This document shows positions 1 through 16,278 of a stretch of 16,278 nucleotides of DNA, piece by piece (positions within the stretch are counted from its first letter, which is position 1; each line of letters opens with the position of its first letter). The notes under the pieces were generated by a model. The model was given only the letters and a program-made list of their open reading frames with translations, had not been told where the DNA came from and did no database searches. The position numbers were made by a program, and so were the translations under genes. This DNA comes from a virus (lineage: Duplodnaviria; Heunggongvirae; Uroviricota; Caudoviricetes). Location: the IMG/VR virus record IMGVR_UViG_2563366911_000006; one strand, given 5' to 3'.

Positions 1-1254
1 ATGCCAAAACTCACAGATATGCAGATCCGCGCATGGATAAAAGCCGGAGAACATTTCGAAGGTCGTGCTGATGGTGGTGGGCTATATCTCCGGTATAGAG
101 AGGTGGATAGATCCCCTACCTGGCGGTTTCGATATAAACTAGCAGGAAAATCTCGTGCCATGCTTATTGGTTCATATTCTGAATTATCGTTATCAAAAGC
201 GAGGGAACGGGCAAAAGAACTTTCCGCACGAGTTGCTTTGGGATATGACGTAGCCGCAGAAAAACAGCAGCGTAAAGCCGAAGCACTGGCAAAAATAGAA
301 GCCGAAAAAAACGCGCTGCACGTTTCTGAACTTGCCGCCGAATACTTTGAACGGCAAATACTTCCCCGGTGGAAACACCCAGATATTCTCCGTAGGCGCA
401 TTGATAAAGACATAAATCCAGCCATAGGCCACATGAAGGTTGAAGATGTAAAACCACGCCATATTGATGCTATGCTTAAAAGTATTGTTGATAGAGGCGC
501 TCCAACAATTGCTACTGACGTTCTTCGCTGGACACGTCGCATATTTGACTACGGTATTAAACGCCTTGCTTTGGAAGTTAACCCCTGCTCAGCTTTCGAA
601 GTTTCAGATGCTGGTGGGAAAGAATTATCTCGTGATCGTTGGCTGAACCGGGACGAATTAATCCAATTTTTTCAGGCAATGCGTAAAGCCAAAGGATTCA
701 GCCGCCAGAACGAATTAACCTTTAAGTTGCTCCTGGCGTTGTGTGTCAGAAAAATGGAATTATGCGCCGCCAAGTGGGATGAATTCGACTTAGATGGCGC
801 GATTTGGCATCTACCAGAACAACGAACTAAAAATGGTGATGCTATCGACATACCATTGCCACCAGCGGCTATAGAATGGTTGCGAGAATTGCATACATTT
901 TCATGCAATAGCGCATGGGTATTACCTGCCAGAAAAATGCAGCACAGAATGATCCCTCACATCCAGGAAAGCACCCTTCCTGTTGCATTGGCAAAAGTCA
1001 GAGCAGAAATGCCGAACGTCCCCAACTTTACAATTCACGACTTCCGGCGAACAGCACGAACACATTTAGCAGCATTGGGAGTTGACCCGATCGTTGCTGA
1101 ACGATGCCTTAACCACCGCATAAAAGGCGTAGAGGGCATTTATAACCGCCATCAATATTTTGATGAGCGCAAAGCGGCACTAGCACAGTGGACTGATTTG
1201 CTGGTGAATTTAGAAAACATGATATGTTCTGACATCACGCAATCTAATAAATAA
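1..1254 (+). CDS. int: Tyrosine-type site-specific integrase, P4 family
   Basis: 417-aa ORF starting at base 1. N-terminal arm-binding-type region, then catalytic motifs: Arg in LCVRKMEL, HDFRRTARTH (H-x-x-R), and GIYNRHQY (His/Tyr nucleophile region). Recognised by family resemblance from memory, not by search. Confidence 0.93.
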   Translation: MPKLTDMQIRAWIKAGEHFEGRADGGGLYLRYREVDRSPTWRFRYKLAGKSRAMLIGSYSELSLSKARERAKELSARVALGYDVAAEKQQRKAEALAKIEAEKNALHVSELAAEYFERQILPRWKHPDILRRRIDKDINPAIGHMKVEDVKPRHIDAMLKSIVDRGAPTIATDVLRWTRRIFDYGIKRLALEVNPCSAFEVSDAGGKELSRDRWLNRDELIQFFQAMRKAKGFSRQNELTFKLLLALCVRKMELCAAKWDEFDLDGAIWHLPEQRTKNGDAIDIPLPPAAIEWLRELHTFSCNSAWVLPARKMQHRMIPHIQESTLPVALAKVRAEMPNVPNFTIHDFRRTARTHLAALGVDPIVAERCLNHRIKGVEGIYNRHQYFDERKAALAQWTDLLVNLENMICSDITQSNK

Positions 1255-1310
1255 TAGACATTAAGGCTAATTCATTAACGAATATATTTTTTCATAACGG
1301 TAGTGCAATC

Positions 1311-2093
1311 ATGACAAATATTAATGAAACAATATGGCAAAAAAAACAATTACCTCCATTAGAATTCTGCTCTTTAGATAGAGCAGCTCAAATTTTAGAA
1401 TGTGAAATAGATGATTTATGGCATTGGCAGGATATTAACAGAATTAATTTTGCCACAAAAATAAAAAATGCTTACTGTGAGGGGTATTTTGGTTATCGTG
1501 ATTTTACATGGCCAAAGGATGAAGACTATATTGATTTTATTTCTTTTCTCATCAAAAAAGAAATTTCCTCTCTTGGCATAATTATTCATGAATATAGTGA
1601 TGAAATAAAAGAAAATGGTGTTATTTTTGAGGCAAAGGTTTCTGGAGTTTTTGATATTCAAGAGACTATAGTAAGAAACAAAACTATCTCTATGAATACA
1701 TCCATACCGCTTTCACGTCGCACTGCGAATCCCACATTTATTTTTTCATGCCATGCAAAAACAAGCGGCAACATTAAGATTACACCTGATTCATTATTAA
1801 TAACCAGAGAGCACATTGACAACCTTTATAAATCAATAACAAATGGATTTCCAATTTACTCCATAAACAACACTATAAAAAAAGAAAATCACAAGTTACC
1901 AAGATTAACAATACATCAATTTAAAATGATATATGGATTATTAAGAATTGCCGGGTTAACAGACAATGAGATAATATCTTTGCCGCCTAACAAGTTAAAT
2001 AAAAAAATTGCACAAATAGGTGCTCAAAAAGGCATTGTAATCCCACAACCAGATAAGAACACTTGGAAAAGCTGGCGAGAGCGTTTTAGATAG
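1311..2093 (+). CDS. Hypothetical protein, strongly AT-rich orphan cargo gene
   Basis: 260-aa ORF, about 27% GC in its first 60 nt versus about 43% in the adjacent int. Asn/Ile/Lys-rich product with no motif I recognise. Weak Shine-Dalgarno. Lies in the int-alpA gap. Confidence 0.7.
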   Translation: MTNINETIWQKKQLPPLEFCSLDRAAQILECEIDDLWHWQDINRINFATKIKNAYCEGYFGYRDFTWPKDEDYIDFISFLIKKEISSLGIIIHEYSDEIKENGVIFEAKVSGVFDIQETIVRNKTISMNTSIPLSRRTANPTFIFSCHAKTSGNIKITPDSLLITREHIDNLYKSITNGFPIYSINNTIKKENHKLPRLTIHQFKMIYGLLRIAGLTDNEIISLPPNKLNKKIAQIGAQKGIVIPQPDKNTWKSWRERFR

Positions 2094-2205
2094 TGAAATA
2101 AGAAAAGTCACAGTGTTTTTTCTAAAACTCACACACACATCATTTCATTTGTTATTTAATGCCCCTATTACAAATCACAAACCAACAACAAAGGTAATGG
2201 GGCAT

Positions 2206-2424
2206 ATGAAAAACCAACCAATACTTCAAACCGCAATCCCTGCAACTGGCTATATCCGCCGCTATCGCCTGGCTGAATTGCTGGGTACCAGCTTATCAAC
2301 GCTCGATCGTTGGGTACGTAGCGGGAAGATGCCTAAGCCCATCAAACTGGGTGAGAAAAGCACTGCATTCGATGCGGTAGAGATTAATCGCTGGCTGGAA
2401 GAACGCCGAAACACATCAGCCTGA
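2206..2424 (+). CDS. alpA: AlpA-family (excisionase-like, MerR-type HTH) prophage regulatory protein
   Basis: 72-aa product with HTH core LAELLGTSLSTLDRWVRSGKMPKPIKLGEKSTAFDAVEINRWL, typical of AlpA/Xis-like proteins. Start is ambiguous (ATG 2197 or 2206; the ORF track starts at 2113 and is probably too long). Confidence 0.85.
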   Translation: MKNQPILQTAIPATGYIRRYRLAELLGTSLSTLDRWVRSGKMPKPIKLGEKSTAFDAVEINRWLEERRNTSA

Positions 2425-2503
2425 TAAAACAGCTACGGGATCAGGCGCCCCAGCTATCCACCAGCAAACAGCAATTAACCAGATTCGATAGCAGGAGTTT
2501 TTT

Positions 2504-3304
2504 ATGAAATTTCCAAAAACGCCCGTACAGGGGCAGGGCTTCGTTCGGCCTGAAAACCAGAATCTGCAAAATTTTGGTGAAATTATCCCGGTTATTTCCG
2601 GCGTTATTGGCGGGCGTGAAACCAATATTGTTAGTGCCAGAGCGTTGCATAAGGCGTTAGGTGTAGGGCGCGTTTTCCGTTCGTGGATCAAGGGGCGCAT
2701 TGAAGAATACGGCTTCACGGAAGGCGTGGATTATGAGGTTGTTGAATATTTGAGCCGACCCGATCCGGTGAGCGCAAAATCTCGCCAGCAAACAGCTCTT
2801 GAGTACATCATCACCGTGAACATGGCAAAAGAACTGGCGATGGTCGAACACACCGAACAGGGCCGTGCCGTTCGTCAGTACTTCATCAAATGCGAGGAGG
2901 AGCTACACAAGGTAGCGCCAGTGCGTTCCGCAGCGTTACGCCGGGAACTGAAAGCCCGTATCACCGTTGCCAGCTACTTTAAGCCGATGTGTGCCGCGCT
3001 GGAGGCGTACCGGGCTGAACTGGGTAAAAACACGTTCCAGCACCACTACACCACGGAAGCCAATATGCTGGCGCGTATCGTGCTGGGTGGCATGACTGCA
3101 AAACAGTGGGCACAGGCGAACGGCATTACAGGCGAACCACGCGACCACATGAGCACGTTGCAGCTTGAGCACCTTTCTTACCTTGAGCAGAGCAATATCA
3201 CGCTGATTGAGTTAGGCCTGGACTACCACCAGCGGAAAGCTGAATTAATTCGTCTTTCGCAGCGTTGGTTAGCCCGTCGCATGGAGGAAAACAGCCATGT
3301 GTAA
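2504..3304 (+). CDS. Phage antirepressor-like protein (AntA/Rha-type N-terminal domain)
   Basis: 266 aa, AGGAG Shine-Dalgarno 7 nt upstream. N-terminal segment ARALHKALGVGRVFRSWIKGRIEEYGFTEGVDYEV resembles the AntA/Rha antirepressor DNA-binding domain. C-terminal half not assigned. Confidence 0.75.
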   Translation: MKFPKTPVQGQGFVRPENQNLQNFGEIIPVISGVIGGRETNIVSARALHKALGVGRVFRSWIKGRIEEYGFTEGVDYEVVEYLSRPDPVSAKSRQQTALEYIITVNMAKELAMVEHTEQGRAVRQYFIKCEEELHKVAPVRSAALRRELKARITVASYFKPMCAALEAYRAELGKNTFQHHYTTEANMLARIVLGGMTAKQWAQANGITGEPRDHMSTLQLEHLSYLEQSNITLIELGLDYHQRKAELIRLSQRWLARRMEENSHV

Positions 3305-3976
3305 CGCTCTGACCGTTACAAAAAGAGAAAGCGCCCCGTTGCCGGAGCGCCTTTGTGAACGAATAGCCTACTGCGCCATATTGCTTACTGTCTACGAGGC
3401 AGATTATAGCGTTGTGGTCGCACAGAGTGAAGGCGCTGATCACCGTTACTACAGCACGCCAGAAATGCAGAATATTTTGCTGCAAAATGTCGTTGGTCAC
3501 GCTGTCCGGAAAGCAAAAAATTTTGCTGGTGGCGCGACTGATGCGATTTTGTCAGGTCGCAAGGTGATGATCAATCTGATGTCTAATTTCGTTCTGGATA
3601 AAACAAAGGCGACCGCAGAGGGCCACCAGTGGGAAAGCTACACACTTGAACACATCGCCAACAATGCCAGATTTGCGGCTGGTGGGCAATGTGATCAGTG
3701 TGCTGGCTTGCTGGTGGGCTATTCCTGCTCTTTAACATTGCCATGCCGCGATGTTTTCCAGGTATGCGACCCCATTTTTGTGCGCCTGTACTCTTTAAGG
3801 AATTTCTCAAGGATAAACGCACAGGGCGCGAATCTGTCTGACTCATATTCGTACGCTATCTTTCTGCGCTGTCTTTTCCGTGCCGGTGATGGTGTATTGG
3901 TCGATTCTTTGTTGGTCATTCTGTGTACCTGTAAAGCAATGCGCCGGAGTTCCTCACACCACGGCGATGATAGTTA

Positions 3977-4282
3977 TTATTCTGATTCTTTGGCCTTGCG
4001 GCGCTGGAGTTCTTCACGTGCGACGGTGACGAGCTGCCCGATCTCCTCGACAGCTTTGACTCCGATTTTTTCCACCTGCGCCAGTGCATTGAGCGAAGAA
4101 ACCAGGGGATTTTCTCCGCTTCCTTCTGCCTGGCGGCGGGCGATCTCACCACGCATGGCGGTTACTATGAATCCGGCGTTGCTTTCGCCGTCCAGTTTTA
4201 CGGATTCCATGCCTTCAAAAGCATCATGTGGGATACGAATTGAAATCTGTTTTGATTTGTCGTTGATAGTGTTTTTTGCCAT
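3977..4282 (-). CDS. Putative ribbon-helix-helix DNA-binding regulator
   Basis: 101 aa from ATG at 4282 (minus strand) with AGGAGA Shine-Dalgarno. N-terminus KQISIRIPHDAFEGMESVKL...FIVTAMRGEIARRQ fits a beta-strand/helix/helix RHH fold. Divergent from the rightward operon. The opposite-strand frame here reads as Ser/Arg-rich junk. Confidence 0.7.
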   Translation of the reverse strand: MAKNTINDKSKQISIRIPHDAFEGMESVKLDGESNAGFIVTAMRGEIARRQAEGSGENPLVSSLNALAQVEKIGVKAVEEIGQLVTVAREELQRRKAKESE

Positions 4283-4469
4283 GTGCATTCTCCTAAACAA
4301 AAGATGTGATTCAGTATACACAAAAAAGAATCACAAAAAATACTTGACCTGTGATTCAGTTAAATTTAATTTAAATCACACCTCAGTAAGAGGATATAAA
4401 CGACAACGCCCCGAACTGTTTGCGGCAGTAGCGGGGCGTCTAACCAAACCGTTAAATGAGGTAACGATT
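4283..4469. promoter_or_regulatory. Divergent control region with operator-like repeats and a leader hairpin
   Basis: Two 11-bp direct repeats TGTGATTCAGT (4305-4315, 4350-4360), each with an inverted partner GAATCACA/AATCACA (4328-4335, 4374-4380). Candidate rightward promoter TTGACC (4345-4350) with a TAATTT-type -10. Candidate leftward -10 TATACT (minus strand, 4313-4318). GC hairpin ACGCCCCG-N18-CGGGGCGT (4406-4439) in the operon leader. Confidence 0.5.
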
Positions 4470-4835
4470 ATGGCTGGGGCACAGCATACCCAAACTCACC
4501 CTAAATTTATATACACCTTCCTTGCGGTGCACCGTGATTGCATGGCTGACGGTAAAAACACTGTTCATGTAGCCGCCGATACGCTGGTTGATGCCTGCGA
4601 GATGCTCAATGACATGGGCTATATCTCGGCAACATGGAAAGGGCGCGAAGAAAACACGTTGTTTATTCAGAAATGCGAAAACAATTTTATCTGGCGTTTT
4701 ATCGCCCTGAGTACGGCACAACCGCGCGTGATTCACATCGAGGCCACCAGCGAACAGGAAGCACGCCAGCAATCTCCTGATGGCTGCGTGATGGTATTCG
4801 CTGCCCGTATTCGCCAGGAGGTGGAGCATGTGTAA
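4470..4835 (+). CDS. Hypothetical satellite-operon protein (possibly Icd-like)
   Basis: 121 aa, GAGGT Shine-Dalgarno 8 nt upstream of ATG 4470. It is the only protein-like part of the 512-aa ORF-track frame. Family assignment is from memory and uncertain. Confidence 0.65.
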   Translation: MAGAQHTQTHPKFIYTFLAVHRDCMADGKNTVHVAADTLVDACEMLNDMGYISATWKGREENTLFIQKCENNFIWRFIALSTAQPRVIHIEATSEQEARQQSPDGCVMVFAARIRQEVEHV

Positions 4836-5052
4836 TGCAACATGGCCTGATGCAGCGGTAGACGCTATCAAAACGCTGATGGATTCACTTATTGAGATTT
4901 CTGCTATCGCTGGTGTGGCGCATAAACACGCAGCCAGAGAATCAGAATGCATCTCCCATTATTTAGCATTTGTGCAGCTGAAAGCCGATCAGGCACTGGA
5001 TAAGGCCGGAAAAATTATCATGGCTGATGTACAGGAGGTGCACCATGCATAA
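4828..5052 (+). CDS. Hypothetical small protein
   Basis: 74 aa. Start overlaps upstream stop (ATGTGTAA), consistent with translational coupling. Confidence 0.5.
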   Translation: MCNATWPDAAVDAIKTLMDSLIEISAIAGVAHKHAARESECISHYLAFVQLKADQALDKAGKIIMADVQEVHHA

Positions 5053-5410
5053 CCTGTCAATTTCTGACCTTAACAGCATTCAGTTTGACGAGATATTTTC
5101 CGGGCAGCTACTGGTTAACGTGGAGAATGGACGCGTGGTAAGTAATTATCACCTGCCGGATGGTGCAATTGCCGGAAGCGTTGAAGCATTGCTGGAACTG
5201 GCGGAACGTGCGCGACTGATTAAGCCGTCAACGTGCCATCACGATGATGATCTGCATTTTACCGGGTGTATGGTGAGTCACTACGAAAACGGCGTTGAAG
5301 TATCCTGCGAACGTCTGCGTGATGATTGCTGTTTCGGCACACTGCCGGAATTTATCGAATTGCTGACCAGTTGCGGTTATCAGGTCATTCAGGGGGGTAA
5401 ACATGCGTGA
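5045..5410 (+). CDS. Hypothetical protein
   Basis: 121 aa from ATG 5045 with GGAGG Shine-Dalgarno (5033-5037). Overlaps upstream stop (ATGCATAA). Confidence 0.6.
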   Translation: MHNLSISDLNSIQFDEIFSGQLLVNVENGRVVSNYHLPDGAIAGSVEALLELAERARLIKPSTCHHDDDLHFTGCMVSHYENGVEVSCERLRDDCCFGTLPEFIELLTSCGYQVIQGGKHA

Positions 5411-5636
5411 TGATCGTTTTAATTCCCTGAAACAGGAGTTTGATGGCGCACCGGAAGATACATCGGGCGCATTGTTGAGCATTGCTGACATGATGAAAGC
5501 TGCATATTTTCTTATCAATACCAGGGGCTACAAGTCAGAGGGTGAAATGATTCTTAGTATTGCGTCGGACTATGCTGAATATGTGGCAGAGACGCGTTAC
5601 AGAAGAAAATCTCTGGAGGATGTAAGCCATGCATAA
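5403..5636 (+). CDS. Hypothetical small protein
   Basis: 77 aa. ATGCGTGA start/stop overlap with upstream gene. Confidence 0.55.
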   Translation: MRDDRFNSLKQEFDGAPEDTSGALLSIADMMKAAYFLINTRGYKSEGEMILSIASDYAEYVAETRYRRKSLEDVSHA

Positions 5637-5829
5637 TCATGAAGCGCATGTACCCGTAGTGCTTAATGTGCCAGATGATTTCACCGGACGCGTGCTGGTT
5701 TACCTTGATAAAGAAAAAGTGAAATCACAATGCCGACTGAAAAGTAATGAGATTGTGGGTTCTCCTGAATTTTTTTCTGAACTCTGTATTCGTGCAGAAA
5801 TAAAACCGGAACTGCTGACAGGAAAATAA
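5629..5829 (+). CDS. Hypothetical small protein
   Basis: 66 aa. ATGCATAA start/stop overlap with upstream gene. Confidence 0.5.
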   Translation: MHNHEAHVPVVLNVPDDFTGRVLVYLDKEKVKSQCRLKSNEIVGSPEFFSELCIRAEIKPELLTGK

Positions 5830-5833
5830 AACC

Positions 5834-6124
5834 ATGAAAAGGAAAAATTCTGGCTTTACTGCCAGCGGTCTCTCTCGGCCTGAAATCAGACACGGAGATA
5901 TTTACCGCGACACCAGACGTGGGGGACGAGTGGTTATTCGTCACGTTACGCCAGGCAATATCACCTACCGCCGTGAGGCTTACGAATATGACTGCGTAAT
6001 GCCGCGCCGTCAGTTTGAGCGTGATTTTATTCTGGTGGAAAACAAACAACAGGCAGTGGCGAGACGTGCAGCCACGAATATTAAAAAAATCCGGGCAATG
6101 TTGGTTGCGGGAGGTAAGAAGTGA
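5834..6124 (+). CDS. Hypothetical small basic protein
   Basis: 96 aa, starts 4 nt after the previous stop. Its stop overlaps the GTG start of the primase (GTGA). Confidence 0.6.
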   Translation: MKRKNSGFTASGLSRPEIRHGDIYRDTRRGGRVVIRHVTPGNITYRREAYEYDCVMPRRQFERDFILVENKQQAVARRAATNIKKIRAMLVAGGKK

Positions 6125-7926
6125 AAAACGCACCGAATTTAAAATATCAGCCGAAGGATAAATTCACCGAGGTAATCATTTTTGCCGGGACGGATGCTTA
6201 CGCCCATGCTCAACACTGGATTGAAAGCGAAGGACGAAAACACGGCGATAACGTGCCTCCTGTTTACCTGGGGCCAAAGCAACTGGCAGACCTGGCGAAT
6301 ATCCGCATTGTCGACGATGAACGCCGCTTTGCGCGTGTCTATCTCGCGGGGGAGATAGAGCCAATCCAGATCAATGCTATTGCTGAAAAGCTGGCGCTGG
6401 CTGGTGTACAGGACGCGAAATTATACAAAGGTATCACCGACCGGGAGCCGGAAAACTGGCGCGACTACCTGCAACGGATCCGCGAACAGGCAGAGAGTGG
6501 GGAAGTTTCAGCGATGAAATTAGCCACAAAAAATATTGACCTATCTAGGCCAGCACTAAATCAGATGGGAGCCAGCCAGAGAGGGGAAGTGTTACTTGAA
6601 TATTATGGAAGAGCACTGGCTATAAATGATGATTCTGATGTAGTTCACCATTACAACGGAATTGTCTGGGTGCCTGTATCTGATAAGGAACTCCAGCGGT
6701 CTATGGCGAAGATTTTTATTGATGCTGGAATCAGTTATTCGCAAAACGCCATTAAATTTGCCGTAGACACAATGAAATTGAGCCTGCCTGTTATGGGCGG
6801 GGCAGACAGGAATCTTATTGGATTCAGTAACGGGGTATTTGATACCCGGACGGGAAATTTTCGGGAGCATAACAAAAATGACTGGTTGTTAAATGCCAGT
6901 GAATTACCGTTCAGCCCACCAGCAGAGGGGGAAACGCTGGCAACACATGCGCCGAATTTCTGGAAGTGGCTGCGTCGTTCGGTGGCAGATAATGATCGTA
7001 AAGCTGATCGCGTACTGGCGGCATTATTCATGGTGCTGGCGAACCGGTACGACTGGCAGTTATTCCTTGAGGTAACAGGCCCAGGCGGAAGCGGTAAAAG
7101 TGTGATGGCTGAGATTTGTACCATGCTGGCGGGTAAGGCAAACACAGTATCGGCAAGCATGAAGGCTCTGGAAGACGCAAGGGAACGCGCGTTAGTAGTT
7201 GGCTTTTCGCTGATTATCATGCCGGATATGACTCGCTACGCTGGCGATGGTGCAGGAATTAAGGCAATTACTGGCGGCGACAAGGTGGCAATTGATCCGA
7301 AACATAAAGCCCCCTACTCCACACGTATTCCGGCAGTAGTGCTTGCGGTAAACAATAACGCCATGTCATTCAGTGACCGAAGCGGGGGGATCTCGCGTCG
7401 TAGGGTGATATTTAATTTCTCTGAGGTCGTACCGGAGAACGAACGCGATCCCATGCTGGCGGAAAAGATAGAAGGCGAACTGGCGGTAGTGATTCGCCAT
7501 TTGCTAACACGATTTACCGACCAGGACGAAGCTAAAAGACTACTTTATGAGCAGCAAAAATCAGAAGAAGCGCTGTTGATAAAGCGCGAAGGTGATTCAC
7601 TGGTGGACTTTTGCGGCTATCTGATGTCGTTGGTTAAATGTGAAGGAATGATGGTGGGCAATGCGGAAATAGTGCCATTTAGCCCGAGGCGATACCTGTA
7701 TCATGCTTATTTAGCCTATATGTCAGCGCATGGCCTGGGAAAACCAGTATCACTGACACGCTTTGGTACTGATATGCCAGGAGCTATGGCGGAATACGGA
7801 AAGGAGTATAAGCGGGCTAAATGCACTAAAGGCCCGGATAAAGGGCGAGTGATAACAAATGTTCTGTTAGATGATGATGCTGATGGCTGGTTGCCAGCAG
7901 CTACAGGGATTAACGACAGAACATAA
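6121..7926 (+). CDS. Replication primase/helicase, P4 alpha-type C-terminal family (P-loop NTPase)
   Basis: 601 aa, GTG start with GGAGG Shine-Dalgarno. Walker A motif TGPGGSGKS near aa 316 (about nt 7066-7092). Overall resemblance to the P4-family primase C-terminal/helicase region. Followed directly by iterons. Confidence 0.88.
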   Translation: MKNAPNLKYQPKDKFTEVIIFAGTDAYAHAQHWIESEGRKHGDNVPPVYLGPKQLADLANIRIVDDERRFARVYLAGEIEPIQINAIAEKLALAGVQDAKLYKGITDREPENWRDYLQRIREQAESGEVSAMKLATKNIDLSRPALNQMGASQRGEVLLEYYGRALAINDDSDVVHHYNGIVWVPVSDKELQRSMAKIFIDAGISYSQNAIKFAVDTMKLSLPVMGGADRNLIGFSNGVFDTRTGNFREHNKNDWLLNASELPFSPPAEGETLATHAPNFWKWLRRSVADNDRKADRVLAALFMVLANRYDWQLFLEVTGPGGSGKSVMAEICTMLAGKANTVSASMKALEDARERALVVGFSLIIMPDMTRYAGDGAGIKAITGGDKVAIDPKHKAPYSTRIPAVVLAVNNNAMSFSDRSGGISRRRVIFNFSEVVPENERDPMLAEKIEGELAVVIRHLLTRFTDQDEAKRLLYEQQKSEEALLIKREGDSLVDFCGYLMSLVKCEGMMVGNAEIVPFSPRRYLYHAYLAYMSAHGLGKPVSLTRFGTDMPGAMAEYGKEYKRAKCTKGPDKGRVITNVLLDDDADGWLPAATGINDRT

Positions 7927-7953
7927 TACGAAATTTATAAGCTGAAACGTAAA

Positions 7954-8289
7954 GGTAGACGGTTGGTAGACAGATTCACTTAACCCTCTACCAACCATCT
8001 ACCAATTAATATTTTGAATTATAAAGATATTTTCAATGTAGTAGAGAGGTAGACAGTTATTTCTATATTCCTAAACCACGGGGGGTATATAAAAAACAGA
8101 TAGTTAAGGGGGCATTTTTTAAATTTCTCTTTTAACTGTCTACACTGTCTACCATTTAGTAAAAATCATTAATTATCAATGTATTAATGCGGTAGACCGT
8201 TGGTAGACAGTTTGCAGATTGTTTTTTTGTTATGTGTTAATAACATTAAATAAATCAATCAATTATATCGGTAGACAGTTGGTAGACAG
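7954..8289. repeat. Iteron array, putative satellite replication origin
   Basis: Repeated GGTAGAC(N)GTTGGTAGACAG units in both orientations (7954-7973, inverted 7987-8002, 8041-8056, inverted 8136-8153, 8191-8210, 8270-8289) separated by AT-rich DNA. No ORF of 60 aa or more. Immediately 3' of the primase/helicase gene. Confidence 0.7.
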
Positions 8290-8301
8290 TTGTAACGATG
8301 G

Positions 8302-8310
8302 GGCAAAGCA
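8302..8310. repeat. IS10 target-site duplication, left copy (GGCAAAGCA)
   Basis: 9-bp sequence identical to 9640-9648, directly flanking the IS10 ends. Confidence 0.9.
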
Positions 8311-8356
8311 CTGATGAATCCCCTAATGATTTTGGTAAAAATCATTAAGTTAAGGT

Positions 8357-8425
8357 GGATACACATCTTGTCATATGATCAAATGGTTTCGCGAAAAATC
8401 AATAATCAGACAACAAGATGTGCGA
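8357..8425 (-). ncRNA. IS10 RNA-OUT antisense RNA (position inferred)
   Basis: Placed by offset from the IS10 outside end using textbook IS10 organisation. Imperfect inverted repeat CATCTTGTC (8364-8372) / GACAACAAGATG (8409-8420) fits the RNA-OUT stem overlapping the transposase start. Confidence 0.45.
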
Positions 8426-9626
8426 ACTCGATATTTTACACGACTCTCTTTACCAATTCTGCCCCGAATTACACTTAAAACGACTCAACAGCTTAACGTT
8501 GGCTTGCCACGCATTACTTGACTGTAAAACTCTCACTCTTACCGAACTTGGCCGTAACCTGCCAACCAAAGCGAGAACAAAACATAACATCAAACGAATC
8601 GACCGATTGTTAGGTAATCGTCACCTCCACAAAGAGCGACTCGCTGTATACCGTTGGCATGCTAGCTTTATCTGTTCGGGCAATACGATGCCCATTGTAC
8701 TTGTTGACTGGTCTGATATTCGTGAGCAAAAACGACTTATGGTATTGCGAGCTTCAGTCGCACTACACGGTCGTTCTGTTACTCTTTATGAGAAAGCGTT
8801 CCCGCTTTCAGAGCAATGTTCAAAGAAAGCTCATGACCAATTTCTAGCCGACCTTGCGAGCATTCTACCGAGTAACACCACACCGCTCATTGTCAGTGAT
8901 GCTGGCTTTAAAGTGCCATGGTATAAATCCGTTGAGAAGCTGGGTTGGTACTGGTTAAGTCGAGTAAGAGGAAAAGTACAATATGCAGACCTAGGAGCGG
9001 AAAACTGGAAACCTATCAGCAACTTACATGATATGTCATCTAGTCACTCAAAGACTTTAGGCTATAAGAGGCTGACTAAAAGCAATCCAATCTCATGCCA
9101 AATTCTATTGTATAAATCTCGCTCTAAAGGCCGAAAAAATCAGCGCTCGACACGGACTCATTGTCACCACCCGTCACCTAAAATCTACTCAGCGTCGGCA
9201 AAGGAGCCATGGATTCTAGCAACTAACTTACCTGTTGAAATTCGAACACCCAAACAACTTGTTAATATCTATTCGAAGCGAATGCAGATTGAAGAAACCT
9301 TCCGAGACTTGAAAAGTCCTGCCTACGGACTAGGCCTACGCCATAGCCGAACGAGCAGCTCAGAGCGTTTTGATATCATGCTGCTAATCGCCCTGATGCT
9401 TCAACTAACATGTTGGCTTGCGGGCGTTCATGCTCAGAAACAAGGTTGGGACAAGCACTTCCAGGCTAACACAGTCAGAAATCGAAACGTACTCTCAACA
9501 GTTCGCTTAGGCATGGAAGTTTTGCGGCATTCTGGCTACACAATAACAAGGGAAGACTCACTCGTGGCTGCAACCCTGCTTACTCAAAATCTATTCACAC
9601 ATGGTTACGTTTTGGGGAAATTATGA
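8418..9626 (+). CDS. IS10 transposase
   Basis: 402-aa ORF MCELDILHDSLYQFCPELHLKRLNSLTLACHALLDCKTLTLTELGRNLPTKARTKHNIKRIDRLLGN... recognised as the IS10/Tn10 transposase. Full length, intact frame. Confidence 0.95.
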   Translation: MCELDILHDSLYQFCPELHLKRLNSLTLACHALLDCKTLTLTELGRNLPTKARTKHNIKRIDRLLGNRHLHKERLAVYRWHASFICSGNTMPIVLVDWSDIREQKRLMVLRASVALHGRSVTLYEKAFPLSEQCSKKAHDQFLADLASILPSNTTPLIVSDAGFKVPWYKSVEKLGWYWLSRVRGKVQYADLGAENWKPISNLHDMSSSHSKTLGYKRLTKSNPISCQILLYKSRSKGRKNQRSTRTHCHHPSPKIYSASAKEPWILATNLPVEIRTPKQLVNIYSKRMQIEETFRDLKSPAYGLGLRHSRTSSSERFDIMLLIALMLQLTCWLAGVHAQKQGWDKHFQANTVRNRNVLSTVRLGMEVLRHSGYTITREDSLVAATLLTQNLFTHGYVLGKL

Positions 9627-9639
9627 GGGGATCTCTCAG

Positions 9640-9648
9640 GGCAAAGCA
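9640..9648. repeat. IS10 target-site duplication, right copy (GGCAAAGCA)
   Basis: Identical to 8302-8310. Its last base is the A of the ATG of the next gene. Confidence 0.9.
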
Positions 9649-10178
9649 TGACTAAGCTGACCATTAACAGAAAACCAAAAGGTATTTACGGCACGCCGCA
9701 GAAAACGACGCAGGCGGCACAGGAGCAGGATAAAACCACATCGGCGCATAAAGTGATGCCCGGTAACCAGAAAGCGCAGCAGAAGCCTACAGGGGCGACA
9801 CCGTGGCGGCATATGACCAAACGCCAGCGCAAAAACCGCAGGCGCGTTAACCGCCTCACTGAGTTGTGGCCTGACTTATTCAGCCGGGAAGCACTGAAGC
9901 CGCTTAAGGTGGGGATATTCGACGACCTGATGCAGGATCTCGCCGCCAGGGGGCTGGCATTCGGGCCAGGGGCATTGCGTGCGACGCTGGCATCTTATGC
10001 GCAGTGTCCGCGCTATTACCGCGCCTTAATGGCTGGTGGGGTACGCTACGACCTGAAAGGCCAGCCGTGCGGCGAGGTGACACCACAGGAACAACAGGAC
10101 GCAGAAACGCGGCTGGTGGCGCTGAATGAGAAGCGCAAACGCCAGTGCCGGGCAGCAAAGGAGACAATAGGCGCATGA
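9648..10178 (+). CDS. ProQ/FinO-domain protein (RNA chaperone-like)
   Basis: 176 aa, GC-rich. Segment PLKVGIFDDLMQDL...LRATLASYAQCPRYYRALMAGGVRYDLKGQPCGEVTPQEQ closely parallels the conserved ProQ/FinO core (PLKIGIF..DL...R.DL.G.PCGE). IS10 lies immediately upstream. Confidence 0.72.
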   Translation: MTKLTINRKPKGIYGTPQKTTQAAQEQDKTTSAHKVMPGNQKAQQKPTGATPWRHMTKRQRKNRRRVNRLTELWPDLFSREALKPLKVGIFDDLMQDLAARGLAFGPGALRATLASYAQCPRYYRALMAGGVRYDLKGQPCGEVTPQEQQDAETRLVALNEKRKRQCRAAKETIGA

Positions 10179-10462
10179 TTCACGACAGCAAAGCGGAAGC
10201 ACTGGAAGCGCGTGGTCTGTACCGGAGAGCGGCGGCGCGGTGGGCTGAGGTCATCATGCTGGCGAATGATGACAAGGCACGGGAACAGGCGGCAAAACGT
10301 CGCGCGGAATGTATCCACAAGGCAGCACGCCCACCAGCAAGGCAGGATAATTTCGGGGAGATGCGCGAAACCATCAGCCGGGCACATGCCGGGATGGGAT
10401 TACATCAGCCCAATGGTGAGGCATTCAGGAAATACCAAAAAAAGAACAATTGTAGTCAGTAA
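10175..10462 (+). CDS. PerC-family-like small transcriptional regulator
   Basis: 95 aa from ATG 10175, overlapping the upstream stop (ATGA). N-terminal AEALEARGLYRRAAARWAEV recalls the PerC family. Assignment from memory, moderate certainty. Confidence 0.6.
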   Translation: MIHDSKAEALEARGLYRRAAARWAEVIMLANDDKAREQAAKRRAECIHKAARPPARQDNFGEMRETISRAHAGMGLHQPNGEAFRKYQKKNNCSQ

Positions 10463-10596
10463 CAGAGGATGGGATTCTCTTGGTTTTTTGTTGATGCTTT
10501 CTGAGGAAATCTACTACGTTGCTGAGCAGATGAATATTCAATTGCATCTGGGTTCCTGATAAGATTAATCTGAATATTTTCATTTGGAATAGGGAT

Positions 10597-11739
10597 ATGA
10601 ATAAAACTTTAATTGCAACATTAGTCGGTATAGTAATGTTAACCGGATGTGGGCCAGAAGAGTTAACTCCAGAACAGAAACAGGAAGTAGCTGCTCTTAA
10701 AGCTGAACTGTCGCAAACGGAAGGTGAAATATCAGCAGCTAAGGAAGTTGACCAGCAGTTTTCTGGTGGGTTGATAAAAAATCTGACAACAGCAAGACTG
10801 GAAATATTAGGAACTAATAAAGCGCTTTTGGAACAGCGTATTAATGCTATTGAATCAGGTGCCAAAATTGATGTTGTTGTATCTGGAGTAAAACCTGATC
10901 CTGAGCTTGCGGCTTCAATTAAAACTGAAATTGACAGCTTAGATGCAAAAATCAACGAAGCCAAAGCTGATGCTCGTCAGTATAGTGGTGGTCTGATAAA
11001 GGTACTAAAATTATCTACTGTTGCCACTGAAGAGCAGACCATGGCAATGTTGCAGCAAAAGTACCTCACAGCCAAGTATGGCCTCGCTGAAGTTAAGCTG
11101 GCATCAGTACAAGCTAATGACGCAAAAAACAGTACTGAAACGGAAGTAACAGCCAAAAATTCCCAAGAGCAACTTCCTTTACTCCCGCCAGCGGATGGTC
11201 CGTTTGGCTTAGAAGCCGGTCTTACACAGAAAAACATCGAAGATATGATCGGTGCTAAGCTCAAGCCACTACCAGACAGTGTGAATCTGTATACTTCTGA
11301 TAAATTACCGAAGCAAAACGCAGATTTTGAAATGTATGGTTTGCTGATCTCCCCGAAAGCTGGTTTATGTCAAATACGGGCTTTAGGAAAAAATATTGAT
11401 ACTGATAGCTATGGATTGGCTCTTAAATCCAAGTTTGAAGAATTGAGTAATTCTTTAAGTTCTCTGTATGGAAAGGCTGATACTACAGACTTTTTGCTGG
11501 CTGGTTCAATTTGGAAAGATCCTCAGGACTGGATGAGGGGGCTAAACAAAAAAGAACGCTTCTTATCTGCCACATGGAAGGGAACAAAAGAAATACCATT
11601 AAAAAACAATATTGATACTATATCTATTGAGGCCAGAGCGAACAATTCCACTCAGGGATATGTCTATCTGCAGTACTCATTTACAAATGACGAAATTTGT
11701 CAGGCAGAAATTGAAGGGGCGAAAAAAAGTTCCCTTTAA
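10597..11739 (+). CDS. Lipoprotein with internal repeats, function unknown
   Basis: 380 aa. Signal peptide with lipobox LTGC (Cys18). Two copies of a Q(F/Y)SGGLIK motif about 70 aa apart in a coiled-coil-like N-terminal half. AT-rich. Followed by a strong terminator. Confidence 0.85.
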   Translation: MNKTLIATLVGIVMLTGCGPEELTPEQKQEVAALKAELSQTEGEISAAKEVDQQFSGGLIKNLTTARLEILGTNKALLEQRINAIESGAKIDVVVSGVKPDPELAASIKTEIDSLDAKINEAKADARQYSGGLIKVLKLSTVATEEQTMAMLQQKYLTAKYGLAEVKLASVQANDAKNSTETEVTAKNSQEQLPLLPPADGPFGLEAGLTQKNIEDMIGAKLKPLPDSVNLYTSDKLPKQNADFEMYGLLISPKAGLCQIRALGKNIDTDSYGLALKSKFEELSNSLSSLYGKADTTDFLLAGSIWKDPQDWMRGLNKKERFLSATWKGTKEIPLKNNIDTISIEARANNSTQGYVYLQYSFTNDEICQAEIEGAKKSSL

Positions 11740-11751
11740 ACAATCCGTGCA

Positions 11752-11778
11752 AAGCCCCTTAGTAAGGGGCTTTTATAT
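11752..11778 (+). terminator. Rho-independent terminator
   Basis: Perfect 9-bp stem AAGCCCCTT / AAGGGGCTT with 3-nt loop, followed by TTATATATT. Confidence 0.7.
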
Positions 11779-11803
11779 ATTAATGTTCAACGTGGGGGAT
11801 TAG

Positions 11804-12127
11804 ATGAAAGATAATCTAGCAAAACTAATTGAAAATACTTTAAAAGATATTCTATTAGCTAATGCTGCTCTAACATTCATTTTTGCAATACCAATGGCTA
11901 TTATCAGTAGGCATGGGATGGGCATCACAATCTGGTTTATAACTGTGCTCATTGCACCTGCTCTGTGTGCAGTAGGTGCATGGCTTGTATCTCGAACATC
12001 CGGCCATGCTGAGGAGTTCTTTCATCGTCGGTGGGCTAAGCGAATTTATGTTTTTTATACTCTTGCGGCTGCCGAGTTTTTGCTTGTGTACTCAATCGCG
12101 CAAATAATGAAAAATCTGATGAAATAA
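11804..12127 (+). CDS. Small integral membrane protein (about 3 TM helices)
   Basis: 107 aa, GGGGGA Shine-Dalgarno. Three hydrophobic stretches of about 20 aa (LANAALTFIFAIPMAIIS, ITIWFITVLIAPALCAVGAWLV, IYVFYTLAAAEFLLVYSIAQIM). AT-rich. Confidence 0.7.
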   Translation: MKDNLAKLIENTLKDILLANAALTFIFAIPMAIISRHGMGITIWFITVLIAPALCAVGAWLVSRTSGHAEEFFHRRWAKRIYVFYTLAAAEFLLVYSIAQIMKNLMK

Positions 12128-12395
12128 TTAACAAGTTATTATCATGGAGCTTGTGGCTGTTAACCTGCAGTGAGGCGACAATCGTGTATTTATAAAAACT
12201 TCCCCTTTTCACTCCCCGCTGCTTCTTCTGCTATTGCCTTTATGTTTGCATCTGCCATACCTTTGCAGAAAAATCAGAGCATTCAGTGCCGAAGGTTGGT
12301 TTATTGATGCTTTTCGTTTCATTTATTGCAATTGTCTCTGGTATCATTTCAATTTGTGCAATAATTGCAATTATTGTCATTCAGAAGGGATCATC

Positions 12396-12563
12396 ATGAA
12401 AAATCACGGAGTAAAGCCAGTTTTACTTTCCCGGAGGCAGATCGAAGCCCTGCAACGCATCCAGGACGAAGAGCGTCAGAAATCTGTGCTTGGTGTGGCA
12501 CCGTCGATTCATGTTATCGCTCGGCAACTGATGGATAAGGCACTTAAAGAGGTGAGACTGTGA
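12396..12563 (+). CDS. Small hypothetical protein (possible DNA-binding regulator or antitoxin-like)
   Basis: 55 aa from ATG 12396 with AAGGGA Shine-Dalgarno 5 nt upstream. Upstream region carries ATTGCAAT-type palindromic repeats. The ORF-track start (12234) is probably too far upstream. Confidence 0.55.
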   Translation: MKNHGVKPVLLSRRQIEALQRIQDEERQKSVLGVAPSIHVIARQLMDKALKEVRL

Positions 12564-12832
12564 AATTAAATATCAGAGTGGATAAACGCCAGCTATGGCA
12601 GAAAAAAGAGAACAGCGAGGCATTCAGGGCGTTGCTGGTGGAAAATCTTCAGCATCGGTTCAGTGGAGAGTTGCCTGATGCTCTAGGGAAGAAACTGGAA
12701 TCCCTGACGGTGGAAATTGGCGATTATGGCTTTGTTGATGTTGAAAGCACGACTGCCAACACAGAAATCGTAAAACAGGTCGTCAATGATGTAATGAAAA
12801 CCACGCTTAGCCAGCCATCCTGGCGCAACTGA
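12560..12832 (+). CDS. Small acidic hypothetical protein
   Basis: 90 aa. GTG start overlapping the upstream stop (GTGA), suggesting a coupled two-gene unit. Followed by a hairpin terminator. Confidence 0.55.
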   Translation: MKLNIRVDKRQLWQKKENSEAFRALLVENLQHRFSGELPDALGKKLESLTVEIGDYGFVDVESTTANTEIVKQVVNDVMKTTLSQPSWRN

Positions 12833-12838
12833 ATCAGT

Positions 12839-12862
12839 AAGGGGCGGTTATTGCCCCTTTCC
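12839..12862 (+). terminator. Putative rho-independent terminator
   Basis: Stem AAGGGGC / GCCCCTT with 7-nt loop followed by TTCCTCC. U-tract is weak. Confidence 0.5.
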
Positions 12863-12931
12863 TCCATACCCACAACGCATTCCCTTTCCGCATGAAATTA
12901 TTTTTTATCGTATATGCATGAGGTGAGCTAC

Positions 12932-13459
12932 ATGTTGATGAGTAAAGCCGAATACGCCAAATACAAAGGCGTAAGCCGCCAGACAGTTTACGACTGGCTC
13001 GAGAAAGGCGAAGTGGTCATGTCCGGTAAAAAAATTGATGTGGAGGCGACAGAGCAGCGGAACAGCCCACCGGCACAAGGGAAAGACACCGTTTCTGAAA
13101 TGTGGCCAGAAAGAACGCTGGAAATGACGTGGGGCGAGTTCTGGAAAGCAGTTAAGGCCAGAGACGGTAAAATTCCTTCGCCAGTAACGGACGATGACAT
13201 ACAGCAGCGTGTGCTGTATGCAGCCGGGGAATTAGGCTGGGAAGTGCACTTTCTTGATGATGGTGCTATCTGCCTTGAGGATGATGAAGGGCAGCATTAC
13301 TTTGAAAAATACAATTTGCGAGGTAATGCCAGGCTGGCAATTCGTATGCTGCGTTGCGAACTCTGCTATGTTGCAGGTGATTATCCCGATGAACTGGAAT
13401 CATGGAGTGAAGCCGGGCTAAACGCCCTGGCTGAATGGGAAAAATCAGACCATCAATGA
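12932..13459 (+). CDS. N-terminal HTH protein (possible small-terminase-like or packaging-redirection-like DNA-binding protein)
   Basis: 175 aa from ATG 12932 with GAGGTGA Shine-Dalgarno. N-terminus MSKAEYAKYKGVSRQTVYDWLEKGEV is an HTH of the type found at the N-terminus of small terminase / Nu1-like proteins. Acidic C-terminal domain. A repeat array lies immediately downstream. Confidence 0.65.
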   Translation: MLMSKAEYAKYKGVSRQTVYDWLEKGEVVMSGKKIDVEATEQRNSPPAQGKDTVSEMWPERTLEMTWGEFWKAVKARDGKIPSPVTDDDIQQRVLYAAGELGWEVHFLDDGAICLEDDEGQHYFEKYNLRGNARLAIRMLRCELCYVAGDYPDELESWSEAGLNALAEWEKSDHQ

Positions 13460-13464
13460 CATCA

Positions 13465-13733
13465 AAAAGTGTCAAGTTAAGCAGCTTGCCAGGTTGACAC
13501 TTTACACTCTGAACGCGAAAAAGTGTCAACCTCGCTAGAAGCCGCGCCATTACTGGCCTTGTACCATATTCACCACGTCAAAAAACCGAAAAAATCGCGA
13601 AAAGTGTCAAGTTGCCATGCTTAGAAATGCCAGGGGTGGTTAAGTTTTGTTAAGGTTTTTCGCGAAAAAGTGTCAAGTGTGTCAACCTGCGATGTTAAGG
13701 TTTGTTAAGGTCTTAAGCTGGAAAGTGTCAACC
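13465..13733. repeat. Array of AAAGTGTCAA-type repeats, putative protein-binding site cluster
   Basis: Seven copies of (CGCG)AAAAGTGTCAA(G/C): direct at 13465-13476, 13515-13532, 13597-13611, 13661-13677, 13676-13688 (variant), 13720-13733, and inverted at 13492-13503. Interleaved GTTAAGG(T) repeats (about 13640-13660, 13693-13712, 13741-13756). No ORF of 60 aa or more on the plus strand. Confidence 0.75.
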
Positions 13734-13763
13734 AGCCACCTAAGATTTCCTAAGGTGTAAATC

Positions 13764-13937
13764 ATGACCATCACCGAAGCCGATTTGCTGGAGATGATCC
13801 GCAGCATTGCCGGAATCAAACAACCTGCAAGAAAAATTAACAGGTGTTCAGCGCCTGTTTCCGTTGTGCTGCAACAGGAACGCCACCAGCAGGATGATGT
13901 GAGGCCGTATCAGTGGAAGAAACCGGACAGGCCGCGA
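13764..13937 (+). CDS. Small ORF (57 aa), possibly a gene remnant
   Basis: ATG 13764 with AAGGTG Shine-Dalgarno 7 nt upstream. First about 20 aa are protein-like (MTITEADLLEMIRSIAGIKQ), the remainder low-complexity. Below the ORF-track size cutoff. Confidence 0.3.
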
Positions 13938-13982
13938 CGGTGAGCGAGGCGTTACAGTAAGCCGATATTCAAGCCAAACATT

Positions 13983-14005
13983 AAGCCTACGGGCAAGGCT
14001 TTTTT
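13983..14005 (+). terminator. Putative rho-independent terminator
   Basis: Stem AAGCCT / AGGCTT with 7-nt loop followed by TTTTG. Confidence 0.5.
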
Positions 14006-14289
14006 GTAGCTGGTGGGCATGATGCCGATATAATAGCCCCTCCTACCAATTATCTGTGATTCCTATCTAACCTTCATCACGGACAACTAGAAAATCATTG
14101 TGGATAAATAAGGATCATAACGAATAAAGCATTTCATAGCAGAGCAACATACTGACTATTCAATACCCTGTTCAAACGTACAGGTATCAGTGTTATCAAC
14201 GTTTTAATAACCTTTCATGTTCTTTCCTACCACTTAAACTAGAGTAAAATGTGAAAAATTTATACCCATAAGTTTCATATGGAGGAACT

Positions 14290-16278
14290 GTGTTCCTAAT
14301 ATCTGACCTTAGCGACTTGCGTGCACTTTCGGAATCCGCAGAGCTAGAGTTCAAGCTAGCTCAAGGGAAAGACGGACAAGGTAAATTACCTGATGATTTC
14401 TGGCCAACCTATAGTGCTATGGCAAACTGCCGTGGTGGGTATGTGGTTTTAGGTATTAGAGAGAAAAAAGGGGAATTTTCCGTTGCGGGTATCTCAGATA
14501 TAAATACCGTTAAAAAGCAGCTTTTCGACCTCGTGAGCAACAAGAAAAAAGTTAACGTTAATCTTCTTACCAATAACTCTGTCCAAACAGTATCCTTACA
14601 GGGAAAGGATATTCTTGTCATTGAAATACCAATCGCACGACGAGAACAGAAACCTGTTTATTTGAATAATCAACCCATGTCAGAAACATGGTTTCGTATG
14701 CACGACGGTGATCATCGTTGTTCAGAAGAACAAGTTCGTCGCATGATGGCCGAACAGGTTGAAGAAAGCCGCGACAACCGTATCGTACAAAACTTCGACA
14801 TGAACGATATTAACCTAGAAAGCTTGTTGGCTTACAGAAATCTACTATCTGCTTCAAACCCGACACATCCAGCTCTCGAACTAGATAACTTTGCTTTCCT
14901 ACGAAGTATTGGGGGATATAGAAAAGACCGGCAAACAGGTTTGGAAGGCATGACCTTAGCTGGCATTCTCATGTTTGGAACATGGGAAGCGATACAAGAT
15001 GTAGCCCCAAATTATTTTGTGGATTACCAAGAACGCCCTGAAGCAAGAACTGAAAGAAGATGGGTAGATAGACTATGTCCCGATGGGACTTGGTCAGGTA
15101 ACGTGTTTGACTTTTACAGACGAACCTATCGAAAACTAATTGCTGACTTAAAAGTCCCTTTTGAGCTTAAAGAAGGTATCCGACAGGACGATACTCAGAT
15201 ACACACAGCATTGCGTGAAGCGCTGGTAAATACCTTAGTTCATGCCGATTATACTGGACGAATCTCCATCATGGTTGTGAAACGACCAGATCTATTTGGC
15301 TTCCGTAATCCAGGTTTGATGCGCGTGCCACCAGAACAAGCAATCAAAGGATATGAAAGCGATTGTCGAAACCGACTGATGCATCAAATGTTTTTAATTA
15401 TTGGTGCTGGTGAACGATCAGGCTCAGGGATCCCTAAAATATTTAGTGGCTGGAAATGGGCTAACTGGCGTATGCCAAGGCTATATGAAAAAACAGAACC
15501 AGAACAAACACTTTTGGAGCTATCTATTGGCAACCTCGTATCAGAAGAAATTGCCAATCTTCTCCATACAAAATTTGGCGACAAAGTAGACCATCTCAGT
15601 GAGCTTGAGCGCAGTATTGTTATAACTGCAGCCGTAGAAAAGTGGATTGACCATGAACGGGCTTGTCAACTAACTAGCCTTCACTCTCGTGAGGTAACTT
15701 TAGCCTTACCCCGCCTTGTAAGCGGCGGATTCTTAGTCCCTCATGGTGAGAAGAGGAATAAATCATATACATTACCGGGGCAGGATCTTCCATCTCCAGA
15801 GGAAGTTTTTGGTGTAAATCCGTTATCAACAGACAACTCATTCGCAAACGAAGCTCAAATCATCACGGATAGCGATAATTTGATCACGGATAACGAAGAA
15901 TTGATCACGGATAACGAAAAAGAACGAGATGCTTTAGGTCGTTTTATAACCGAGAAACTACCTTTTCCTTATGTGGATAACCTTGAGTGCCTTTCACCAA
16001 CCTTAAGGCAACGGTTAGAAGACATATCTGCATTAGCCAGAGAAAAGAAACGACTTTCCAACGAAACCATGGACGAAATCATACTTAAGCTTTGCTCAGG
16101 CCATTATATGCCGCTTAGTGTTATTGCAAAGTTAATGGCCCGAACACCACAGAACCTACGAGAAAAACAGCTCGTTCCATTAGTAAGATCCGGAAAAATA
16201 AGACTGGCATTTCCTCATGCGAGAAGACACAAACGACAGGGATATATTTCTTGTGAACAAGTACAAGTTAACAACTAA
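14290..16278 (+). CDS. Schlafen/AlbA_2-domain protein with GHKL-like ATPase-type region (COG2865-like) and extended C-terminus
   Basis: 662 aa, GTG start with GGAGG upstream. N-terminal SESAELEFK signature; LAGILMFG segment; LREALVNTLVHADY...FRNPG...ERSGSGIPKIF matching the HATPase_c_4-like core of COG2865 proteins; C-terminal HTH-like segments. Family call from memory of motifs. Ends exactly at the window end. Confidence 0.8.
   Translation: MFLISDLSDLRALSESAELEFKLAQGKDGQGKLPDDFWPTYSAMANCRGGYVVLGIREKKGEFSVAGISDINTVKKQLFDLVSNKKKVNVNLLTNNSVQTVSLQGKDILVIEIPIARREQKPVYLNNQPMSETWFRMHDGDHRCSEEQVRRMMAEQVEESRDNRIVQNFDMNDINLESLLAYRNLLSASNPTHPALELDNFAFLRSIGGYRKDRQTGLEGMTLAGILMFGTWEAIQDVAPNYFVDYQERPEARTERRWVDRLCPDGTWSGNVFDFYRRTYRKLIADLKVPFELKEGIRQDDTQIHTALREALVNTLVHADYTGRISIMVVKRPDLFGFRNPGLMRVPPEQAIKGYESDCRNRLMHQMFLIIGAGERSGSGIPKIFSGWKWANWRMPRLYEKTEPEQTLLELSIGNLVSEEIANLLHTKFGDKVDHLSELERSIVITAAVEKWIDHERACQLTSLHSREVTLALPRLVSGGFLVPHGEKRNKSYTLPGQDLPSPEEVFGVNPLSTDNSFANEAQIITDSDNLITDNEELITDNEKERDALGRFITEKLPFPYVDNLECLSPTLRQRLEDISALAREKKRLSNETMDEIILKLCSGHYMPLSVIAKLMARTPQNLREKQLVPLVRSGKIRLAFPHARRHKRQGYISCEQVQVNN

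Follow-up and report, generated by a model that had tools for sequence, protein, structure and literature searches.

The window, the whole 16,278-nt stretch of DNA analysed here (mean 45.1% GC), opens with a rightward tyrosine integrase gene (int, 1-1254) that points into the element and encodes Pfam Arm-DNA-bind_3, Phage_int_M, and Phage_integrase domains, with HxxR at residue 346. In the assembly collection this exact protein occurs in 1951 indexed blocks; among 25 contigs inspected, each type of location listed has it immediately 3' of yicC. The int-alpA slot, filled by a different gene in other yicC phage-inducible chromosomal islands (PICIs, a kind of phage satellite), holds an accessory gene (orf260, 1311-2093, + strand, 31% GC) whose 260-aa product has no Pfam, PHROG, NCBIfam, or PADLOC match and retrieves only 6 protein clusters in a search of a 5.8-billion-sequence protein set. 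An AlpA-family regulator follows (2206-2424, + strand; Pfam Phage_AlpA and HTH_17), presumed by analogy with EcCICFT073 and EcCIMP1 experiments to be the master activator of the island cycle (PMC6092414, PMC11773190).

The adjoining "Bro zone" is formed by an AntA/AntB (Bro-network) gene (2504-3304, + strand; Pfam AntA, 1.5e-22; PHROG anti-repressor Ant, 6.8e-41). Two small genes on the minus strand, one encoding 66 aa (3719-3919) and one a YlcI/YnfO-like protein of 114 aa (3977-4321), constitute a leftward pair for which phrog_21027 and phrog_6522 are cited. The pair is conserved in Gram-negative PICIs, occupying the same strand and place in EcCICFT073 and EcCIRM13514, and terminator-like hairpins lie on the minus strand at 3627-3608 and 3353-3328. 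An ORF with an Icd-like C-terminus (4167-4835, + strand) matches phrog_6196 and phrog_1743 over residues 171-222, and its counterparts in relatives carry the RefSeq label "Icd-like"; its true start is uncertain, with no start codon at position 4632 in the window. A 512-aa ORF spanning 3297-4835 is not credible as a single gene. Five small overlapping genes precede the primase (4828-6124, + strand; PHROGs 5146, 340, 24341, 2512, and 285), one of them matching Pfam DUF4222, with 52-54% identity to their EcCICFT073 counterparts.

The Pri-Rep primase-helicase (6121-7926, + strand) combines D5_N, DUF5906, and Pox_D5 matches with a Walker A motif, GPGGSGKS, at residue 320. The replication origin (7954-8291) contains 11 copies of GGTAGACNGTT versus 0.5 expected by chance, arranged as two sets flanking an AT-rich spacer, which is the layout described for Gram-negative PICI origins (PMC6092414). 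At 32.0% GC, the origin block (7927-8310) is a further AT-rich block absent from those listed in the initial annotation. Between the origin and proQ lies a complete IS10 of 1329 bp (8311-9639, + strand), its junctions aligned against an IS-free relative and its 9-bp target duplication, GGCAAAGCA, occupying 8302-8310 and 9640-9648. The transposase matches the IS4-family model NF033591 (1.5e-120), and Rfam RNA-OUT lies at 8356-8425 on the minus strand (98.8 bits). This intact IS10, which the initial annotation does not mention, may have a polar effect on the operon's downstream half, possibly inactivating it.

Beyond IS10, a ProQ/FinO-family gene (9648-10178, + strand; Pfam ProQ, 2.4e-23) is followed by a PerC-family regulator (+ strand; Pfam PerC, 1.8e-31), whose longest ORF runs from a GTG at 10145 to 10462 and which is annotated as 95 aa in relatives. 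This block shares 92-95% DNA identity with ABU 83972-type and L005/L011/L012 relatives; both families occur in EcCIRM13514, and PerC occurs in EcCICFT073 and EcCIMP1. The cargo cassette after perC (10477-12315, + strand) encodes a 380-aa lipoprotein (10597-11739) and a 107-aa membrane protein (11804-12127). ABU 83972 has 18 bp at this place, and Enterobacter islands carry the same pair at 88% and 68% identity. Neither protein has a family match, and the structure model is uninformative.

The right-hand module opens with two small conserved genes of 55 and 90 aa (12396-12832, + strand), 98-100% identical in relatives, the 55-aa protein showing 62% identity to an EcCIMP1 ORF. The next gene (12914-13459, + strand) encodes a predicted PICI-only winged-helix DNA-binding protein of 181 aa, or 175 aa from the ATG at 12932. 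Its fold match is confined to a 46-63-residue wHTH common to excisionases, Cox, and MerR-like regulators, and hhalign comparison with RppA yields 26% probability. A repeat array (13467-13731) contains six exact copies of AAGTGTCAA versus 0.14 expected, five direct and one inverted, with GTTAAG-N4-GTTAAGG units between them. The AGTGT[C/A]AA array always follows the winged-helix gene: across six loci from four lineages, 34 of 37 such sites fall within 730 nt after a homologue of the 181-aa gene. The winged-helix protein and its array do not figure in the initial annotation's finding. The module is conserved across genera and is about 90% identical to that of a tRNA-Pro PICI. With low confidence, we regard the protein and array as the most likely packaging or regulatory/late-control determinant. 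No cleavage site was identified for this candidate packaging module, and no capsid gene, Rpp or small-terminase homologue, or lambda- or P2-type cos site was found in the window.

The right end begins with a 59-aa gene and an intrinsic-terminator-like hairpin (13764-14007, + strand; hairpin 13983-14001). Residues 3-22 align with the N-terminus of CFT073 orf93 (BLASTP, 55% identity, E = 1.4e-4), and a C-terminal ...WKKP(D/E)R.RR common to both was spotted by eye; the gene is the counterpart of the last EcCICFT073 gene. The final cargo cassette (14009-16278, + strand) consists of an AT-rich upstream region and a 662-aa Schlafen/AlbA_2 protein with a GHKL-like ATPase domain (14290-16278). This protein matches Pfam SLFN_AlbA_2 (1.7e-12), has an Ex4ExK motif at residues 15-22, and scores 24.8 bits against HATPase_c_4, just under the cut-off of 26. 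Segment 14009-16278, exactly and alone, is common to a different island variant, L010, and its Schlafen-type gene is a candidate defence gene by analogy.

The boundaries are read from relatives that match the window exactly except for the IS, rather than from the window's own flanks. L006/L013 and L030 are 100.000% identical to window positions 1-8310 and 9639-16278. A 21-bp perfect direct repeat, AGATTCAGAATATTGAGTAAC, corresponding to the 3' end of yicC, bounds the island in assembly L030, with one copy 209 bp left of the int ATG (position 1) and the other 123 bp right of the Schlafen stop (position 16278). The two att cores overlap the yicC stop codon and are 15,271 bp apart, so that the complete unit measures 15,271 bp in IS-free copies and about 16.6 kb in the window's copy. 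In K-12, the empty site joins both flanks at the AGATTCAGAATATTGAGTAAC core. DNA left of the core is constant, and DNA to its right varies with chromosomal background (dinD present or absent). In three yicC PICI variants, each arm carries paired GTGTACAY arm-type repeats. Together, these sequences indicate that the island sits in the last 20 nt of yicC, placed there by its own tyrosine integrase, and that the end of yicC is rebuilt by the island's own DNA.

The initial annotation left the right boundary unresolved and rightly placed attR further right; our search of the window also revealed no att-like repeat, and identical relatives settle it 123 bp past the window's end, a distance from the Schlafen stop found in eight of eight relatives checked. 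The tRNA-derived att repeat that it expected does not exist, the att core being the 3' end of yicC, and no tRNA gene lies in the window or within 10 kb on either side in identical relatives. Because the right AGATTCAGAATATTGAGTAAC copy lies beyond the Schlafen stop, both the repeat array and the Schlafen gene, whose membership had been left open, are inside the element. In identical relatives, neither contiguous phage structural genes nor a distant attR was encountered, the flanks being yicC and dinD/yicG.

Across 91 six-frame ORFs of at least 45 aa, only 16 Pfam families matched, none of them a capsid, portal, tail, large terminase, holin, endolysin, Psu, or Ogr/Delta family. PHROG searches revealed no structural or lysis family among the 25 shown of 58 matched families or in per-protein scans, the exception being a weak small-terminase HTH match of the 181-aa protein (E = 2e-6). 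Pfam and PHROG matches, the iteron count, and the six-frame search therefore bear out the described gene content: integrase, AlpA, primase/helicase, origin, and regulators (AntA/B, Icd-like protein, ProQ/FinO, and PerC) without capsid, tail, terminase large subunit, or lysis genes. The assignment to a satellite-type island rather than a prophage is upheld. The integrase, antirepressor-like, and Icd-like genes would also fit a cryptic or defective prophage, or an integrative element of another class such as an ICE or IME, and this gene combination is often auto-annotated as "incomplete prophage", as was EcCIMP1 (PMC11773190). However, this reading has next to no probability given the absence of structural, lysis, large-terminase, relaxase, and conjugation families in six frames, the 15.3 kb size, and the homology to catalogued PICIs; an inward int followed by alpA, with transcription almost all in one direction, is likewise a PICI and not a prophage arrangement (PMC10111431).

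The choice between P4-like and PICI-like, left standing in the initial annotation, falls to the latter. A P4-like satellite, with integrase, AlpA, and alpha-primase, a P2-like helper, Sid/Psu capsid remodelling, and P2-type cos packaging, would be consistent with int, the AlpA-family gene, the Icd-like ORF, and the primase C-terminal half, which resembles the "P4 family" model TIGR01613. Yet the TIGR01613 score of 95.8 bits is under the cut-off of 108.7, psu and delta families are missing from the six-frame ORFs, and nothing Sid-like appears among the PHROG families shown. The P2/P4 cos sequence was not found within 3 mismatches, nor a C4/isrK-type immunity RNA at E <= 1, and the gene order fits PICIs, not psu-delta-sid-alpA-epsilon-alpha (PMC10085698), leaving a P4-like satellite highly improbable and close to refuted.

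The backbone instead matches EcCIRM13514 and EcCICFT073 in its order of int, slot gene, alpA, Bro-network gene, leftward YlcI-like gene, Icd-like ORF, small ORFs, DUF4222, primase, origin, (ProQ) PerC, and late zone. yicC is a recognised PICI target, with EcCIRM13514 and CfCIP10159 catalogued there and the ABU 83972 copy catalogued as "PICI?". The window is very probably the gene-bearing body of a Gram-negative PICI, beginning at the int start codon and ending with the stop codon of its final gene, with the att sites and yicC insertion described above; it is nearly the whole island and a mosaic member of an already catalogued PICI family in E. coli. Only 3 of 5 SatelliteFinder core components are recognisable, and that pipeline would presumably not have reported the element (PMC10085698).

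Base composition alternates as initially described, with 31.1% GC at 1255-2205, 39.8% at 10477-12315, 41.6% at 14009-16278, and 57.7% at 9648-10462, about 9, 4.5, 3, and 7 SD from the mean under a simple binomial expectation. Modular cargo is borne out for three slots (int-alpA, after perC, and right end), but not for the GC-rich block, which is the conserved PICI proQ/perC backbone. The strongest evidence for mosaicism is module exchange with PICIs using other integrases rather than composition: positions 2810-8310 and 9639-13758 are 98.0-99.7% identical to tRNA-Thr PICIs carrying another integrase. The int-orf260-alpA module and right end are yicC-specific, and the centre (2810-13758) recurs nearly unchanged in tRNA-Thr PICIs.

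A decayed PICI descendant, immobile and persisting vertically at yicC, with this copy further crippled by IS10, could explain the lack of a recognisable capsid-morphogenesis, small-terminase, or Rpp gene, the IS10 within a single rightward operon directly upstream of proQ, and the identical Int always at one locus. ABU 83972, moreover, has a frameshift in its ProQ gene and a shorter annotated slot gene (627 bp versus 783 bp). Decay is nonetheless unlikely: the window retains intact int, alpA, pri (Walker A included), and iteron origin, identical relatives retain both att cores and the arm repeats, and the right-hand module has been conserved between genera. The 98-99.7% identity of the centre to tRNA-Thr PICIs and the about 90% identity of the right module to a tRNA-Pro PICI imply recent exchange between active elements. 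For the PICI favoured here, induction, helper identity, and transfer are assumed from EcCICFT073 and EcCIMP1: a helper phage, on which the island would depend, would induce alpA, AlpA would switch on the rightward operon, Int would excise the island, Pri-Rep would copy its DNA from the iteron origin, and the DNA would then be packaged into helper virions.

Among catalogued elements, EcCIRM13514 is closest; this reference Gram-negative PICI at yicC-dinD (Fillol-Salom et al. 2018 Table S1) is itself a bioinformatic prediction. It has the same target gene, the same kind of att core where yicC ends, paired GTGTACAY arm repeats of the same kind, and the order int, slot gene, alpA, Bro-network gene, leftward YlcI-like, Icd-like, primase, ProQ, and PerC, with identities of 85% (Int), 72% (AlpA), 74% (Pri), 52% (ProQ), and 49% (PerC). 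Unlike the window, it has an SSB gene and different cargo, with a 143-aa lipoprotein among it, and lacks the 181-aa wHTH gene and array, the 59-aa gene, the Schlafen cassette, and IS10. EcCICFT073, an experimentally characterised E. coli PICI with helpers lambda and phi80 and Rpp/cos packaging, resembles the window in backbone order, the origin after pri, leftward small genes, the Icd-like region, and orf93, with identities of 43% (Pri-Rep), 52% (DUF4222), and 49% (PerC). It differs in its integrase (26% identity), its att site (ycfD-phoQ), and its capsid and decoration genes and rppA between two lambda-type cosN sites, none of which the window has; rppA and its flanking cosN sites occupy the position equivalent to the winged-helix gene and array.

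E. coli PICIs at the tRNA-Thr(CGU)/proA site (e.g. CP053079), which is that of EcCIMP1, match the window at 98.0-99.7% from the Bro-network gene through the wHTH gene and array, a span including the replication genes, proQ/perC, and the lipoprotein cargo. They differ on the left in a 404-aa integrase, another slot gene, and a 65-aa AlpA, and on the right in other genes instead of the 59-aa gene and Schlafen cassette; their att site is tRNA-derived. EcCIMP1 itself shares only AntA (59%), PerC (48%), and the 55-aa ORF. Like Rpp/cosB of cos-type PICIs and small-terminase/pac of SaPI-type elements, the window pairs a small satellite protein bearing an N-terminal wHTH of small-terminase/MerR/excisionase type with short repeats in the late zone; unlike them, it shows no homology past the HTH, its C-terminal domain is of alpha/beta type where Rpp has a coiled coil, and no known cosN lies nearby. 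The 662-aa protein, encoded in a mobile-element cargo slot, resembles prokaryotic Schlafen (pSlfn) antiviral nucleases in its N-terminal Slfn/AlbA_2 domain with the catalytic Ex4(E/D)xK motif (ESAELEFK, residues 15-22) and its GHKL/HisKinase-like ATPase, a fusion that is the commonest pSlfn architecture. The pSlfn study (Nat Microbiol 2026, PMC13056530) found defence only for DUF262 and Ig-like fusions and not for the HisKinase-type fusions that it tested.

The DNA matches E. coli chromosomes, and the same island is present in ABU 83972 between yicC and dinD, neighbouring genes in K-12. Across the assembly collection, 1951 blocks contain the exact integrase protein, which lies directly downstream of yicC in every place type shown (25 contigs examined), and the exact Schlafen protein is the final gene before dinD or yicG in eight of the eight places shown. 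The first base of the window is the ATG of the tyrosine integrase gene and its last base completes the stop codon of the final gene. Boundaries were read on two assemblies, L006/L013 and L030, which match window 1-8310 and 9639-16278 at 100.000% identity and served as stand-ins for its flanks. L030 contains a perfect 21-bp direct repeat, AGATTCAGAATATTGAGTAAC, in two copies 15,271 bp apart. The left core copy spans the last 20 nt of yicC and begins 209 bp ahead of the int ATG; the right copy begins 123 bp after the Schlafen stop. The core sequence upstream of int is AGATTCAGAAYATTGARTAAC, and attP is predicted to read TACTCAATATAT-core-GATTTATTGAC. At the empty K-12 site, both flanks meet exactly at the core. 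Across eight relatives, the left side of the right-hand core is constant, and its right side varies between dinD-positive and dinD-negative chromosomes. In L009, L010, and L012 (at ~12112-12400), dinD is absent and the island adjoins yicG, with the core and the DNA leftward of it unchanged.

The idea that the Schlafen gene is an older island of its own, marked off by an att remnant, was rejected, as no att-like sequence within three mismatches occurs inside the window. Together with the core positions in L030, this places the repeat array and the Schlafen gene inside the element, with both att sites just outside the window. The initial annotation, which located attR to the right, had the side correct, and its doubt about whether the array and the Schlafen gene belong to the element is settled. 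The window, which it proposed to search for a direct repeat of a tRNA 3′ end, contains no att-like repeat; in L030, both copies of the 21-bp core fall outside the stretch that corresponds to the window. The tRNA-derived repeat that it expected does not apply: ARAGORN detected no tRNA gene in the window, tRNA genes are also absent from the 10-kb flanks of the identical relatives, and the core is the yicC 3′ end. A tRNA-based att search would have failed for this element. Paired GTGTACAY/GGTGAACCC-type repeats are present on both att arms (L006 9900-10000; L013 12015-12050, just beyond the window) and recur as GTGTACAY pairs on both arms of two further yicC PICI variants, EcCIRM13514 and that of ExPEC XM; they are probably arm-type integrase binding sites. 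A region that annotation pipelines often label an "incomplete prophage" is hereby delimited as a 15.3-kb satellite with base-level ends.

From the left end, the inward-reading int gene (1-1254, + strand) is followed by a slot with a 260-aa orphan gene, whose family comprises six protein clusters, and by alpA (2206-2424, + strand). To the right of alpA lie an AntA/B (Bro-network) gene, two small genes on the - strand (3719-4321) with their own terminator-like hairpins, an Icd-like ORF, and five small overlapping genes, one encoding DUF4222. The two small genes are the only leftward-transcribed ones, as in EcCICFT073; all others read rightward. A 512-aa open frame at 3297-4835 is probably not a gene; the stretch in fact holds the two leftward genes with their terminators and the short Icd-like gene, and gene callers differ over this stretch in relatives. 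The primase-helicase gene (6121-7926; D5_N/DUF5906/Pox_D5) is followed by the iteron origin (7954-8291), composed of two iteron sets flanking an AT-rich region, in which GGTAGACNGTT occurs at 11 sites against 0.5 expected. Beyond the origin lie an IS10, one gene each of the ProQ/FinO and PerC families, a lipoprotein (380 aa) and membrane-protein (107 aa) pair at 10597-12127, two small genes, the 181-aa winged-helix protein gene with the repeat array (12914-13760), a 59-aa gene with a terminator, and the gene for a 662-aa Schlafen/AlbA_2 protein, which ends at 16278.

The IS10 is a complete, 1329-bp member of the IS4 family at 8311-9639, with a DDE transposase of that family, RNA-OUT, and a 9-bp target duplication, GGCAAAGCA, at 8302-8310 and 9640-9648 that is near the target consensus. 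It is the sole difference between the window and two otherwise identical assemblies, and its insertion junction has no exact match in the genome or metagenome contig collections. The insertion starts 19 bp past the last iteron and lies directly ahead of proQ, whose start codon is overlapped by the right-hand duplication. The origin has probably stayed intact; because IS10 interrupts the rightward operon, the genes in its downstream half may be subject to polarity.

The six-frame ORFs of 45 aa or longer, 91 in all, matched only 16 Pfam families, none of them for capsid, portal, tail, large terminase, holin, endolysin, Psu, or Ogr/Delta; PHROG scans likewise showed no structural or lysis family among the 25 listed of 58 matched families or in the per-protein scans. 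The gene content first described, namely integrase, AlpA, primase/helicase, origin, and regulators with no structural or lysis genes, is upheld. The element was assessed against the criteria that Fillol-Salom et al. 2018 set for Gram-negative PICIs, where islands measure about 8-16 kb. It forms a 15,271-bp unit at a specific att site in yicC that is empty in K-12, has an inward-reading int at the left end followed by alpA and mostly rightward genes, carries pri-rep and then an origin whose two iteron sets surround an AT-rich region, and is devoid of tail, lysis, and large-terminase genes in the six-frame Pfam and PHROG scans. An inward-facing int distinguishes PICIs from prophages (PMC10111431), and the layout agrees with a PICI plan made up of four zones (Integration, Bro, Replication, and Late). 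The Gram-negative PICI site list includes yicC-dinD, with EcCIRM13514 and CfCIP10159, and its supplement enters the ABU 83972 copy as "PICI?" at 13.7 kb (Fillol-Salom et al. 2018); reference PICIs inserted in yicC also figure in a later survey.

As to the packaging/interference module of these criteria (Rpp plus cos, TerS/Ppi, or capsid-morphogenesis genes), the window has no homologue of Rpp, TerS, or a capsid gene and neither a lambda-type cosN nor a P2 cos; the winged-helix protein with its array is the candidate analogue. The sole terS signal is a weak, HTH-only PHROG match (2e-6). SatelliteFinder (de Sousa et al. 2023) defines a PICI by at least four of five components (int, regulator, pri-rep, capsid morphogenesis, and terS); judged from those published criteria, the element has three (int, alpA, and pri-rep), the unreported "Type C" of that paper. 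A capsid-forming PICI (cfPICI) would encode its own capsid, portal, head-tail connector, and terL, none of which was found in six frames. The alternatives offered by the initial annotation, P4-like or PICI-like, can be separated. A P4-like satellite is rejected: the Psu and Ogr/Delta Pfam families are absent in six frames, sid was unseen in the scans run, the P2/P4 cos is absent, C4/isrK RNA is missing from the Rfam matches (RNA-OUT of IS10 being the only RNA match in the window), and the primase scores below the cut-off of the P4-family model TIGR01613. The element is read as a Gram-negative PICI.

Segment-by-segment comparison revealed how the island is built. The ABU 83972 island is 98.6-99.2% identical to window 1-3574 and 12316-16278 and only 84% identical in the replication genes; where the window has its 1.84-kb cassette with the lipoprotein gene (10477-12315), that island has 18 bp. 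Islands at tRNA-Thr(CGU) beside proA match window 2810-8310 and 9639-13758 at 98.0-99.7% identity but differ from it in integrase, slot gene, AlpA, and right end. Another yicC island variant, L010 (CP173213), has only 14009-16278, from just past the terminator, in common with the window and contains three large genes instead; its gene content is taken from a near-identical island in ExPEC XM. The trio (L017, ExPEC XM, 14754-22101; L010 754-8101) occupies the post-perC slot, encodes uncharacterised proteins of 843, 686, and 918 aa, and may be a multi-gene defence system. In Enterobacter islands, counterparts of the lipoprotein (88% identity) and of the membrane protein (68%) occur together (L021 5940-7469).

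From these comparisons with the ABU 83972, tRNA-Thr, yicC-variant, and Enterobacter islands, three cargo slots are delineated: one separates int from alpA, one follows perC, and one forms the right end. The int-alpA and right-end slots are positions given for accessory genes of PICIs in PMC10085698. The 380-aa lipoprotein and 107-aa membrane protein move together between PICIs of E. coli and islands of Enterobacter, and the lipoprotein family is common across Enterobacterales, where it is devoid of any annotation. Base composition varies around a window mean of 45.1% GC (int-alpA slot, 31.1%; origin, 32.0%; lipoprotein cassette, 39.8%; Schlafen cassette, 41.6%; proQ/perC, 57.7%), and the modules show up more clearly by comparison than by composition. 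The modular acquisition proposed at the outset is borne out by relatives that share separate segments, but the GC-rich proQ/perC block, then taken for acquired cargo, is conserved backbone. PICI modules are exchanged at near-identity between elements at different chromosomal sites, and the element provides a worked example of the enterobacterial PICI build: integration modules, a replication/"late" core, and three cargo slots.

The right-end slot holds the Schlafen protein, whose AlbA_2/Slfn domain contains ESAELEFK at residues 15-22 (14290-14360), which by sequence corresponds to the Ex4(E/D)xK catalytic motif of prokaryotic Schlafen tRNases. A GHKL-like ATPase domain scores just under the Pfam cut-off (HATPase_c_4, 24.8 against 26). 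Fusion of Slfn to a histidine-kinase-type ATPase is the commonest bacterial Slfn architecture, and in the one published phage-protection test only DUF262 and Ig-like fusions protected (PMC13056530). The protein belongs to the HisKinase-type architecture, which is not known to confer defence. PADLOC on the cargo genes returned just weak, domain-level Schlafen matches to pAgo-associated models. The gene is a candidate defence gene at the satellite right end and one of two testable leads, beside the winged-helix protein/array pair. A 21-nt tandem repeat of 2.9 copies at 15862-15921 encodes ITD(S/N)(D/E)(N/E)L units in the linker before the Schlafen C-terminal region.

In EcCICFT073 and EcCIMP1, alpA is induced by a helper phage and its product switches on the island operon; excision and replication need Int and Pri-Rep, and packaging occurs in helper particles (PMC6092414, PMC11773190). 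By analogy, the island would run the same cycle, from helper-induced alpA through operon activation, excision, and replication to packaging in helper particles. The 181-aa protein and the array occupy a position equivalent to the rppA/cosN zone of EcCICFT073. The protein, with a confident AF2 model (pLDDT 87), belongs to a family spread across Enterobacterales and not found in 50,697 phage records; 12800-14300 has no similarity to any phage DNA, nor the protein to any phage ORF. AAGTGTCAA occurs in six exact copies after the gene against 0.14 expected. Six loci were compared, representing four lineages (yicC and tRNA-Pro islands of E. coli, Klebsiella, and Enterobacter), and 34 of their 37 AGTGT[C/A]AA sites fall no more than 730 nt downstream of the homologue. 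The array, which invariably comes after the gene, interleaves AGTGT[C/A]AA with (G/C)TAAG-N4-(G/C)TAAGG units in E. coli, Klebsiella, and Enterobacter islands (L018-L023, L024). Present in 170 of 5426 complete E. coli genomes, the gene/array module forms a portable end unit of E. coli PICIs with at least three different integrases and of related Klebsiella and Enterobacter islands, and is terminal in a tRNA-Pro PICI. The pairing of protein and array is solid.

Assignment to the Rpp family is not supported: phmmer against PDB, which includes RppC, gave no match, hhalign aligned just the HTH with RppA, at 26% probability, and cosN is absent; a wHTH fold is the only feature in common. In the reading we prefer, though we hold it to be less likely than not, the protein and the AGTGT[C/A]AA array would constitute a new, satellite-only packaging-specificity module, a functional analogue of Rpp/cosB or TerS/pac. 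The fold is equally compatible with a recombination-directionality or transcriptional role. If the packaging reading were true, PICIs without capsid genes could tag their DNA for recognition by the terminase that non-lambda helpers supply, and the pair may account for the packaging of PICIs that have no Rpp, TerS, or capsid genes. This module is the only part of the element that might teach something new. In Klebsiella (L018-L020, 1-20516), homologues lie at the right end of int/primase islands that adjoin or interrupt a myovirus-like prophage late region, followed by a truncated major capsid gene in L019 and with extra Dit-like and baseplate genes in some, a layout that looks like a helper-embedded PICI arrangement.

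Among the named PICIs, EcCIMP1 was discarded as the nearest relative, sharing AntA, PerC, and one small ORF only and having a different primase. The element is an ordinary member of an already catalogued PICI sub-family; it leaves the current picture of satellites unchanged and fills in a poorly studied sub-family. EcCIRM13514 displays the same gene order, with identities of 85% for Int, 72% for AlpA, 74% for Pri, 52% for ProQ, and 49% for PerC; its 143-aa ORF, considered as an Rpp homologue, is a lipoprotein with no Rpp similarity. The experimentally studied EcCICFT073 carries rppA between two lambda-type cosN sites near its right end, whereas the window has no cosN, Rpp, or capsid genes. The two have a common backbone (Pri-Rep 43%, DUF4222 52%, and PerC 49% identity), both possess the leftward small genes and an Icd-like region, and the last gene of EcCICFT073 is the counterpart of the 59-aa gene of the window.

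Follow-up and report, generated by a model that had tools for sequence, protein, structure and literature searches.

Organization of the island

The window, i.e. the whole stretch of 16,278 nucleotides that was analysed, is by its gene content an E. coli island, a Gram-negative PICI of the P4-related kind. Its genes follow in the order int, alpA, antA, control zone, icd-like gene, small coupled ORFs, DUF4222 and D5-type primase. This corresponds to the PICI layout, found also in P4-like satellites, in which int and alpA, a regulatory zone and a D5-type primase share a single orientation. Pfam matches were obtained for the integrase, AlpA, DUF4222 and D5_N/DUF5906/Pox_D5. The region is 97-100% identical across nine E. 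coli chromosomes, and parts of it were found in 1126 of 5426 E. coli genomes. A search of genome contigs with the Icd protein yielded three loci. In the phage collection, no relative of the interval between antA and the repressor gene (3297-3976) was found; only short matches to the promoter region were obtained there. The features from the integrase to the end of the icd-like gene are as follows.

1-1254: integrase (Pfam)
Between integrase and AlpA: hypothetical gene
Within 2113-2424: AlpA (Pfam)
2504..3304, plus strand: antA, AntA/AntB antirepressor family (Pfam AntA, E 1.5e-22; called by PGAP in loci L001-L003)
3283..3304, plus strand: coupling junction, with GGAGG at 3283-3287, a 9-nt spacer and ATGTGTAA at 3297-3304
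3297..4835, plus strand: long frame of 512 open codons, ending in an Icd-like (Kil-like) domain
3328..3353, minus strand: T1, predicted leftward intrinsic terminator, an 11-bp stem followed by UUUCUCUUUUUGU to about 3318
3525..3532, plus strand: Chi octamer GCTGGTGG, the first of three
3608..3627, minus strand: T2, predicted intrinsic terminator of the RHH/66-aa operon, a 7-bp stem followed by UUUGUUUUAU to about 3598
3678-3685 and 3710-3717, plus strand: two further Chi octamers
3719..3919, minus strand: gene for a 66-aa basic protein, phrog_21027 (E 6e-31, full length; PGAP CDS WP_024193730.1)
3977..4282, minus strand: ribbon-helix-helix (RHH) gene of the YlcI/YnfO family (NF041551, E 5e-18; phrog_6522, E 5.5e-57)
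4305-4335 and 4350-4380: two operator-like inverted repeats TGTGATTC...GAATCACA, 45 bp apart
4406..4466, plus strand: icd leader RNA structure, hairpin 1 at 4406-4439 and hairpin 2 at 4450-4466
4470..4835, plus strand: Icd-like (Kil-like) gene, 121 aa (NF033153, E 5e-23; called by PGAP in loci L002 and L003)

Annotation of this part of the island is uneven. PGAP places the antA start at 2456, labels the RHH gene YlcI/YnfO in relatives and leaves the equivalent of 3305-3718 blank in close E. coli relatives. The Icd-like gene is called inconsistently, either with 121 aa, with 214-258 aa, or as a pseudogene "missing N-terminus".

Repressor operon, terminators and promoter region

Two minus-strand genes lie in the control zone. 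The RHH protein is the likely repressor of the island. The 66-aa gene (3719-3919) is the second gene of this leftward repressor operon. An earlier inspection of the letters and their ORFs (the sequence-only reading) had seen no credible complete gene in the interval and had judged the minus-strand ORFs unconvincing. This judgement is upheld for the ORF 3583-3846, a shadow ORF that lies in another phase and overlaps the real gene at 3719-3919. It fails for 3719-3919 itself, which matches phrog_21027 from end to end and is called as a CDS by PGAP in every close E. coli relative inspected. The family phrog_21027 has the core RFAPCAF-LEKFLKE, and its third codon positions are twice as variable as the first and second; among close relatives, the constraint on the 66-aa gene is weak. 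PADLOC and PDB sequence searches with the 66-aa and the RHH protein returned nothing informative.

T1 and T2 have the properties of intrinsic terminators, a G+C-rich hairpin followed by a U run, with strand specificity and conservation. For T1 a folding energy (dG) of -19.2 (z -5.2) was calculated on the minus strand, whereas the plus-strand version reaches only -11.5. Of 58 variants, 37 have T1, and a compensatory change from C-G to A-U was seen once. The corresponding values for T2 are -12.3 (minus strand) and -5.8 (plus strand); among 23 distinct sequences, every T2 stem pair is preserved in 22 or more, and the loop varies. T2 lies about 90 nt past the stop codon of the 66-aa gene and would therefore end the repressor operon. 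A further RNA element was considered in a 125-nt minus-strand fold downstream of the 66-aa gene (z -3.8) and rejected, as the consensus fold keeps only T2. The Chi octamer at 3678-3685 is part of the near-invariant core GGCTGGTGGGCAATG of a widely conserved segment, 3598-3718, which was found in about 1000 of the 5426 E. coli genomes; the segment 3305-3597 was found in about 150.

The operator-like repeats are situated inside the A+T-rich divergent promoter region (4283-4469; GC 0.27-0.38). The icd leader has a predicted structure (dG -21, z -3.2) with compensatory changes in 8 of 13 consensus pairs among 22 variants, and the icd Shine-Dalgarno motif GAGG (4458-4461) is placed in the loop of hairpin 2. 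Rfam searches of 3100-4600, at the gathering threshold and at E <= 5, gave nothing significant; three matches had E > 1, none of them inside 3297-3718. C4 and isrK RNA gave no match at the gathering threshold or at E <= 5, and the sole Rfam-scoring element was the RNA-OUT of an IS10, located outside the interval. The sequence-only reading had proposed an unannotated RNA or regulatory element in the interval; the regulatory half of this proposal is supported by two minus-strand terminators within a control zone, the RNA half finds no support in the Rfam result over 3100-4600. A C-rich, G-poor stretch is the typical loading site of Rho; that no such stretch stands out in the plus-strand composition speaks against the role of Rho proposed below.

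Start junction and extent of the open frame

The ATG at 3297 overlaps the antA stop codon TAA (3302-3304) within the octamer ATGTGTAA, nine nucleotides downstream of GGAGG. The window contains two copies of the octamer and no more, one at 3297-3304 and the other at 4828-4835, where the icd stop codon overlaps the ATG of the next gene. Both the overlap with the antA stop and the identical junction at 4828 had been described by the sequence-only reading and were confirmed. All antA-type variants carry the same junction. In most variants, the start of the long frame lies -8 to +15 nt from the stop codon of the preceding gene, a position that suits translational coupling to the preceding rightward gene.

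Beginning at 3297, the frame has no stop for 512 codons and ends at 4835; it reads the RHH gene in antisense and crosses the divergent promoter region, as had been noted before. The icd start codon, ATG 4470, is in the same frame, of which icd forms the 3'-terminal part. By its match to NF033153 (80.9 bits, against a curated cut-off of 25), the product of 4470-4835 is a member of the Icd-like host cell division inhibitor family.

The odds of such a frame were estimated separately for its non-coding and its coding parts. Dinucleotide shuffles put the probability of finding no stop at 0.0015 for 3305-3718, at 0.40 for 3920-3976 and at 0.019 for 4283-4460. In these segments, 5-9, 0-3 and 6-7 stops, respectively, occur in the two remaining plus-strand frames. 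Synonymous resampling of the two minus-strand genes gave 0.20 and 0.26. The embedded minus-strand proteins are poor in Tyr, His and Gln. For this reason their share of the openness is only modestly improbable. The product of the shuffle and resampling probabilities for the open frame in the window is about 6e-7. It is the non-coding parts and the census of variants, more than the minus-strand genes, that carry the argument for a frame beyond chance.

Conservation of the frame across variants

The frame is open to the Icd stop codon in the relative JNU (510 codons), despite a 6-bp deletion, and in E189 and E21845 (528 codons each), which carry a 45-bp insertion and a different promoter region. 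The sequence-only reading had held that a frame of this course cannot be one real gene and had favoured a gene that lost its 3' end or stop codon. The first view is not borne out by these relatives, and the second is at odds with the same open frame reaching the Icd stop both in them and in dozens of mosaic variants. Among the relatives there is no intact shorter homologue ending in a stop codon; every protein found corresponds to this open frame, whether complete or broken.

For the census, loci were fetched with the 51-residue Icd domain alone, in order to avoid selecting on the frame. The sample comprised 80 IMG/VR loci, representing 48 distinct variants. In 46 of the 48, no stop interrupts the Icd frame over at least 150 codons upstream of the domain (range over all 48, 76-602; median 315), a count in which up to about 73 codons may be icd's own. 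In the two control frames, at most 36 codons are open, and the stop density is 0.058 per codon, equivalent to about 18 stops over the same span. Not one stop was found in about 7,400 distinct in-frame 8-codon windows from the 48 variants, which share modules by recombination and are not fully independent samples. In further sets, at least 150 open codons were counted in 30 of 37 members of a Klebsiella-type set and in 43 of 76 members of a P4-like set with a short Icd. Klebsiella pneumoniae ATCC 13883 (L016) has 348 open codons, Escherichia ruysiae (L014) 344, and Pectobacterium (L015) only 93.

The variants are mosaics of many different cassettes; L066 harbors two cassettes in tandem and has 653 open codons. 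In L005, L064 and L080, an AntA/Bro-N N-terminus is fused in frame, and the frames of L007 and L010 begin only at the T2 hairpin. Among variants of at least 90% identity, gaps whose length is not a multiple of three are compensated within about 35 nt or adjoin the end of an aligned block. The exception is L094, whose frame is disrupted by the loss of 1 nt. Simply tallying gap lengths among the variants was of no use (408 of 504 are not multiples of three), as low-identity alignments scatter small gaps. The frame is not universal: it is short in L090 and L094, and in L004, a locus of the CI-RNA type, the long frame is out of phase with icd.

The embedded genes themselves keep to one phase. All profile-supported minus-strand families, i.e. 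the YlcI/YnfO RHH, the Arc-like RHH (phrog_228) and phrog_21027, occur in a single phase to the long frame among more than 120 distinct variants, and several unclassified small ORFs do likewise. The wobble positions of both strands coincide in this shared phase, and its baseline stop density is the lowest (0.030 vs 0.050-0.052). The open frame is almost certainly maintained by selection.

Codon composition and amino-acid constraint

The first 140 codons or so of the frame have a gene-like composition. Their score is +0.143 per codon, compared with at most -0.027 for out-of-frame windows and 0.138-0.26 for real genes. The impression of the sequence-only reading that about 120 initial codons look protein-like is confirmed in this respect, and the composition of 3297-3718 could perhaps be a relic of real coding sequence. 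Among relatives of at least 92% identity, variable sites in 3305-3597 are distributed over the three codon positions as 12/17/16; 14 of the changes are synonymous and 31 non-synonymous. In these same islands the distribution is 11/11/43 for antA (44 synonymous, 25 non-synonymous) and 8/6/27 for icd. In the 3297 frame, pN/pS is 0.70-0.79 and similar across all six frames; antA, icd and the RHH gene have values of 0.23, 0.21 and 0.14 in their own frames. Where the long frame overlaps the minus-strand gene, the least variable site is the second codon position of the minus-strand gene (3/12/37 in the plus-frame reading).

The first 227 residues of the long frame have no match in Pfam, PHROG or NCBIfam, and outside the C-terminal Icd-like domain no family in any library searched matches it. 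Judged by these patterns, 3297-3718 is not a conventional protein gene, there being no amino-acid constraint in any frame. An open frame with a conserved protein through to 4835 had been named by the sequence-only reading as a result that would speak against it; the openness is conserved, the protein is not. Outside the Icd part, selection in the long frame probably concerns the absence of stops and the reading phase only, not the amino acids.

Comparison with P4 and other known systems

The closest parallel considered here is the eta/kil arrangement of P4. P4 eta comprises 214 codons (8812-8168 of L017) downstream of the AlpA homologue vis, and its last 65 codons are kil. NF033153 matches residues 161-208 of P4 eta (E 1.4e-20) and residues 464-507 of the window frame (E 1.6e-21). 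According to PMC10111431, which cites Forti et al. [quoted passage not shown] In the same account, the CI RNA and a constitutive internal promoter lie within eta, and translation of eta prevents premature termination, so that the upstream late promoter reads through in P4 (PMC10111431).

Several traits are shared by P4 and the island. Downstream of an alpA/vis homologue, a long frame begins where the preceding gene ends or overlaps its end. This long frame has its phase and stop codon in common with a small Icd-like/Kil gene that possesses its own start, and it spans the immunity determinant together with an internal early promoter, represented here by the RHH operon, the operator-like repeats and the divergent promoter region. 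Other traits differ. P4 immunity is exerted by the CI RNA on the same strand, in the Phage_ASH region, whereas the island has a leftward, antisense operon of the RHH and 66-aa proteins. No C4/CI RNA was found here, and the embedded genes are always in one phase. Phage_ASH gave no match in the window frame, whereas P4 eta matches at E 4.5e-23. The frame has 512 codons here and 214 in P4, and antA is inserted between alpA and the frame.

In the immI operon of phage P1, c4 RNA, icd and ant are encoded on one strand and controlled by antisense RNA, and icd translation is coupled to the expression of the genes behind it. P1 and the island have in common an Icd-family gene beside an antirepressor gene in an immunity region; P1 differs in that it is not known to have a long upstream frame or an antisense repressor operon. 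Shadow ORFs resemble the frame in lying opposite real genes, in the antisense phase with the fewest default stops. Shadow ORFs, however, end with the gene opposite them and are not known to be conserved where the genes are unrelated or the DNA is intergenic, whereas this frame also crosses terminators, spacers and the A+T-rich promoter region in more than 100 variants.

PICIs with a "Bro zone", as portrayed in passages of PMC10111431, share with the island the order int, alpA, a dynamic zone with AntA/Bro-type and immunity genes, and then replication genes. For PICIs in general, passages of PMC6092414 report that AlpA activates its own promoter, that helper phages induce alpA and that over-expression of AlpA drives PICI replication; the global repressor in Gram-negative PICIs is called unclear there. 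Induction of the island as proposed below would likewise act through the alpA promoter (compare PMC6092414, same passages). The immunity dealt with in the passages of both sources differs in being of the RNA type, with C4/isrK matches (PMC10111431; PMC6092414). In the passages of these two papers retrieved by keyword, there is no mention of a frame without stops that crosses cassettes for protein repressors (PMC10111431; PMC6092414).

Proposed function of the frame

The segment 3297-3718 is the 5' part of a frame that corresponds to P4 eta, with the nested Icd-like gene as the counterpart of kil, and the frame as a whole probably (at roughly 0.6) keeps read-through transcripts translated. That the frame is translated, that Rho takes part and that transcripts reach it from the alpA promoter is inferred, and the following course is proposed. 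A helper phage would turn on the alpA promoter, giving rise to rightward transcripts through alpA and antA. Ribosomes would re-initiate at the overlapping ATG 3297. Translation would then continue antisense to the repressor operon (3977-4282, 3719-3919) and through the divergent promoter and the icd leader hairpins. Continuous translation would shield the otherwise untranslated antisense RNA from Rho-dependent termination, and by this shielding the replication genes would be expressed although the repressor keeps the internal promoter shut. Convergent transcription probably also interferes with expression of the repressor. T2 and T1 would stop leftward transcription behind the repressor operon and keep antisense transcripts out of antA, alpA and int.

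The openness of the frame may be selected for a reason other than Rho, either an N-terminally extended Icd fusion made at induction or silencing of the repressor. Conservation of the frame supports such an explanation and protection from Rho equally, and the former gains from the in-frame AntA/Bro-N fusions in L005, L064 and L080 and from the fact that the frame always ends in the Icd domain. It is nevertheless unlikely. The frame is a mosaic in its N-terminal and middle parts, which show no constraint, and a common N-terminal domain does not exist, since the frames of L007 and L010 begin only at the T2 hairpin. Moreover, the P4 precedent credits translation itself (PMC10111431).

Still less probable is a functional multi-domain protein of 512 residues, with the repressor genes as true antisense overlapping genes. 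A protein of this kind would fit the gene-like codon composition of 3297-3718, the versions of 214-258 aa named "Icd-like protein" by PGAP, and the Pfam family Phage_ASH, which was built on the middle of P4 eta. It conflicts with the family match being confined to the C-terminal Icd-like domain and with the even spread of variable sites in 3305-3597 (12/17/16). In the overlap, the least variable site is the second position of the minus-strand gene (3/12/37), and the middle is replaced wholesale between variants.

Two further explanations are very improbable. That 3297-3718 is a mere spacer for the convergent terminators and the Chi cluster, its open frame a coincidence by descent, would agree with the conservation of T1 and T2, the blank in PGAP and the modules shared among many variants, but it is strongly disfavoured by the census (about 7,400 stop-free in-frame windows from 48 variants, against 0.058 stops per codon in the other frames), by the frame-restoring gap pairs and by the probability of 0.0015 for 3305-3718 alone. 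A former gene of about 140 codons that lost its stop or 3' end, or a minus-strand small RNA from 3431-3403 to T1, could draw on the gene-like codon composition and on a sigma-70-like match (10/12) upstream of T1 on the minus strand, respectively, but no relative has an intact shorter homologue ending in a stop, Rfam gave nothing significant over 3100-4600, the consensus fold supports only T2, and the promoter-like site lies in a block replaced in other variants, with a mean of 1.7 such matches expected by chance.

Implications for the satellite clade

With a translated, eta-like frame as the preferred reading, a more general arrangement can be put forward tentatively, at slightly less than even odds. 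An enterobacterial satellite clade may keep a translated frame, free of sequence demands, antisense to its own repressor operon, and build a bistable switch on phase and openness. Held with the same reserve, unrelated repressor cassettes might enter only in the codon phase that leaves the frame open. Equally tentative is the third element, in which read-through from alpA might escape Rho, bypass the repressed promoter and silence the repressor convergently.

The frame accounts for the inconsistent annotation of these islands, with a blank stretch and an Icd-like gene whose given length is either 121 aa or 214-258 aa, or which is listed as a pseudogene. The eta/kil mechanism, known from the single phage P4, would be extended to a large group of satellites of E. 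coli and Klebsiella that use protein repressors. The frame would be a clear natural example in which openness and phase are selected while the encoded amino acids are not, and this is relevant to the way genome annotation assesses antisense and overlapping ORFs.

Long frame variants among related islands

In the related island L066, a tandem pair of repressor cassettes is present, and the long stop-free frame that ends in the Icd-like domain comprises 653 codons. The N-terminus of an AntA/Bro-N gene has been joined in frame to the long frame by deletion in the variants L005, L064, L080, L084 and L093. The frame is still open across the deletion in these islands, and the annotation pipeline PGAP labels the fusion as a BRO-N pseudogene. 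Comparison of the locus L094 with L095 (99% identity) revealed a 1-nt deletion at about position 3273 of L094, which breaks the long frame and is likely a recent inactivation. The long frame is likewise short in the variant L090.

Icd-like gene and its leader

The Icd-like gene (4470-4835) encodes 121 amino acids, about twice the usual size of approximately 62 amino acids. The domain was matched twice in this product, both times partially, and HPKFIYTFLAVHR near the N-terminus is similar to the beginnings of the Icd-like domain and of P4 Kil. Judged from its sequence, the enlarged gene looks like the result of an internal insertion or a partial duplication. Covariation supports a structured leader:

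4406-4466: icd leader with two hairpins, in the window and at the equivalent place in L003-L090

Among 22 variants, compensatory changes were found in 8 of the 13 hairpin pairs. A C/A-rich motif between the two hairpins, CTAACCA(C/A)(C/A)AAC, is conserved, and the icd Shine-Dalgarno sequence is either presented or enclosed by hairpin 2. The arrangement looks like translational or termination control acting on transcripts from the internal promoter.

Promoter region elements

Two copies of an inverted repeat, spaced by 45 bp, are located in the divergent promoter region, where they probably serve as operators for the RHH protein, the likely island repressor. A promoter-like match lies further to the left, about 45 nt upstream of the terminator T1.

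4305-4335 and 4350-4380: inverted repeat TGTGATTC-N15/17-GAATCACA
3431-3403, minus strand: sigma-70-like match TTCACT-17-TATAAT (10/12)

A leftward RNA of about 75 nt could extend from this match to T1. Matches of this kind are expected by chance alone, and the site is situated within a block swapped out in other variants.

Insertion sequences and cargo

An IS10-type insertion and two cargo genes were assigned in the island:

8356-9626: IS10-type insertion, comprising RNA-OUT and a transposase ORF
8425-8356: RNA-OUT (98.8 bits)
8418-9626: transposase ORF, 402 aa
9648-10178: ProQ/FinO-family protein, cargo
14290-16278: Schlafen/AlbA_2 and HATPase_c_4 protein, cargo, incomplete and continuing past the window end

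The 100%-identical relative L001 instead carries an IS5, which interrupts its primase gene. The Schlafen/AlbA_2 and HATPase_c_4 protein may be a defence gene. The antA product showed a weak match to the PADLOC candidate PDC-S22.

Chi sites

Chi (GCTGGTGG) is strongly enriched, with 15 sites in the 16.3 kb of the whole window against 0.38 expected from shuffled sequences. The genome-average density of E. coli corresponds to about 3.5 sites per window length. Related islands contain on average 1.03 sites per kb; within the long frame, 78 sites are located on the gene strand and only one on the opposite strand. A Chi count in the P4 genome yielded zero sites. A possible role of the enrichment is to shield satellite DNA in linear or rolling-circle form from RecBCD, or to promote the exchange of modules.

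Follow-up and report, generated by a model that had tools for sequence, protein, structure and literature searches.

The immI region of P22 combines the RHH repressors Mnt and Arc with the sar antisense RNA and ant, and the immI region of P1 comprises the c4 RNA, icd and ant, with C4 being derived from the sense transcript and acting on downstream sites. To our knowledge, earlier work has regarded SymR of Escherichia coli as an antisense RNA of one locus only. For P4, the part of PMC10111431 that summarises Forti et al. (1999) describes eta as holding a constitutive internal promoter, the transcripts of which are terminated via the CI RNA. The P4 portion of the same source states that Kil is a truncated Eta, that full Eta is made only from the upstream late promoter and is coupled to an alpA homologue, and that termination is prevented by Eta translation (PMC10111431). 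In the P4 sequence, this frame has no stop between ATGs that overlap the stop codon of vis and the end of kil.

The window studied here, i.e., the whole stretch of 16,278 nucleotides that was analysed, carries an integrase gene at its left end (1-1254), an AlpA gene (2197-2424) and a gene for an AntA-type protein (2504-3304). On the minus strand there follow a 66-aa gene (3719-3919), which matches PHROG 21027 with 107.5 bits and is annotated in the related locus L001, and, upstream of it in the direction of transcription, the gene for a 101-aa RHH protein of the YlcI/YnfO family (3977-4282), the candidate repressor. A spacer of 187 bp (4283-4469) separates this leftward gene from the rightward operon, which contains, in order, an Icd-like gene, small ORFs, DUF4222 and a D5-type primase (6121-7926). 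The island also encodes an RNA-binding protein of the ProQ/FinO type. The element has the marks of a Gram-negative PICI, namely integrase, AlpA and primase in conserved order, a tRNA site (tRNA-Thr, thrW, beside proA in E. coli, as seen in L001) and no phage structural genes, and islands with the same gene set have been classed as Gram-negative PICIs (PMC13612085; PMC11773190). Among 5426 complete E. coli genomes, 1302 contain a partial or fuller match to a 1-kb query covering 3900-4900, and 51 match it with at least 80% coverage. Loci for comparison were gathered via relatives of the leftward RHH protein (15 from species-representative genomes, 11 by exact-protein look-up and 80 metagenomic), and 67 distinct spacers were left from all of these. 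Our search of the literature found no account of this control region, of a SymR-like RNA in satellites or of an RHH repressor in Gram-negative PICIs, and no transcript map for this element.

We consider it fairly probable (roughly 60%) that this region is a P4-type immunity hub of a PICI-like island, new in parts, in which RHH operators, an antisense RNA and a bypass frame would act together. By analogy, the architecture resembles that of P4, the RNA resembles SymR, and the logic of repressor plus antisense RNA resembles that of P22 immI. As in P4, the first gene is a Kil homologue, the long frame that is in phase with it begins at the stop of an alpA/vis-type operon, a promoter lies inside the long frame, control at the RNA level is predicted at the leader, and small ORFs and a primase follow downstream. 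Unlike P4, however, the island has no C4-family CI RNA or isrK-type leader, its predicted RNA is a cis-antisense RNA from the opposite strand, and the gene of the candidate repressor, together with the predicted operators, lies antisense inside the long frame, where the P4 annotation shows no such gene. The likeness to P22 immI would consist of a divergent RHH repressor, an operator over both promoters and a short antisense RNA on a ribosome site in the controlled operon; however, the sequence relation seen is limited to the Arc-like strand motif, the gene content is different, and P22 has no nested long frame. P1 immI also has an Icd-type first gene, and the block of its translation by a small RNA, with polar effects downstream, would be shared, but the C4 RNA of P1 is sense-derived and the island has no C4 match. 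The Stl/Rpr master repressors of Gram-positive PICIs also belong to a divergent regulatory pair between the integrase and replication sides (PMC6092414), whereas the protein fold is unrelated to that of the island's RHH-type protein.

The first rightward gene (4470-4835, plus strand) encodes a 121-aa Icd-like protein that is a homologue of P4 Kil (BLASTP E 3e-5). It matches NCBIfam phage_ICD_like with 81 bits as well as PHROG 6196/1743, and carries an insertion of about 50 aa compared with relatives of 63-72 aa. In the comparison with P4 Kil, the relative from L020 gives 48% identity (E 1e-13). This gene is the terminal part of an eta-like open frame of 512 codons on the plus strand (3297-4835), which starts at ATG 3297 (ATGTGTAA) in overlap with the antA stop codon (3302-3304), passes antisense over the 66-aa gene and the RHH gene, and then crosses both predicted operators and the leader before it enters the Kil-like gene in phase. 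The P4-type nesting of kil in eta is thereby reproduced, with a Kil homologue first after an internal promoter and a longer, upstream-coupled frame in the same phase. The initial annotation overlooked that the seemingly intergenic spacer lies within a conserved long open frame.

Between 3297 and 4469 the long frame contains no stop codon, whereas the remaining frames of the plus strand have 22 and 24, and in most related loci its start overlaps or abuts the stop of an upstream gene on the same strand. In 49 of the 67 spacer loci the frame is also stop-free across the antisense of the repressor gene. It seems unlikely that such a frame is a mere by-product of constraints imposed by the RHH gene, by the operators and by the RNA, rather than a translated bypass. 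The overlap with the RHH gene could be explained in this way, given that wobble positions coincide there, that the RHH protein lacks Tyr and has few His and Gln, and that the estimated chance of its ~100 stop-free codons is roughly 1 in 5; the non-globular appearance of the long-frame peptide would also fit a by-product. However, the AT-rich spacer, which adjoins this overlap, is stop-free in the Icd frame in 50/67 distinct regions compared with 2 and 0 in the other frames, the mean number of stops per spacer being 1.1 versus 5.7 and 5.0. Furthermore, the spacer lengths, in nine sizes from 187 to 211, shift by threes, being 1 mod 3 in 50 of the 67 regions, largely the same ones that are stop-free. 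The extension of the frame back to a start coupled with the upstream gene's stop, and the same arrangement in P4, for which the P4 portion of PMC10111431 reports a demonstrated role, likewise argue against a by-product. The long frame is not essential everywhere, since 17/67 regions have lost frame continuity. The predicted peptide resembles an antisense read-out rather than a folded protein, and the N-terminal 227 aa match no Pfam or PHROG family; for these two reasons, we suggest that it is the act of translating the long frame, and not its product, that matters.

Regarding the leader, the initial annotation had proposed that a GC-rich hairpin at 4406-4439 is an element of the rightward leader, possibly an attenuator or processing site, by analogy with RNA-based immunity in P4. 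The hairpin itself is present, with both arms at the spacing reported: ACGCCCCG (4406-4413) pairs with CGGGGCGT (4432-4439) across 18 nt, and an inner ACTG/CAGT stem lengthens it. Its best reading, however, is as part of a predicted SymR-like cis-antisense RNA gene on the opposite strand. Fold, co-variation and covariance models together predict an RNA of about 80 nt, running from 4475 to 4396 on the minus strand. In this RNA, hairpin 1 (4442-4474) presents an anti-Shine-Dalgarno CCUC in its loop and is the complement of the stretch that holds the Icd-like gene's ribosome site and start codon, and hairpin 2 (4405-4440) corresponds to the GC hairpin mentioned above. The invariant linker UGGUNAGA, for which we found no mention in the literature, lies between them, and a U-rich tail (GUCGUUUAU) follows hairpin 2; this tail is not a textbook terminator, and a terminator scan made no call there. 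On the plus strand, the Shine-Dalgarno GAGG of the first rightward gene (4458-4461) is located in the loop of a CGTTA/TAACG hairpin (4450-4466), the stem of which co-varies (CATTA/TAATG in L003).

The assignment of the structure to the minus strand is based on the pattern of pairing across relatives. In most of them the GC stem is GAAGCCC/GGGCCTC, with an A·C mismatch on the plus strand that corresponds to a G·U pair on the minus strand. Over 23 loci, 483/504 positions form standard pairs on the minus strand (55 of them G·U) versus 434/504 on the plus strand (6 G·U), and the mean fold energy is -34.3 kcal/mol versus -23.1 kcal/mol, the minus-strand fold being the more stable one in 23/23 loci. 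Over 57 distinct sequences, the corresponding proportions are 95.7% (173 G·U) and 82.8% (5 G·U); compensatory changes are found in 13/23 pairs, and none of 500 shuffles reaches the observed scores. In the window, the minus strand folds with -31.5 kcal/mol (z -4.56) and the plus strand with -25.4 kcal/mol (z -2.27). Across 100 sources, all model matches are on the RHH strand, with a second copy in L010 as the sole exception.

A candidate promoter for this RNA is conserved as well. The putative -10 element TATGCT (4483-4488, minus strand) lies within codons 5-7 of the Icd-like gene, and 7 nt separate it from the invariant A at 4475 downstream. TAnnnT stands at precisely this distance from the invariant first A in 47/47 distinct promoter regions, although this conservation is partly confounded in the window's class because the QHT codons there are themselves conserved. 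Across the regions, the overlapping codons differ (QHT, NHT, NRT, NIT, KST and others), and in all 46 regions examined at the codon level the middle one ends in T, which provides the essential -11 A of the antisense -10. In a sister class (19/46 regions), a TGn extended -10 is always present, whereas in the class of the window the promoter is weaker on paper, with TATGCT lacking TG and a -35 that matches at 3/6 positions.

Covariance-model matches in both directions show the predicted RNA to be distantly related to SymR of E. coli. The Rfam symR model (RF01809, gathering threshold 61 bits) matches three relatives, L020, L019 and L013, with 33.3, 30.9 and 29.9 bits, about half the gathering score, in each case on the strand of the RHH gene, at the homologous place and over the full length; the window itself gives no match to this model at E<=10 and thus does not reach the gathering threshold. 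Conversely, a covariance model (R1) built from 21 related sequences with SymR left out finds the annotated K-12 symR exactly and over its full length (32.5 bits, E 6e-6 in 58 kb), and gives no match in P4. These matches are in register from start to start. Both RNAs have two hairpins within ~77-80 nt and share the blocks AGYCAUAA..., UUGUGRUUAG and GUGUU...GCAC, as well as the geometry of a -10 followed by 7 nt and A, with the promoter within the target ORF, i.e., inside symE in K-12. In K-12, the first nucleotide of symR lies 3 nt behind the start codon of symE (2836 versus 2839-2841 in L029), and the predicted start at 4475 relative to the ATG at 4470-4472 has the same geometry, so that in either case a two-hairpin RNA lies opposite the 5' end of its target and starts just inside the target ORF. 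Identity is up to 68% with a median of 58%, but it is uninformative and was not used as evidence, because some shuffles reach 0.65. There are also differences: the target here is a Kil/Icd-like protein and not the AbrB-fold SymE of K-12, the upstream control is predicted to be by RHH operators instead of the LexA box read from the K-12 sequence, and the scores of the RNAs here are under the Rfam gathering threshold.

An RNA of the P4 type was searched for directly. P4 CI/P1 C4 (RF01695) and isrK (RF01394) have no match in the window at either the gathering score or E<=10, with P4 itself as a positive control scoring 74.9 (C4) and 60.8 (isrK) bits. Rfam at curated thresholds finds nothing in the leader of the window and of seven related loci; a match to Plasmid_R1162 (19 bits) is weak and was regarded as noise. 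The analogy with P4 is therefore appropriate in one respect and not in another: control at the RNA level is predicted at the position of the P4 RNA and is a fair comparison because the first rightward gene is a P4 Kil homologue, but the RNA is not of the CI/C4 or isrK type.

That the GC hairpin nevertheless acts in cis, as an attenuator or processing site giving rise to a stable sense immunity RNA like P4 CI or P1 C4, is improbable. Its place equals that of P4 cI, upstream of the Kil homologue, the plus strand also folds to the extent given above, and a conserved UCUNACCA follows the hairpin. However, the A·C mismatches of the plus strand, its smaller number of G·U pairs, its lower proportion of standard pairs and its lesser stability in every one of the 23 loci all speak against a sense structure, as does the lack of C4 and isrK matches. 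In addition, the plus strand has no T-run after the hairpin, and the conserved ACCA is accounted for as the partner of the RNA 5' AGCCA in minus-strand hairpin 1. Structure, 5' end and conserved -10 fit the geometry and sequence of SymR instead of those of a leader element. Three related ideas were also dropped. A C4/CI-style pairing of the loop in trans with downstream sites, examined by eye, showed no consistent pattern over the loci. An rrn-type boxB/boxA signal formed by the hairpin and CUCUAACCA, and a tRNA-like substrate of RNase P that would carry ACCA at its 3' end, were both discarded because the ACCA pairs with the 5' end of the antisense RNA and because of the strand asymmetry.

Upstream of the leader, the spacer contains the repeats noted before. 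The two 11-bp direct repeats are exact copies of TGTGATTCAGT (4305-4315 and 4350-4360) at a spacing of 45 bp. The proposal that each is half of a larger palindrome is borne out for the common 31-bp form, TGTGATT-N17-AATCACA (4305-4335 and 4350-4380), both arms of which are exact, with no mismatch in either copy, whereas the chance expectation is 0.14 even with 2 mismatches permitted. The partner that had been named, however, applies to the first copy, in which TGTGATTC (4305-4312) pairs perfectly with GAATCACA (4328-4335); the right arm of the second palindrome is AAATCACA (4373-4380) and not GAATCACA. TGTGATT occurs 8 times in the 16.3-kb window, 4 of them inside the 76 bp spanned by the two palindromes, and the sites at 1887, 2173, 5723 and 14055 were dismissed as chance occurrences because they are single and have no partner.

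These palindromes coincide with candidate promoters on both sides. The rightward promoter consists of a putative -35 TTGACC (4344-4349) and -10 TAATTT (4367-4372), separated by a spacer of 17 nt. The second palindrome, predicted operator O2 (4350-4380; boxes TGTGATTCAGT at 4350-4360 on the plus strand and TGTGATTTAAA at 4370-4380 on the minus strand), falls between this -35 and the transcription start, spanning the promoter spacer, the -10 and the predicted start (~4379). Predicted operator O1 (4305-4335; boxes TGTGATTCAGT at 4305-4315 on the plus strand and TGTGATTCTTT at 4325-4335 on the minus strand), the layout of which is kept in relatives, surrounds the leftward start and the candidate -10 of the RHH promoter, TATACT (4313-4318, minus strand), which is located inside the first palindrome and has no good -35. 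A strict consensus promoter scan of the window called neither divergent promoter; the support for both is the conservation of their positions in related loci. The best sigma-70-like rightward site begins at spacer position 59-63 in 61/67 distinct regions, with TTGACG/A/C as the -35 in 44/67. TAnnnT is kept at the place of the leftward -10, and the distance from its end to the RHH start codon is most commonly 30 nt in relatives, as it is in the window. The claim that the repeats overlap -35/-10 elements of both divergent transcripts is hence upheld by positional conservation. At the 5' end of the predicted rightward transcript, outside the antisense overlap, is a small hairpin, CCUC-AGUAA-GAGG (4381-4393); analogues of it were noticed by eye in related loci.

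In the leftward protein, residues ~10-50 form a predicted Arc/Mnt-like domain and residues 59-100 a long helix at the C-terminal end, and in the AlphaFold model the N-terminal part is strand-helix-helix over about 45 residues, followed by the long helix. The NCBIfam model YlcI_YnfO_N supports the assignment, and hhalign aligns the protein with Arc in the expected register (E 0.005, 23 columns), such that residues 11-15 correspond to the strand with which Arc reads DNA (QFNLRWP). In Pfam, PSK_trans_fac matches best, with E 0.0024-0.026, below its cut-off. Foldseek with the whole monomer against the PDB gave no matches. A weak match of the C-terminal part to a Hef helix-hairpin-helix-like region in a PDB sequence search (E 0.01) was rejected, as AlphaFold gives one long helix there. 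On the strength of these models, the case for an RHH fold is good but not proven, since no curated RHH family is significant and Foldseek is empty.

The spacer has a common order in related loci, i.e., repressor start codon, a pair of boxes around the leftward TAnnnT, a TTGACx -35, a pair of boxes around the rightward -10, and the leader, and this layout is found in Escherichia, Edwardsiella, Serratia, Klebsiella, Enterobacter, Erwinia, Xenorhabdus, Photorhabdus and others. The sequence of the box varies among loci in step with RHH residues 11-15: the strand motif (K/R)QISIRIP goes with TGTGATT in 13/13 cases, QLTTVRVP with GTGTGTT/TGTGTTT in 18/19, QMTTIRVP with TGTATAT in 7/8 and QQLNARFP with GGTATTC in 4/4. 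Neither the host nor overall relatedness is enough to explain this association. The E. coli protein P0024, which is 82% identical overall to the window protein, has another strand motif and another box, whereas the proteins from Edwardsiella (72%), Serratia and Klebsiella, with identities in the range of 65-72%, have the same motif and TGTGATTCAGT is kept. Since the DNA of the box adjoins that of the strand motif, co-inheritance by recombination contributes to the association. We infer RHH binding from this correspondence, and the repeats are very likely binding sites of the neighbouring RHH repressor. The reading of the region as a repressor/operator switch in the initial annotation, which this prediction agrees with, gains from the tracking of the box with the RHH strand across genera and from the overlap of the boxes with conserved divergent promoter elements.

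It is quite improbable that the boxes are bound instead by host CRP, AlpA or the AntA-type protein. TGTGA and TCACA do look like CRP half-sites, and the AlpA and AntA genes are situated just upstream. The half-sites of a CRP site are spaced by 6 bp, however, and the gap between TGTGA and TCACA is 21 bp here. Moreover, boxes vary between islands of one host, tracking the RHH strand motif and not the host or the upstream genes, and islands with the same box differ in their upstream gene sets (AlpA/Bro-N versus AntA). Similarly improbable is that the minus-strand structure acts as single-stranded DNA, for example as a priming signal for primase or a replication signal, for although DNA hairpins tolerate G·T pairs and the island has a D5-type primase, the structure keeps a fixed register with the start codon and ribosome site, its 5' end is preceded at 7 nt by a conserved -10 element, and the likeness is to an experimentally known RNA, SymR.

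In the proposed immunity hub, the RHH protein would bind the four boxes that make up the two 31-bp palindromes. Binding at O2 would shut off the kil-like/replication operon, and binding at O1, over the protein's own -10 and start, would provide autoregulation. The ~80-nt RNA would be transcribed leftward from the promoter inside the first kil-like codons. As predicted, this RNA could pair along its full length with almost the entire 5' leader, so that both the AUG and the ribosome site are covered, and it may block translation of leaky rightward transcripts; the untranslated leader RNA would then end early and the downstream primase genes would be silenced, for which P1 icd and P4 kil are precedents. 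Transcripts of the upstream int/alpA/antA operon, on the other hand, would carry the long frame (3297-4835), and ribosomes already on this frame would have no need of the ribosome site that is masked and would prevent termination of the transcript, as translation of P4 Eta does. All regulatory outcomes are inferred, as are transcription of the antisense RNA and translation along the long frame.

The founding paper on Gram-negative PICIs left it unclear whether a global repressor exists in these islands (PMC6092414, published in 2018). The RHH protein is a concrete candidate for such a repressor, with predicted operators and specificity classes. SymR, for its part, appears from the sequence comparisons to belong to a wider family guarding Kil/Icd-type genes in mobile islands, which hints at the origin of SymR. 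Furthermore, few examples of selection on translation over what looks like a control region are as clear as the frame running antisense through the repressor gene and the operators, and this frame offers a test case for the idea from P4 that ribosomes, and not the peptide, carry the signal.

Finally, we put forward, tentatively and as less likely than not, that this subgroup of Gram-negative PICIs combines three layers for which no satellite provides a described example: an RHH master repressor that is type-specific, with half a dozen operator classes or more, a SymR-family RNA guarding a toxic first gene of the Kil type, and a translated bypass running antisense through the repressor and its operators. 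If this is true, the operator specificity classes of the RHH repressor would act like immunity types, and the SymR/SymE locus of K-12 would carry a domesticated satellite leader cassette that has been re-wired to LexA.

In the Edwardsiella islands (L017 and L018), a fifth TGTGATTCAG box, the predicted operator of the candidate ribbon-helix-helix (RHH) repressor, lies within the leader, roughly 100 nt before the ATG of the Icd-like gene and just 5' of the GC hairpin. This places it downstream of the rightward start and beside the predicted antisense RNA's 3' terminus. As for the repressor itself (window 3977-4282, minus strand), residues 45-86 weakly match the helix-hairpin-helix region of Hef (1x2i; E 0.01), with the pattern L..VE.IG.KA.EEI, but AlphaFold instead predicts one continuous helix for the C-terminal part, spanning residues 59-100. 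This helix could form a coiled-coil linking two dimers over the 24-bp box spacing.

The predicted SymR-like antisense RNA has a weak U-rich tail, and read-through from its promoter (window 4396-4305, minus strand) would cross the operators and then reach the RHH gene. Since the tail is weak and such read-through would extend into this gene, one could imagine, purely as speculation, that the antisense promoter also feeds repressor expression, somewhat like the feeding of cI from lambda PRE. In addition, two comparison loci carry a second SymR-like RNA copy apart from the RHH-linked one, as scored with R1, our covariance model of this RNA: one in L010 (7021-7099, minus strand; 85.7 bits) and one in L040 (3175-3253, plus strand; 69.5 bits), the latter located downstream of the RHH gene.

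The Icd/Kil-like protein encoded at window 4470-4835 comprises 121 aa, versus 63-72 aa in most relatives, and about 50 extra residues separate its Kil-like N-terminus (residues 7-22) from its C-terminus (residues 73-121). For the identical sequence in L001, the E. coli island at thrW, RefSeq starts the gene at an internal ATG (window 4614), a choice that leaves it detached from the conserved ribosome site and leader.

Loci with related islands also contain other structured RNAs. In four of these islands, the stretch from int to alpA holds an int-alpA RNA motif (RF02996) that reaches its Rfam threshold (L017, 6143-6211; L019, 5461-5529; L007, 4504-4572; L005, 6345-6413), and none was found in the window at the Rfam gathering score. 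Furthermore, L005 carries an isrN RNA (RF01396; 1907-2049, 152.7 bits). The contig bearing this related island is labelled Martelella alba, an odd label for an enterobacterial-type element that may reflect contamination or mislabelling.

The right-end cargo of the window (14290-16278) is unlike that of the near-identical L001 island, which has GapS1. Here, Schlafen AlbA_2 and HATPase_c_4 domains occur in an ORF that continues past the window end, and its product is defence-like.

Finally, it should be noted that the window holds a complete IS10 of 1329 bp (8311-9639), flanked on both sides by the 9-bp target duplication GGCAAAGCA (8302-8310 and 9640-9648) and including its transposase (8418-9626) and RNA-OUT (8356-8425, minus strand; 98.8 bits). 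The L001 island, otherwise near-identical, is without this IS10, which lies directly 5' of the ATG (9648) of the island ProQ/FinO gene and may break the link between the replication operon and the ProQ/PerC genes. This gene (9648-10178) encodes a ProQ/FinO-family RNA-binding protein (PF04352, 82.6 bits). Because members of this family have structured antisense RNAs as ligands, the island-encoded one is a candidate partner of the predicted SymR-like RNA.

Follow-up and report, generated by a model that had tools for sequence, protein, structure and literature searches.

A P4-alpha-family helicase-initiator gene and its adjoining iteron array as the probable replication module of an EcCI-type phage-inducible island

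The region at 6121-8310 of the window (the whole stretch of 16,278 nucleotides that was analysed) is most probably the replication module of a Gram-negative PICI of the EcCI type, consisting of a P4-alpha-family SF3 helicase-initiator and an adjoining iteron origin, and we put the probability of this reading at about 85%. It is supported by a repeat cluster that greatly exceeds chance and is restricted to 7953-8290, by Rep domains that match an SF3 core and the P4 alpha origin-binding domain, by the DUF4222-rep-gap order shared with EcCICFT073, whose rep-ori fragment replicates, and by a repeat class that tracks a segment of the binding domain in 104 loci. The original prediction of a helicase-type initiator, of an iteron origin directly 3' of the initiator gene and of a satellite context was upheld on all three points by the domain matches, the homology to the solved P4 alpha origin-binding domain, the EcCICFT073 synteny and the repeat/binding-domain co-variation. 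The arrangement of rep followed by an iteron origin is an ordinary one that has already been described.

The genes and the parts of Rep are as follows.
5834-6124, plus strand: DUF4222 gene, directly upstream of rep (Pfam PF13973, E 1.4e-19)
6121-7926, plus strand: rep, encoding an initiator-helicase (601 aa) from the P4 alpha family (Pfam domains; identity to P4 alpha and EcCICFT073 Rep)
6121-6504, plus strand: Rep N-terminal domain, residues 1 to about 128, small alpha/beta, weakly Toprim-like
7078-7101, plus strand: Walker A/P-loop GPGGSGKS, residues 320-327, SF3 ATPase core (translation; alignment to 7ola)
7591-7896, plus strand: C-terminal origin-binding domain, residues 491-592 (phmmer against PDB: 1ka8, the P4 alpha origin-binding domain, E 6.4e-19)
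7810-7854, plus strand: variable segment of the binding domain, residues 564-578, KRAKCTKGPDKGRVI (alignment, identity split)

The P-loop protein noticed earlier is encoded by an intact open frame of 601 codons with a GTG start codon; an identical protein is annotated in other E. coli in RefSeq as 'DNA primase family protein', and many database copies are 97-99% identical. The stop of the DUF4222 gene and the start of rep share 4 bases, and DUF4222 homologues lie directly 5' of rep in L003, L004, L007 and EcCICFT073 (L028); the pairing of DUF4222 with a following rep is conserved among relatives that have the window-type N-terminal domain. Pfam matched D5_N (residues 156-285), DUF5906 (319-427) and Pox_D5 (490-567), together with a weak match to PPV_E1_C. 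The SF3 core aligned to the SF3 helicase of SaPI5 PriRep5 (7ola, E 8.8e-10), with GPGGSGKS, LIIMPD, VLAVNNN and SRRRV opposite the equivalent motifs, so that Rep carries the Walker A, Walker B, motif C (Asn), Arg finger and D5/E1-like ATPase core of an SF3 helicase. Across residues 141-592 it is 49% identical to P4 alpha. Its score against TIGR01613 ('phage/plasmid primase, P4 family, C-terminal domain') was 95.8 bits (E 2.1e-27), below the curated cut-off of 108.7 bits; judged by sequence, Rep is a clear homologue of this family despite the sub-threshold score.

The N-terminal part of Rep does not bear out the word 'primase' in the heading of the original prediction, which had itself correctly pointed out that a long N-terminal primase/zinc-ribbon region was missing. 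Nothing in Rep corresponds to residues 1 to about 320 of P4 alpha, and a domain of about 125 aa with an alpha/beta fold stands in place of the zinc-ribbon and Toprim primase. This domain lacks two canonical Toprim features, the Glu that ends strand 1 and the DxD that ends strand 3, and the zinc ribbon CxxC...CxxC and the EGYATA motif are absent from Rep. The proposed domain search recognised no Toprim or primase motif: residues 1-160 gave no Pfam or NCBIfam match, and hhalign of the N-terminal domain against the P4 Toprim returned a probability of 0.1, which is no match. Among relatives, the helicase/binding core was found with any of three interchangeable N-terminal modules, and just one of these can be recognised as a primase. 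Because the zinc-ribbon/Toprim region is absent and the replacement domain lacks the catalytic acidic residues, the primers most likely come from the host primase. Host priming is also a simpler inference than helper priming, since plain DH5alpha supports replication of the homologous rep-ori of EcCICFT073 (PMC6092414); priming that depends on a helper is pure conjecture.

Directly 3' of rep lies a 384-bp gap (7927-8310), the putative origin, with a GC content of 32% compared with 49% for the rep gene and 45% for the window, and with no ORF of at least 50 aa on either strand. Its elements are listed below; no strand is given for spacers.
7953-7974, plus strand: iteron pair 1, direct, 11-bp phase, AGGTAGACGGT and TGGTAGACAGA
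7983-8004, minus strand: iteron pair 2, inverted relative to pair 1, 11-bp phase, TGGTAGAGGGT and TGGTAGATGGT
8005-8046: AT-rich spacer, about 22% GC, candidate melting region
8047-8057, plus strand: single iteron AGGTAGACAGT
8058-8134: central spacer of 77 bp, separating the left iteron set from the right, candidate melting region
8135-8154, minus strand: iteron pair 3, 9-bp phase, GTGTAGACAGT and TGGTAGACAGT
8190-8211, plus strand: iteron pair 4, direct, 11-bp phase, CGGTAGACCGT and TGGTAGACAGT
8269-8290, plus strand: iteron pair 5, direct, 11-bp phase, CGGTAGACAGT and TGGTAGACAGT

GGTAGACMG has seven exact copies in the 16.3-kb window, every one of them within 7965-8289; the chance expectation is 0.08, and none of 200 shuffles reached seven. 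When the 11-mer TGGTAGACAGT was searched with up to 2 mismatches, 11 copies were found within 7953-8290 and 3 across the other ~15.9 kb, so that the claim of at least six iterons in both orientations within AT-rich, ORF-free DNA proved correct and conservative. Seven copies are on the plus strand (starts at 7953, 7964, 8047, 8190, 8201, 8269 and 8280) and four on the minus strand (7983, 7994, 8135 and 8144), forming four tandem pairs spaced at 11 bp and one at 9 bp, with most copies thereby paired at a distance of one helical turn; a degenerate 12th iteron is present at about 8039-8049. The central spacer, with five iterons to its left and six to its right, is about 37% GC and has two G-runs flanking A/T tracts.

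Other origin elements were also sought. No DnaA box was found in the putative origin, with window-wide counts at chance level, and an Rfam scan detected no RNA family within it. Two IHF consensus sites (8174-8186 and 8253-8265) each lie 16 bp ahead of a direct repeat pair; as an origin element they are unproven, being unconserved in relatives and not significant in their window-wide count. Integrase arm-type sites were rejected as an identity for the repeats, which are far from the island ends and track Rep rather than Int.

A cluster in this position could instead be a cis-acting enhancer of the crr type, with Rep looping to a separate origin elsewhere, as in P4, where crr is the cluster immediately following alpha and a distance of about 4.5 kb separates it from the origin; the P4-like relative L025 similarly has two distal GGTGAACA clusters and none adjoining the gene. 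We consider this improbable, as the 16.3-kb window holds no second cluster, only the 3 scattered sites (up to 2 mismatches) outside 7953-8290, and the cluster 3' of rep is the sole one in the complete 22.5-kb locus L001, an uninterrupted island. A second, P4-like distal origin was ruled out on these grounds. In the syntenic EcCICFT073, moreover, rep and the adjacent gap sufficed for replication (PMC6092414).

The surroundings of the putative replication module are those of an EcCI-type PICI, with a left-end integrase, one transcription direction, an AlpA-type regulator, and rep followed by a repeat-set origin. A tyrosine recombinase (Arm-DNA-bind_3, Phage_int_M, Phage_integrase) occupies 1-1254 at the left end, an AlpA-type regulator (2113-2424; Phage_AlpA PF05930, E 1.8e-08) is located upstream of the replication genes, and all long ORFs across 1-16278 are on the plus strand (rightward), giving the gene order int-alpA-...-DUF4222-rep-ori. 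Relatives of the island are integrated at tRNA-Thr beside proA; a tRNA scan of the window found none. Sid, delta, psu and epsilon were not recognised by Pfam or PHROG among the window ORFs, several of which are matchless, in a window that ends inside the island. For possible induction and packaging by a helper phage the support is indirect: related stretches numbered 507 on IMG/VR viral contigs, and the genome of one relative, vB_KppS-Ant, came from induced particles. The best coverage of the island among complete E. coli genomes was 67%; it is mosaic and nowhere represented whole there.

The position 8310, at which the original prediction ended the region, is the left junction of an insertion element that it had not mentioned.
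8311-9639, plus strand: IS10 insertion abutting the putative origin, outside the replicon (sequence reading, DDE transposase, RNA-OUT)

The element has the duplicated 9-bp target GGCAAAGCA on either side (8302-8310 and 9640-9648), contains RNA-OUT (8356-8425, minus strand, 98.8 bits in the Rfam scan) and is missing from the 99.9% identical island L001. It separates the putative origin from the ProQ/FinO gene (start 9648) and leaves the repeats intact. The outward promoter of IS10, pOUT, is expected to fire towards the origin, and the insertion, 20 bp away, might disturb origin function. The module could be a decaying remnant whose features are real while the replicon is silent here, for example through IS10 or point changes, a reading in keeping with the IS10 abutting the repeat array, with a frameshifted rep pseudogene in E. 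coli K56-43-un and with an IS3-family element that splits the equivalent origin in other strains. We regard it as very unlikely: the rep frame is intact, at 601 aa and 97-99% identity to many database copies, all 11 repeats are present and match those of uninterrupted relatives, and IS10 lies outside the array.

The relationship between Rep and its repeats was examined in 23 related genome loci and, for co-variation, in 104 related loci with repeats. In 21 of the 23, 4-11 repeat copies lay within 450 bp 3' of rep, with few elsewhere, the exceptions being L013 and L025; in all 104 loci with repeats, the cluster was directly 3' of rep. Across the 104, the variable segment predicted the repeat class without exception, with the pairings KGR/GGTAGA, K-x-G-[ILM]-R/GGTGAA, KG[NH]/GGTGGA and RGR/GGCGGA, and the repeat class went with this part of the binding domain and did not follow the helicase core. 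In Rep the segment has K-G-R at residues 574-576. Near-isogenic pairs separate the segment from the remainder of Rep. Between L024 and L020/L021, whose repeats differ, identity was 99% in the core, 90-92% in the binding domain outside the segment and 48% in the segment; the core and segment values were 98% and about 50% for L016 against L015/L017, and 98% and 44% for L007 against L006. Since the region coding for the binding domain physically adjoins the repeats, the co-variation could stem partly from recombinational co-transfer rather than selection for recognition. The origins of relatives include GGTGAACA and GGTGGAGA types.

In many iteron plasmids, initiator-bound iterons serve as autoregulatory operators. 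That the present repeats are mainly operators for transcription from rep into ProQ/FinO-PerC, bound by Rep or another regulator with replication secondary or absent, would fit this general background and the failure to find a terminator-like site 3' of rep, past which transcription probably reads through the repeat region, but is the least probable alternative, given that the promoter/terminator scan of 7700-8500 was at chance level (3 promoter-like matches against 2.9 expected), that the repeats vary together with a helicase's origin-binding domain, and that the rep-repeat unit stays constant while the downstream genes vary (SSB/PerC in EcCICFT073, capsid in vB_KppS-Ant, ProQ/PerC here).

With the region read as a PICI replication module, the C-terminal origin-binding domain of Rep would recognise the 11-bp repeats TGGTAGACAGT. 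The origin-binding domain of P4 alpha is described as a winged helix, and from the fold topology the variable segment 564-578 probably corresponds to the wing; an AlphaFold prediction of the whole protein, based on a shallow alignment of sequences at 77-99% identity, had a pLDDT of 41, at which the segment could not be placed on the fold. Upon induction and excision of the island, Rep bound to the repeat pairs may assemble into one or more hexamers, which would open an AT-rich spacer and thread onto single strands, acting as a self-loading SF3 helicase-initiator, and the circle would then be copied by the host replisome. Binding, melting, helicase loading, the initiation site and the primer source are all inferred. 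Published PICI origins have two repeat sets around one AT-rich region; because there are four AT-rich spacers here, the central one only moderately AT-rich, there are several candidate melting sites.

We also offer, tentatively and at clearly less than even odds, a joint reading that combines a recognition code with a primase-less lineage. A motif of 3-5 residues in the presumed wing (KGR, K-x-G-[ILM]-R, KG[NH] or RGR) would set the two central bases read in GGTnnA, and satellites would re-assort segment and origin, yielding mutually incompatible replicons. The N-terminal domain would be a dead Toprim relic, now serving as an adaptor that recruits the host primase/replisome; if so, the P4 alpha replication system, otherwise independent of the host, would have in this lineage a branch that lacks a primase.

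For annotation, these results suggest the label satellite origin for 7927-8310 and, for rep, initiator-helicase instead of 'DNA primase'. The region adds little biology beyond what is published, as a 2018 study had already described and tested the order of rep and then iteron origin in Gram-negative PICIs, and the repeat core is shared with a related island. The exception-free pairing of segment and repeat class, with its near-isogenic natural swaps, may serve work on satellite replication or orthogonal replicons, for which the three interchangeable N-terminal modules on a shared core are possibly useful as well.

The closest known system is the pri-rep/ori module of EcCICFT073, a Gram-negative PICI (Fillol-Salom et al. 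2018, ISME J; PMC6092414), where a rep-ori fragment supported plasmid maintenance and rep and ori mutants did not. Both islands have int, an alpA-type regulator, small ORFs, DUF4222, rep, an ORF-free gap and a PerC-containing downstream block; the Reps are three-part proteins with an equivalent N-terminal domain type and 44% identity over their full length, and the repeat core GGTAGA[CT]AG, which in EcCICFT073 appears as GGTAGACAG/GGTAGATAG repeats, occurs in both orientations directly 3' of rep. EcCICFT073 differs in its integration at ycfD-phoQ rather than tRNA-Thr/proA, as in relatives of the present island, in an origin of about 230 bp compared with about 340 bp and more tandem 11-bp pairs here, and in a downstream SSB in place of ProQ/FinO; the IS10 beside the origin is a feature of the present copy.

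P4 shares the homologous helicase and C-terminal origin-binding domain and a repeat cluster directly 3' of the gene, where crr contains the octamer bound by alpha, GGTGAACA (annotation: 'ori type 1 repeat'), which differs at two positions from the window repeat core GGTAGACA. In contrast to Rep, P4 alpha begins with about 320 aa of zinc ribbon and Toprim primase with the EGYATA motif, and P4 needs two clusters several kb apart (ori and crr) where one is found here; crr, in the position equivalent to the present cluster, is not the start of synthesis. The Reps of SaPIs are SF3 self-loading helicases whose C-terminal winged helix binds iterons directly downstream of rep (PMC9371898), and in SaPIs, too, the short repeats just 3' of rep occur in both orientations and surround AT-rich DNA. 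Sequence similarity to SaPI Rep is distant and limited to the ATPase core, the SaPI repeats are 5-6 bp compared with about 11 bp here, and SaPIs encode a separate or fused primase, while no catalytic one is recognisable here. Iteron plasmids (pSC101, R6K, RK2 and F-type Rep) also place initiator-site repeats beside AT-rich DNA near the initiator gene; unlike the present origin, which has no DnaA box, they depend on small winged-helix Reps that recruit host DnaA, DnaB and DnaC, whereas here the initiator itself would be the helicase.

The rep gene was open over 601 codons (6121-7926, +), from a GTG start that overlaps the stop of the DUF4222 gene upstream, and was followed by a repeat-containing gap. 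The 384 bases of 7927-8310 contained no ORF of at least 50 aa on either strand, and their GC content was 32%, compared with 49% in rep. GGTAGACMG occurred seven times in the window, every time within 7965-8289, where 0.08 occurrences were expected by chance and 0 of 200 dinucleotide-preserving shuffles gave seven. When up to two mismatches were allowed, eleven copies of the 11-mer TGGTAGACAGT were found within 7953-8290, with three isolated sites in the other 15.9 kb. The original prediction of at least six iterons in both orientations within AT-rich, ORF-free DNA was therefore correct, and understated the array, which was arranged as follows:

7953, 7964, 8047, 8190, 8201, 8269 and 8280, plus strand: iteron copies
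7983, 7994, 8135 and 8144, minus strand: iteron copies
8005-8046, 8155-8189 and 8212-8268: AT-rich spacers (22-23% GC)
8058-8134: central spacer of 77 bp (37% GC)

Four tandem pairs were spaced at 11 bp, one helical turn, and one at 9 bp. The origin contained no DnaA box, and promoter signals around it did not exceed chance. No terminator was found 3' of rep, so transcription probably crosses the origin. The IHF consensus WATCAANNNNTTR matched at 8174-8186 and 8253-8265, each 16 bp before a direct iteron pair; these were two of just three matches in the whole window, and they were not conserved in the relatives' origins.

The Rep protein carried three Pfam domains:

Residues 156-285: D5_N
Residues 319-427: DUF5906, the SF3 P-loop core (P-loop GPGGSGKS, residues 320-327)
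Residues 490-567: Pox_D5

Among solved structures, residues 491-592 matched the origin-binding domain of P4 alpha (1ka8, E 6.4e-19) and residues 232-434 matched the SF3 helicase of SaPI5 PriRep5 (7ola, E 8.8e-10). Identity to P4 alpha was 49% across residues 141-592, and the score against the P4-family primase C-terminal domain (TIGR01613) was 95.8 bits, under the cut-off of 108.7. The label "DNA primase family protein" in databases thus traces to the helicase part, and not to a primase domain. Near-identical proteins numbered in the thousands (4326 hits, E 1e-10 or better). In the uninterrupted island of E. coli K56-43-un (L001, 10322-12128), an otherwise 99.9% identical rep was annotated as a frameshifted pseudogene; some copies of this replicon are thus in decay.

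The predicted placement of the repeats just 3' of the initiator gene recurred among 23 genome loci encoding Rep relatives (one 50% identical, the others 63-99%). A low-GC stretch with 4-11 repeat copies (up to one mismatch) lay just 3' of the rep stop in 21 of them, with few or no copies elsewhere in the ~9-kb locus. One locus, L013, had just a few copies. Another, L025 of Erwinia rhapontici, encodes a P4-type long primase N-terminus and had no iterons adjacent to the gene; two distal GGTGAACA clusters (1187-1272 and 7643-7738) lay at distances of ~1.9 kb (upstream) and ~2.1 kb (downstream), a layout resembling ori and crr of P4. The relatives' repeats varied on one theme (GGTAGACAG, GGTAGACAC, GGTAGATAG, GGTGAACAC, GGTGGAGAG, GGTGGACAG and GGCGGACAG), of which GGTGAACAC is the type I repeat of P4 itself. 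When the origins were aligned, the repeats stayed in register, with all copies altered in concert.

In the alignment of C-terminal domains, repeat class tracked a short variable segment with conserved flanks on either side, window residues 564-578 (7810-7854), which we infer from the winged-helix topology to be the wing. L024 and L020/L021 shared 99% identity in the helicase core and 90-92% in the binding domain outside the segment, but only 48% in the segment, and had GGTGGAGA and GGTGAACA repeats, respectively. For L016 vs L015/L017, the values were 98%, 94-96% and ~50% (GGTGGACAGT vs GGCGGACAGT), and for L007 vs L006, 98%, 74% and 44% (GGTAGA class vs GGTGAA class). These naturally occurring, near-isogenic pairs isolate the effect of the segment. 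Although its N-terminus is a P4-type primase, L011 shares its binding domain (97-100%) and repeats with L007. With 80 viral-contig loci added, the set grew to 105 loci, of which 104 had repeats; segment variants numbered 32. Across the window and loci L003-L108, the following partition, of short motifs in the segment against repeat classes, held without exception in the 104 loci with repeats, which are phylogenetically related:

Segment KGR: repeat GGTAGA
Segment K-x-G-[ILM]-R: repeat GGTGAA
Segment KG[NH]: repeat GGTGGA
Segment RGR: repeat GGCGGA

Linkage contributes to this pattern, the coding sequence of the segment lying no more than ~120 bp from the repeats.

The N-terminus of P4 alpha (~320 aa) has a CPVCGG...CNQC zinc ribbon and a Toprim primase with EGYATA and DRD motifs. 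None of these was found in Rep, a domain search of Rep recognised no Toprim/primase motif, and a profile comparison of its N-terminal module with the P4 Toprim was negative, bearing out the original prediction that a primase region is missing. Residues 1 to ~128 instead form a distinct conserved module, which matched a PHROG of unknown function and nothing in Pfam or NCBIfam. Its AlphaFold model (35 homologues, pLDDT 81) was a four-stranded beta-alpha repeat fold with no significant Foldseek match. Toprim enzymes have Glu at the end of strand 1 and DxD at that of strand 3, where the family instead has near-invariant Ala22 and Ala76-Gly77-x; this leaves catalytic priming, implied by the earlier label "primase", unsupported. 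In other enterobacterial proteins the module (~125 aa, window 6121-6504) was fused to AAA_25 (PF13481) helicase-like or DUF927-type domains (proteins with the module or its fusions: P0005, P0016, P0035, P0020 and P0026); the domain is a mobile module. Among the relatives, the P4-alpha-like helicase/binding core was joined to three different N-termini:

P4-type primase: L011, L025 and P4
Window type: the window, L003-L010, vB_KppS-Ant and, by BLAST comparison, EcCICFT073
Third type: L012-L024

The other genes of the window, all on the plus strand, were as follows, with rep, the repeat gap and an IS10 between DUF4222 and ProQ/FinO:

1-1254, +: integrase
2113-2424, +: AlpA-type regulator
2504-3304, +: AntA
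Between AntA and DUF4222, +: small ORFs
5834-6124, +: DUF4222
9648-10178, +: ProQ/FinO
10145-10462, +: PerC
After PerC, +: unknown genes
14290-16278, +: Schlafen/AlbA_2 protein, running off the window end

In E. coli relatives the island adjoins tRNA-Thr, downstream of proA. A 512-aa ORF (3297-4835, +) matched Icd-like/"transcriptional repressor" PHROGs in its last ~50 residues, with no match in Pfam or PHROGs for the first ~460. This long form was absent from islands L001 and L026, which had a short Icd-like gene and an opposite-strand YlcI/YnfO gene. The Schlafen protein (at least 662 aa, AlbA_2 and HATPase_c_4 domains) occupies the variable end of the island and looks like defence-type cargo; related islands had GapS1, or a methyltransferase/DUF262/HEPN set, in its place.

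The insertion at the origin consisted of the following:

8302-8310 and 9640-9648: 9-bp target duplication (GGCAAAGCA)
8311-9639: complete IS10, outside end at 8311 (CTGATGAATCCCC...), inside end at 9639
8356-8425, minus strand: RNA-OUT (98.8 bits)
8418-9626: DDE transposase

IS10 starts 20 bp past the last iteron, leaving the array uninterrupted, and on its other side directly abuts the ProQ/FinO start codon (9648). From pOUT, the outward promoter of IS10, transcription would be expected to run leftward into the origin. The corresponding stretch of E. coli K56-43-un was 99.9% identical without IS10, and the gap there led directly to the ProQ/FinO gene. An IS3-family element lay within the same origin in seven or more other complete E. 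coli genomes (hits H17-H23; L026 from 11383). Its position, equivalent to window 8181/8182, is between the inverted iteron pair and the first direct pair on the right; the right-hand iteron pairs and the ProQ/PerC genes were missing there. Together, these insertions suggest that the AT-rich origin is a recurrent insertion sequence target.

The predicted satellite replicon layout agreed with the organisation of Gram-negative phage-inducible chromosomal islands (PICIs), namely int, unidirectional transcription, pri-rep and an origin immediately 3' (PMC6092414). The prototype EcCICFT073 (NC_004431, 1377749-1389210) shares the DUF4222-rep-gap-...-PerC order; the two Rep proteins show 44% identity from end to end, N-terminal domain included, and the EcCICFT073 gap contains GGTAGACAG/GGTAGATAG repeats in both orientations. 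At the restrictive temperature, the EcCICFT073 rep-ori fragment is reported to maintain a temperature-sensitive plasmid, which rep or ori mutants fail to do (PMC6092414). The best-supported mechanism, resting on this experiment and on P4 alpha and SaPI precedents, is that the C-terminal domain of Rep would bind the iteron pairs, Rep would oligomerise either side of an AT-rich spacer and melt it, and would then self-load as an SF3 hexameric helicase, with DNA synthesis by the host replisome. Primers would most simply come from the host primase, since EcCICFT073 rep-ori replicates in DH5alpha. The position of the repeats directly 3' of rep is also that of crr in P4, but P4 has two clusters, ori and crr, whereas the island has a single one, making it unlikely that the repeats serve as crr only. 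This layout, how it functions in a homologous island, and the repeat core itself have all been published before; only the pairing of segment with repeat class and the modularity of the N-termini are mildly new.

Follow-up and report, generated by a model that had tools for sequence, protein, structure and literature searches.

A simple, probably recent IS10 insertion at the ProQ/FinO start codon of a PICI-type satellite island of E. coli

A complete IS10 stands between the replication origin and the ProQ/FinO-domain gene of a phage satellite island of E. coli. With a probability of roughly 85%, an active IS10 copy entered an island of PICI type by simple insertion, probably not long ago. The event is already known in kind, being an ordinary, well-understood mutation and not a new element type, and we propose that it belongs with the many degenerative changes seen in the island family and is no functional device. 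Here 'the window' refers to the whole stretch of DNA analysed, 16,278 nucleotides long, in which the insertion and its parts are placed as follows.

8302..8310: left copy of the 9-bp target-site duplication, GGCAAAGCA
8311..9639, plus strand: complete IS10 (ISVsa5-type isoform), exactly 1329 bp, outside end left and inside end right
8311..8333, plus strand: outside-end terminal repeat (transposase binding end)
8356..8425, minus strand: RNA-OUT antisense RNA gene
8418..9626, plus strand: intact IS10 transposase, 402 aa, with its ATG at IS nt 108
9617..9639, plus strand: inside-end terminal repeat, with GATC inside
9640..9648: right copy of the duplication, GGCAAAGCA, its last base being the A of the ProQ/FinO ATG

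The sequence-only reading had called a full 1329-bp IS10 with recognisable ends and an intact 402-aa transposase, and alignment bears this out. The window copy equals IS10-Right of Tn10 (R100, NC_002134) in length at 1329 bp and is 99.40% identical to it, with 8 differences, while identity to IS10-Left of Tn10 on R100 is 99.32%. The tetD-side copy on R100 was taken to be IS10-Right, following the published Tn10 map. Nucleotides 1-202 of the element are those of R100 IS10-Right and nucleotides 1301-1329 are those of both R100 copies; the ends form an imperfect inverted repeat, CTGATGAATCCCCTAATGATTTT / CTGAGAGATCCCCTCATAATTTC. Seven of the eight substitutions relative to IS10-Right, at nt 903-1300, carry IS10-Left alleles, and thus the window element is a mosaic of an IS10-Right 5′ part and an IS10-Left 3′ part. 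Its 3′ third and its transposase match IS10-Left of R100, the weaker of the two Tn10 copies.

The element agrees with IS10-Right in its pIN/RNA-OUT region, in starting the transposase at nt 108 and in having GATC at IS nt 67 (pIN) and 1320 (inside end), the only two occurrences in the window copy. These are Dam sites, and their regulatory role in IS10 is established. RNA-OUT matches Rfam RF00240 over model positions 1-70 of 70, with 98.8 bits (gathering score 41). Running from 8425 to 8356 on the minus strand, it overlaps the transposase 5′ end and is directed from pOUT to the outside end and the island origin, which agrees with the earlier claim that the pOUT side faces the origin. The transposase matches Pfam DDE_Tnp_1 (E 1.5e-24) and NCBIfam transpos_IS4_2 of the IS4 family (402 bits; cut-off 152). 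It is identical to the IS10-Right transposase at 398 of 402 residues, the changes being V266I, L381S, A389T and A398V.

The same isoform is found widely. Six E. coli plasmid copies are 100% identical to the window IS10 over 1329 bp, and the exact transposase protein, named 'IS10 transposase' in UniRef, is on at least 1000 contigs. The element is like the free IS10 or 'ISVsa5' copies of Enterobacteriaceae, the insertion site being the sole difference. PGAP labels the free copies 'IS4-like element ISVsa5 family transposase'; the label cannot separate the element from IS10, because PGAP gives it to R100's own IS10 copies as well, and the possibility that an 'ISVsa5' is not IS10 was ruled out on this ground and by the 99.4% identity to IS10-Right. 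The window copy is assumed to be highly active from the wide spread of the isoform, and identical copies at many sites suggest that it can transpose.

Unlike the IS10-Right of Tn10, the window IS10 is solitary and lies outside Tn10. Neither further IS10 sequence nor tet or jem cargo was found in the 16-kb window. Tn10 or another composite transposon was ruled out, with one IS10 copy in the window and the duplication directly flanking it.

The perfect direct repeat around the element, from which a simple transposition had been read, was found at both junctions, and its right copy ends at position 9648 on the A of the ATG, as described before. GGCAAAGCA occurs only these two times in the window when both strands are scanned, and the chance of a 9-nt identity at two fixed positions is ~4e-6. 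A 9-bp duplication at a GCTNAGC-like target is again a likeness to IS10-Right; GCTNAGC is the hotspot consensus for IS10 (PMC4574204, PMC2744996). GGCAAAGCA scores 5/6 against this core (fuller form of the site, NGCTNAGCN). Among the 14,932 positions that remain in the window without the IS, only 57 reach or exceed this score (top 0.4%), and the IS10 site is the only such target in the intergenic region between origin and ProQ/FinO gene. The landing position is thus explained by the fit of the target to IS10's own site preference. The element sits 19 bp past the last origin iteron and abuts the ProQ/FinO start codon, and it is oriented like the island genes.

When the IS and one repeat were removed in silico, the rejoined sequence was identical to E. 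coli K56-43-un at 1600 of 1600 bp. A single GGCAAAGCA is present in each of six IS-free relatives, as expected of an empty site. The left IS10 junction was found in none of 5,426 complete E. coli genomes and is absent from the GTDB species-representative genomes. A query made of half island and half IS matched 2,037 of the 5,426 genomes, mostly via its IS10 half and at up to 45 places per genome. The exact ProQ/FinO protein is on 222 contigs; in the 25 of these that were read, the IS10 junction was not found, and their three gene arrangements are all uninterrupted. With a junction unique among the collections searched and an IS 100% identical to circulating copies, the insertion is probably recent, and the earlier suggestion to that effect is plausible.

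The element that received the insertion is a phage satellite of E. coli, mosaic and of PICI type. Its main features are as follows.

1-1254: tyrosine integrase, with Arm-DNA-bind_3, Phage_int_M and Phage_integrase matches
2233-2424: AlpA-family regulator (Phage_AlpA, E 5e-9)
6121..7926, plus strand: island primase/helicase (pri-rep), 601 aa, intact (Pfam D5_N, DUF5906, Pox_D5)
7954..8291: island replication origin, with ~12 GGTAGAC-type iterons in both orientations around an AT-rich core (32% GC)
9648..10178, plus strand: ProQ/FinO-domain gene, 176 aa, intact, first gene 3′ of the island origin
10175..10462, plus strand: PerC/PchE-like gene, 95 aa (Pfam PF06069, 109 bits)

The gene order is integrase, AlpA, RgdR-like protein, P4/D5-type primase, iteron origin, ProQ/FinO-domain gene and PerC/PchE-like gene, and the credible island ORFs are all on the plus strand of a window that measures 14.9 kb without the IS. 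Two marks of a PICI are found, integrase being followed by AlpA and primase directly by an iteron origin. A primase followed by an origin with two iteron sets flanking an AT-rich core is the Gram-negative PICI organisation (PMC6092414), with which the island agrees. Against the NCBIfam model of the P4-family primase C-terminal domain, the primase scores 95.8 bits (E 2.1e-27), below the cut-off of 108.7 bits. The origin is untouched by IS10 and its last iteron ends at 8291, so that the iterons are intact as had been stated. Of ~13 distinct proteins that were profile-scanned, none was recognised as a capsid or terminase protein and several had no match at all, and a PADLOC scan of the island cargo genes gave weak matches only.

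The island resembles the Gram-negative PICIs EcCICFT073, O157 O-island 51/Sp7 and EcCIMP1 in its one-strand order of int, alpA, small genes, RgdR-like gene, primase, iteron origin and PerC/Pch-like gene (PMC6092414, PMC3378721, PMC11773190). Compared with the Sp7 proteins of O157 Sakai, the RgdR-like protein is 49% identical, the PerC/PchE-like protein 51% identical to PchE, and the primase N-terminus 49% identical. Unlike Sp7, which has ECs1586 and an SSB-like gene at the first post-origin position, the island has a ProQ/FinO-domain gene there. EcCIMP1 is a characterised PICI with a PerC-like repressor; identity of the island with EcCIMP1 was ruled out, as there is no nucleotide similarity.

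The protein of the first post-origin gene scores 82.6 bits against Pfam PF04352 (ProQ; cut-off 27) over residues 64-166. It is below the cut-offs of the NCBIfam FinO model (57.8 bits vs 136) and the NCBIfam ProQ model (54.3 bits vs 127), and equivalence to FinO or to chromosomal ProQ was accordingly rejected, leaving it a domain relative only. The ATG of the PerC-like gene overlaps the ProQ/FinO stop codon (ATGA).

The translation signals of ProQ/FinO are little changed by the insertion. The duplication mostly keeps the Shine-Dalgarno sequence (GGGG becomes AGGG) at unchanged spacing, and the predicted accessibility of the initiation region is 0.57 with the IS versus 0.56 without it. On this prediction, burial of the ribosome-binding site in RNA structure was rejected. 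The PGAP start of the CDS in IS-free relatives is the same ATG, and with this start the insertion lies in the 5′ leader, as previously described. An in-frame ATG lies 12 nt upstream (MGQS-M...), and some records annotate the resulting 180-aa form; if that ATG were used, IS10 would interrupt codons 4/5 and not a leader.

When 7800-9800 was scanned for consensus promoters and terminators, neither a convincing native ProQ/FinO promoter nor a terminator 3′ of the primase was found. The number of hits was not above that in shuffled controls, and the sole plus-strand consensus match in the origin was weak. The ProQ/FinO gene may be read through from the primase operon. Of the earlier claim that IS10 separates the gene from its native promoter, the location 5′ of the gene holds; the separation itself is something we infer, because the scan located no such promoter.

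Outward promoters have been reported at both ends of IS10 (PMC4574204). Two papers, as secondary sources, place the inside-end promoters pIII and OUTIIp, which reportedly read outward, at nt 1000-1230 of IS10 (PMC4574204, PMC11481808), and in this interval the window IS10 is the same as IS10-Right. These promoters had been overlooked by the sequence-only reading. Read-through from pOUT is ~10% of lacUV5 (PMC9330008).

From these elements a course of events can be proposed. The IS10 transposase would have cut GGCAAAGCA with a stagger of 9 bp, and a donor IS10 excised elsewhere in the same cell would have been pasted in by non-replicative cut-and-paste, the site being chosen by the sequence preference of the transposase and not by selection. 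Transcripts from the primase side would then have to pass through 1.3 kb of IS10 that is poorly translated, and most would be terminated. The insertion is thus probably polar and probably uncouples ProQ/FinO and PerC from upstream island transcription. Through this polarity, expression driven by the helper phage and AlpA would be lost for ProQ/FinO, for the PerC-like gene that is translationally coupled to it, and for the genes that follow. The two genes are probably left with the weak inside-end promoters of IS10 only, and the remaining transcription would be weak and constitutive, from pIN read-through and pIII/OUTIIp, with the translation signals of ProQ/FinO largely kept. Given the inside-end promoters and the mostly kept Shine-Dalgarno sequence, the downstream genes have probably not been silenced but re-wired, with weak constitutive expression as the outcome. 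On the other side, a fraction of pOUT transcripts may run antisense into the origin.

IS10 insertions upstream of otsBA (PMC2744996) and of cat on pSU8 (PMC4574204) are comparable, in that IS10 entered a 9-bp target close to its consensus and came to lie between a gene and the transcription signals upstream of it. There too the ORF is intact and the native control is replaced by IS-borne promoters, as would be the case here. In the otsBA case, unlike here, the gene is read from pOUT and selection was for insertions that activate it (PMC2744996), whereas in the window the gene faces the inside end, which offers only weak promoters (pIII/OUTIIp), and pOUT faces away. In the cat case, selection for higher expression was shown, and the orientation of the IS is that suggested by the figure legend of the paper (PMC4574204). 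No evidence of selection was seen for the window insertion.

Relatives of the island carry further insertions. At least four other independent IS events are found in the same ~1.7-kb stretch of primase end, origin, ProQ and PerC among ~82-98 module-carrying genomes. In one allele, IS1A has a duplication, AAGCATGAC, that overlaps the same ProQ/FinO ATG, 5 bp from the IS10 site. This allele is present in four E. coli (98193, 2024CK-00475, 126 and CAVP766) with identical junctions in 4 of 4, and is probably one inherited event. Like the IS10 allele, it affects the same island module, has the same transposase orientation and leaves the ProQ/FinO ORF intact; unlike it, it involves another IS family and mechanism, in an island variant that is ~95% identical. 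The position of IS1A only 5 bp away in another lineage is a coincidence not fully explained by pure target preference.

Elsewhere among the relatives, an IS3 lies directly after the primase stop codon in one, another IS3 is inserted within perC in a relative island, and an IS629-like element accompanies a 1.35-kb deletion by which half the origin, ProQ/FinO and PerC are lost. Frameshifts are found across relatives in the primase, ProQ/FinO and PerC; of the four IS1A genomes, PerC was read in 98193 only, and there it is frameshifted. The IS events and frameshifts fit a general decay of the island family.

An alternative is that insertions at the junction of origin and ProQ/FinO are favoured as selected re-wiring or domestication. 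They could cut the post-origin module (ProQ/FinO, the PerC-type regulator and downstream genes) from helper-phage induction, or let weak constitutive IS promoters drive the module, so that the host benefits or the satellite is crippled. The four or more other independent IS events in the same ~1.7-kb stretch speak for it, as do the survival of the ProQ/FinO ORF and most of the ribosome-binding site after both the IS10 and the IS1 insertion, and the outward inside-end promoters described in PMC4574204 and PMC11481808. However, the location needs no selection, because the intergenic region has no other strong target for IS10. Moreover, the strong outward promoter pOUT points away from ProQ/FinO, the IS10 event is in no other genome searched, a single IS1 event stands behind 4 identical junctions, other island genes have frameshifts as neutral decay of a cryptic element predicts, and the events are too few for a statistical case. 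We therefore regard selected re-wiring as unlikely, and give similarly low odds to the broader proposal that the boundary is a recurrent landing site where IS insertions (IS10, IS1 and the nearby IS3 and IS629-like elements) are kept by selection. If that were true, the post-origin module, with an RNA-chaperone-like protein and a PerC/Pch-type virulence regulator, would be disconnected from helper-phage induction and placed under weak constitutive IS promoters, and IS insertions would be a route for hosts to domesticate satellite regulators.

That IS10 jumped during culture or propagation, giving an allele absent from the natural population, is quite improbable. IS10 is well known for jumping into DNA that is being cloned or cultured (PMC4574204, PMC4021028), and the junction is unique among all collections searched. 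However, the sequence would be the same for a laboratory or a recent natural event, wild E. coli often carry IS10-type elements, to judge from the genomes matched mostly through the IS10 half of the junction query (2,037/5,426), and the transposition with target duplication is genuine in either case. We see hardly any chance that the structure arose from faulty assembly, or that it belongs to a larger composite transposon of the Tn10 kind instead of being a solitary IS: although IS copies are often misassembled, the perfect 9-bp duplication lies directly around a single copy, the flanks rejoin to known sequence at 100%, and the 16-kb window holds neither another IS10 nor tet or jem cargo.

The simple insertion of IS10 is of small significance beyond annotation: this island copy carries a fresh IS10, and its post-origin module is probably uncoupled from replication and induction. 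Users of the strain for work on the satellite or on PerC/Pch-type regulation would be dealing with a disrupted module. Together, K56-43-un (IS-free), 98193 (IS1) and the IS10 allele make up a natural allelic series, which could be used to study the role of the uncharacterised PICI ProQ/FinO-domain protein and the transcription of the post-origin genes.

The insertion and the gene behind it are laid out as follows.

8302-8310: left duplication copy, GGCAAAGCA (scripted coordinates)
8311-9639: IS10 element, 1329 bp, the stretch between the repeats
8425->8356, minus strand: full-length RNA-OUT (Rfam 98.8 bits, gathering score 41)
8418-9626: transposase ORF, 402 aa, with its ATG at IS nt 108
9640-9648: right duplication copy, GGCAAAGCA (scripted coordinates)
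9648-10178: ProQ/FinO ORF, 176 aa, whose first base, the A of the ATG, also closes the right repeat

The sequence-only reading had described a complete IS10 with an intact 402-aa transposase, a perfect 9-bp direct repeat, and a right copy ending on the A of the FinO-like ATG, and all its structural statements were borne out by reading window 7900-10300 and by scripted coordinates. Only these two copies of GGCAAAGCA occur within the window when both strands are checked, and no second IS10 fragment was found in it. The outer bases of the element (start CTGATGAATCCCCTAATGATTTTGGTAAAAATCATTAAG, end ...CGTTTTGGGGAAATTATGAGGGGATCTCTCAG) form an imperfect terminal inverted repeat. The transposase is of DDE type (Pfam DDE_Tnp_1, E 1.5e-24) and scores 402 bits against the NCBIfam IS4-family equivalog (cut-off 152). 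Inside IS10, GATC occurs at nt 67 and nt 1320 only, which are the two Dam sites of the IS10 literature.

IS10 is among the best-studied bacterial insertion sequences. Two reference copies were located by their ends in Tn10 of plasmid R100 and compared base by base with the window element, which has the same length as both. It shows 8 differences (99.40% identity) from the tetD-side copy, which is IS10-Right on the published Tn10 map, and 9 differences (99.32% identity) from the other, IS10-Left. It is a mosaic, carrying IS10-Right alleles at nt 1-425 and IS10-Left alleles at nt 903-1300, plus one substitution of its own at nt 203. Its transposase differs from that of R100 IS10-Right at four residues, whereas the protein sequence is identical to that of R100 IS10-Left. 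The full element matches copies on six E. coli plasmids at 100%, and the exact transposase is present on at least 1000 contigs, labelled ‘IS10 transposase’ and ‘ISVsa5 family transposase’. The ISVsa5 label as a sign of a non-IS10 element was rejected, because PGAP gives it to R100's own copies too, so that it does not separate the window element from IS10. The element is correctly identified as a real IS10, with a normal mechanism and a normal target, the same as circulating copies.

For the empty site, IS10 and one repeat were removed and 1600 bp of rejoined sequence was searched against 5,426 complete E. coli genomes. As the sequence-only reading had expected of IS-free relatives, a single GGCAAAGCA is found, in the context ...GTAACGATGGGGCAAAGCATGACTAAG..., in all six IS-free loci read from related islands (L001, L002, L004, L007, L008 and L009). 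In K56-43-un (L001), 1600/1600 bases are identical, and PGAP starts the ProQ/FINO CDS at the same ATG. A left-junction query (500 bp of flank and 500 bp of IS) was fully covered in 0 of the 5,426 genomes, and a 35-nt left-junction pattern was not found in GTDB species representatives. Among 25 contigs read with the exact ProQ/FinO protein, there are three gene arrangements, each with an uninterrupted 383-nt primase-ProQ spacer. Because the junction is absent from the genomes, representatives and contigs searched, the insertion is private to the source genome. The private junction and the perfect duplication fit a recent event, natural or in culture, in line with the earlier suggestion of a probably recent transposition.

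The island encodes, as an array on one strand, an integrase, an AlpA-family regulator, an AntA-like protein, small genes, a DUF4222 protein, a primase-helicase, a spacer, a ProQ/FinO-domain protein and a PerC-family protein, the PerC ATG overlapping the ProQ/FinO stop codon.

1-1254: integrase
5834-6124, plus strand: DUF4222 protein, directly upstream of the primase
6121-7926: D5/P4-type primase-helicase
7954-8291: iteron region of the spacer (origin), ~12 GGTAGAC-type iterons in both orientations, 32% GC

Without the IS, the primase-ProQ/FinO spacer is AT-rich and 383-384 bp long. It has the same arrangement as Gram-negative PICI origins, in which two iteron sets flank an AT-rich core immediately 3′ of pri-rep (PMC6092414). 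Synteny equals that of O157 O-island 51/Sp7, whose primase is 49% identical over the first 140 residues of the window primase. The DUF4222 protein shares 49% identity with RgdR (ECs1581), which belongs to O-island 51 and regulates type III secretion (PMC3378721); in the window protein, the RGD motif reads RHGD. Identity between the PerC-like protein and PchE is 51%, and PerC-type genes are described as frequent PICI cargo (PMC6092414, PMC11773190). The island is mosaic, with ends (1-3574 and 12316-16278) 98.6-99.2% identical to the yicC-dinD island of ABU 83972 and a middle (2818-13502), holding the replication and post-origin part, 99.6-99.7% identical to the thrW-integrated island of K56-43-un. 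None of the complete genomes searched has this exact combination, and no nucleotide similarity to the characterised EcCIMP1 was found.

Some further features were noted along the island. The terminal cargo gene (14290-16278, plus strand) has Schlafen/AlbA_2 and HATPase_c_4 domains and weak PADLOC matches to pAgo-associated models (E 1.7e-8); K56-43-un has a GapS1 gene at the equivalent position, which suggests a variable slot for defence cargo. A 512-aa ORF of odd composition (3297-4835, plus strand) is probably spurious; PGAP does not call it in K56-43-un, where the annotation instead shows small YlcI/YnfO-like genes on the minus strand and a partial Icd-like gene, and window 3575-4687 is absent from ABU 83972. 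The 14-nt GTAAAAATCATTAA is found at 8159-8172 in the AT-rich core of the origin and at 8335-8348 (IS10 nt 25-38, the region of the IHF site in the outside end; BLAST E 0.067). This sharing may reflect chance or two IHF-like sites.

IS10 starts 19 bp after the last iteron, and thus the origin repeats are intact, as had been proposed. The strand of RNA-OUT points pOUT to the outside end and the origin, again in agreement with the sequence-only reading. Since some pOUT transcripts run on into flanking DNA, at ~10% of lacUV5 according to a review (PMC9330008, citing Simons et al. 1983), the outward antisense transcription proposed in the sequence-only reading, into the origin and the 3′ end of the primase, is a reasonable prediction.

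Between the primase and ProQ/FinO, no consensus promoter beat shuffled controls and no terminator was found, and transcription of Gram-negative PICIs is described as unidirectional (PMC6092414); native ProQ/FinO transcription is therefore probably, for the most part, read-through from upstream. With the insertion, such read-through would have 1.3 kb of IS10 to traverse. Insertions of Tn10/IS10 exert strong polarity, and transposase is translated inefficiently from transcripts originating outside IS10.

The opposite side of IS10, which faces ProQ/FinO, provides a possibility that had not been considered earlier. PMC4574204 describes outward promoters at both IS10 ends, and PMC11481808 places pIII and OUTIIp within IS10 nt 1000-1230, where the window element equals IS10-Right. 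The G-run of the ribosome-binding site survives in the duplication (CAGGGCAAAGCATG in place of the native TGGGGCAAAGCATG), and the initiation region is predicted to be as accessible as before (0.57 vs 0.56). With these outward promoters and the kept initiation region, the best reading is that ProQ/FinO would be uncoupled from induced island transcription and left with weak constitutive expression, rather than fully silenced.

An in-frame ATG at 8298-8300, four codons (12 nt) ahead of the ProQ/FinO start, would yield the 180-aa form annotated in some records; were it the true start, IS10 would interrupt codons 4/5. The transposase stop (9624-9626) lies 24 nt before the ProQ/FinO ATG and happens to share its frame.

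Other disruptions occur in relatives: among the ~82-98 complete genomes with this module, four independent IS events besides IS10 were found. Frameshifts are listed with them, by locus.

IS1A: L003 1293-2078 (98193), equal to window 8306-8310 plus 9649-9652
IS3: L002 ~905-2165 (J2), directly after the primase stop codon
IS3: L004 2008-3284 (2017-02-2CC), inside perC
IS629-like: L012 2172-3479 (APEC E19019), with a 1.35-kb deletion
Primase frameshift: L001 7610-9416 (K56-43-un)
ProQ/FinO frameshift: L011 10058-10575 (ABU 83972)
perC frameshift: L003 2602-2890 (98193)

The IS1A duplication, AAGCATGAC, likewise takes in the ProQ/FinO start codon, at a distance of 5 bp from the IS10 site. Its junctions are 100% identical in exactly four genomes (98193, 2024CK-00475, 126 and CAVP766), so it is probably a single event. 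The APEC E19019 deletion removes the right half of the origin, ProQ/FinO and PerC. There is a slight chance that selection favours disrupting the post-origin module, though the events are few. The target preference of the transposase is enough to account for the IS10 position: the duplicated 9-mer matches 5/6 specified positions of the hotspot core GCTNAGC (PMC4574204, PMC2744996). Only 57 of the 14,932 positions in the IS-free window reach 5 or 6, and in the stretch from the primase stop to the ProQ/FinO start the IS10 site is the sole one. The frameshifted primase, ProQ/FinO and PerC genes of relatives indicate ongoing decay of the island family, and the IS and frameshift pattern is consistent with relaxed selection acting on an element that is largely cryptic.

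The insertion is already known in kind, its sole special feature being its position in a PICI-type satellite, owing to which the IS10-bearing island is a potentially useful natural mutant.

Follow-up and report, generated by a model that had tools for sequence, protein, structure and literature searches.

A FinO-domain and PerC-family gene pair between the replication module and cargo of a PICI-type satellite

The window, that is, the whole stretch of 16,278 nucleotides that was analysed, carries two coupled plus-strand genes where the replication module of a PICI-type phage satellite meets its variable cargo. One encodes a FinO/ProQ-domain protein and the other a small regulator of the PerC family. 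The identities of the two proteins, the PICI context and the position of the pair in the satellite backbone are held with high confidence. The complete reading is that the pair forms a regulatory module of the PICI backbone, would be expressed by read-through, combines an RNA chaperone with an H-NS anti-silencer and was uncoupled in this window by IS10; taken as a whole, we consider this statement somewhat probable. The molecular roles proposed within it for the FinO-like and PerC proteins are tentative and, taken separately, rather doubtful.

Both the pair with its names and the occurrence of PerC in PICIs were already on record. RefSeq names the two products 'ProQ/FINO family protein' and 'PerC family transcriptional regulator'. 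The correction concerns the reading of the locus: FinO-PerC is part of the satellite backbone and is located where replication module and cargo meet. A fixed backbone position of FinO in PICIs and capsid-forming PICIs (cf-PICIs), and its coupling to PerC, or to another small protein in the place of PerC, were not found in the literature. In the accessible literature, no functional study of a PICI FinO-domain protein was found either. The placement in the backbone gives a concrete experimental target, namely the role of a FinO-domain RNA-binding protein in a phage satellite.

The features of the window are the following (positions count from its first letter):

1..1254, plus strand: tyrosine integrase (profile match; related islands are located at tRNA-Thr (thrW) beside proBA)
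2113..2424, plus strand: gene of an AlpA-family regulator (PF05930, E 1.8e-8), 3' of int and in the same orientation
5834..6124, plus strand: DUF4222 gene
6121..7926, plus strand: primase/replication protein with D5_N, DUF5906 and a P4-family primase C-terminal domain
7927..8310, no strand: island replication origin (GC 0.32) with two clusters of the iteron GGTAGACNG, one on each side of an AT-rich centre
8302..8310: left 9-bp target duplication, GGCAAAGCA
8311..9639, plus strand: IS10 (ISVsa5-type, 1329 bp, termini read in the sequence), between the origin and the FinO-like gene
8356..8425, minus strand: RNA-OUT of IS10 (Rfam, 98.8 bits)
8418..9626, plus strand: IS10 transposase (IS4 family, DDE, E 1.5e-120)
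9640..9648: right 9-bp target duplication, GGCAAAGCA, its last A being the A of the FinO ATG
9648..10178, plus strand: gene of the FinO/ProQ-domain protein (176 aa, ATG start)
10175..10462, plus strand: gene of the PerC-family small regulator (95 aa, ATG start)
10463..10489, plus strand: degenerate remnant of the operon-end terminator, CAGAGGATGGGATTCTCTTGGTTTTTT, at the position of the terminator in relatives
10597..16278, plus strand: variable AT-rich accessory region (380-aa lipoprotein, small ORFs, Schlafen-AlbA_2/HATPase_c_4 protein)

By its genes, the window is a satellite of the PICI type; its site of integration is thrW. It starts with int, an AT-rich unknown gene, alpA and an AntA antirepressor gene. 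These are followed by a stretch with minus-strand genes and an Icd-like remnant, by several small plus-strand genes, and by DUF4222 and the primase. The DUF4222 gene was located 5' of the primase in every related locus reaching far enough upstream. Eight exact copies of the iteron GGTAGACNG were found, all within 7954-8289 (0.17 expected), and the origin also holds repeat and inverted-repeat families. Two iteron sets around an AT-rich core are the origin organisation of Gram-negative PICIs and cf-PICIs, with which the window also shares int, alpA and the primase (Fillol-Salom 2018, PMC6092414). A further likeness is the presence of accessory and defence genes at the far end. PICIs lack phage structural and lysis genes and measure about 10-20 kb. 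No such genes were found in the 16.3 kb of the window; the right end of the island and the att sites lie beyond it. In one relative (L001), about 17 kb separate int from the next integrase fragment. Near-identical islands in complete E. coli genomes (L001, L002) are integrated at tRNA-Thr next to proBA, and the characterised PICI EcCIMP1 has the same proA/thrW attachment region (PMC11773190). The difference from known PICIs is the FinO-domain gene, which was not found described as a part of the backbone in the literature on these islands.

The FinO-like protein matched the Pfam model ProQ/FINO (PF04352) over residues 64-166 with 82.6 bits (cut-off 27, E 2.4e-23). Its best PDB sequence match was the ProQ NTD (5nb9, 6.7e-12), followed by NMB1681 (3mw6), FinO (1dvo) and RocC (7rgu). 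In an AlphaFold (AF2) model built with 17 homologues, the FinO fold comprised residues 58-175, with a pLDDT of 88-96 across residues 61-170. Foldseek matched this model to RocC, NMB1681 and FinO (E ~1e-6) with a target-normalised TM of 0.61-0.85 (0.79-0.85 for RocC and NMB1681), and the superposed structures include RocC with a bound terminator hairpin. The fold is the same as that of ProQ (E. coli), RocC (Legionella) and NMB1681 (Neisseria). The RNA partner of RocC is RocR. Unlike ProQ, the protein of the window has no linker and no Tudor-like C-terminal domain; instead, it has an N-terminal tail of ~50 residues (1-50) predicted to be disordered. The N-terminal 62 residues are basic and Q/T-rich (14 K+R versus 2 D+E).

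According to mutational studies, the ProQ residues K35, R58, Y70, R80 and D82 are important for RNA binding. In the alignment, these residues correspond to K87, R111, Y123, R133 and D135 of the FinO-like protein, and ProQ R62 is replaced by A115. K87 and R133 were invariant among the 17 FinO-like homologues, and Y123 and D135 were at least 90% conserved. The conserved RNA-contact residues, the FinO domain, the basic N-terminal extension and the location on a mobile element are shared with FinO of F-like plasmids and FopA of IncI pCol1B9. The protein differs from these in its low identity (~30-35% to plasmid FinO over the domain) and in its location in a chromosomal satellite, and no FinP- or Inc-like RNA was found in the window. 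The NCBIfam scores were 57.8 bits for FinO (NF010317, cut-off 136) and 54.3 bits for ProQ (NF003434, cut-off 127). Because both scores are below the cut-offs and the identity to plasmid FinO is low, the protein is, on these comparisons, a distinct subfamily and neither FinO proper nor ProQ proper. The gene is under purifying selection (median dN/dS 0.24).

For the PerC-like gene, the ORF list gave a start at GTG 10145 (10145-10462). The start conserved in the family is ATG 10175 (MIHDSKAE...), and the N-terminus from this ATG was invariant in an alignment of 32 PerC homologues. The protein matched Pfam PerC (PF06069) almost completely (109.1 bits, cut-off 22.6, E 1.3e-31, model positions 1-89 of 90). 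It contains the N-terminal motif D..AE.LE.(K/R)GLYRRAA.RW, and D4, A7, E8, E11, G14, Y16, R17, R18, A19 and R22 were invariant in the 32 PerC sequences. A protein named 'PchABC family transcriptional regulator' (P0172) is 63% identical to it, and plasmid-borne PerC-family genes reach about 47-49% identity to its product. The AF2 model shows three confident helices (residues 5-50) and no HTH; it is TPR-like, a match that reflects a generic helical fold of only ~50 residues. Purifying selection was also observed for this gene (median dN/dS 0.28).

The preliminary description had recognised two overlapping genes within 9648-10462 and had assigned them to the FinO-domain and PerC-like families. 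Both the overlap (ATGA, 4 nt, comprising the FinO-like stop and the PerC-like start) and the assignments were confirmed, the latter by HMM searches in which both domains scored above the Pfam cut-offs. The ATGA junction, GCGCATGATTCA, recurs across relatives.

The GC content (GC3 in brackets) was 0.59 (0.66) for the FinO-like gene and 0.56 (0.57) for the PerC-like gene. The 384-bp origin region upstream has a GC content of 0.32, the lipoprotein gene downstream of 0.40 (0.32) and the whole window of 0.45. The GC excess of the pair over its AT-rich neighbours, as described before, was thus reproduced. Its interpretation as a sign of a separate origin found weak support. The GC contrast is no evidence of the pair being foreign, because the low-GC neighbours are the origin, an insertion sequence and accessory genes; the low GC around the pair says more about these flanks than about the pair. 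What speaks for a separate history is a mosaic of FinO and primase: no fewer than 13 loci combine a FinO protein with 89-97% identity to that of the window and an adjoining primase with only 43-56% identity. On this evidence, the FinO-PerC cassette recombines among satellite backbones, and such recombination may be the source of the differing composition of the pair.

We checked the position of the pair in 77 IMG/VR loci with mapped marker proteins and its distribution in 5,426 complete E. coli genomes. The FinO gene was located 3' of the replication module in all 77 loci. Of the 68 loci with sufficient flank, 58 had a primase match upstream of it; an SSB gene was located directly upstream in 32 loci. 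The gap to a following PerC was ≤15 nt in 48 loci and larger in five; in three loci, PerC was located upstream of FinO. In the complete genome L007, the order was int-HTH-Icd-DUF4222-primase-SSB-FinO-PerC-island end. Most relatives have a strong intrinsic terminator, GGCCGGGATTTTTCCCGGCTTTTTT, directly 3' of the PerC stop, regardless of the downstream content. The remnant in the window folds no better than shuffled sequence (z 0.65).

Beyond this point, the content varied. GapS1 occupies the distal island end in one relative; another relative has different genes there, and the window has the Schlafen-AlbA_2 protein. The 380-aa lipoprotein gene was present in 17 of the 48 loci where PerC adjoins FinO, and the accessory content differed between loci sharing ≥94% identical FinO-PerC. 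Because a terminator follows PerC and the variable genes lie past it, the pair marks the end of the conserved backbone, and the AT-rich DNA beyond is the cargo. The preliminary description had called the pair itself island cargo. This label does not fit the fixed position after the replication module, the terminator 3' of the pair in most relatives and the variation of the AT-rich genes downstream.

Nineteen of the 77 loci are capsid-forming PICIs, in which FinO is followed by an overlapping 82-aa phrog_1957 gene, a strong terminator and the capsid-to-terminase operon. The FinO gene is thus kept between SSB and the capsid operon. Another cf-PICI, the complete genome L009, has SSB-PerC and no FinO gene. 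PerC without FinO was also found in an island resembling EcCIMP1 in position and gene content (L008); its PerC has ~76% DNA identity to that of the window over a part of the gene only. The pairing of FinO and PerC is therefore not obligatory. The PerC/Pch genes of E. coli PICIs (EcCIMP1_025 and the EcCICFT073 and EcCIEDL933 homologues) resemble the gene of the window in encoding a Pfam PerC protein of ~90-95 aa, located 3' of the primase in an int-alpA-primase satellite. In contrast to EcCIMP1, the PerC gene of the window is translationally coupled to a preceding FinO-domain gene; ProQ/FinO has 0 occurrences in the EcCIMP1 paper (PMC11773190).

With a threshold of ≥80% DNA identity, the pair was present in 321 of the 5,426 genomes. 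A more sensitive DNA search gave 1,895 genomes (about a third) with a match to the pair or to a part of it, almost always on the chromosome. The scan of species-representative genomes gave one locus. In the phage database, FinO-like matches were 29-39% identical and PerC was almost absent; neither gene is typical of true phages. CP4-type pathogenicity islands carry FinO-like genes at 72-78% DNA identity near YagK/YfjJ ('inovirus Gp2') and AlpA-like genes; neither a primase nor PerC was found in their vicinity. The FinO-like protein is therefore not restricted to satellites. Neither protein of the pair matched the PADLOC defence-system models.

An alternative explanation is that the pair is accessory cargo which reprograms the host and has no role in the island life cycle. 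PerC would then act on virulence loci such as LEE, and the FinO-like protein would be a second global RNA chaperone. We regard this as unlikely, although published effects of PerC support it. PICI-encoded PerC homologues alter LEE1 in trans, and depending on the allele LEE1 was repressed, activated or unchanged: EcCIMP1_025 represses it, and some other PICI homologues activate it (PMC11773190; PMC6092414). EPEC PerC changes metabolism, fimbrial genes and sRNA levels (PMC5293775), and a survey from 2026 counted PerC and ProQ/FinO as accessory genes of Enterobacter PICIs (PMC13612085). The higher GC3 of the pair and its recombination independent of the primase point in the same direction. However, the pair has a constant place within the operon, ahead of the terminator that precedes the variable genes, and the FinO gene is retained in the cf-PICIs. 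Moreover, E. coli isolates of urine, blood, wastewater and seawater origin, taken irrespective of LEE status, commonly carry the pair, and the PICI PerCs of EDL933 and CFT073 left LEE1 unaffected according to PMC11773190, which cites Porter 2005 for this.

In the favoured reading, the pair closes the rightward early/replication operon of a satellite of the PICI type. The order is int, alpA, antA, small genes including DUF4222, primase, iteron origin, FinO-like gene, PerC-like gene, terminator and variable cargo. Since no plus-strand terminator was predicted between the primase and the FinO-like gene, read-through from the AlpA-controlled operon is probable. In intact islands, the pair would thus be transcribed from the alpA-primase operon upon induction by a helper phage. 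The FinO-like protein would recognise one RNA or a few, binding the terminator hairpin and U-tail at the 3' end, as FinO, FopA and RocC do. It could stabilise such an RNA or pair it with a target, and satellite, helper-phage and host RNAs are all conceivable ligands.

For PerC, we propose a role as an H-NS anti-silencer that would act by protein contacts, as Pch does. Pch activates transcription by displacing H-NS and relieving its silencing (PMC4764244). PchABC of EHEC and PerC of the EPEC EAF plasmid belong to the same Pfam family and are also located on mobile DNA. They differ from the gene of the window in being carried by lambdoid prophages or a plasmid operon (perABC), whereas the latter follows a satellite replication module. 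A second difference is that LEE1 activation is not established for the satellite alleles, one of which has the reverse effect (PMC11773190). Because the published PICI PerC homologues differ in their LEE1 effect, anti-silencing may not generalise to all of them (PMC11773190). In the window, PerC might open AT-rich DNA, for example the cargo just downstream, or LEE-type loci where these are present. An RNA chaperone and an anti-silencer would then be coupled at the junction of replication module and cargo, with host reprogramming as a side-effect or secondary role.

A bolder version of this reading makes the FinO-domain protein a dedicated RNA chaperone of phage satellites, whose function would be conserved in the backbone of both PICIs and cf-PICIs. 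Via a satellite or helper RNA, it would time replication/packaging or hinder the helper, and its coupled partner (PerC, or the 82-aa phrog_1957 protein in cf-PICIs) would unlock H-NS-silenced AT-rich cargo. We think it rather unlikely that all of this applies. If it did, a dedicated chaperone would add an RNA-level layer to the conflict between satellite and helper, which was not found described for PICIs in the literature.

FinO-domain proteins bind 3' terminator hairpins, and those on mobile elements usually serve one antisense RNA each: FinO serves FinP/traJ, and FopA serves Inc/repZ (PMC9977716). We searched the window for such a partner. An Rfam scan of the whole window (E up to 1) had only the RNA-OUT of IS10 above threshold, and no C4/CI-type immunity RNA was found near the Icd-like region. 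A weaker Rfam match at 7949-8034 (30.5 bits, gathering score 52.7) is the iteron inverted repeat and was discarded. On the minus strand, a strong terminator (3353-3328) lies behind a promoter-like site (3431-3403), and the terminator hairpin was conserved in 50 of 87 loci. This hairpin was absent from many complete FinO-positive islands (L007, L047, L052, L056, L059 and L082). Because the candidate antisense sRNA/terminator (3330-3351, within the unit 3431-3328) does not co-occur with the FinO gene and belongs to a different module, it was rejected as a FinO-specific partner. The hairpin 3' of PerC was also rejected as a FinO ligand in the window, where it is degenerate. Binding of the FinO-like protein to the terminator behind its own PerC is an idea only, suggested by the strong terminator that relatives have there.

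The search also bears on the possibility that the FinO-like protein controls replication or copy number of the satellite. Like FopA, it would aid an antisense RNA linked to the origin or primase, and PerC would be an unrelated, coupled passenger. The FinO gene is always directly 3' of primase, origin and SSB, promoter-like sites were predicted on both strands inside the origin, and FinO-domain proteins of mobile elements typically serve an antisense RNA encoded in cis (PMC9977716). Against this, the origin/primase region yielded no antisense RNA that was structured or conserved. Nearly identical FinO genes occur with primases of three types, which speaks against an antisense partner specific to the primase, and the CP4-type islands carry FinO-like genes with no primase. 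This explanation is therefore considered very unlikely.

The operon of the window itself is interrupted by IS10, an insertion that the preliminary description does not mention and that leaves 8 bp of native sequence before the FinO-like ATG. In the IS-free relative, GGCAAAGCA is present as a single copy, and the spacer of IS-free relatives is continuous (383 bp). Next to the insertion, the DNA is 100% identical to the IS-free relative over 961 bp, and both reading frames of the pair are intact. IS10 was absent from the FinO site of L001 and L002, and an IS10-FinO junction was found in none of the 5,426 complete E. coli genomes. Because the flank is identical to the IS-free relative and the junction is absent from the complete genomes, the insertion is, as far as these comparisons reach, recent and private to the window. 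It cuts the pair off from the upstream operon and probably lowers or deregulates its expression.

It is possible, if doubtful, that the pair is functionally dead in the strain of the window, that is, silenced by IS10 polarity and made of decaying DNA. IS10 separates the pair from all upstream island promoters, the Shine-Dalgarno context changed from the native GGGG to AGGG, and no promoter-like site was predicted on the plus strand in the last 240 bp of IS10. However, the intact frames and the identity to the IS-free relative mean that the insertion is recent, and the 9-bp duplication keeps the ATG and some of the ribosome-binding site. The pair could still be expressed, either by read-through from the transposase gene, which has the same orientation, or from an outward-facing promoter located at the inside end of IS10; such a promoter, pIII, was reportedly described by Simons et al. 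in 1983. The private IS10 insertion thus provides a natural test of the pair when uncoupled from the satellite operon.

Two features lie upstream of the FinO gene (9648–10178):
7927–8310, the island replication origin, with iterons in two clusters and an AT-rich core between them
8311–9639, a complete IS10 (ISVsa5-type) with RNA-OUT, flanked by the 9-bp target duplication GGCAAAGCA (8302–8310 and 9640–9648)

The distance between the end of IS10 and the ATG of the FinO gene was 8 bp. The DNA flanking the element was 100% identical to an IS-free relative, and a search of 5,426 complete E. coli genomes did not find the IS10–FinO junction. In the origin (7927–8310), the iteron GGTAGACNG was present in eight exact copies (0.17 expected), accompanied by degenerate and inverted copies. 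A sub-threshold Rfam match to 'Plastid-psbM' (7949–8034) was rejected, as it merely reflected the inverted repeat of the iterons.

The partner of the FinO gene differed between loci. In the loci of capsid-forming PICIs (cf-PICIs; L044, L045–L056, L062 and L063), the FinO gene was coupled to another overlapping gene and not to PerC:
L044 4932–5180, an 82-aa gene overlapping the FinO gene (protein MPVTFEEVQQHKK..., phrog_1957)

There, the FinO gene and the 82-aa gene were followed by a strong terminator and then the capsid operon. Lone FinO-like genes (72–78% DNA identity) were found in CP4-type pathogenicity islands of three E. coli chromosomes (L004, L005 and L006), with YagK/YfjJ ('inovirus Gp2'), H-NS-family and AlpA-like HTH genes as their neighbours; a frameshift was present in one of the three. 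These islands are a second, non-satellite niche of the FinO-like subfamily. Among four IMG/VR loci (L080–L082 and L085), three had the reverse order SSB-PerC-FinO, and one had two divergent FinO-like genes in tandem. The database protein P0110 (135 aa) contained a PerC Pfam domain, yet it matched roughly half of the FinO-like protein at 100% identity. It is probably a fusion across the ATGA junction, caused by a frameshift or deletion.

Several features on both strands overlap near antA:
3297–4835, + strand, open frame of 512 aa, with an Icd-like domain at the C-terminus as its sole profile match
3719–3919 and 3977–4321, − strand, two genes under the 512-aa frame, each with a strong PHROG match
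3328–3431, − strand, promoter-like site (TTCACT-17-TATAAT) followed by a strong terminator, just beyond the antA stop
3627–3608, − strand, second terminator

The PHROG matches of the two − strand genes were phrog_21027 and phrog_6522 (YlcI/YnfO-like), and the AT skew of this stretch was negative. In relatives, RefSeq annotates both − strand genes, with the Icd-like sequence marked just as a partial pseudogene. The 512-aa frame is probably a shadow ORF joined to an icd remnant. The terminator within 3328–3431 had an 11-bp stem with seven G-C pairs and a T-run, and the unit could produce a small convergent or antisense RNA. Fifty loci, some cf-PICIs among them, had its hairpin GGCGCTCCGGCAACGGGGCGCT, and in 48 of these the hairpin sequence was identical; across loci, its presence did not track with the FinO gene.

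Three further genes of the window:
1311–2093, a very AT-rich gene between the integrase and alpA (GC 0.31, GC3 0.25)
12914–13459, a 181-aa protein
14290–16278, continuing past the window end, the gene of a large Schlafen AlbA_2/HATPase_c_4 protein (phrog_12156, 'DNA helicase')

No family match was found for the AT-rich gene, and its counterpart was not the same in the two relatives L001 and L002. Its position looks like a second accessory slot. The N-terminus of the 181-aa protein was weakly similar to HTH_17 and to small-terminase subunits (phrog_57, E 2e-6); the protein may have a TerS-like or packaging-redirection function for the satellite. The distal slot, which looks like a defence hotspot of the satellite, was occupied by the Schlafen AlbA_2 protein here, by GapS1 in one relative and by different genes in another. 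In PADLOC, the Schlafen AlbA_2/HATPase_c_4 protein showed weak similarity to pAgo/SIR2-associated proteins.

Follow-up and report, generated by a model that had tools for sequence, protein, structure and literature searches.

An accessory insert in an E. coli phage-inducible chromosomal island

The window is a stretch of DNA of 16,278 nucleotides (IMG/VR record IMGVR_UViG_2563366911_000006), and its gene content identifies the element as an E. coli phage-inducible chromosomal island (PICI). It contains int, alpA, antA and primase genes, and structural and lysis genes are absent. The int/alpA/pri gene order, the size of about 10–15 kb and the lack of structural and lysis genes by which membership in the PICIs is judged were all found in this element, and the layout is the same as that described for E. 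coli PICIs (PMC11773190). Two genes of the window, coding for a 380-aa lipoprotein and a 107-aa membrane protein, are located in an insert with the following boundaries:

10493..12312, no strand: accessory insert of about 1.8 kb (both junctions aligned to the ABU 83972 element; coverage compared over E. coli genomes; GC content 0.40)
10487..10500, plus strand: left copy of a 14-nt direct repeat, TTTGTTGATGCTTT (repeat search; 13 of 14 positions identical to the right copy, spacing 1813 nt)
12300..12313, plus strand: right copy of the 14-nt direct repeat, TTTATTGATGCTTT (repeat search)

The insert is flanked by the primase, ProQ and PerC genes on one side and by putative packaging genes on the other. 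Its GC content of 0.40 is lower than that of the upstream ProQ and PerC genes (0.58) and of the whole window (0.45), which bears out the preliminary description of adjacent AT-rich genes (ORFs 10597–11739 and 12127 as the last position of the second, which starts at 11804). The PICI of E. coli ABU 83972 does not contain the insert, and PerC there runs straight into the downstream genes. The proteins encoded by int, a 260-aa gene, alpA, antA and the 3' Schlafen-like gene are identical in the two elements, and the remaining backbone genes are 76–99% identical (primase 76%). In strain JNU, other genes occupy the insert slot. Presence or absence among related elements and a deviant base composition, two features of morons, were thus observed for the insert. 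It lies downstream of the primase gene, in a region that was reported to be an accessory and immune hotspot of PICIs (PMC11364771). It had been suggested that neither gene is explained by satellite core functions, and this agrees with their absence from the related ABU 83972 PICI. Based on the sequence comparisons, we conclude that the lipoprotein and membrane protein genes are accessory cargo outside the satellite core functions. The 14-nt repeat pair may be due to chance; its sole notable feature is the placement at both insert junctions.

The lipoprotein gene and its product

The features of the lipoprotein gene, all on the plus strand, are:

10563..10581, plus strand: conserved upstream element, TGATAAGATTAATCTGAAT (invariant TG.TA.GAT core in 12 loci; unrelated DNA further upstream)
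10597..11739, plus strand: lipoprotein gene, 380 aa, WP_001044338.1 in E. coli 55989 (ORF list, homology, dN/dS)
10597..10650, plus strand: signal peptide, MNKTLIATLVGIVMLTGC, with lipobox LTGC, Cys18 and Gly at +2 (sequence; 22 homologues)
10666..11106, plus strand: N-module, two tandem helical hairpins (residues about 24–96 and 97–170), each with an (F/Y)SGGLIK turn
11107..11187, plus strand: variable linker, residues 171–197, ending in LPLLPP (low pLDDT, dN/dS, variable alignment columns)
11188..11736, plus strand: C-module, residues 198–380, alpha/beta domain of about 180 aa; Cys258 and Cys368 are conserved together
11751..11783, plus strand: intrinsic terminator of the lipoprotein gene (hairpin and T-run; folding energy)

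The upstream element has the family consensus TGnTAGGATTAATCCGAA, with the palindrome GGATTAATCC inside, and is located 16–34 nt 5' of the ATG. It resembles an extended -10 promoter element, suggesting promoter activity; a scan for -35/-10 consensus sequences ahead of the lipoprotein gene called no promoter. Downstream of the gene, the hairpin AAAGCCCCTTAGTAAGGGGCTTT at positions 11751–11773 is followed by a T/A-rich tract. Its 10-bp stem and dG of -14.5 kcal/mol (z = -3.2) confirm the strong terminator that had been assigned to this gene. Since the upstream element is kept in 12 unrelated contexts, and since 15 of 17 homologous contexts have a hairpin and T-run directly after the coding sequence, the lipoprotein gene is probably a moron-type independent unit, consisting of an extended -10-like element, a coding sequence and a terminator. 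In comparisons with the Klebsiella copies, with dS above 1, the dN/dS was 0.05 for the lipoprotein and 0.16 for the membrane protein, showing that both ORFs are real genes.

Analysis of the protein sequence confirmed a 380-aa lipoprotein with the lipobox LTGC and a duplicated Q(F/Y)SGGLIK motif, as given in the preliminary description. The lipobox residues L15-T16-G17-C18 are encoded at positions 10639–10650. Residues G17, C18, G19 and P20 do not vary among 22 homologues. At least 90% of these have Leu at position 15, and position 16 is Thr, Ala or Ser. The signal peptide ends in the pattern [LVI][ASTVI][GAS]C that defines substrates of Lgt and Lsp. The lipobox together with Gly at +2 (Lol rule) predicts that the mature lipoprotein is located in the outer membrane, anchored in the inner leaflet.

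The two motifs, QFSGGLIK (residues 54–61, nt 10756–10779) and QYSGGLIK (residues 128–135, nt 10978–11001), mark a helix-turn-helix hairpin, about 55 aa long, that is truly duplicated within the protein. This was evident both from Smith-Waterman alignment (z = 9.5, with none of 2000 shuffles scoring as well) and from profile-profile comparison with hhalign (probability 96.9%, E = 1.7e-10). In the structural model, the duplicated hairpin probably forms a four-helix stalk. Residues 164–207 have a pLDDT below 50 in the predicted structure, and dN/dS is 0.13–0.17 in the linker versus 0.02–0.05 in the two modules; the linker between the N-module and the C-module is predicted to be flexible. The cysteine pair of the C-module co-varies, with both residues present in 36 of 43 sequences and both absent in 6. 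The C-module is also found as a stand-alone secreted protein across bacterial phyla, and these homologues carry Sec signal peptides. The invariant lipobox, the co-varying cysteines and the Sec signals of the stand-alone homologues all suggest that the lipoprotein is located outside the cytoplasm.

Neither the lipoprotein nor the membrane protein had a match at or close to threshold in Pfam, NCBIfam, PHROGs or PADLOC, and no family in PADLOC-DB 2.0.0 was matched by either protein. Sequence searches of solved structures with profiles of the whole lipoprotein and of the C-module returned coiled-coil or chance matches only, and literature searches by accession number and topic returned no description of the lipoprotein. 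A housekeeping lipoprotein of known function with clear homology to the window lipoprotein, named beforehand as a finding that would speak against a role in defence, was not found. Spanin identity was considered and rejected, as partner genes and homology are lacking.

The gene could alternatively serve the life cycle of the element itself, in lysis timing or release, helper-phage exploitation, or tail assembly and DNA delivery, rather than being cargo. It is located between the replication and packaging genes in PICIs and directly 5' of tail-chaperone or tape-measure genes in prophages, and it is kept across PICIs of several genera. However, it is missing from close and apparently intact PICIs such as that of ABU 83972, in which int, alpA, primase and the downstream genes are retained. 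It also has its own promoter-like element and terminator, lies outside any lysis cassette with no endolysin or holin found nearby, and codes for a lipoprotein whose predicted Sec export would exclude it from virion assembly in the cytoplasm. We consider a function in the life cycle very unlikely.

The 107-aa membrane protein

The second gene of the insert is located 64 nt downstream of the lipoprotein gene:

11804..12127, plus strand: membrane protein gene, 107 aa, three hydrophobic helices, WP_000654335.1 (ORF list, hydropathy, homology, dN/dS)

Hydropathy analysis identified hydrophobic stretches at residues 16–34, 39–63 and 81–101, with Kyte-Doolittle 19-residue maxima of 2.35, 2.23 and 1.72, in agreement with the three-helix membrane protein proposed from the ORF. 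All Pfam matches of this protein were far under threshold (TgpA_N, 14.2 bits versus a cutoff of 30). Neither a class I holin nor an immunity protein to pore-forming colicins, both with about 100 aa and three helices, was retained as a candidate, with no match in Pfam, PHROG or NCBIfam and no lysis or colicin gene in the window. Like T4 Imm and the Imm_superinfect family (PF14373), the 107-aa protein is a small inner-membrane protein of a mobile element, and in Klebsiella-type PICIs an Imm_superinfect gene, 670 nt downstream of the lipoprotein gene, takes roughly the position that the 107-aa gene has here. The 107-aa protein does not match PF14373.

The preliminary description regarded the two genes as one module, in which the lipoprotein and the membrane protein would form a two-component system spanning the envelope. 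The genes are neighbours in the same orientation, both have a low GC content and both products are under purifying selection. They invariably occur together in E. coli, and also in some of the Klebsiella, Citrobacter and Enterobacter copies. However, a strong terminator separates them, and the membrane protein gene is missing from most contexts of the lipoprotein gene, including Enterobacter, Klebsiella-type and Pantoea PICIs and all prophage loci examined. Only 17 relatives of the membrane protein were detected, as compared to at least 318 scored for the lipoprotein, and the identity between E. coli and Klebsiella is 68% for the membrane protein versus 88% for the lipoprotein. The topology predicted from a hand count of Lys and Arg residues (positive-inside rule) is N-in, which would expose only about 4 + 6 residues to the periplasm. 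A joint system is quite improbable on this evidence, and the two-gene module is not upheld. The comparisons suggest instead that the 107-aa protein, a predicted inner-membrane protein, is a lineage-specific passenger in the slot and no obligate partner of the lipoprotein.

Spread among mobile elements and possible function

Homologues of the lipoprotein were identified in PICIs of Escherichia, Klebsiella/Enterobacter, Pantoea and Tatumella, in the tail-gene regions of lambda-like prophages, beside tape-measure or tail-chaperone genes, and also in a Mu-like phage and in other Enterobacterales islands. Based on these contexts, we conclude that the lipoprotein unit moves as a single gene among all of these elements. 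A search of 50%-identity cluster representatives gave 2866 matches to the family (E at most 0.001), and no homologue was found in the GenBank collection of cultured phages.

Inspection of individual loci suggests that the homologues are repeatedly located among conflict genes. In a Pantoea prophage, Phd/Doc and a homologue of Tai (tail assembly inhibition; 48% identical to TaiEcA) share a cluster with the lipoprotein homologue, with Tai 4 kb away. In Enterobacter cancerogenus, an Abi gene and a colicin-like bacteriocin flank a copy that is 86% identical, and in the Klebsiella-type PICIs a downstream gene encodes the Imm_superinfect protein described above. A relative of the N-module adjoins a BREX system, and a relative of the C-module adjoins AbiEii and type I-E CRISPR-Cas genes.

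With a probability of roughly 0.4, we propose that the lipoprotein is an envelope-acting moron, most likely functioning in superinfection exclusion. The resident satellite or prophage would express the lipoprotein constitutively, and its C-terminal domain would bind a conserved component of the periplasm or envelope. The bound lipoprotein would alter the envelope and thereby stop an incoming phage during adsorption or periplasmic DNA entry, which would protect the host of the element as well as the element.

Exclusion by lipoproteins is known from other phages. Cor (phi80, N15, T1) and Llp (T5) are outer-membrane lipoproteins that block the FhuA receptor, and they have in common with the window lipoprotein that they are lipoproteins of the temperate-phage type, encoded as morons in or beside the tail-gene module, with predicted sorting to the outer membrane. 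However, Cor is one small lipoprotein of 77 aa and Llp is about 60 aa, whereas the window lipoprotein has 380 aa and two modules; this size and composition, unlike those of known exclusion lipoproteins, count against exclusion. A tblastn search with phi80 Cor matched only the signal peptide in the window (E 0.014), and homology to Cor was rejected. TraT and Bor/Iss are outer-membrane lipoproteins encoded by plasmids and prophages. They modify the surface of the host, resulting in surface exclusion or serum resistance. They have a different architecture, and no sequence relationship to the window lipoprotein was detected (no Pfam or NCBIfam match at or near threshold).

A precedent is provided by small lipoproteins from the structural-gene clusters of temperate coliphages, among them Lpp021 and Lpp010 of the mEpimmI coliphages, which were experimentally shown to exclude superinfecting phages (PMC11893012). 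The variable positions discussed for Lpp021 and Lpp010 fall in the first 40 residues (PMC11893012), and the likeness to the window lipoprotein concerns the gene setting. In contrast to Lpp021 and Lpp010, the family of the window lipoprotein is found in satellites and outside phages as well. Tai (PMC11364771) shares with the window lipoprotein both the PICI slot and the distribution over PICIs and prophage moron loci. However, Tai blocks tail assembly inside the cell, whereas the window lipoprotein is predicted to be exported and lipid-anchored, and TaiEcA (phi80 orf63) gave no match below E = 1 in the window.

More tentatively, the lipoprotein may be the founding member of a new, widespread class of proteins that act at the envelope against phages or in superinfection exclusion. 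In these proteins, a stalk of duplicated SGGL(I/V) hairpins would carry a cysteine-pair domain of about 180 aa that would target a conserved step of periplasmic DNA entry. Such proteins would be encoded by a single-gene cassette exchanged between PICI hotspots and the moron clusters that lambda-like prophages carry in their tail modules. As compared to intracellular systems, the envelope-level defences of satellites are poorly catalogued. The lipoprotein family is large and undescribed, with no Pfam entry and no close solved structure, and its gene is found both in an immune-gene hotspot of PICIs and, recurrently, in unrelated mobile elements next to conflict genes that are validated or annotated as such. 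If the lipoprotein blocks phage entry, it would represent a new protein architecture for superinfection exclusion and would give access to a periplasmic step of infection that is conserved. Otherwise, the family would still deserve a name, as a large group of secreted bacterial proteins that are uncharacterised.

The very strong purifying selection on the lipoprotein, with the dN/dS of 0.02–0.05 in the modules, counts against exclusion. Because of these values, and because the C-module is conserved across phyla, including in chromosomal settings with no mobile-element genes nearby, a receptor mask in an arms race fits the data less well than a housekeeping-like activity or a cellular target that is conserved. 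The lipoprotein might be a moron for host fitness or competition that protects or remodels the envelope of its carrier, for instance by serum or stress resistance, as for Bor and TraT, or by immunity to periplasm-acting toxins such as bacteriocins or type VI effectors. The conservation would suit a conserved toxin or envelope target, stand-alone homologues occur in chromosomal settings and the Enterobacter cancerogenus copy adjoins a colicin-like bacteriocin locus. However, no cognate toxin gene was consistently adjacent in the contexts examined, and the structural matches are all weak and scattered over many unrelated functions. The recurrent sites, namely the PICI immune hotspot and the moron clusters with Tai in prophage tail modules, are indicative of phage conflict. 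We regard a role in host fitness as possible but doubtful. Among the observations consistent with it are proteins in which the N-module is fused to a peptidoglycan-binding domain or to VasI, a type VI-associated domain. When the fusion partners of the two modules were scanned with Pfam, VasI, DUF2846, GYF_2 and SbsC_C were each matched a single time.

The island and its accessory insert

The region 10463-12127 shows 100% identity to E. coli 55989 and O104:H4 strains; 113 of the 5426 complete E. coli genomes carry it, in every case chromosomally. In the window, the integrase gene comes first, then an AT-rich gene encoding 260 aa, genes for an AlpA-type regulator and an AntA/B antirepressor, small genes and the primase gene. 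These are followed by an IS4-type insertion sequence, ProQ/FinO, PerC, the lipoprotein gene and the 107-aa gene, and finally by small genes, a 181-aa HTH/TerS-like protein and a Schlafen/AlbA_2 protein. No structural or lysis genes were present in the window's gene content. This layout is that of E. coli phage-inducible chromosomal islands (PMC11773190) and identifies the element around the two genes as a PICI. The features analyzed here are as follows.

10597-11739, + strand: lipoprotein ORF, 380 aa
11751-11773, 3' of the lipoprotein stop codon: terminator, 10-bp GC-rich hairpin with a T/A-rich tail
11804-12127, + strand: membrane-protein ORF, 107 aa

Comparison with Klebsiella copies yielded dN/dS values of 0.05 for the lipoprotein and 0.16 for the 107-aa protein, with dS >1, so both ORFs are real genes. 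The preliminary description of an AT-rich gene pair with a strong lipoprotein terminator agrees with the GC content of the insert, 0.40 as compared to 0.58 in the ProQ/PerC genes immediately upstream, and with the stability of the hairpin (dG -14.5 kcal/mol, z = -3.2).

The PICI of E. coli ABU 83972 encodes the same proteins as the window, without a difference, for int, alpA, antA, the 260-aa gene and the 3' gene; identity in the rest of the backbone is 76-99% (primase 76%). In that PICI, ~110 nt separate PerC from the downstream small genes, and neither the lipoprotein nor the 107-aa gene is present. Junction alignments placed the insert limits at ~10493-12312, and a 14-nt direct repeat (13/14 identical) at both junctions may be due to chance. 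In strain JNU, other genes fill the slot, including a DUF2213 gene. Thus, the absence of both genes from the ABU 83972 PICI and their replacement in JNU confirmed that they lie outside the satellite core functions. PICIs are reported to have a mid-element accessory/immune region adjoining pri, which is the site of Tai (tail assembly inhibition) defence genes (PMC11364771); the insert is located downstream of pri, within this region.

Architecture of the two proteins

The N-terminus of the lipoprotein, MNKTLIATLVGIVMLTGC, is a canonical signal peptide of this protein class: the lipobox is LTGC and residue +2 is Gly. The repeats noted earlier as Q(F/Y)SGGLIK, QFSGGLIK (residues 54-61) and QYSGGLIK (128-135), are the turns in two homologous helical hairpins. 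This duplication is far above chance (Smith-Waterman z = 9.5, 0 of 2000 shuffles as good), and hhalign matched the two halves of the family alignment with a probability of 96.9% (E = 1.7e-10). AlphaFold2, run with the family alignment, predicted three parts: two helical hairpins (residues ~24-161), a low-confidence linker and a compact C-terminal domain, which reached a pLDDT of 96.8 when re-modelled with 43 diverse sequences. Cys258 and Cys368 co-vary, both being present in 36 of 43 sequences and both absent in 6, as would fit a periplasmic disulfide.

When 1.84 billion cluster representatives were searched exhaustively by HMM, 2866 matched at E <=0.001, and this search showed that the N-module (the hairpins) and the C-module are separable. 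The C-module alone forms ~200-aa proteins in many bacterial groups, in which the GPFGLxMG domain start directly follows a Sec signal peptide. The N-module is also joined to different C-terminal parts, among them a VasI and a peptidoglycan-binding domain, and inner-membrane-anchored versions have a cytoplasmic N-terminal region and a hydrophobic stretch before both modules. Neither module was matched by any family library searched, and no solved structure searched by sequence was related to the lipoprotein. On the conjugative plasmid p2 of Paracoccus sediminicola (locus L088, 3998-5296), a 432-aa protein combining a duplicated-hairpin N-module, a middle domain and PG_binding_1 (E = 1.7e-14) is encoded beside a BREX system.

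The 107-aa protein has three hydrophobic segments (residues 16-34, 39-63 and 81-101), as expected for the three-helix membrane protein first described. Lys/Arg residues, counted by hand under the positive-inside rule, predict an N-in topology with only ~10 residues facing the periplasm. A physical complex with the periplasmic lipoprotein domain would be unlikely for this reason.

A mobile lipoprotein gene

More than 300 close homologues of the lipoprotein (60-90% identity) were detected in Enterobacterales, every one annotated as hypothetical. We analyzed the context of ~70 loci with a homologue from species-representative genomes, IMG/VR and public assemblies, and three main settings were observed. 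In E. coli-type PICIs the order is primase, ProQ, PerC, lipoprotein and 107-aa gene. The PICIs of Klebsiella/Enterobacter, Pantoea and Tatumella have primase and then the lipoprotein, without the 107-aa gene. The third setting is the lambda-like prophage (Xenorhabdus, Proteus and Pantoea), in which the gene adjoins tail-assembly-chaperone and tape-measure genes, with TMP, M, L, K and J confirmed by PHROG matches. A Mu-like phage also carries a full-length homologue (38% identity).

The element TGnTAGGATTAATCCGAA is conserved before the lipoprotein ATG in 12 loci with otherwise unrelated upstream DNA, a few tens of nt 5' of the start codon (16-34 nt in the window, 10563-10581), and resembles an extended -10 promoter element. 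In the family consensus from the upstream-element alignment, the -10-like sequence is overlapped by a perfect palindrome of 10 bp, GGATTAATCC (GATTAATC in the window), which could be an operator for some regulator. A hairpin and T-run follow the stop codon in 15 of 17 contexts. Since the upstream element and the terminator both travel with it, the gene appears to behave as a moron, an independent accessory transcription unit of promoter-like element, gene and terminator.

The initial proposal of a two-gene module was not supported. The two genes are adjacent in E. coli-type PICIs; however, the 107-aa gene is missing from most of the lipoprotein settings analyzed, is located past the lipoprotein terminator, and has 17 homologues as compared to >300. 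E. coli and Klebsiella copies share 68% identity for the 107-aa protein and 88% for the lipoprotein. The 107-aa gene is thus not an obligate partner, and a true two-gene system is improbable, more so than the fitness or toxin-immunity role considered below.

Neighbouring conflict genes and possible function

Several lipoprotein loci contain conflict genes.

Comparison loci L054-L063 and L068: Imm_superinfect protein, 106-108 aa, ~670 nt downstream of the lipoprotein gene (e.g. L054 9808-10131)
Comparison locus L023, 5422-11804 (also L071): Pantoea prophage accessory cluster, just before the tail-assembly-chaperone genes

In Klebsiella-type PICIs, the lipoprotein gene is followed by a small two-helix protein and an Imm_superinfect protein (PF14373, E = 3.8e-16) with a C-terminal zinc ribbon. 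The two-helix membrane protein encoded between them in L054-L063 and L068 is 54-77 aa long. The Pantoea cluster encodes a Tai homologue (48% identical to TaiEcA, phi80 orf63), Phd/Doc-like toxin-antitoxin genes and a CI-like repressor with two antirepressors, with the lipoprotein last. Abi and bacteriocin genes flank an 86%-identical lipoprotein copy, and a C-module relative adjoins AbiEii and CRISPR-Cas genes.

The lipoprotein is exported with a predicted outer-membrane anchor, and its gene forms an independent accessory unit that has moved between satellites and temperate phages; codon comparison indicates strong purifying selection. It would act on the envelope of the carrier cell. We tentatively favour superinfection exclusion, with a probability of about 0.4 for the statement as a whole, because the PICI slot is a documented immune hotspot, because the neighbours are repeatedly conflict genes (Tai, Phd/Doc, Imm_superinfect, Abi and bacteriocin, with BREX beside an N-module relative and AbiEii and CRISPR-Cas beside a C-module relative) and because lipoprotein morons in tail-gene clusters are proven to exclude, namely Cor and, in PMC11893012, Lpp021/Lpp010. 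Carriage by both lambda-like prophages and PICIs also fits competition between elements, and some PICIs exploit lambda-like phages (PMC11364771). The strong conservation, spanning phyla, and homologues in chromosomal settings without mobile-element genes argue against exclusion, as does a size and architecture unlike those of known exclusion lipoproteins. A moron providing fitness or toxin immunity is the main alternative, though somewhat less probable than exclusion; a function in the life cycle of the element itself is less likely still.

The lipoprotein is placed, and perhaps works, like exclusion lipoproteins of the Cor/Llp and mEp types. Of the families compared, it belongs to none: searches revealed no homology to Cor or Tai, PADLOC models gave no match, and a Pfam search rejected the 107-aa protein as an Imm_superinfect protein. 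We class the protein with the known envelope lipoprotein morons of phages and satellites; its two modules are new to the libraries searched. As a candidate it is well defined, widespread and located in a validated hotspot, its putative function being read from context.

Further observations concern the rest of the island. The mechanically listed 512-aa ORF at 3297-4835 is probably not a gene; related annotated PICIs have small genes on both strands there (YlcI/YnfO family, Icd-like and others). For the 260-aa gene between int and alpA (1311-2093, GC 0.31), Pfam, NCBIfam, PHROGs and PADLOC gave no hits; it may be cargo of the PICI 5' accessory region; E. coli 55989 has a different gene of ~265 aa at this position. 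The IS4-type insertion sequence (7927-9647) lies between the primase and ProQ genes, and its 402-aa transposase (ORF 8418-9626) is presumably IS10-like. The primase-ProQ gap is 1722 nt in the window as compared to ~390 nt in two related PICIs (L010 and L036), which would fit one ~1.33-kb insertion. The 181-aa protein (12914-13459) has an N-terminal HTH_17/excisionase-like motif and a PHROG terminase small subunit match (E = 2e-6), and may be a packaging-redirection protein similar to Rpp. From 14290 to 16278 and beyond the window end, a protein of >662 aa with Schlafen/AlbA_2 and HATPase_c_4 domains showed weak PADLOC matches to pAgo- and SIR2-associated models. The same 3' slot holds an Orc1/Cdc6-like protein in strain JNU and an AAA ATPase with a DUF4435 protein in E. 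coli 55989, a pair that we take to resemble the PARIS system. This slot is where the island family has its variable defence hotspot at the 3' end.

Follow-up and report, generated by a model that had tools for sequence, protein, structure and literature searches.

The ORF1-ORF2 gene pair and its satellite island

The viral DNA analyzed here, a stretch of 16,278 nucleotides (IMG/VR record IMGVR_UViG_2563366911_000006; hereinafter the window), contains two small genes on the plus strand, ORF1 (12396-12563; ATG start, 55 aa) and ORF2 (12560-12832; GTG start, 90 aa), which overlap by GTGA just as originally described. Both carry the RefSeq label hypothetical protein. A strong Shine-Dalgarno sequence (AAGGG, 12385-12389, plus strand) precedes ORF1 and lies at the same distance from its ATG in all relatives. 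Comparison of the E. coli copies with Serratia or Pantoea-like copies gives a pN of 0.24-0.32 against a pS of 0.72-0.83 for ORF1 and ORF2, and the overlap is kept among relatives in changed letters (GTGA, ATGA or TAATG). The next gene, ORF3 (12932-13459, plus strand; 175 aa), whose true start is at MLMSKA and not at the ATG at 12914, likewise shows a pN far below its pS, and is retained alongside ORF1 and ORF2 in Serratia and further E. coli strains. Thus, ORF1 and ORF2 are real genes under purifying selection, and ORF3 too can be taken as real. The ORF1 product is basic (pI 10.5). The ORF2 product had been described as acidic, a property that it lacks (pI 6.6, with 13 D+E against 13 K+R); the acidic protein of the block is that of ORF3 (pI 4.7).

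The genes around the pair show that the block lies in a phage satellite (PICI) of the EcCIMP1 type. The island is laid out in the order int, alpA, antA, icd-like, DUF4222, primase, IS10, proQ, perC, the ORF1/ORF2 block and defence cargo, with the integrase (1-1254), the AlpA regulator (domain within 2113-2424) and the D5-type primase (6121-7926) co-oriented; no capsid or terminase families were found in the window. EcCIMP1 itself is an experimentally verified PICI of E. coli MP1, for which helper-dependent excision, replication and transfer have been shown with phage Kapi1 (Pick, Stadel and Raivio 2025, PMC11773190), and it shares int, alpA, antA, icd, DUF4222, primase and perC with the present element. 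The closest E. coli record is found at tRNA-Thr between proA and yagU, beside a MarR/Vat island, and EcCIMP1 is inserted at the same tRNA-Thr site; the window begins inside the integrase gene, so that its own junction falls outside it. About 3% of complete E. coli genomes contain ORF1/ORF2. Current satellite classifiers file EcCIMP1-type PICIs as doubtful ("Type C").

ORF1 is predicted to be a bare ribbon-helix-helix protein

Structure prediction, one of the checks proposed with the original prediction, assigns ORF1 a ribbon-helix-helix (RHH) DNA-binding fold. The AlphaFold2 monomer model (pLDDT 92.4) comprises an extended segment (residues 6-12) followed by two helices (13-29 and 38-54), i.e. 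the strand-helix-helix topology in about 45 residues that serves as the criterion of the RHH (MetJ/Arc) superfamily. It superposes on solved RHH domains, with the N-terminal domain of TraM as the best structural match. Helix 2 stops at residue 54 of 55, leaving a modeled RHH domain with no neutralizing tail. The superfamily is marked by a conserved glycine turn and an S/T/N cap at the start of helix 2, which contacts phosphate (the G-x-S/T/N motif). In the ORF1 family S30, G33 and P36 are nearly invariant and are followed by S/T37 just before helix 2, a turn that is compatible with this motif but differs from it in spacing. RHH proteins are obligate dimers, in which the strands of the two subunits form the sheet that binds DNA. 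The predicted β-strand of ORF1, VKPVLLS, is unusually hydrophobic and includes a proline, with K7 as its sole obvious base-contacting residue.

At the sequence level, none of the 41 family members matches any Pfam family, those of the RHH type included; PHROG, NCBIfam and PADLOC likewise gave no match, nor did PDB sequences searched with the family profile. Single-sequence searches of ORF1 and ORF2 against Pfam, PHROGs, NCBIfam, PADLOC and PDB were blank, as were megablast and tblastn searches of both against 50,697 phage genomes.

A two-unit operator is obligately associated with ORF1

Upstream of ORF1 we identified an operator made of two 17-bp units of the form RTTTCA-N5-TGCAAT, spaced 30 bp apart on the plus strand: a distal pseudo-palindromic unit (GTTTCATTTATTGCAAT, 12316-12332) and a proximal one (ATTTCAATTTGTGCAAT, 12346-12362). 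The centers of the half-sites RTTTCA and TGCAAT are about 11 bp apart. This operator is found upstream of ORF1 in every locus examined, across more than 12 genera. The proximal unit holds a fixed position, -48 to -56 from the ATG, in 24 loci and abuts the -10 element in relatives, while the distal unit lies at -77 to -85 in other genera; depending on the genus the units form a direct or an inverted pair. The leaders, 3.6 kb in total, contain 20 copies of the pattern TTTCA[CTA]-N4-6-GCAA[TC] and 452 kb elsewhere contain five, about the number expected by chance; the enrichment is about 500-fold, and the operator itself is not found in other parts of the islands. A reverse search of viral contigs retrieved 31 matches to the pattern, seven of which also possess the distal unit; all seven are followed by an ORF1-family gene (E <= 1e-26), and the other 24 are isolated chance matches. 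In Providencia, a second, divergent ORF1 paralog has its own unit just upstream. Thus, the association of the operator with ORF1 is obligate and fixed in position.

The same comparisons revise the earlier picture of this region as a 269-bp AT-rich stretch with repeated palindromes. The gap upstream of ORF1 measures 268 nt and, with a GC fraction of about 0.39, is no more AT-rich than its neighbors; in diverged E. coli copies conservation is confined to the last approximately 90 nt (from about 12307), their alignment starting exactly at the operator. Exact copies of ATTGCAAT number two in the 16.3 kb, both in the leader (12325 and 12364), with a one-mismatch copy at 12346. The palindromes are therefore indeed clustered in the leader, where they form part of the two-unit operator, but across the whole window copies with up to one mismatch are not above chance (12 found against 15.6 expected). 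What is non-random is this clustering and, above all, the conservation across genera. The window also has a perfect 18-bp palindrome (halves CAATAATTG and CAATTATTG; 12359-12376), which supplies a third TGCAAT/ATTGCA half-site at 12364-12371. This palindrome is confined to the present E. coli variant, the relatives compared (L029 and L030) having the -10 element at that place. Rfam yielded no known RNA in the leader, a snoRNA match at E 0.6 being noise.

Promoter elements and transcript boundaries

The TATCAT that had been read as a -10 element (12342-12347) falls in the flank of the proximal unit, and we rejected it as such, since the conserved -10 of relatives (TATAAT, TACAAT or CATAAT) sits directly after GCAAT, about 25 nt downstream. 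In the window's leader this family position is degenerate, the candidates being TGcAATAAT (12357-12365) or TATTGT (12372-12377), and no σ70 consensus promoter was called in the window. No conserved -35 was found across the leaders of related loci. Four of these leaders have a LexA-type box between the -10 and the Shine-Dalgarno sequence, recalling the LexA control of SaPI operon I; the window's own leader has no such box.

A strong intrinsic terminator (11751-11773, plus strand; 10-bp stem and T-run), which follows a gene for a 380-aa lipoprotein-like protein, marks the upstream limit of the transcription units preceding the cassette. Equivalent terminators lie directly 5' of the operator in EcCIMP1 and in the related loci L002-L004, L011, L014, L018, L022 and L023. 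On the other side, the hairpin proposed to terminate the pair does exist as a GC-rich structure after ORF2 (12839-12859, plus strand; 8-bp stem, 5-nt loop), with an energy of -14 kcal/mol (z -1.8) for the 55 nt that were folded. It lacks a U-tract, however, and did not pass the criterion for a terminator, so we do not regard it as a canonical one. Serratia has a hairpin of another sequence at the same place, also without a tail. The hairpin may act in weak termination or in RNA stability, and ORF3 may be co-transcribed with the pair.

ORF2, ORF3 and the swappable genes behind ORF1

The ORF2 model (pLDDT 78) shows a predicted β-α-β-β-α fold that superposes on DinI, its best fold match. DinI is an SOS modulator that binds the RecA filament, with a strongly acidic C-terminal helix that acts as a DNA mimic contacting RecA. 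Set against DinI and the phage DinI-like or Tum proteins, ORF2 is near-neutral and lacks such a helix, its helix 68-83 having two acidic residues only, and its family has a conserved loop, HRF-GELPD-GKKLE, with no counterpart in DinI. Homology to DinI is not significant at the sequence level: none of 15 family members matches PF06183 (the DinI family) even at E <= 10, and hhalign gives 25.7% (E 7e-4, over the first 36 residues only) against a seven-member DinI alignment and 0.6% against a single DinI sequence. Searches of Pfam, NCBIfam, PADLOC and PHROGs and structure comparison found no toxin family or fold for ORF2; matches to LRR kinases are spurious and stem from a short GELP-like repeat.

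The acidic ORF3 product has a probable N-terminal TerS/excisionase-type helix-turn-helix (HTH), residues 5-48 matching phrog_57 (terminase small subunit) at 2e-6; its scores to Pfam HTH_17 and TIGR01764 are below their cut-offs. As a putative TerS-like winged HTH protein it is a candidate analog of Rpp of EcCICFT073. A sequence-level identification as Rpp was rejected, there being no similarity to the RppC or lambda TerS structures: ORF3 matched no chain of 6HLK or 6HN7, whether searched by itself or with a three-member profile. Neither ORF2 nor ORF3 has a tblastn match in the 50,697 phage genomes, which argues against membership in the tail assembly inhibition (Tai) immune proteins, as these are mostly phage-encoded, e.g. 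phi80 orf63 (PMC11364771).

Across loci, ORF1 and the operator form a constant cassette, always in one fixed slot of one satellite family, and the genes coupled behind it vary by lineage. At least six unrelated genes occur in second place, coupled to ORF1. In the present element it is followed by ORF2 and ORF3; other lineages have a baseplate hub, a NUDIX protein, a lytic tail protein, a 108-aa gene with a tape measure, or DUF2824 with ejection proteins, and the ejection proteins found behind the cassette are of P22 or T7 type. ORF2 is always found with an ORF1, and ORF3 is missing in the majority of loci with ORF1 and the operator. On comparison, neither the 108-aa second gene of the tape-measure-type elements nor a DUF5681 protein proved to be a relative of ORF2 and ORF3, respectively. 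Hence the downstream modules are swappable. EcCIMP1 follows the same plan: it possesses an ORF1 homolog (hhalign 99.6%, 56% identity) with the same leader, but its cassette heads P22-type gp14/7/20/16-like genes, homologs of Kapi1 055-058, in place of ORF2 and ORF3. The small gene and its operator go unmentioned in the EcCIMP1 paper (PMC11773190).

A proposed autoregulatory head of a helper-exploitation operon

We propose that the pair is the start of the post-replication, helper-exploitation operon of EcCIMP1-type PICIs, headed by ORF1 as an autoregulatory RHH protein, a reading that we consider probable, if well short of assured. Most likely, dimers of ORF1 dimers would bind the two units at 12316-12332 and 12346-12362, and in this variant also the third TGCAAT at 12364-12371; the bound units would flank or overlap the promoter core. 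Such binding is expected to repress rather than activate, placing the operon under feedback by its own first product. Repression would limit the translationally coupled downstream genes while the island is silent and buffer their expression when it replicates to high copy. The exchangeable genes behind the cassette usually copy DNA-delivery proteins of the helper phage. Among the products in this element, ORF2 is probably a protein-binding modulator with the DinI-like fold and ORF3 possibly a packaging or DNA-recognition factor. Variants of the ORF1 strand (VTPVLLT, VAPILLS, VKVVLLS, VKTVLIK) do not covary with the operator sequence, and hence it is by co-occurrence only that ORF1 is linked to the operator as its putative binder.

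Precedents for such a mechanism are presented by CopG (copG-repB of pMV158), omega (pSM19035), Arc and Mnt (P22 immI). Like ORF1 as modeled, these are RHH-only proteins of 45-55 aa, encoded by the first gene of the operon that they control (or, for ORF1, would control), and in the operators short half-sites recur at about one helical turn and overlap or abut the promoter core; the direct or inverted arrangement of the units is also shared with omega. In contrast to them, ORF1 shows no sequence relationship to these proteins and has a hydrophobic, proline-containing strand, and the genes that it heads are satellite hijack modules rather than genes of replication, partition or immunity.

It is unlikely, though the best of the alternatives, that another regulator (AlpA, PerC, LexA or a helper-phage factor) binds the operator and activates the operon at helper induction, with ORF1 acting elsewhere, e.g. 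at promoters of the host or helper, or as a co-factor of the downstream proteins. In its favor, experiments have identified AlpA as the master regulator that PICIs require to express their lytic genes (PMC11773190), and promoters that depend on an activator typically do without a conserved -35, as these leaders do. Bona fide LexA-type boxes in four leaders show that extra regulators clearly act here, and the strand of ORF1 offers few base-contacting residues. Several observations speak against this reading. AlpA activates its own promoter, yet the unit is not enriched upstream of alpA, for which reason we rejected its binding to the unit there; the unit is not found in the helper Kapi1 either, and we rejected the targeting of Kapi1 by ORF1 through the unit as well; and Serratia and C. 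freundii elements retain the operator but have no perC. Moreover, the operator tracks ORF1 even in the paralogous copy and in the reverse search. AlpA or a helper factor could nevertheless bind the leader instead of, or besides, ORF1.

The TraM match raises a different option, namely that ORF1 and the units form a DNA-processing or packaging-initiation site, comparable to TraM at oriT or TerS/Rpp at cos or pac, at which ORF1, perhaps with the TerS-like ORF3, marks the satellite genome for the helper terminase. Although TraM binds repeated oriT sites through the domain that best matches ORF1, ORF3 has a probable TerS-type HTH and the block sits where PICIs keep packaging genes (PMC11773190 and PMC6739421), we regard this as quite improbable. 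The units keep a fixed distance from the -10 and the Shine-Dalgarno sequence in all loci, as in a promoter-operator, and most loci with ORF1 and the operator lack ORF3. Further, the cassette precedes modules matching P22-like, T7-like, lambda-like siphovirus and myovirus helpers, whose packaging strategies differ widely, and a helper-specific packaging site would not be expected before modules of such varied helpers. In its position downstream of the replication genes the block resembles the Rpp operon of EcCICFT073 (PMC6739421) and the LexA-controlled operon I of SaPIs; in the text consulted, no RHH head gene is described for either.

The original prediction had offered the layout as that of a toxin-antitoxin or a small regulatory module: the regulatory half fits the predicted RHH fold of ORF1 and the conserved operator at the -10, whereas a type II system, with ORF1 as RHH antitoxin and autorepressor and ORF2 as toxin, is highly improbable despite resembling ParD, RelB, CcdA and MazE7 modules in gene size, order, overlap, an RHH first product and a palindromic operator, because outside its RHH domain ORF1 has nothing left with which to neutralize a toxin, ORF2 matches no toxin family and has a DinI-like rather than a known toxin fold, ORF1 is just as tightly coupled to unrelated second genes, and, unlike a mobile addiction module, it never occurs outside one slot of one satellite family.

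Implications for EcCIMP1-type satellites

Beyond the proposed autoregulatory operon head, we tentatively raise the broader possibility that ORF1 and its operator are a universal "socket" for helper-matched DNA-delivery modules in the widespread, little-studied EcCIMP1-type satellites of enterobacteria. The modules would comprise a tape measure with its chaperone, a baseplate hub, or ejection proteins of P22 or T7 type, such that these satellites would supply their own injection proteins rather than remodel capsids or redirect the terminase. ORF2 and ORF3 would then be a further type of module, with no phage counterpart, that acts perhaps on RecA/SOS or packaging.

The analysis turns two "hypothetical proteins" into a testable regulatory cassette, namely a new, unannotated family of predicted RHH proteins with a defined operator, and thereby gives access to the part of EcCIMP1-type PICIs that is least understood. 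As a swappable, helper-matched module begins at the cassette, the latter could serve to find such modules, to help predict the type of helper from the sequence of a satellite, and to help test whether satellites replace the injection proteins of their helpers.

Gene pair and its satellite context

ORF1, the 55-aa first gene (12396-12563, ATG start), and ORF2, the 90-aa second gene (12560-12832, GTG start), are real genes at the positions originally predicted, with the GTGA overlap as described; RefSeq lists both as hypothetical proteins. Divergence from the Serratia and Pantoea-like copies amounts to 0.24-0.32 at non-synonymous sites and 0.72-0.83 (near saturation) at synonymous sites, the start/stop overlap is retained among relatives despite altered sequence (GTGA, ATGA or TAATG), and a strong Shine-Dalgarno sequence is present in all of them. 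Other features of the original prediction did not hold: ORF1 is basic (pI 10.5), and ORF2, thought to be acidic, has a pI of 6.6, the acidic protein being the product of ORF3, the next gene downstream (pI 4.7); the hairpin at 12839-12859, read as a terminator, has no U-tract and is negative in a terminator scan; and the supposedly AT-rich 268-nt gap upstream of ORF1 is not AT-richer than neighboring DNA, with only its last ~90 nt conserved.

The window is a phage satellite, with genes for an integrase (1-1254), an AlpA regulator (within 2113-2424), AntA, an Icd-like domain, DUF4222, a D5-type primase, ProQ/FinO and PerC, and with an IS10 copy among them; lipoprotein-like and membrane-protein genes come next, then the ORF1/ORF2 block and a Schlafen/AlbA-type cargo gene. 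Some 165 of 5426 complete E. coli genomes have the region in their chromosome, and it finds no match in phage genomes at the megablast level; tblastn searches with ORF1, ORF2 and ORF3 recovered no match for any of them in 50,697 phage genomes. In the best-matching E. coli record the block belongs to an island that occupies tRNA-Thr, between proA and yagU, and adjoins a MarR/Vat island; EcCIMP1 has this insertion site and layout. EcCIMP1 is a phage-inducible chromosomal island (PICI) whose induction and transfer by the podovirus Kapi1 have been shown experimentally, with AlpA as master regulator (PMC11773190). By context, the present element is an EcCIMP1-type PICI.

A 512-aa ORF (3297-4835) matches the Icd-like cell-division-inhibitor domain over its last ~45 residues (NF033153, 1.6e-21), its long N-terminal part matching no family; the gene is far shorter in EcCIMP1 (64 aa), ETEC1732 (171 aa) and the closest E. 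coli record (a 51-codon fragment). The IS10 copy (8356-9626), between the primase gene and proQ, comprises a 402-aa DDE transposase (8418-9626) and, on the minus strand, the RNA-OUT antisense RNA (8356-8425; Rfam RF00240, 98.8 bits). Between perC and the operator (10597-12127) are genes for a 380-aa protein with weak matches to lipoprotein signal-peptide and a 107-aa membrane protein, separated by a strong terminator (11751-11773); both are missing in E. coli AH01 and ETEC1732, where perC directly precedes the leader (the region 5' of ORF1), and they are therefore an accessory insertion. At the other end, a cargo gene running off the window (14290-16278) combines a Schlafen/AlbA_2 domain with an HATPase_c_4 region; its matches are to a PHROG 'DNA helicase' family and, weakly, to pAgo-associated proteins in PADLOC. 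The corresponding end of sister elements holds GapS1 (the closest E. coli record), SIR2 (AH01) or AAA plus S8 peptidase (L005), and all of this cargo fits the 3' defence hot spot known in PICIs.

ORF1 defines a predicted ribbon-helix-helix family outside curated collections

A word-seeded homology search recovered ORF1 homologues in 29 clusters, from Enterobacterales only, and when 1.84 billion representatives were scanned exhaustively with an HMM, just 58 relatives emerged, almost all 50-90 aa long. No Pfam family is matched by any of 41 aligned members, and a PDB sequence search with the ORF1 profile returned nothing. The fold belongs to the ribbon-helix-helix (RHH) superfamily, outside every curated family, and ORF1 is predicted to be a stand-alone RHH domain ending with helix 2. 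One Providencia locus, L024, has two ORF1-family genes (at 4660-4907 and 9828-10273 of that locus): a 66-aa paralogue, divergent and preceded by an operator unit of its own, heads a 181-aa plus tape-measure module, and a 58-aa copy paired with ORF2 is placed at the end of that module. Genes for an antiterminator-Q-like protein and an Arc-family protein are further present in this locus.

A position-fixed operator precedes ORF1

Alignment of the 140 nt 5' of ORF1 from 24 loci in >12 genera revealed a retained plan: usually the terminator of the preceding gene, then two operator units, a -10 element and the Shine-Dalgarno sequence. Each unit is a 17-bp pseudo-palindrome, RTTTCA-N5-TGCAAT, with half-sites about one helical turn apart; the two are offset by 30 bp and form a direct pair in E. 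coli, Pantoea, Erwinia and Rosenbergiella or an inverted pair in EcCIMP1, Serratia, Leclercia and Rahnella. In family leaders a near-consensus -10 lies immediately 3' of the proximal GCAAT, with the Shine-Dalgarno sequence ~26 nt beyond.

In the window the units occupy 12316-12332 and 12346-12362. The repeated palindromes noted originally are present, in that an exact ATTGCAAT is found just twice in the 16.3-kb window, both times in the leader, with a one-mismatch copy in between, and they resolve into the TGCAAT half-site overlapping its complement. The proposed TATCAT -10 sits in the flank of an operator unit, away from the family -10. This variant has AATTGC at the homologous -10 position, giving rise to a third TGCAAT as well as to a perfect 18-bp palindrome (12359-12376); TGcAATAAT (12357-12365) or TATTGT (12372-12377) are possible -10 elements here.

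The association of operator and ORF1 is obligate, and the units are distributed as for a single target. Units hold fixed positions in leaders and are ~500-fold enriched there (20 matches in 3.6 kb versus 5 in 452 kb elsewhere, the latter about chance). A reverse search of viral contigs, using the proximal unit fused to TATAAT, gave 31 matches: all seven that also carry the distal unit are followed by an ORF1-family gene (E <= 1e-26), and the remaining 24 are isolated matches in AT-rich coding DNA. Among diverged E. coli elements, similarity starts at the operator and, in 34 genomes, ends inside ORF1.

The leaders of the family contain further elements. LexA-type SOS boxes (CTGT-N8-ACAG, e.g. 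AACTGTTGTTTTATACAGTT) occur between the -10 and the Shine-Dalgarno sequence in 4 of 24 leaders, at ~31 nt before the ATG in EcCIMP1 and at -27, -24 and -25 in L005, L016 and L018, a ~90-fold enrichment over the rest of the loci; control of SaPI operon I by LexA offers a parallel. Most other leaders have a LexA-like element with 9-nt spacing, CTGTATATTTATCAG, found as its reverse complement in C. freundii L026; the window's leader has no LexA-type element. Many non-E. coli leaders further conserve TTCGATCGAAACGATCAAAT (variant TTCGATCCTCACCATAAAAT) just 5' of the distal unit, ~-100 to -85 from the ATG in L002, L004, L011, L014, L018, L022 and L023, with variants in L008-L010, L012, L015 and L019. 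This element, which the leader of the window lacks, might be bound by a second factor, e.g. AlpA or IHF.

Genes behind ORF1 are exchangeable

The gene after ORF1 nearly always overlaps it by 1 or 4 nt, and its identity differs by lineage: a 107-109-aa protein with a tape measure of 850-1245 aa, a baseplate hub (phrog_196), an SLT-domain lytic tail protein of 600 aa, or T7 gp14-family internal virion proteins. In C. freundii, ORF2 comes first, and behind it lie genes for a tail assembly chaperone, a lambda-type tape measure and a tail-I-like protein; in ETEC1732 the genes are NUDIX, DUF2213 and a lytic transglycosylase. The EcCIMP1 homologue of ORF1 (hhalign 99.6%, 56% identity) heads four genes, for DUF2824, a protein of 225 aa, a DNA ejection protein and a lytic transglycosylase, whose Kapi1 homologues are genes 055-058 (83, 57, 26 and 24% identity); the similarity to Kapi1 was recorded by the EcCIMP1 authors, who did not mention the small gene and leader (PMC11773190). 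Homologues of helper virion DNA-delivery proteins (tape measure, baseplate hub, SLT tail protein, gp14-family) directly follow the cassette of ORF1 and operator in L002, L011, L013, L014, L016, L018 and L021-L023 (~10.2-14 kb); in L010, L012 and L020; in L017; in L019; in L026 (10.3-14.8 kb); and, as P22-type gp14/7/20/16-like proteins 24-83% identical to those of the helper Kapi1, in EcCIMP1 (L028, 12598-17766). The constant ORF1 and operator and the varying second genes therefore define a constant cassette before a swappable, usually helper-matched, module. We found no paper describing this cassette.

The family of ORF2 has a narrower range (E. coli, Citrobacter, Serratia, Providencia; 49-99% identity) and lies directly 3' of an ORF1 gene, with a 4-nt overlap, in all contexts examined. 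ORF2 is rejected as a DinI at the sequence level: none of 15 family members matches PF06183, and hhalign gives 0.6% against DinI alone and a weak 26% (E 7e-4, first 36 residues only, register correct) against a seven-member DinI profile built from phage genes. ORF2 also lacks the acidic C-terminal helix of DinI. Its fold is likely DinI-like; a role as RecA modulator would be speculative. ORF3 (12932-13459, 175 aa) shares 58% identity with the Serratia protein at this position and begins with a TerS/excisionase-type HTH in its N-terminal part (phrog_57, 2e-6). Its longest ORF, from an ATG at 12914, is 181 aa, and Serratia conservation and RefSeq place the start at 12932 (MLMSKA). It shows no similarity to RppC or any solved structure and is rejected as a sequence-level Rpp.

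Mechanistic interpretation

The best-supported reading is that ORF1 is an operator-binding feedback regulator of its own operon. Dimers of dimers would occupy both units and, most simply, repress, as the proximal unit lies directly against the -10; CopG, omega, Arc and Mnt exert feedback control of the kind proposed. Weak points are the hydrophobic, proline-containing strand of ORF1, strand variants that do not covary with the operator, and a -10 that is degenerate in this variant. Alternatively, the leader is bound by AlpA, LexA or a helper factor and ORF1 has its action elsewhere, which we consider unlikely; the unit is not enriched upstream of alpA and is absent from Kapi1. That the cassette is a packaging or DNA-processing site, like TraM at oriT, is more doubtful still. 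The type II toxin-antitoxin pair originally suggested by the layout is highly improbable and was rejected on features testable in this analysis: the neutralising tail is missing, the second product has a non-toxin fold and the partner gene is interchangeable.

The wider pattern is a conserved RHH-operator socket placed before exchangeable modules that usually copy helper DNA-delivery proteins. The satellite family bearing this socket is widespread, yet judged doubtful by current classifiers.

Follow-up and report, generated by a model that had tools for sequence, protein, structure and literature searches.

A Schlafen-GHKL candidate defence gene as the sole accessory cargo of an EcCIMP1-like phage satellite in Escherichia coli

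The window analysed here, a stretch of 16,278 nucleotides (IMG/VR record IMGVR_UViG_2563366911_000006), ends in an intact Schlafen-GHKL gene, whose open reading frame is full-length and whose product of 662 aa keeps both the catalytic and the ATP-binding residues. The protein is not a new kind of system, since its anti-phage family was described in 2025-26. Its gene is carried by an EcCIMP1-like phage satellite (PICI) located in the 3' end of yicC, and could plausibly be regarded as a candidate defence gene from its sequence. The coordinates of the features are listed in Table 1.

Table 1. Features of the satellite and of the Schlafen-GHKL gene within the window
Feature	Position	Strand	Basis or remark
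Satellite tyrosine integrase	1..1254	+	integrase domains, RefSeq
Iteron-like array	13460-13740		conserved backbone
59-aa backbone ORF	13764..13943	+	precedes the variable slot in all related islands examined
Terminator-like hairpin and T-run, end of the conserved backbone	13983..14010	+	hairpin 13983-14001
Cargo-specific AT-rich upstream region, presumed promoter location	14021..14289	+	34.6% GC; backbone homology stops at ~14020
Shine-Dalgarno GGAGG	14281..14285	+	read directly; 4 nt 5' of GTG
CDS, 662 aa: stand-alone Schlafen-GHKL ('Schlatpase') with wHTH - heptad linker - wHTH tail	14290..16278	+	= WP_000478740.1
Schlafen/AlbA_2 RNase domain, aa 1-157	14290..14760	+	Pfam PF04326; PDB 2kyy (sequence and fold); human SLFN5/11/12/13/14 (fold)
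Catalytic motif E15-x4-E20-x-K22	14332..14355	+	sole Ex4[ED]xK match in the protein
Conserved middle domain between Slfn and GHKL, part of supradomain, aa 170-300	14797..15189	+	pLDDT mostly >85; invariant residues
GHKL (Bergerat-fold) ATPase, aa 301-412; E310-x3-N314, G372-x-G-E-R-x-G-S-G380	15190..15525	+	PF13749, fold matches, invariant residues
First winged-helix-turn-helix domain, aa 419-495	15544..15774	+	model secondary structure; MarR/ArsR-type fold matches
Disordered acidic linker, tandem heptads (I/L)ITD(N/S)xx	15805..15921	+	pLDDT <50; TRF; lag-7 periodicity
C-terminal helical/winged domain, aa 545-657, most variable folded part	15922..16260	+	pLDDT >90; PF21247 in homologues

The ORF claimed in the first-pass annotation is real. 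RefSeq has the same CDS, and the product matches WP_000478740.1 of E. coli ABU 83972 with 100% identity. The GTG start is backed by homologues, which have Met at the same alignment column, and the stop codon coincides with the end of the window. A literature search with the protein accession returned no entry. The protein is composed, in order, of the Schlafen (Slfn) domain, a middle domain, the GHKL domain, a wHTH domain, a disordered heptad linker and a second wHTH-like domain. Structure calls were based on an AlphaFold monomer model built from 91 sequences (pLDDT 84.7), which superseded a model from 39 close homologues that was too poor (pLDDT 57).

The Slfn domain could be recognised from both sequence and fold. 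SLFN_AlbA_2 (PF04326) scores 48.3 bits against a Pfam cut-off of 25.3 over aa 15-144, and was matched in all of the 35 diverse relatives. The E..LEFK signature noticed at first pass is ESAELEFK at aa 15-22. Its residues E15, E20 and K22 do not vary in any of three alignments (39, 35 and 91 sequences), and E15 and E20 are the positions mutated in the dead mutant E15A/D20A of RorSlfn5 (PMC13056530). The C-lobe fold of the SLFN nuclease is present according to Foldseek, in which 2kyy was matched with a TM-score, normalised to the target, of 0.61, while human and other mammalian SLFN5, SLFN11, SLFN12, SLFN13 and SLFN14 were matched at E-values from 1e-3 to 1e-2. Judged by this homology, the 662-aa protein is predicted to have RNase activity, with tRNA as the putative substrate, and would be expected to show an anti-phage phenotype.

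The middle domain contains a series of invariant residues, including W258, D260, R261, D265, G266, W268, G270 and N271. It is followed by the GHKL domain, for which HATPase_c_4 (PF13749) scores 24.8 bits with the 662-aa sequence alone, slightly below the Pfam cut-off of 26. However, the call was accepted because PF13749 was matched in 35/35 diverse relatives (best E-value 9e-15), because 3lmm aligns at the GHKL part of the sequence profile (profile positions 307-409), and because the model has the fold of histidine-kinase CA domains (4u7o and 7zp0, and also 3lmm, in Foldseek). HMM domain mapping thus bears out the proposed pair of AlbA_2 and HATPase_c_4, the former above its cut-off and the latter via relatives and fold. 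The GHKL-like core signature reported before, LREALVNTLVHADY...GERSGSGIPKIF, is likewise found in the protein. E310 and N314 are invariant, as are G372, G374, G378, S379 and G380 of the glycine-rich ATP lid, and the former two are equivalent to E314 and N318 of RzAgo, which bind the gamma-phosphate and Mg (bioRxiv 10.64898/2026.05.29.728809). The mutants planned in the first-pass annotation implied a Walker motif, but a scan of the 662-aa protein for Walker A found none, and the relevant residues are E15/E20/K22 and E310/N314. The name 'AAA family ATPase' given to some homologues is presumably a legacy label for the AlbA_2 domain.

As for the tail, the HTH-like segments described earlier correspond to wHTH fold matches and to a Fic-like_C-type domain in homologues. 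This latter wHTH (PF21247) is found in close homologues and in 7 of the 35 diverse ones; on the protein's own C-terminus Fic-like_C is below significance, and the assignment rests on homologues. The C-terminus is also repeat-bearing, as had been noted: TRF gives a 21-bp tandem DNA repeat with 2.9 copies at 15862-15921, encoding the heptads (I/L)ITDxxx. Lag-7 periodicity occurs in the linkers of 85 of the 91 homologues, and the heptad-repeat linker is kept across phyla. The protein was described as longer than typical members, which is correct in comparison with short forms of about 450-580 aa (453 aa at locus L073, 503 aa in Javan416 and 583 aa in 3lmm), but not within a large sub-clade with members in no fewer than 594 species genomes, for which 650-690 aa is the norm.

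The island backbone fits the description of EcCIMP1-type PICIs (PMC11773190), that is, a primase/replicase, an antirepressor and a PerC-type regulator within about 13-16 kb. Domains found on the island include the D5_N/DUF5906/Pox_D5 primase, AntA and ProQ, while the RefSeq annotation shows a small HTH gene after int, PerC and an Icd-like product, and nothing for virions or lysis. Use of the yicC 3' end as an att site is established (PMC8409611). Here, attL lies there, ~190-210 bp upstream of the window, and attR ~123 bp past the window end, the two being copies of a 21-bp stretch of the yicC 3' end that match at 18/21 positions. In K-12, yicC-dinD is uninterrupted and represents the empty site without the island. 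A 12-bp direct repeat, AGGTGTACACAT, at the island ends was dropped as the att core, since the K-12 comparison shows the 21-bp yicC duplication. With its stop ~120 bp inside attR, the Schlafen-GHKL gene is the last gene of the island, which answers the earlier question of whether it lies within it.

The gene is the sole accessory gene in the attR-proximal variable slot; it had been described as solitary and adjacent to mobile-element cargo, and it is in fact the single cargo gene of the satellite. In strain PD23, the same slot holds a known defence module composed of an MTase, DUF262 (NsnA/PD-T4-2_A, E-values 1e-55/1e-41) and HEPN, and other related islands have different cargoes in it. Most islands with the same backbone and iterons lack the Schlafen-GHKL gene; therefore, the satellite does not need it. 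The 830-bp regulatory-looking region formerly assigned to the gene is mostly conserved satellite backbone, and ~270 bp of it is gene-specific. The sigma-70 consensus scan upstream of the gene gave no match, and no partner or antitoxin for it was identified in the island. The gene is AT-rich relative to the island core, as stated before, but the difference is modest (42.4% GC vs ~46% for the backbone). It should be noted that neighbouring island genes are decaying in ABU 83972, where ProQ is frameshifted and SSB truncated.

The distribution of the gene is patchy and horizontal. It is present in 8 of 5,426 complete E. coli genomes, with all copies at least 99.9% identical, and a search for plasmid copies in E. 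coli found none. With K-12 lacking the island, the gene is not a conserved chromosomal regulator, one of the outcomes named at first pass as counting against the proposal. In Yersinia and Enterobacter, relatives with 88-90% identity occupy this same locus as part of other islands, an Edwardsiella relative resides in an ICE, and a Vibrio relative is carried by a Tn7-like element, beside a type I R-M system and an AAA_15/21 ATPase. The closest relatives (Yersinia, Enterobacter, Edwardsiella and Salmonella) are solitary, like the window's gene, while distant ones are found in Streptococcus satellites, in the accessory slot next to the integrase. In one of these satellites, a 55%-identical DinD is found beside the Schlatpase gene. 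The idea that Slfn and DinD generally work together was rejected, because three other satellites and the Yersinia/Enterobacter loci have no DinD. A phage origin of the gene was also rejected, as the only matches in the phage collection and in the viral fold library are satellites, one mislabelled Salmonella contig, fragments, and isolated Slfn or wHTH domains. The 'Bacteriophage sp.' fragments are unannotated and derive from human faecal samples, and one, MT837377.1, aligns to 83% of the query with 23% identity.

Then, how does this protein relate to known systems? The statement that bacterial homologues are poorly characterised and the function undescribed has been overtaken by recent work. 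Prokaryotic Schlafens have been shown to cleave tRNA as a defence against phage (Perez Taboada et al., Nat Microbiol 2026, PMC13056530), the pair of Slfn and GHKL has been named 'Schlatpase' and its mechanism dissected (bioRxiv 10.64898/2026.05.29.728809), and the Slfn-minimal-HisK-wHTH architecture has been catalogued beside BREX loci (NAR 2026, PMC12839542). 'HisKinase-HTH' makes up 19.2% and is among the commonest pSlfn architectures, and ~30% of pSlfn genes are located away from defence genes (PMC13056530). The panel in that study consisted of eight constructs, one of which failed in synthesis; two protected, neither of them of HisKinase architecture, and the two picked from the HisKinase-fusion group had no protective effect against the E. 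coli phages used (PMC13056530). The window's gene is a reasonable anti-phage candidate, but the word 'strong' used at first pass was too optimistic in view of these constructs. NCBIfam yielded no meaningful match to the protein, and PADLOC 2.0 has no dedicated model for it, its only matches being local ones, to N-terminal parts of pAgo and of SIR2-associated proteins.

The protein shares with RorSlfn5 and EcoSlfn7 (PMC13056530) the PF04326 domain with Ex4(E/D)xK at E15, E/D20 and K22, the logic of a single-gene effector with a fused sensor, and a mobile or defence-island context. However, the validated pSlfn members have Ig-like or DUF262 partners instead of GHKL and wHTH, and the trigger of RorSlfn5 is a tail assembly chaperone. 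With the RzAgo Schlatpase, it shares Slfn (PF04326) and GHKL (PF13749) in the same order and the E-x3-N ligands, and the PADLOC pAgo model aligns to aa 38-344 of the window's protein. In RzAgo, the Argonaute core is the sensor; it is absent here, so that the protein is without a guide-RNA sensor and probably without a filament, and has two wHTH domains and the heptad linker instead. Most Schlatpases are described as small and as carrying an HTH at the C-terminus (bioRxiv 10.64898/2026.05.29.728809). The best fold match across the Slfn-GHKL-wHTH body is DIP2311 of Corynebacterium diphtheriae (3lmm, Foldseek E-value 1e-21), which, like 2kyy, is also matched by the sequence profile; both are structural-genomics proteins without assigned function. 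However, 3lmm has 583 aa and is 13-16% identical, and its alignment omits the heptad linker and the second C-terminal domain. The BREX-linked 'backup effectors' (PMC12839542) have the same three-part architecture and were read as suicidal RNases that add a second layer to a DNA-targeting system, but that description is computational and concerns BREX, whereas the clade considered here goes with type I R-M and the window's copy is solitary on a satellite. Finally, human SLFN11, SLFN12, SLFN13 and SLFN14 have the homologous RNase C-lobe fold and catalytic motif, with antiviral tRNA cleavage under the control of an ATPase domain, although the mammalian proteins combine a bilobed nuclease with an SF1 helicase-type ATPase and the bacterial one combines one lobe with GHKL.

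Taken together, it seems fairly probable to us that the gene encodes a stand-alone Schlatpase, carried as a single satellite cargo gene, which would act as a latent, ATP-switched tRNase in abortive or growth-arrest defence. The protein would be latent in uninfected cells. In RzAgo, ATP drives tetramerisation, and defence is lost in the D32A and E314A mutants (bioRxiv 10.64898/2026.05.29.728809); by homology, a similar ATP-driven oligomeric switch may exist in the 662-aa protein and would bring single-lobe Slfn domains together in pairs, so that E15/E20/K22 form a composite RNase site. Once licensed, this site would cut host and phage tRNAs, and translation and phage production would stop. The variable C-terminal module (the first wHTH, the acidic heptad tether and the second wHTH) may be the sensor or auto-inhibitor that sets the trigger specificity. 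It is read as sensor-like because the mean identity is 46% in the C-terminal domain and 40% in the linker compared with 85% in GHKL (73% in Slfn).

The Slfn-GHKL-wHTH protein is the commonest bacterial Schlafen form, accounting for about half of the prokaryotic Slfn proteins in two surveys, and the window's copy is a handy test case, being a single E. coli gene with its own upstream region in a defined satellite slot. If defence and its trigger were shown, the main gap of the 2025-26 Schlafen papers would be filled; if the gene proved inert, the published negatives for this architecture would be extended to a stand-alone E. coli member.

The neighbourhoods of the ~650-aa clade, most of whose members are outside satellites, suggest another explanation. 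Among the 63 species-level loci, the neighbours are mainly defence genes: type I R-M genes occur within 8 kb in 28, and JetD, AbiEii, SIR2 and Type ISP are also found. In 24 loci hsdM and hsdR flank slfn on both sides, 23 of them being arranged as hsdM-(hsdS)-slfn-hsdR with all genes on one strand. At locus L047 of Inhella, hsdS and slfn overlap by 4 nt, the Vibrio gene begins 90 bp after hsdS, and in Poribacteria a Schlatpase is fused to HsdS (bioRxiv 10.64898/2026.05.29.728809). Psychromonas has the closest R-M-embedded relative examined, whose slfn is frameshifted, so it is not a clean example. Consistent with such an arrangement, the clade might be a Schlafen-fold counterpart of PrrC, a latent tRNase guardian between hsdS and hsdR that reads the state of the type I R-M system and is set off once this system is disabled by an anti-restriction factor of a phage. 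The sensing or auto-inhibitory element would then be the acidic Ser/Thr-His/Asp heptad array, and satellites would have captured a version acting alone or in trans with host R-M. As parts of this scheme, the array might accept phosphate from the neighbouring histidine-kinase-like domain, act as a decoy that phage anti-restriction proteins or kinases engage, or lie in the RNA groove as a nucleic-acid-mimic tether. Two concrete and cheap hypotheses on silencing and switching thus follow, one from the position within R-M loci and one from the conservation of the heptad linker. However, PrrC/EcoprrI (PMC1484252, PMC3458546, PMC12707154) is similar by analogy only, as a latent NTPase-regulated tRNase in a type I R-M locus: its ABC-ATPase and PrrC nuclease have folds unrelated to GHKL and Slfn, and Pfam, NCBIfam and PADLOC give no match to PrrC/ABC domains in the 662-aa protein. 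Type I R-M genes are not found nearby in 35/63 loci, domain search and RefSeq show no R-M genes in the window's island, and the E. coli gene, like its nearest relatives, is not R-M linked. Therefore, we consider the guardian role unlikely, for the clade as well as for the satellite copy.

Less probable still is a DNA-binding regulator, which would contact DNA through its two wHTH domains and control genes of the satellite or the host, while Slfn and GHKL would bind a ligand or nucleic acid in a non-catalytic manner. The legacy annotation of COG2865 is 'predicted transcriptional regulator', and homologues carry the name 'predicted HTH transcriptional regulator' in some sources. The MarR/ArsR fold matches of the two wHTH-like domains, the iteron-like array upstream of the gene and the negative phage assays of HisKinase-type pSlfns (PMC13056530) are compatible with such a role. 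However, the catalytic E-x4-E-x-K and the ATPase E-x3-N are invariant down to 33% identity and across phyla, a degree of conservation not to be expected of a pure regulator. The gene is also missing from most islands sharing this backbone and these iterons, and occurs in R-M operons, Tn7-like elements and ICEs as well.

It is similarly improbable that the gene serves the PICI itself, by helper-phage interference or as an addiction/stabilisation toxin, rather than host defence against unrelated phages. PICIs commonly interfere with helper phages, and both the window's gene and its distant Streptococcus relatives sit in satellites; against this, most related satellites do without the gene, most clade members are found elsewhere, and no antitoxin-like partner is present. 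Last, a non-functional passenger, whose intact gene would be silent or without effect in these E. coli strains, might be suspected from the missing sigma-70 consensus, the decaying neighbours in ABU 83972 and the frameshifted Psychromonas orthologue, but is very improbable for a full-length ORF that has all catalytic residues and a strong Shine-Dalgarno sequence and is near-identical in 8 genomes.

The Slfn gene, a 'Schlatpase' in which a Schlafen domain is paired with a GHKL ATPase, is identical to the coding sequence of WP_000478740.1 in E. coli ABU 83972, where RefSeq annotates an 'RNA-binding domain-containing protein'. Its start codon is supported by the homologues, whose Met lies at the same alignment column, and GGAGG occurs 4 nt 5' of the GTG. 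The ORF reported in the first-pass annotation and the two motifs quoted from it were both found, and that observation is confirmed, with corrections. In Pfam searches, the protein matches SLFN_AlbA_2 at aa 15-144 (48.3 bits, cut-off 25.3) and HATPase_c_4 at aa 337-402 with 24.8 bits, just under the cut-off of 26. The latter, marginal call is secured by the relatives, since every one of 35 diverse aligned sequences (33-54% identity; best HATPase_c_4 E-value 9e-15) has both domains, and a profile built from 91 relatives finds PDB 3lmm at profile positions 307-409. HMM domain mapping thus bears out the AlbA_2 and HATPase_c_4 assignments proposed earlier.

A first AlphaFold model, based on close homologues only, was poor (pLDDT 57). 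The 91-sequence alignment, to which distant full-length relatives from a representative search and a profile search had been added, gave a confident model (pLDDT 84.7). In Foldseek comparisons, the whole protein body superposes on 3lmm (C. diphtheriae DIP2311, E 1e-21), the closest fold to it and a protein of unassigned function. The N-terminus matches 2kyy and mammalian SLFN5/11/12 (SLFN13 and SLFN14 were matched by the first, lower-confidence model), the ATPase part matches histidine-kinase catalytic cores, and for the tails the hits are MarR/ArsR wHTH proteins. The sequence has a single copy of the Slfn motif, E15-x4-E20-x-K22, and none of the three alignments shows any variation in it, in the GHKL ligands E310/N314 or in the glycine-rich lid G372-G380. 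A Walker motif had been suggested as a target for mutation, but a motif search of the whole sequence found no Walker A.

Features of the window, of the encoded protein and of the cargo slot in related islands
Feature	Position	Strand	Remark
RNA-OUT of IS10	8356-8425		full-length Rfam match, 98.8 bits
IS10 transposase	8418-9626		DDE_Tnp_1
Conserved 59-aa ORF	13764-13943		within conserved backbone 13400-14020
Terminator-like hairpin	13983-14001		within conserved backbone 13400-14020
Slfn gene, 662 codons	14290-16278	+	GTG start; stop codon ends on the last window base
Slfn domain	aa 1-157		AlphaFold-based domain map
Conserved middle domain	aa ~170-300		AlphaFold-based domain map
GHKL domain	aa 301-412		AlphaFold-based domain map
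First wHTH	aa 419-495		AlphaFold-based domain map
Disordered linker	aa 506-538		AlphaFold-based domain map
C-terminal helical/winged domain	aa 545-657		pLDDT >90
Cargo, strain PD23: type II MTase, DUF262 protein, HEPN nuclease			PADLOC NsnA 1e-55, PD-T4-2_A 1e-41
Cargo, two strains: DUF4747 protein, uncharacterised 199-aa protein	L005 7871-9363; L006 7821-9313		related E. coli islands
Cargo, one strain: Orc1/Cdc6-like ATPase	L007 7784-8983		related E. coli island
Cargo, one strain: uncharacterised 123-aa and 329-aa pair	L003 20952-22320		island of strain 537-20

Prokaryotic Schlafens have been shown to protect against phage through trigger-dependent tRNA cleavage, with the catalytic motif Ex4(E/D)xK (Perez Taboada et al., PMC13056530). 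The dead mutant in that work, E15A/D20A, hits the same positions as E15 and E20 here. The commonest architectures were 'HisKinase' (34.0%) and 'HisKinase-HTH' (19.2%); from each of four architecture groups, among them HisKinase, a pair of systems was taken into phage assays, one construct failing synthesis, and protection was given only by DUF262 and Ig-like fusions (PMC13056530). The Slfn+PF13749 pair, named 'Schlatpase', makes up 58.6% of 103,533 prokaryotic Slfn proteins, the majority of Schlatpases being small proteins with a C-terminal HTH, and SLFN-pAgo defence is lost in nuclease-dead as well as in ATPase-dead mutants (2026 SLFN-pAgo preprint, 10.64898/2026.05.29.728809). In at least 1,017 taxa, Schlafen-minimal-HisK-wHTH proteins also adjoin BREX loci, where they were read as backup suicidal effectors (PMC12839542). 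The protein is therefore one more member of a family that these papers already describe. The earlier interpretation therefore stands in part: the gene is a sound candidate, but it does not represent an undescribed system. No stand-alone Slfn-GHKL-wHTH member has yet been demonstrated to have a working function, and as an E. coli gene this one would be a good, tractable subject on which to test that architecture, the commonest among Schlafens and still unvalidated.

The C-terminus is the most variable part of the protein apart from the linker. Among close homologues, mean identity is 85% in the GHKL domain, 74% in the middle domain, 73% in Slfn, 66% in the first wHTH, 46% in the C-terminal domain and 40% in the linker, the same pattern of conserved effector and variable tail as reported for pSlfn5 (PMC13056530). 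The linker, predicted to be disordered in the AlphaFold model, carries about 2-6 tandem heptads in almost the whole clade, with an underlying 21-bp DNA repeat in the window gene. Lag 7 is the top linker autocorrelation in 85 of 91 sequences and is exceeded by no more than 5 of 500 shuffles in 79 of them, while the rest of the protein gives no such signal in these 91 sequences. Lineages differ in the unit (ITDxxxx, LTHxxxx, SSEHxxx, SSGHxxx, SSDDLxx), but its core remains acidic and rich in Ser/Thr, with His/Asp included. A limited literature search found no description of this linker. The wHTH-heptad-wHTH tail may be a sensor, auto-inhibitor or docking module, and the conserved heptad linker is one of two leads of worth, the other being the restriction-modification (R-M) embedding of relatives.

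The window extends from the integrase ATG to the Slfn stop codon. The ABU 83972 island separates yicC from dinD, two genes that adjoin each other in K-12, and junction alignment revealed a 21-bp duplication of the yicC 3' end, attL AGATCCAGAATATTGAGTAAC and attR AGATTCAGAACATTGAATAAC, with 18/21 matching. Use of the yicC 3' end as an att site by integrative mobilizable elements has been published (PMC8409611). Since attR starts about 123 bp past the stop, the Slfn gene lies within the island and no other island gene follows it, which settles the question raised earlier of its position. The island encodes an integrase, a small HTH protein, an AntA antirepressor, an Icd-like protein, a D5-type primase, ProQ/FinO and PerC; genes for virion proteins or lysis are absent. 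In this content it agrees with phage-inducible chromosomal islands of the EcCIMP1 type (PMC11773190). Both ends (1-3574, with the integrase, and 12316-16278, with the cargo) are ABU 83972-like at 98.6-100% identity, and the core (2972-8314 and 9639-13758) shares 98.5-99.6% identity with the tRNA-Thr/proA-site island of strain 537-20, whose integrase differs. This recombinant make-up is evidence that satellites with different att sites have exchanged modules.

An IS10 insertion at about 8315-9638, between the primase and ProQ/FinO genes, is absent from the ABU 83972 copy. The ORFs 3297-4835 (512 aa) and 10597-11739 (380 aa) have no Pfam match at E<=0.01; for the former, the ABU 83972 annotation has several small genes and no single one. 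A 12-bp direct repeat, AGGTGTACACAT, occurs just inside both island ends, at 9572-9583 and 22916-22927 of the ABU 83972 locus (L001), that is, about 70 bp before window position 1 and 37 bp past its end. It was rejected as the att core, since the junctions with K-12 give the 21-bp duplication instead; with GTGTACCCAAAGG / GGTGAACCCAAAG-like sequences nearby, the repeats may be integrase or excisionase arm-type binding sites.

The 830 bp upstream had been taken as a regulatory-looking region of the gene. Most of it is island backbone: 13400-14020 recurs at about 91-94% identity in 169 E. coli genomes, most of which have no Slfn gene, and only 14021-14289 (34.6% GC) is gene-specific, in which no sigma-70 consensus was detected. 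Directly 3' of a 181-aa HTH_17/MerR-like ORF lies an iteron-like array (13460-13740) with six exact copies of AAGTGTCAA versus 0.14 expected, set in longer units such as CGCGAAAAAGTGTCAA, and two copies of a second motif, GTTAAGKTTTGTTAAGGT. The array could be a satellite ori, a pac/cos site or an operator array. After the 59-aa ORF, related islands hold differing cargo (see table), and one further island has an empty slot. PADLOC gave no match or only a weak one for the L003, L005, L006 and L007 cargoes, which are, by position, candidate uncharacterised defence genes.

The Slfn gene itself is found in 8 of 5,426 complete E. coli genomes, all copies being chromosomal and at least 99.9% identical (megablast and sensitive blastn). 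In Gammaproteobacteria, close homologues over the full length (61-98% identity, 648-690 aa) are frequent. For example, the Yersinia copy (88%) comes last among the genes of a distinct satellite-like island, one with a DUF927 primase and a small terminase, by yicG-ligB-gmk-spoT-recG, that of Enterobacter (90%) lies in the order yicC-int-...-Slfn, that of Salmonella (63%) adjoins an integrase remnant, that of Edwardsiella (76%) is within an ICE, and that of Vibrio (63%) is in a Tn7-like element, 3' of hsdR-hsdM-hsdS and 5' of an AAA_15/21 ATPase pair. More broadly, there are 5,982 related 50%-clusters (1,042 at E<=1e-30), many aligning end to end down to about 35% identity and others common only over residues 1-500, and relatives are encoded by at least 594 species-level genomes from many phyla. 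Nine Streptococcus satellite phages carry distant relatives (about 30% identity), which fill the integrase-adjoining accessory slot in all four satellites inspected. Plasmid copies are rare. The phage collection held no full-length copy in an annotated true phage; one unannotated faecal 'Bacteriophage sp.' fragment covers 83% of the query at 23% identity.

ORFs were called and nearest neighbours scanned in 63 species-level loci with flanks. Type I HsdR is directly downstream of Slfn in 18-21 of them and HsdS directly upstream in at least 12; by local tblastn, HsdR and HsdM are each present in 26 loci, with 24 loci having the two together and 28 at least one of them. In 23 of those 24, the genes run hsdM-(hsdS)-slfn-hsdR along a single strand. 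The directly adjoining genes also include JetD, AbiEii, SIR2, Type ISP, DUF4145 and integrases. In the Inhella locus, Pfam bears out this R-M order, and hsdS and slfn overlap by 4 nt. In Psychromonas sp. RZ5 (L073 6531-10005), two tandem Schlatpase paralogues lie between hsdS and hsdR of a type I R-M operon: a 453-aa short form, in which Slfn and HATPase_c_4 are followed immediately by a terminal Fic-like_C, and a long form that shares 70% identity with the window protein and that a frameshift breaks into pieces of 409 and 249 aa.

Architecture, intact active sites, satellite cargo position, patchy horizontal distribution and defence-rich neighbourhoods are directly established, and the gene probably encodes a defence RNase. 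Judging by homology, the Schlatpase would undergo ATP-driven oligomerisation and would cleave tRNA, with abortive or growth-arrest defence as the expected outcome. The main counter-evidence is that the Slfn-GHKL-wHTH architecture has no positive assay. A latent tRNase guarding type I R-M is suggested by the hsdM-(hsdS)-slfn-hsdR order of relatives and by the tRNA anticodon nuclease gene prrC, embedded in the type I R-M locus EcoprrI and encoding an 'RM guardian' (PMC12707154; also PMC1484252, PMC3458546). However, the likeness to PrrC is one of gene layout and logic and not of family, its fold is unrelated, and the E. coli copy is not linked to R-M. Such a role is unlikely. A pure regulator and a role selfish to the satellite are each more doubtful still, and an inert passenger is highly improbable.

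As for the Slfn gene's surroundings, dinD lies 360 bp 3' of it in E. coli, with attR in between, and in the Streptococcus satellite Javan416 a DinD homologue (L021 3567-4415) adjoins the Schlatpase gene and is 55% identical to E. coli DinD (L001 23243-24067; E 5e-103). The pairing is no general feature, since neither three other Javan satellites nor the loci of Yersinia and of Enterobacter have DinD; in E. coli, dinD may be what is left of an old island at the yicC att site.
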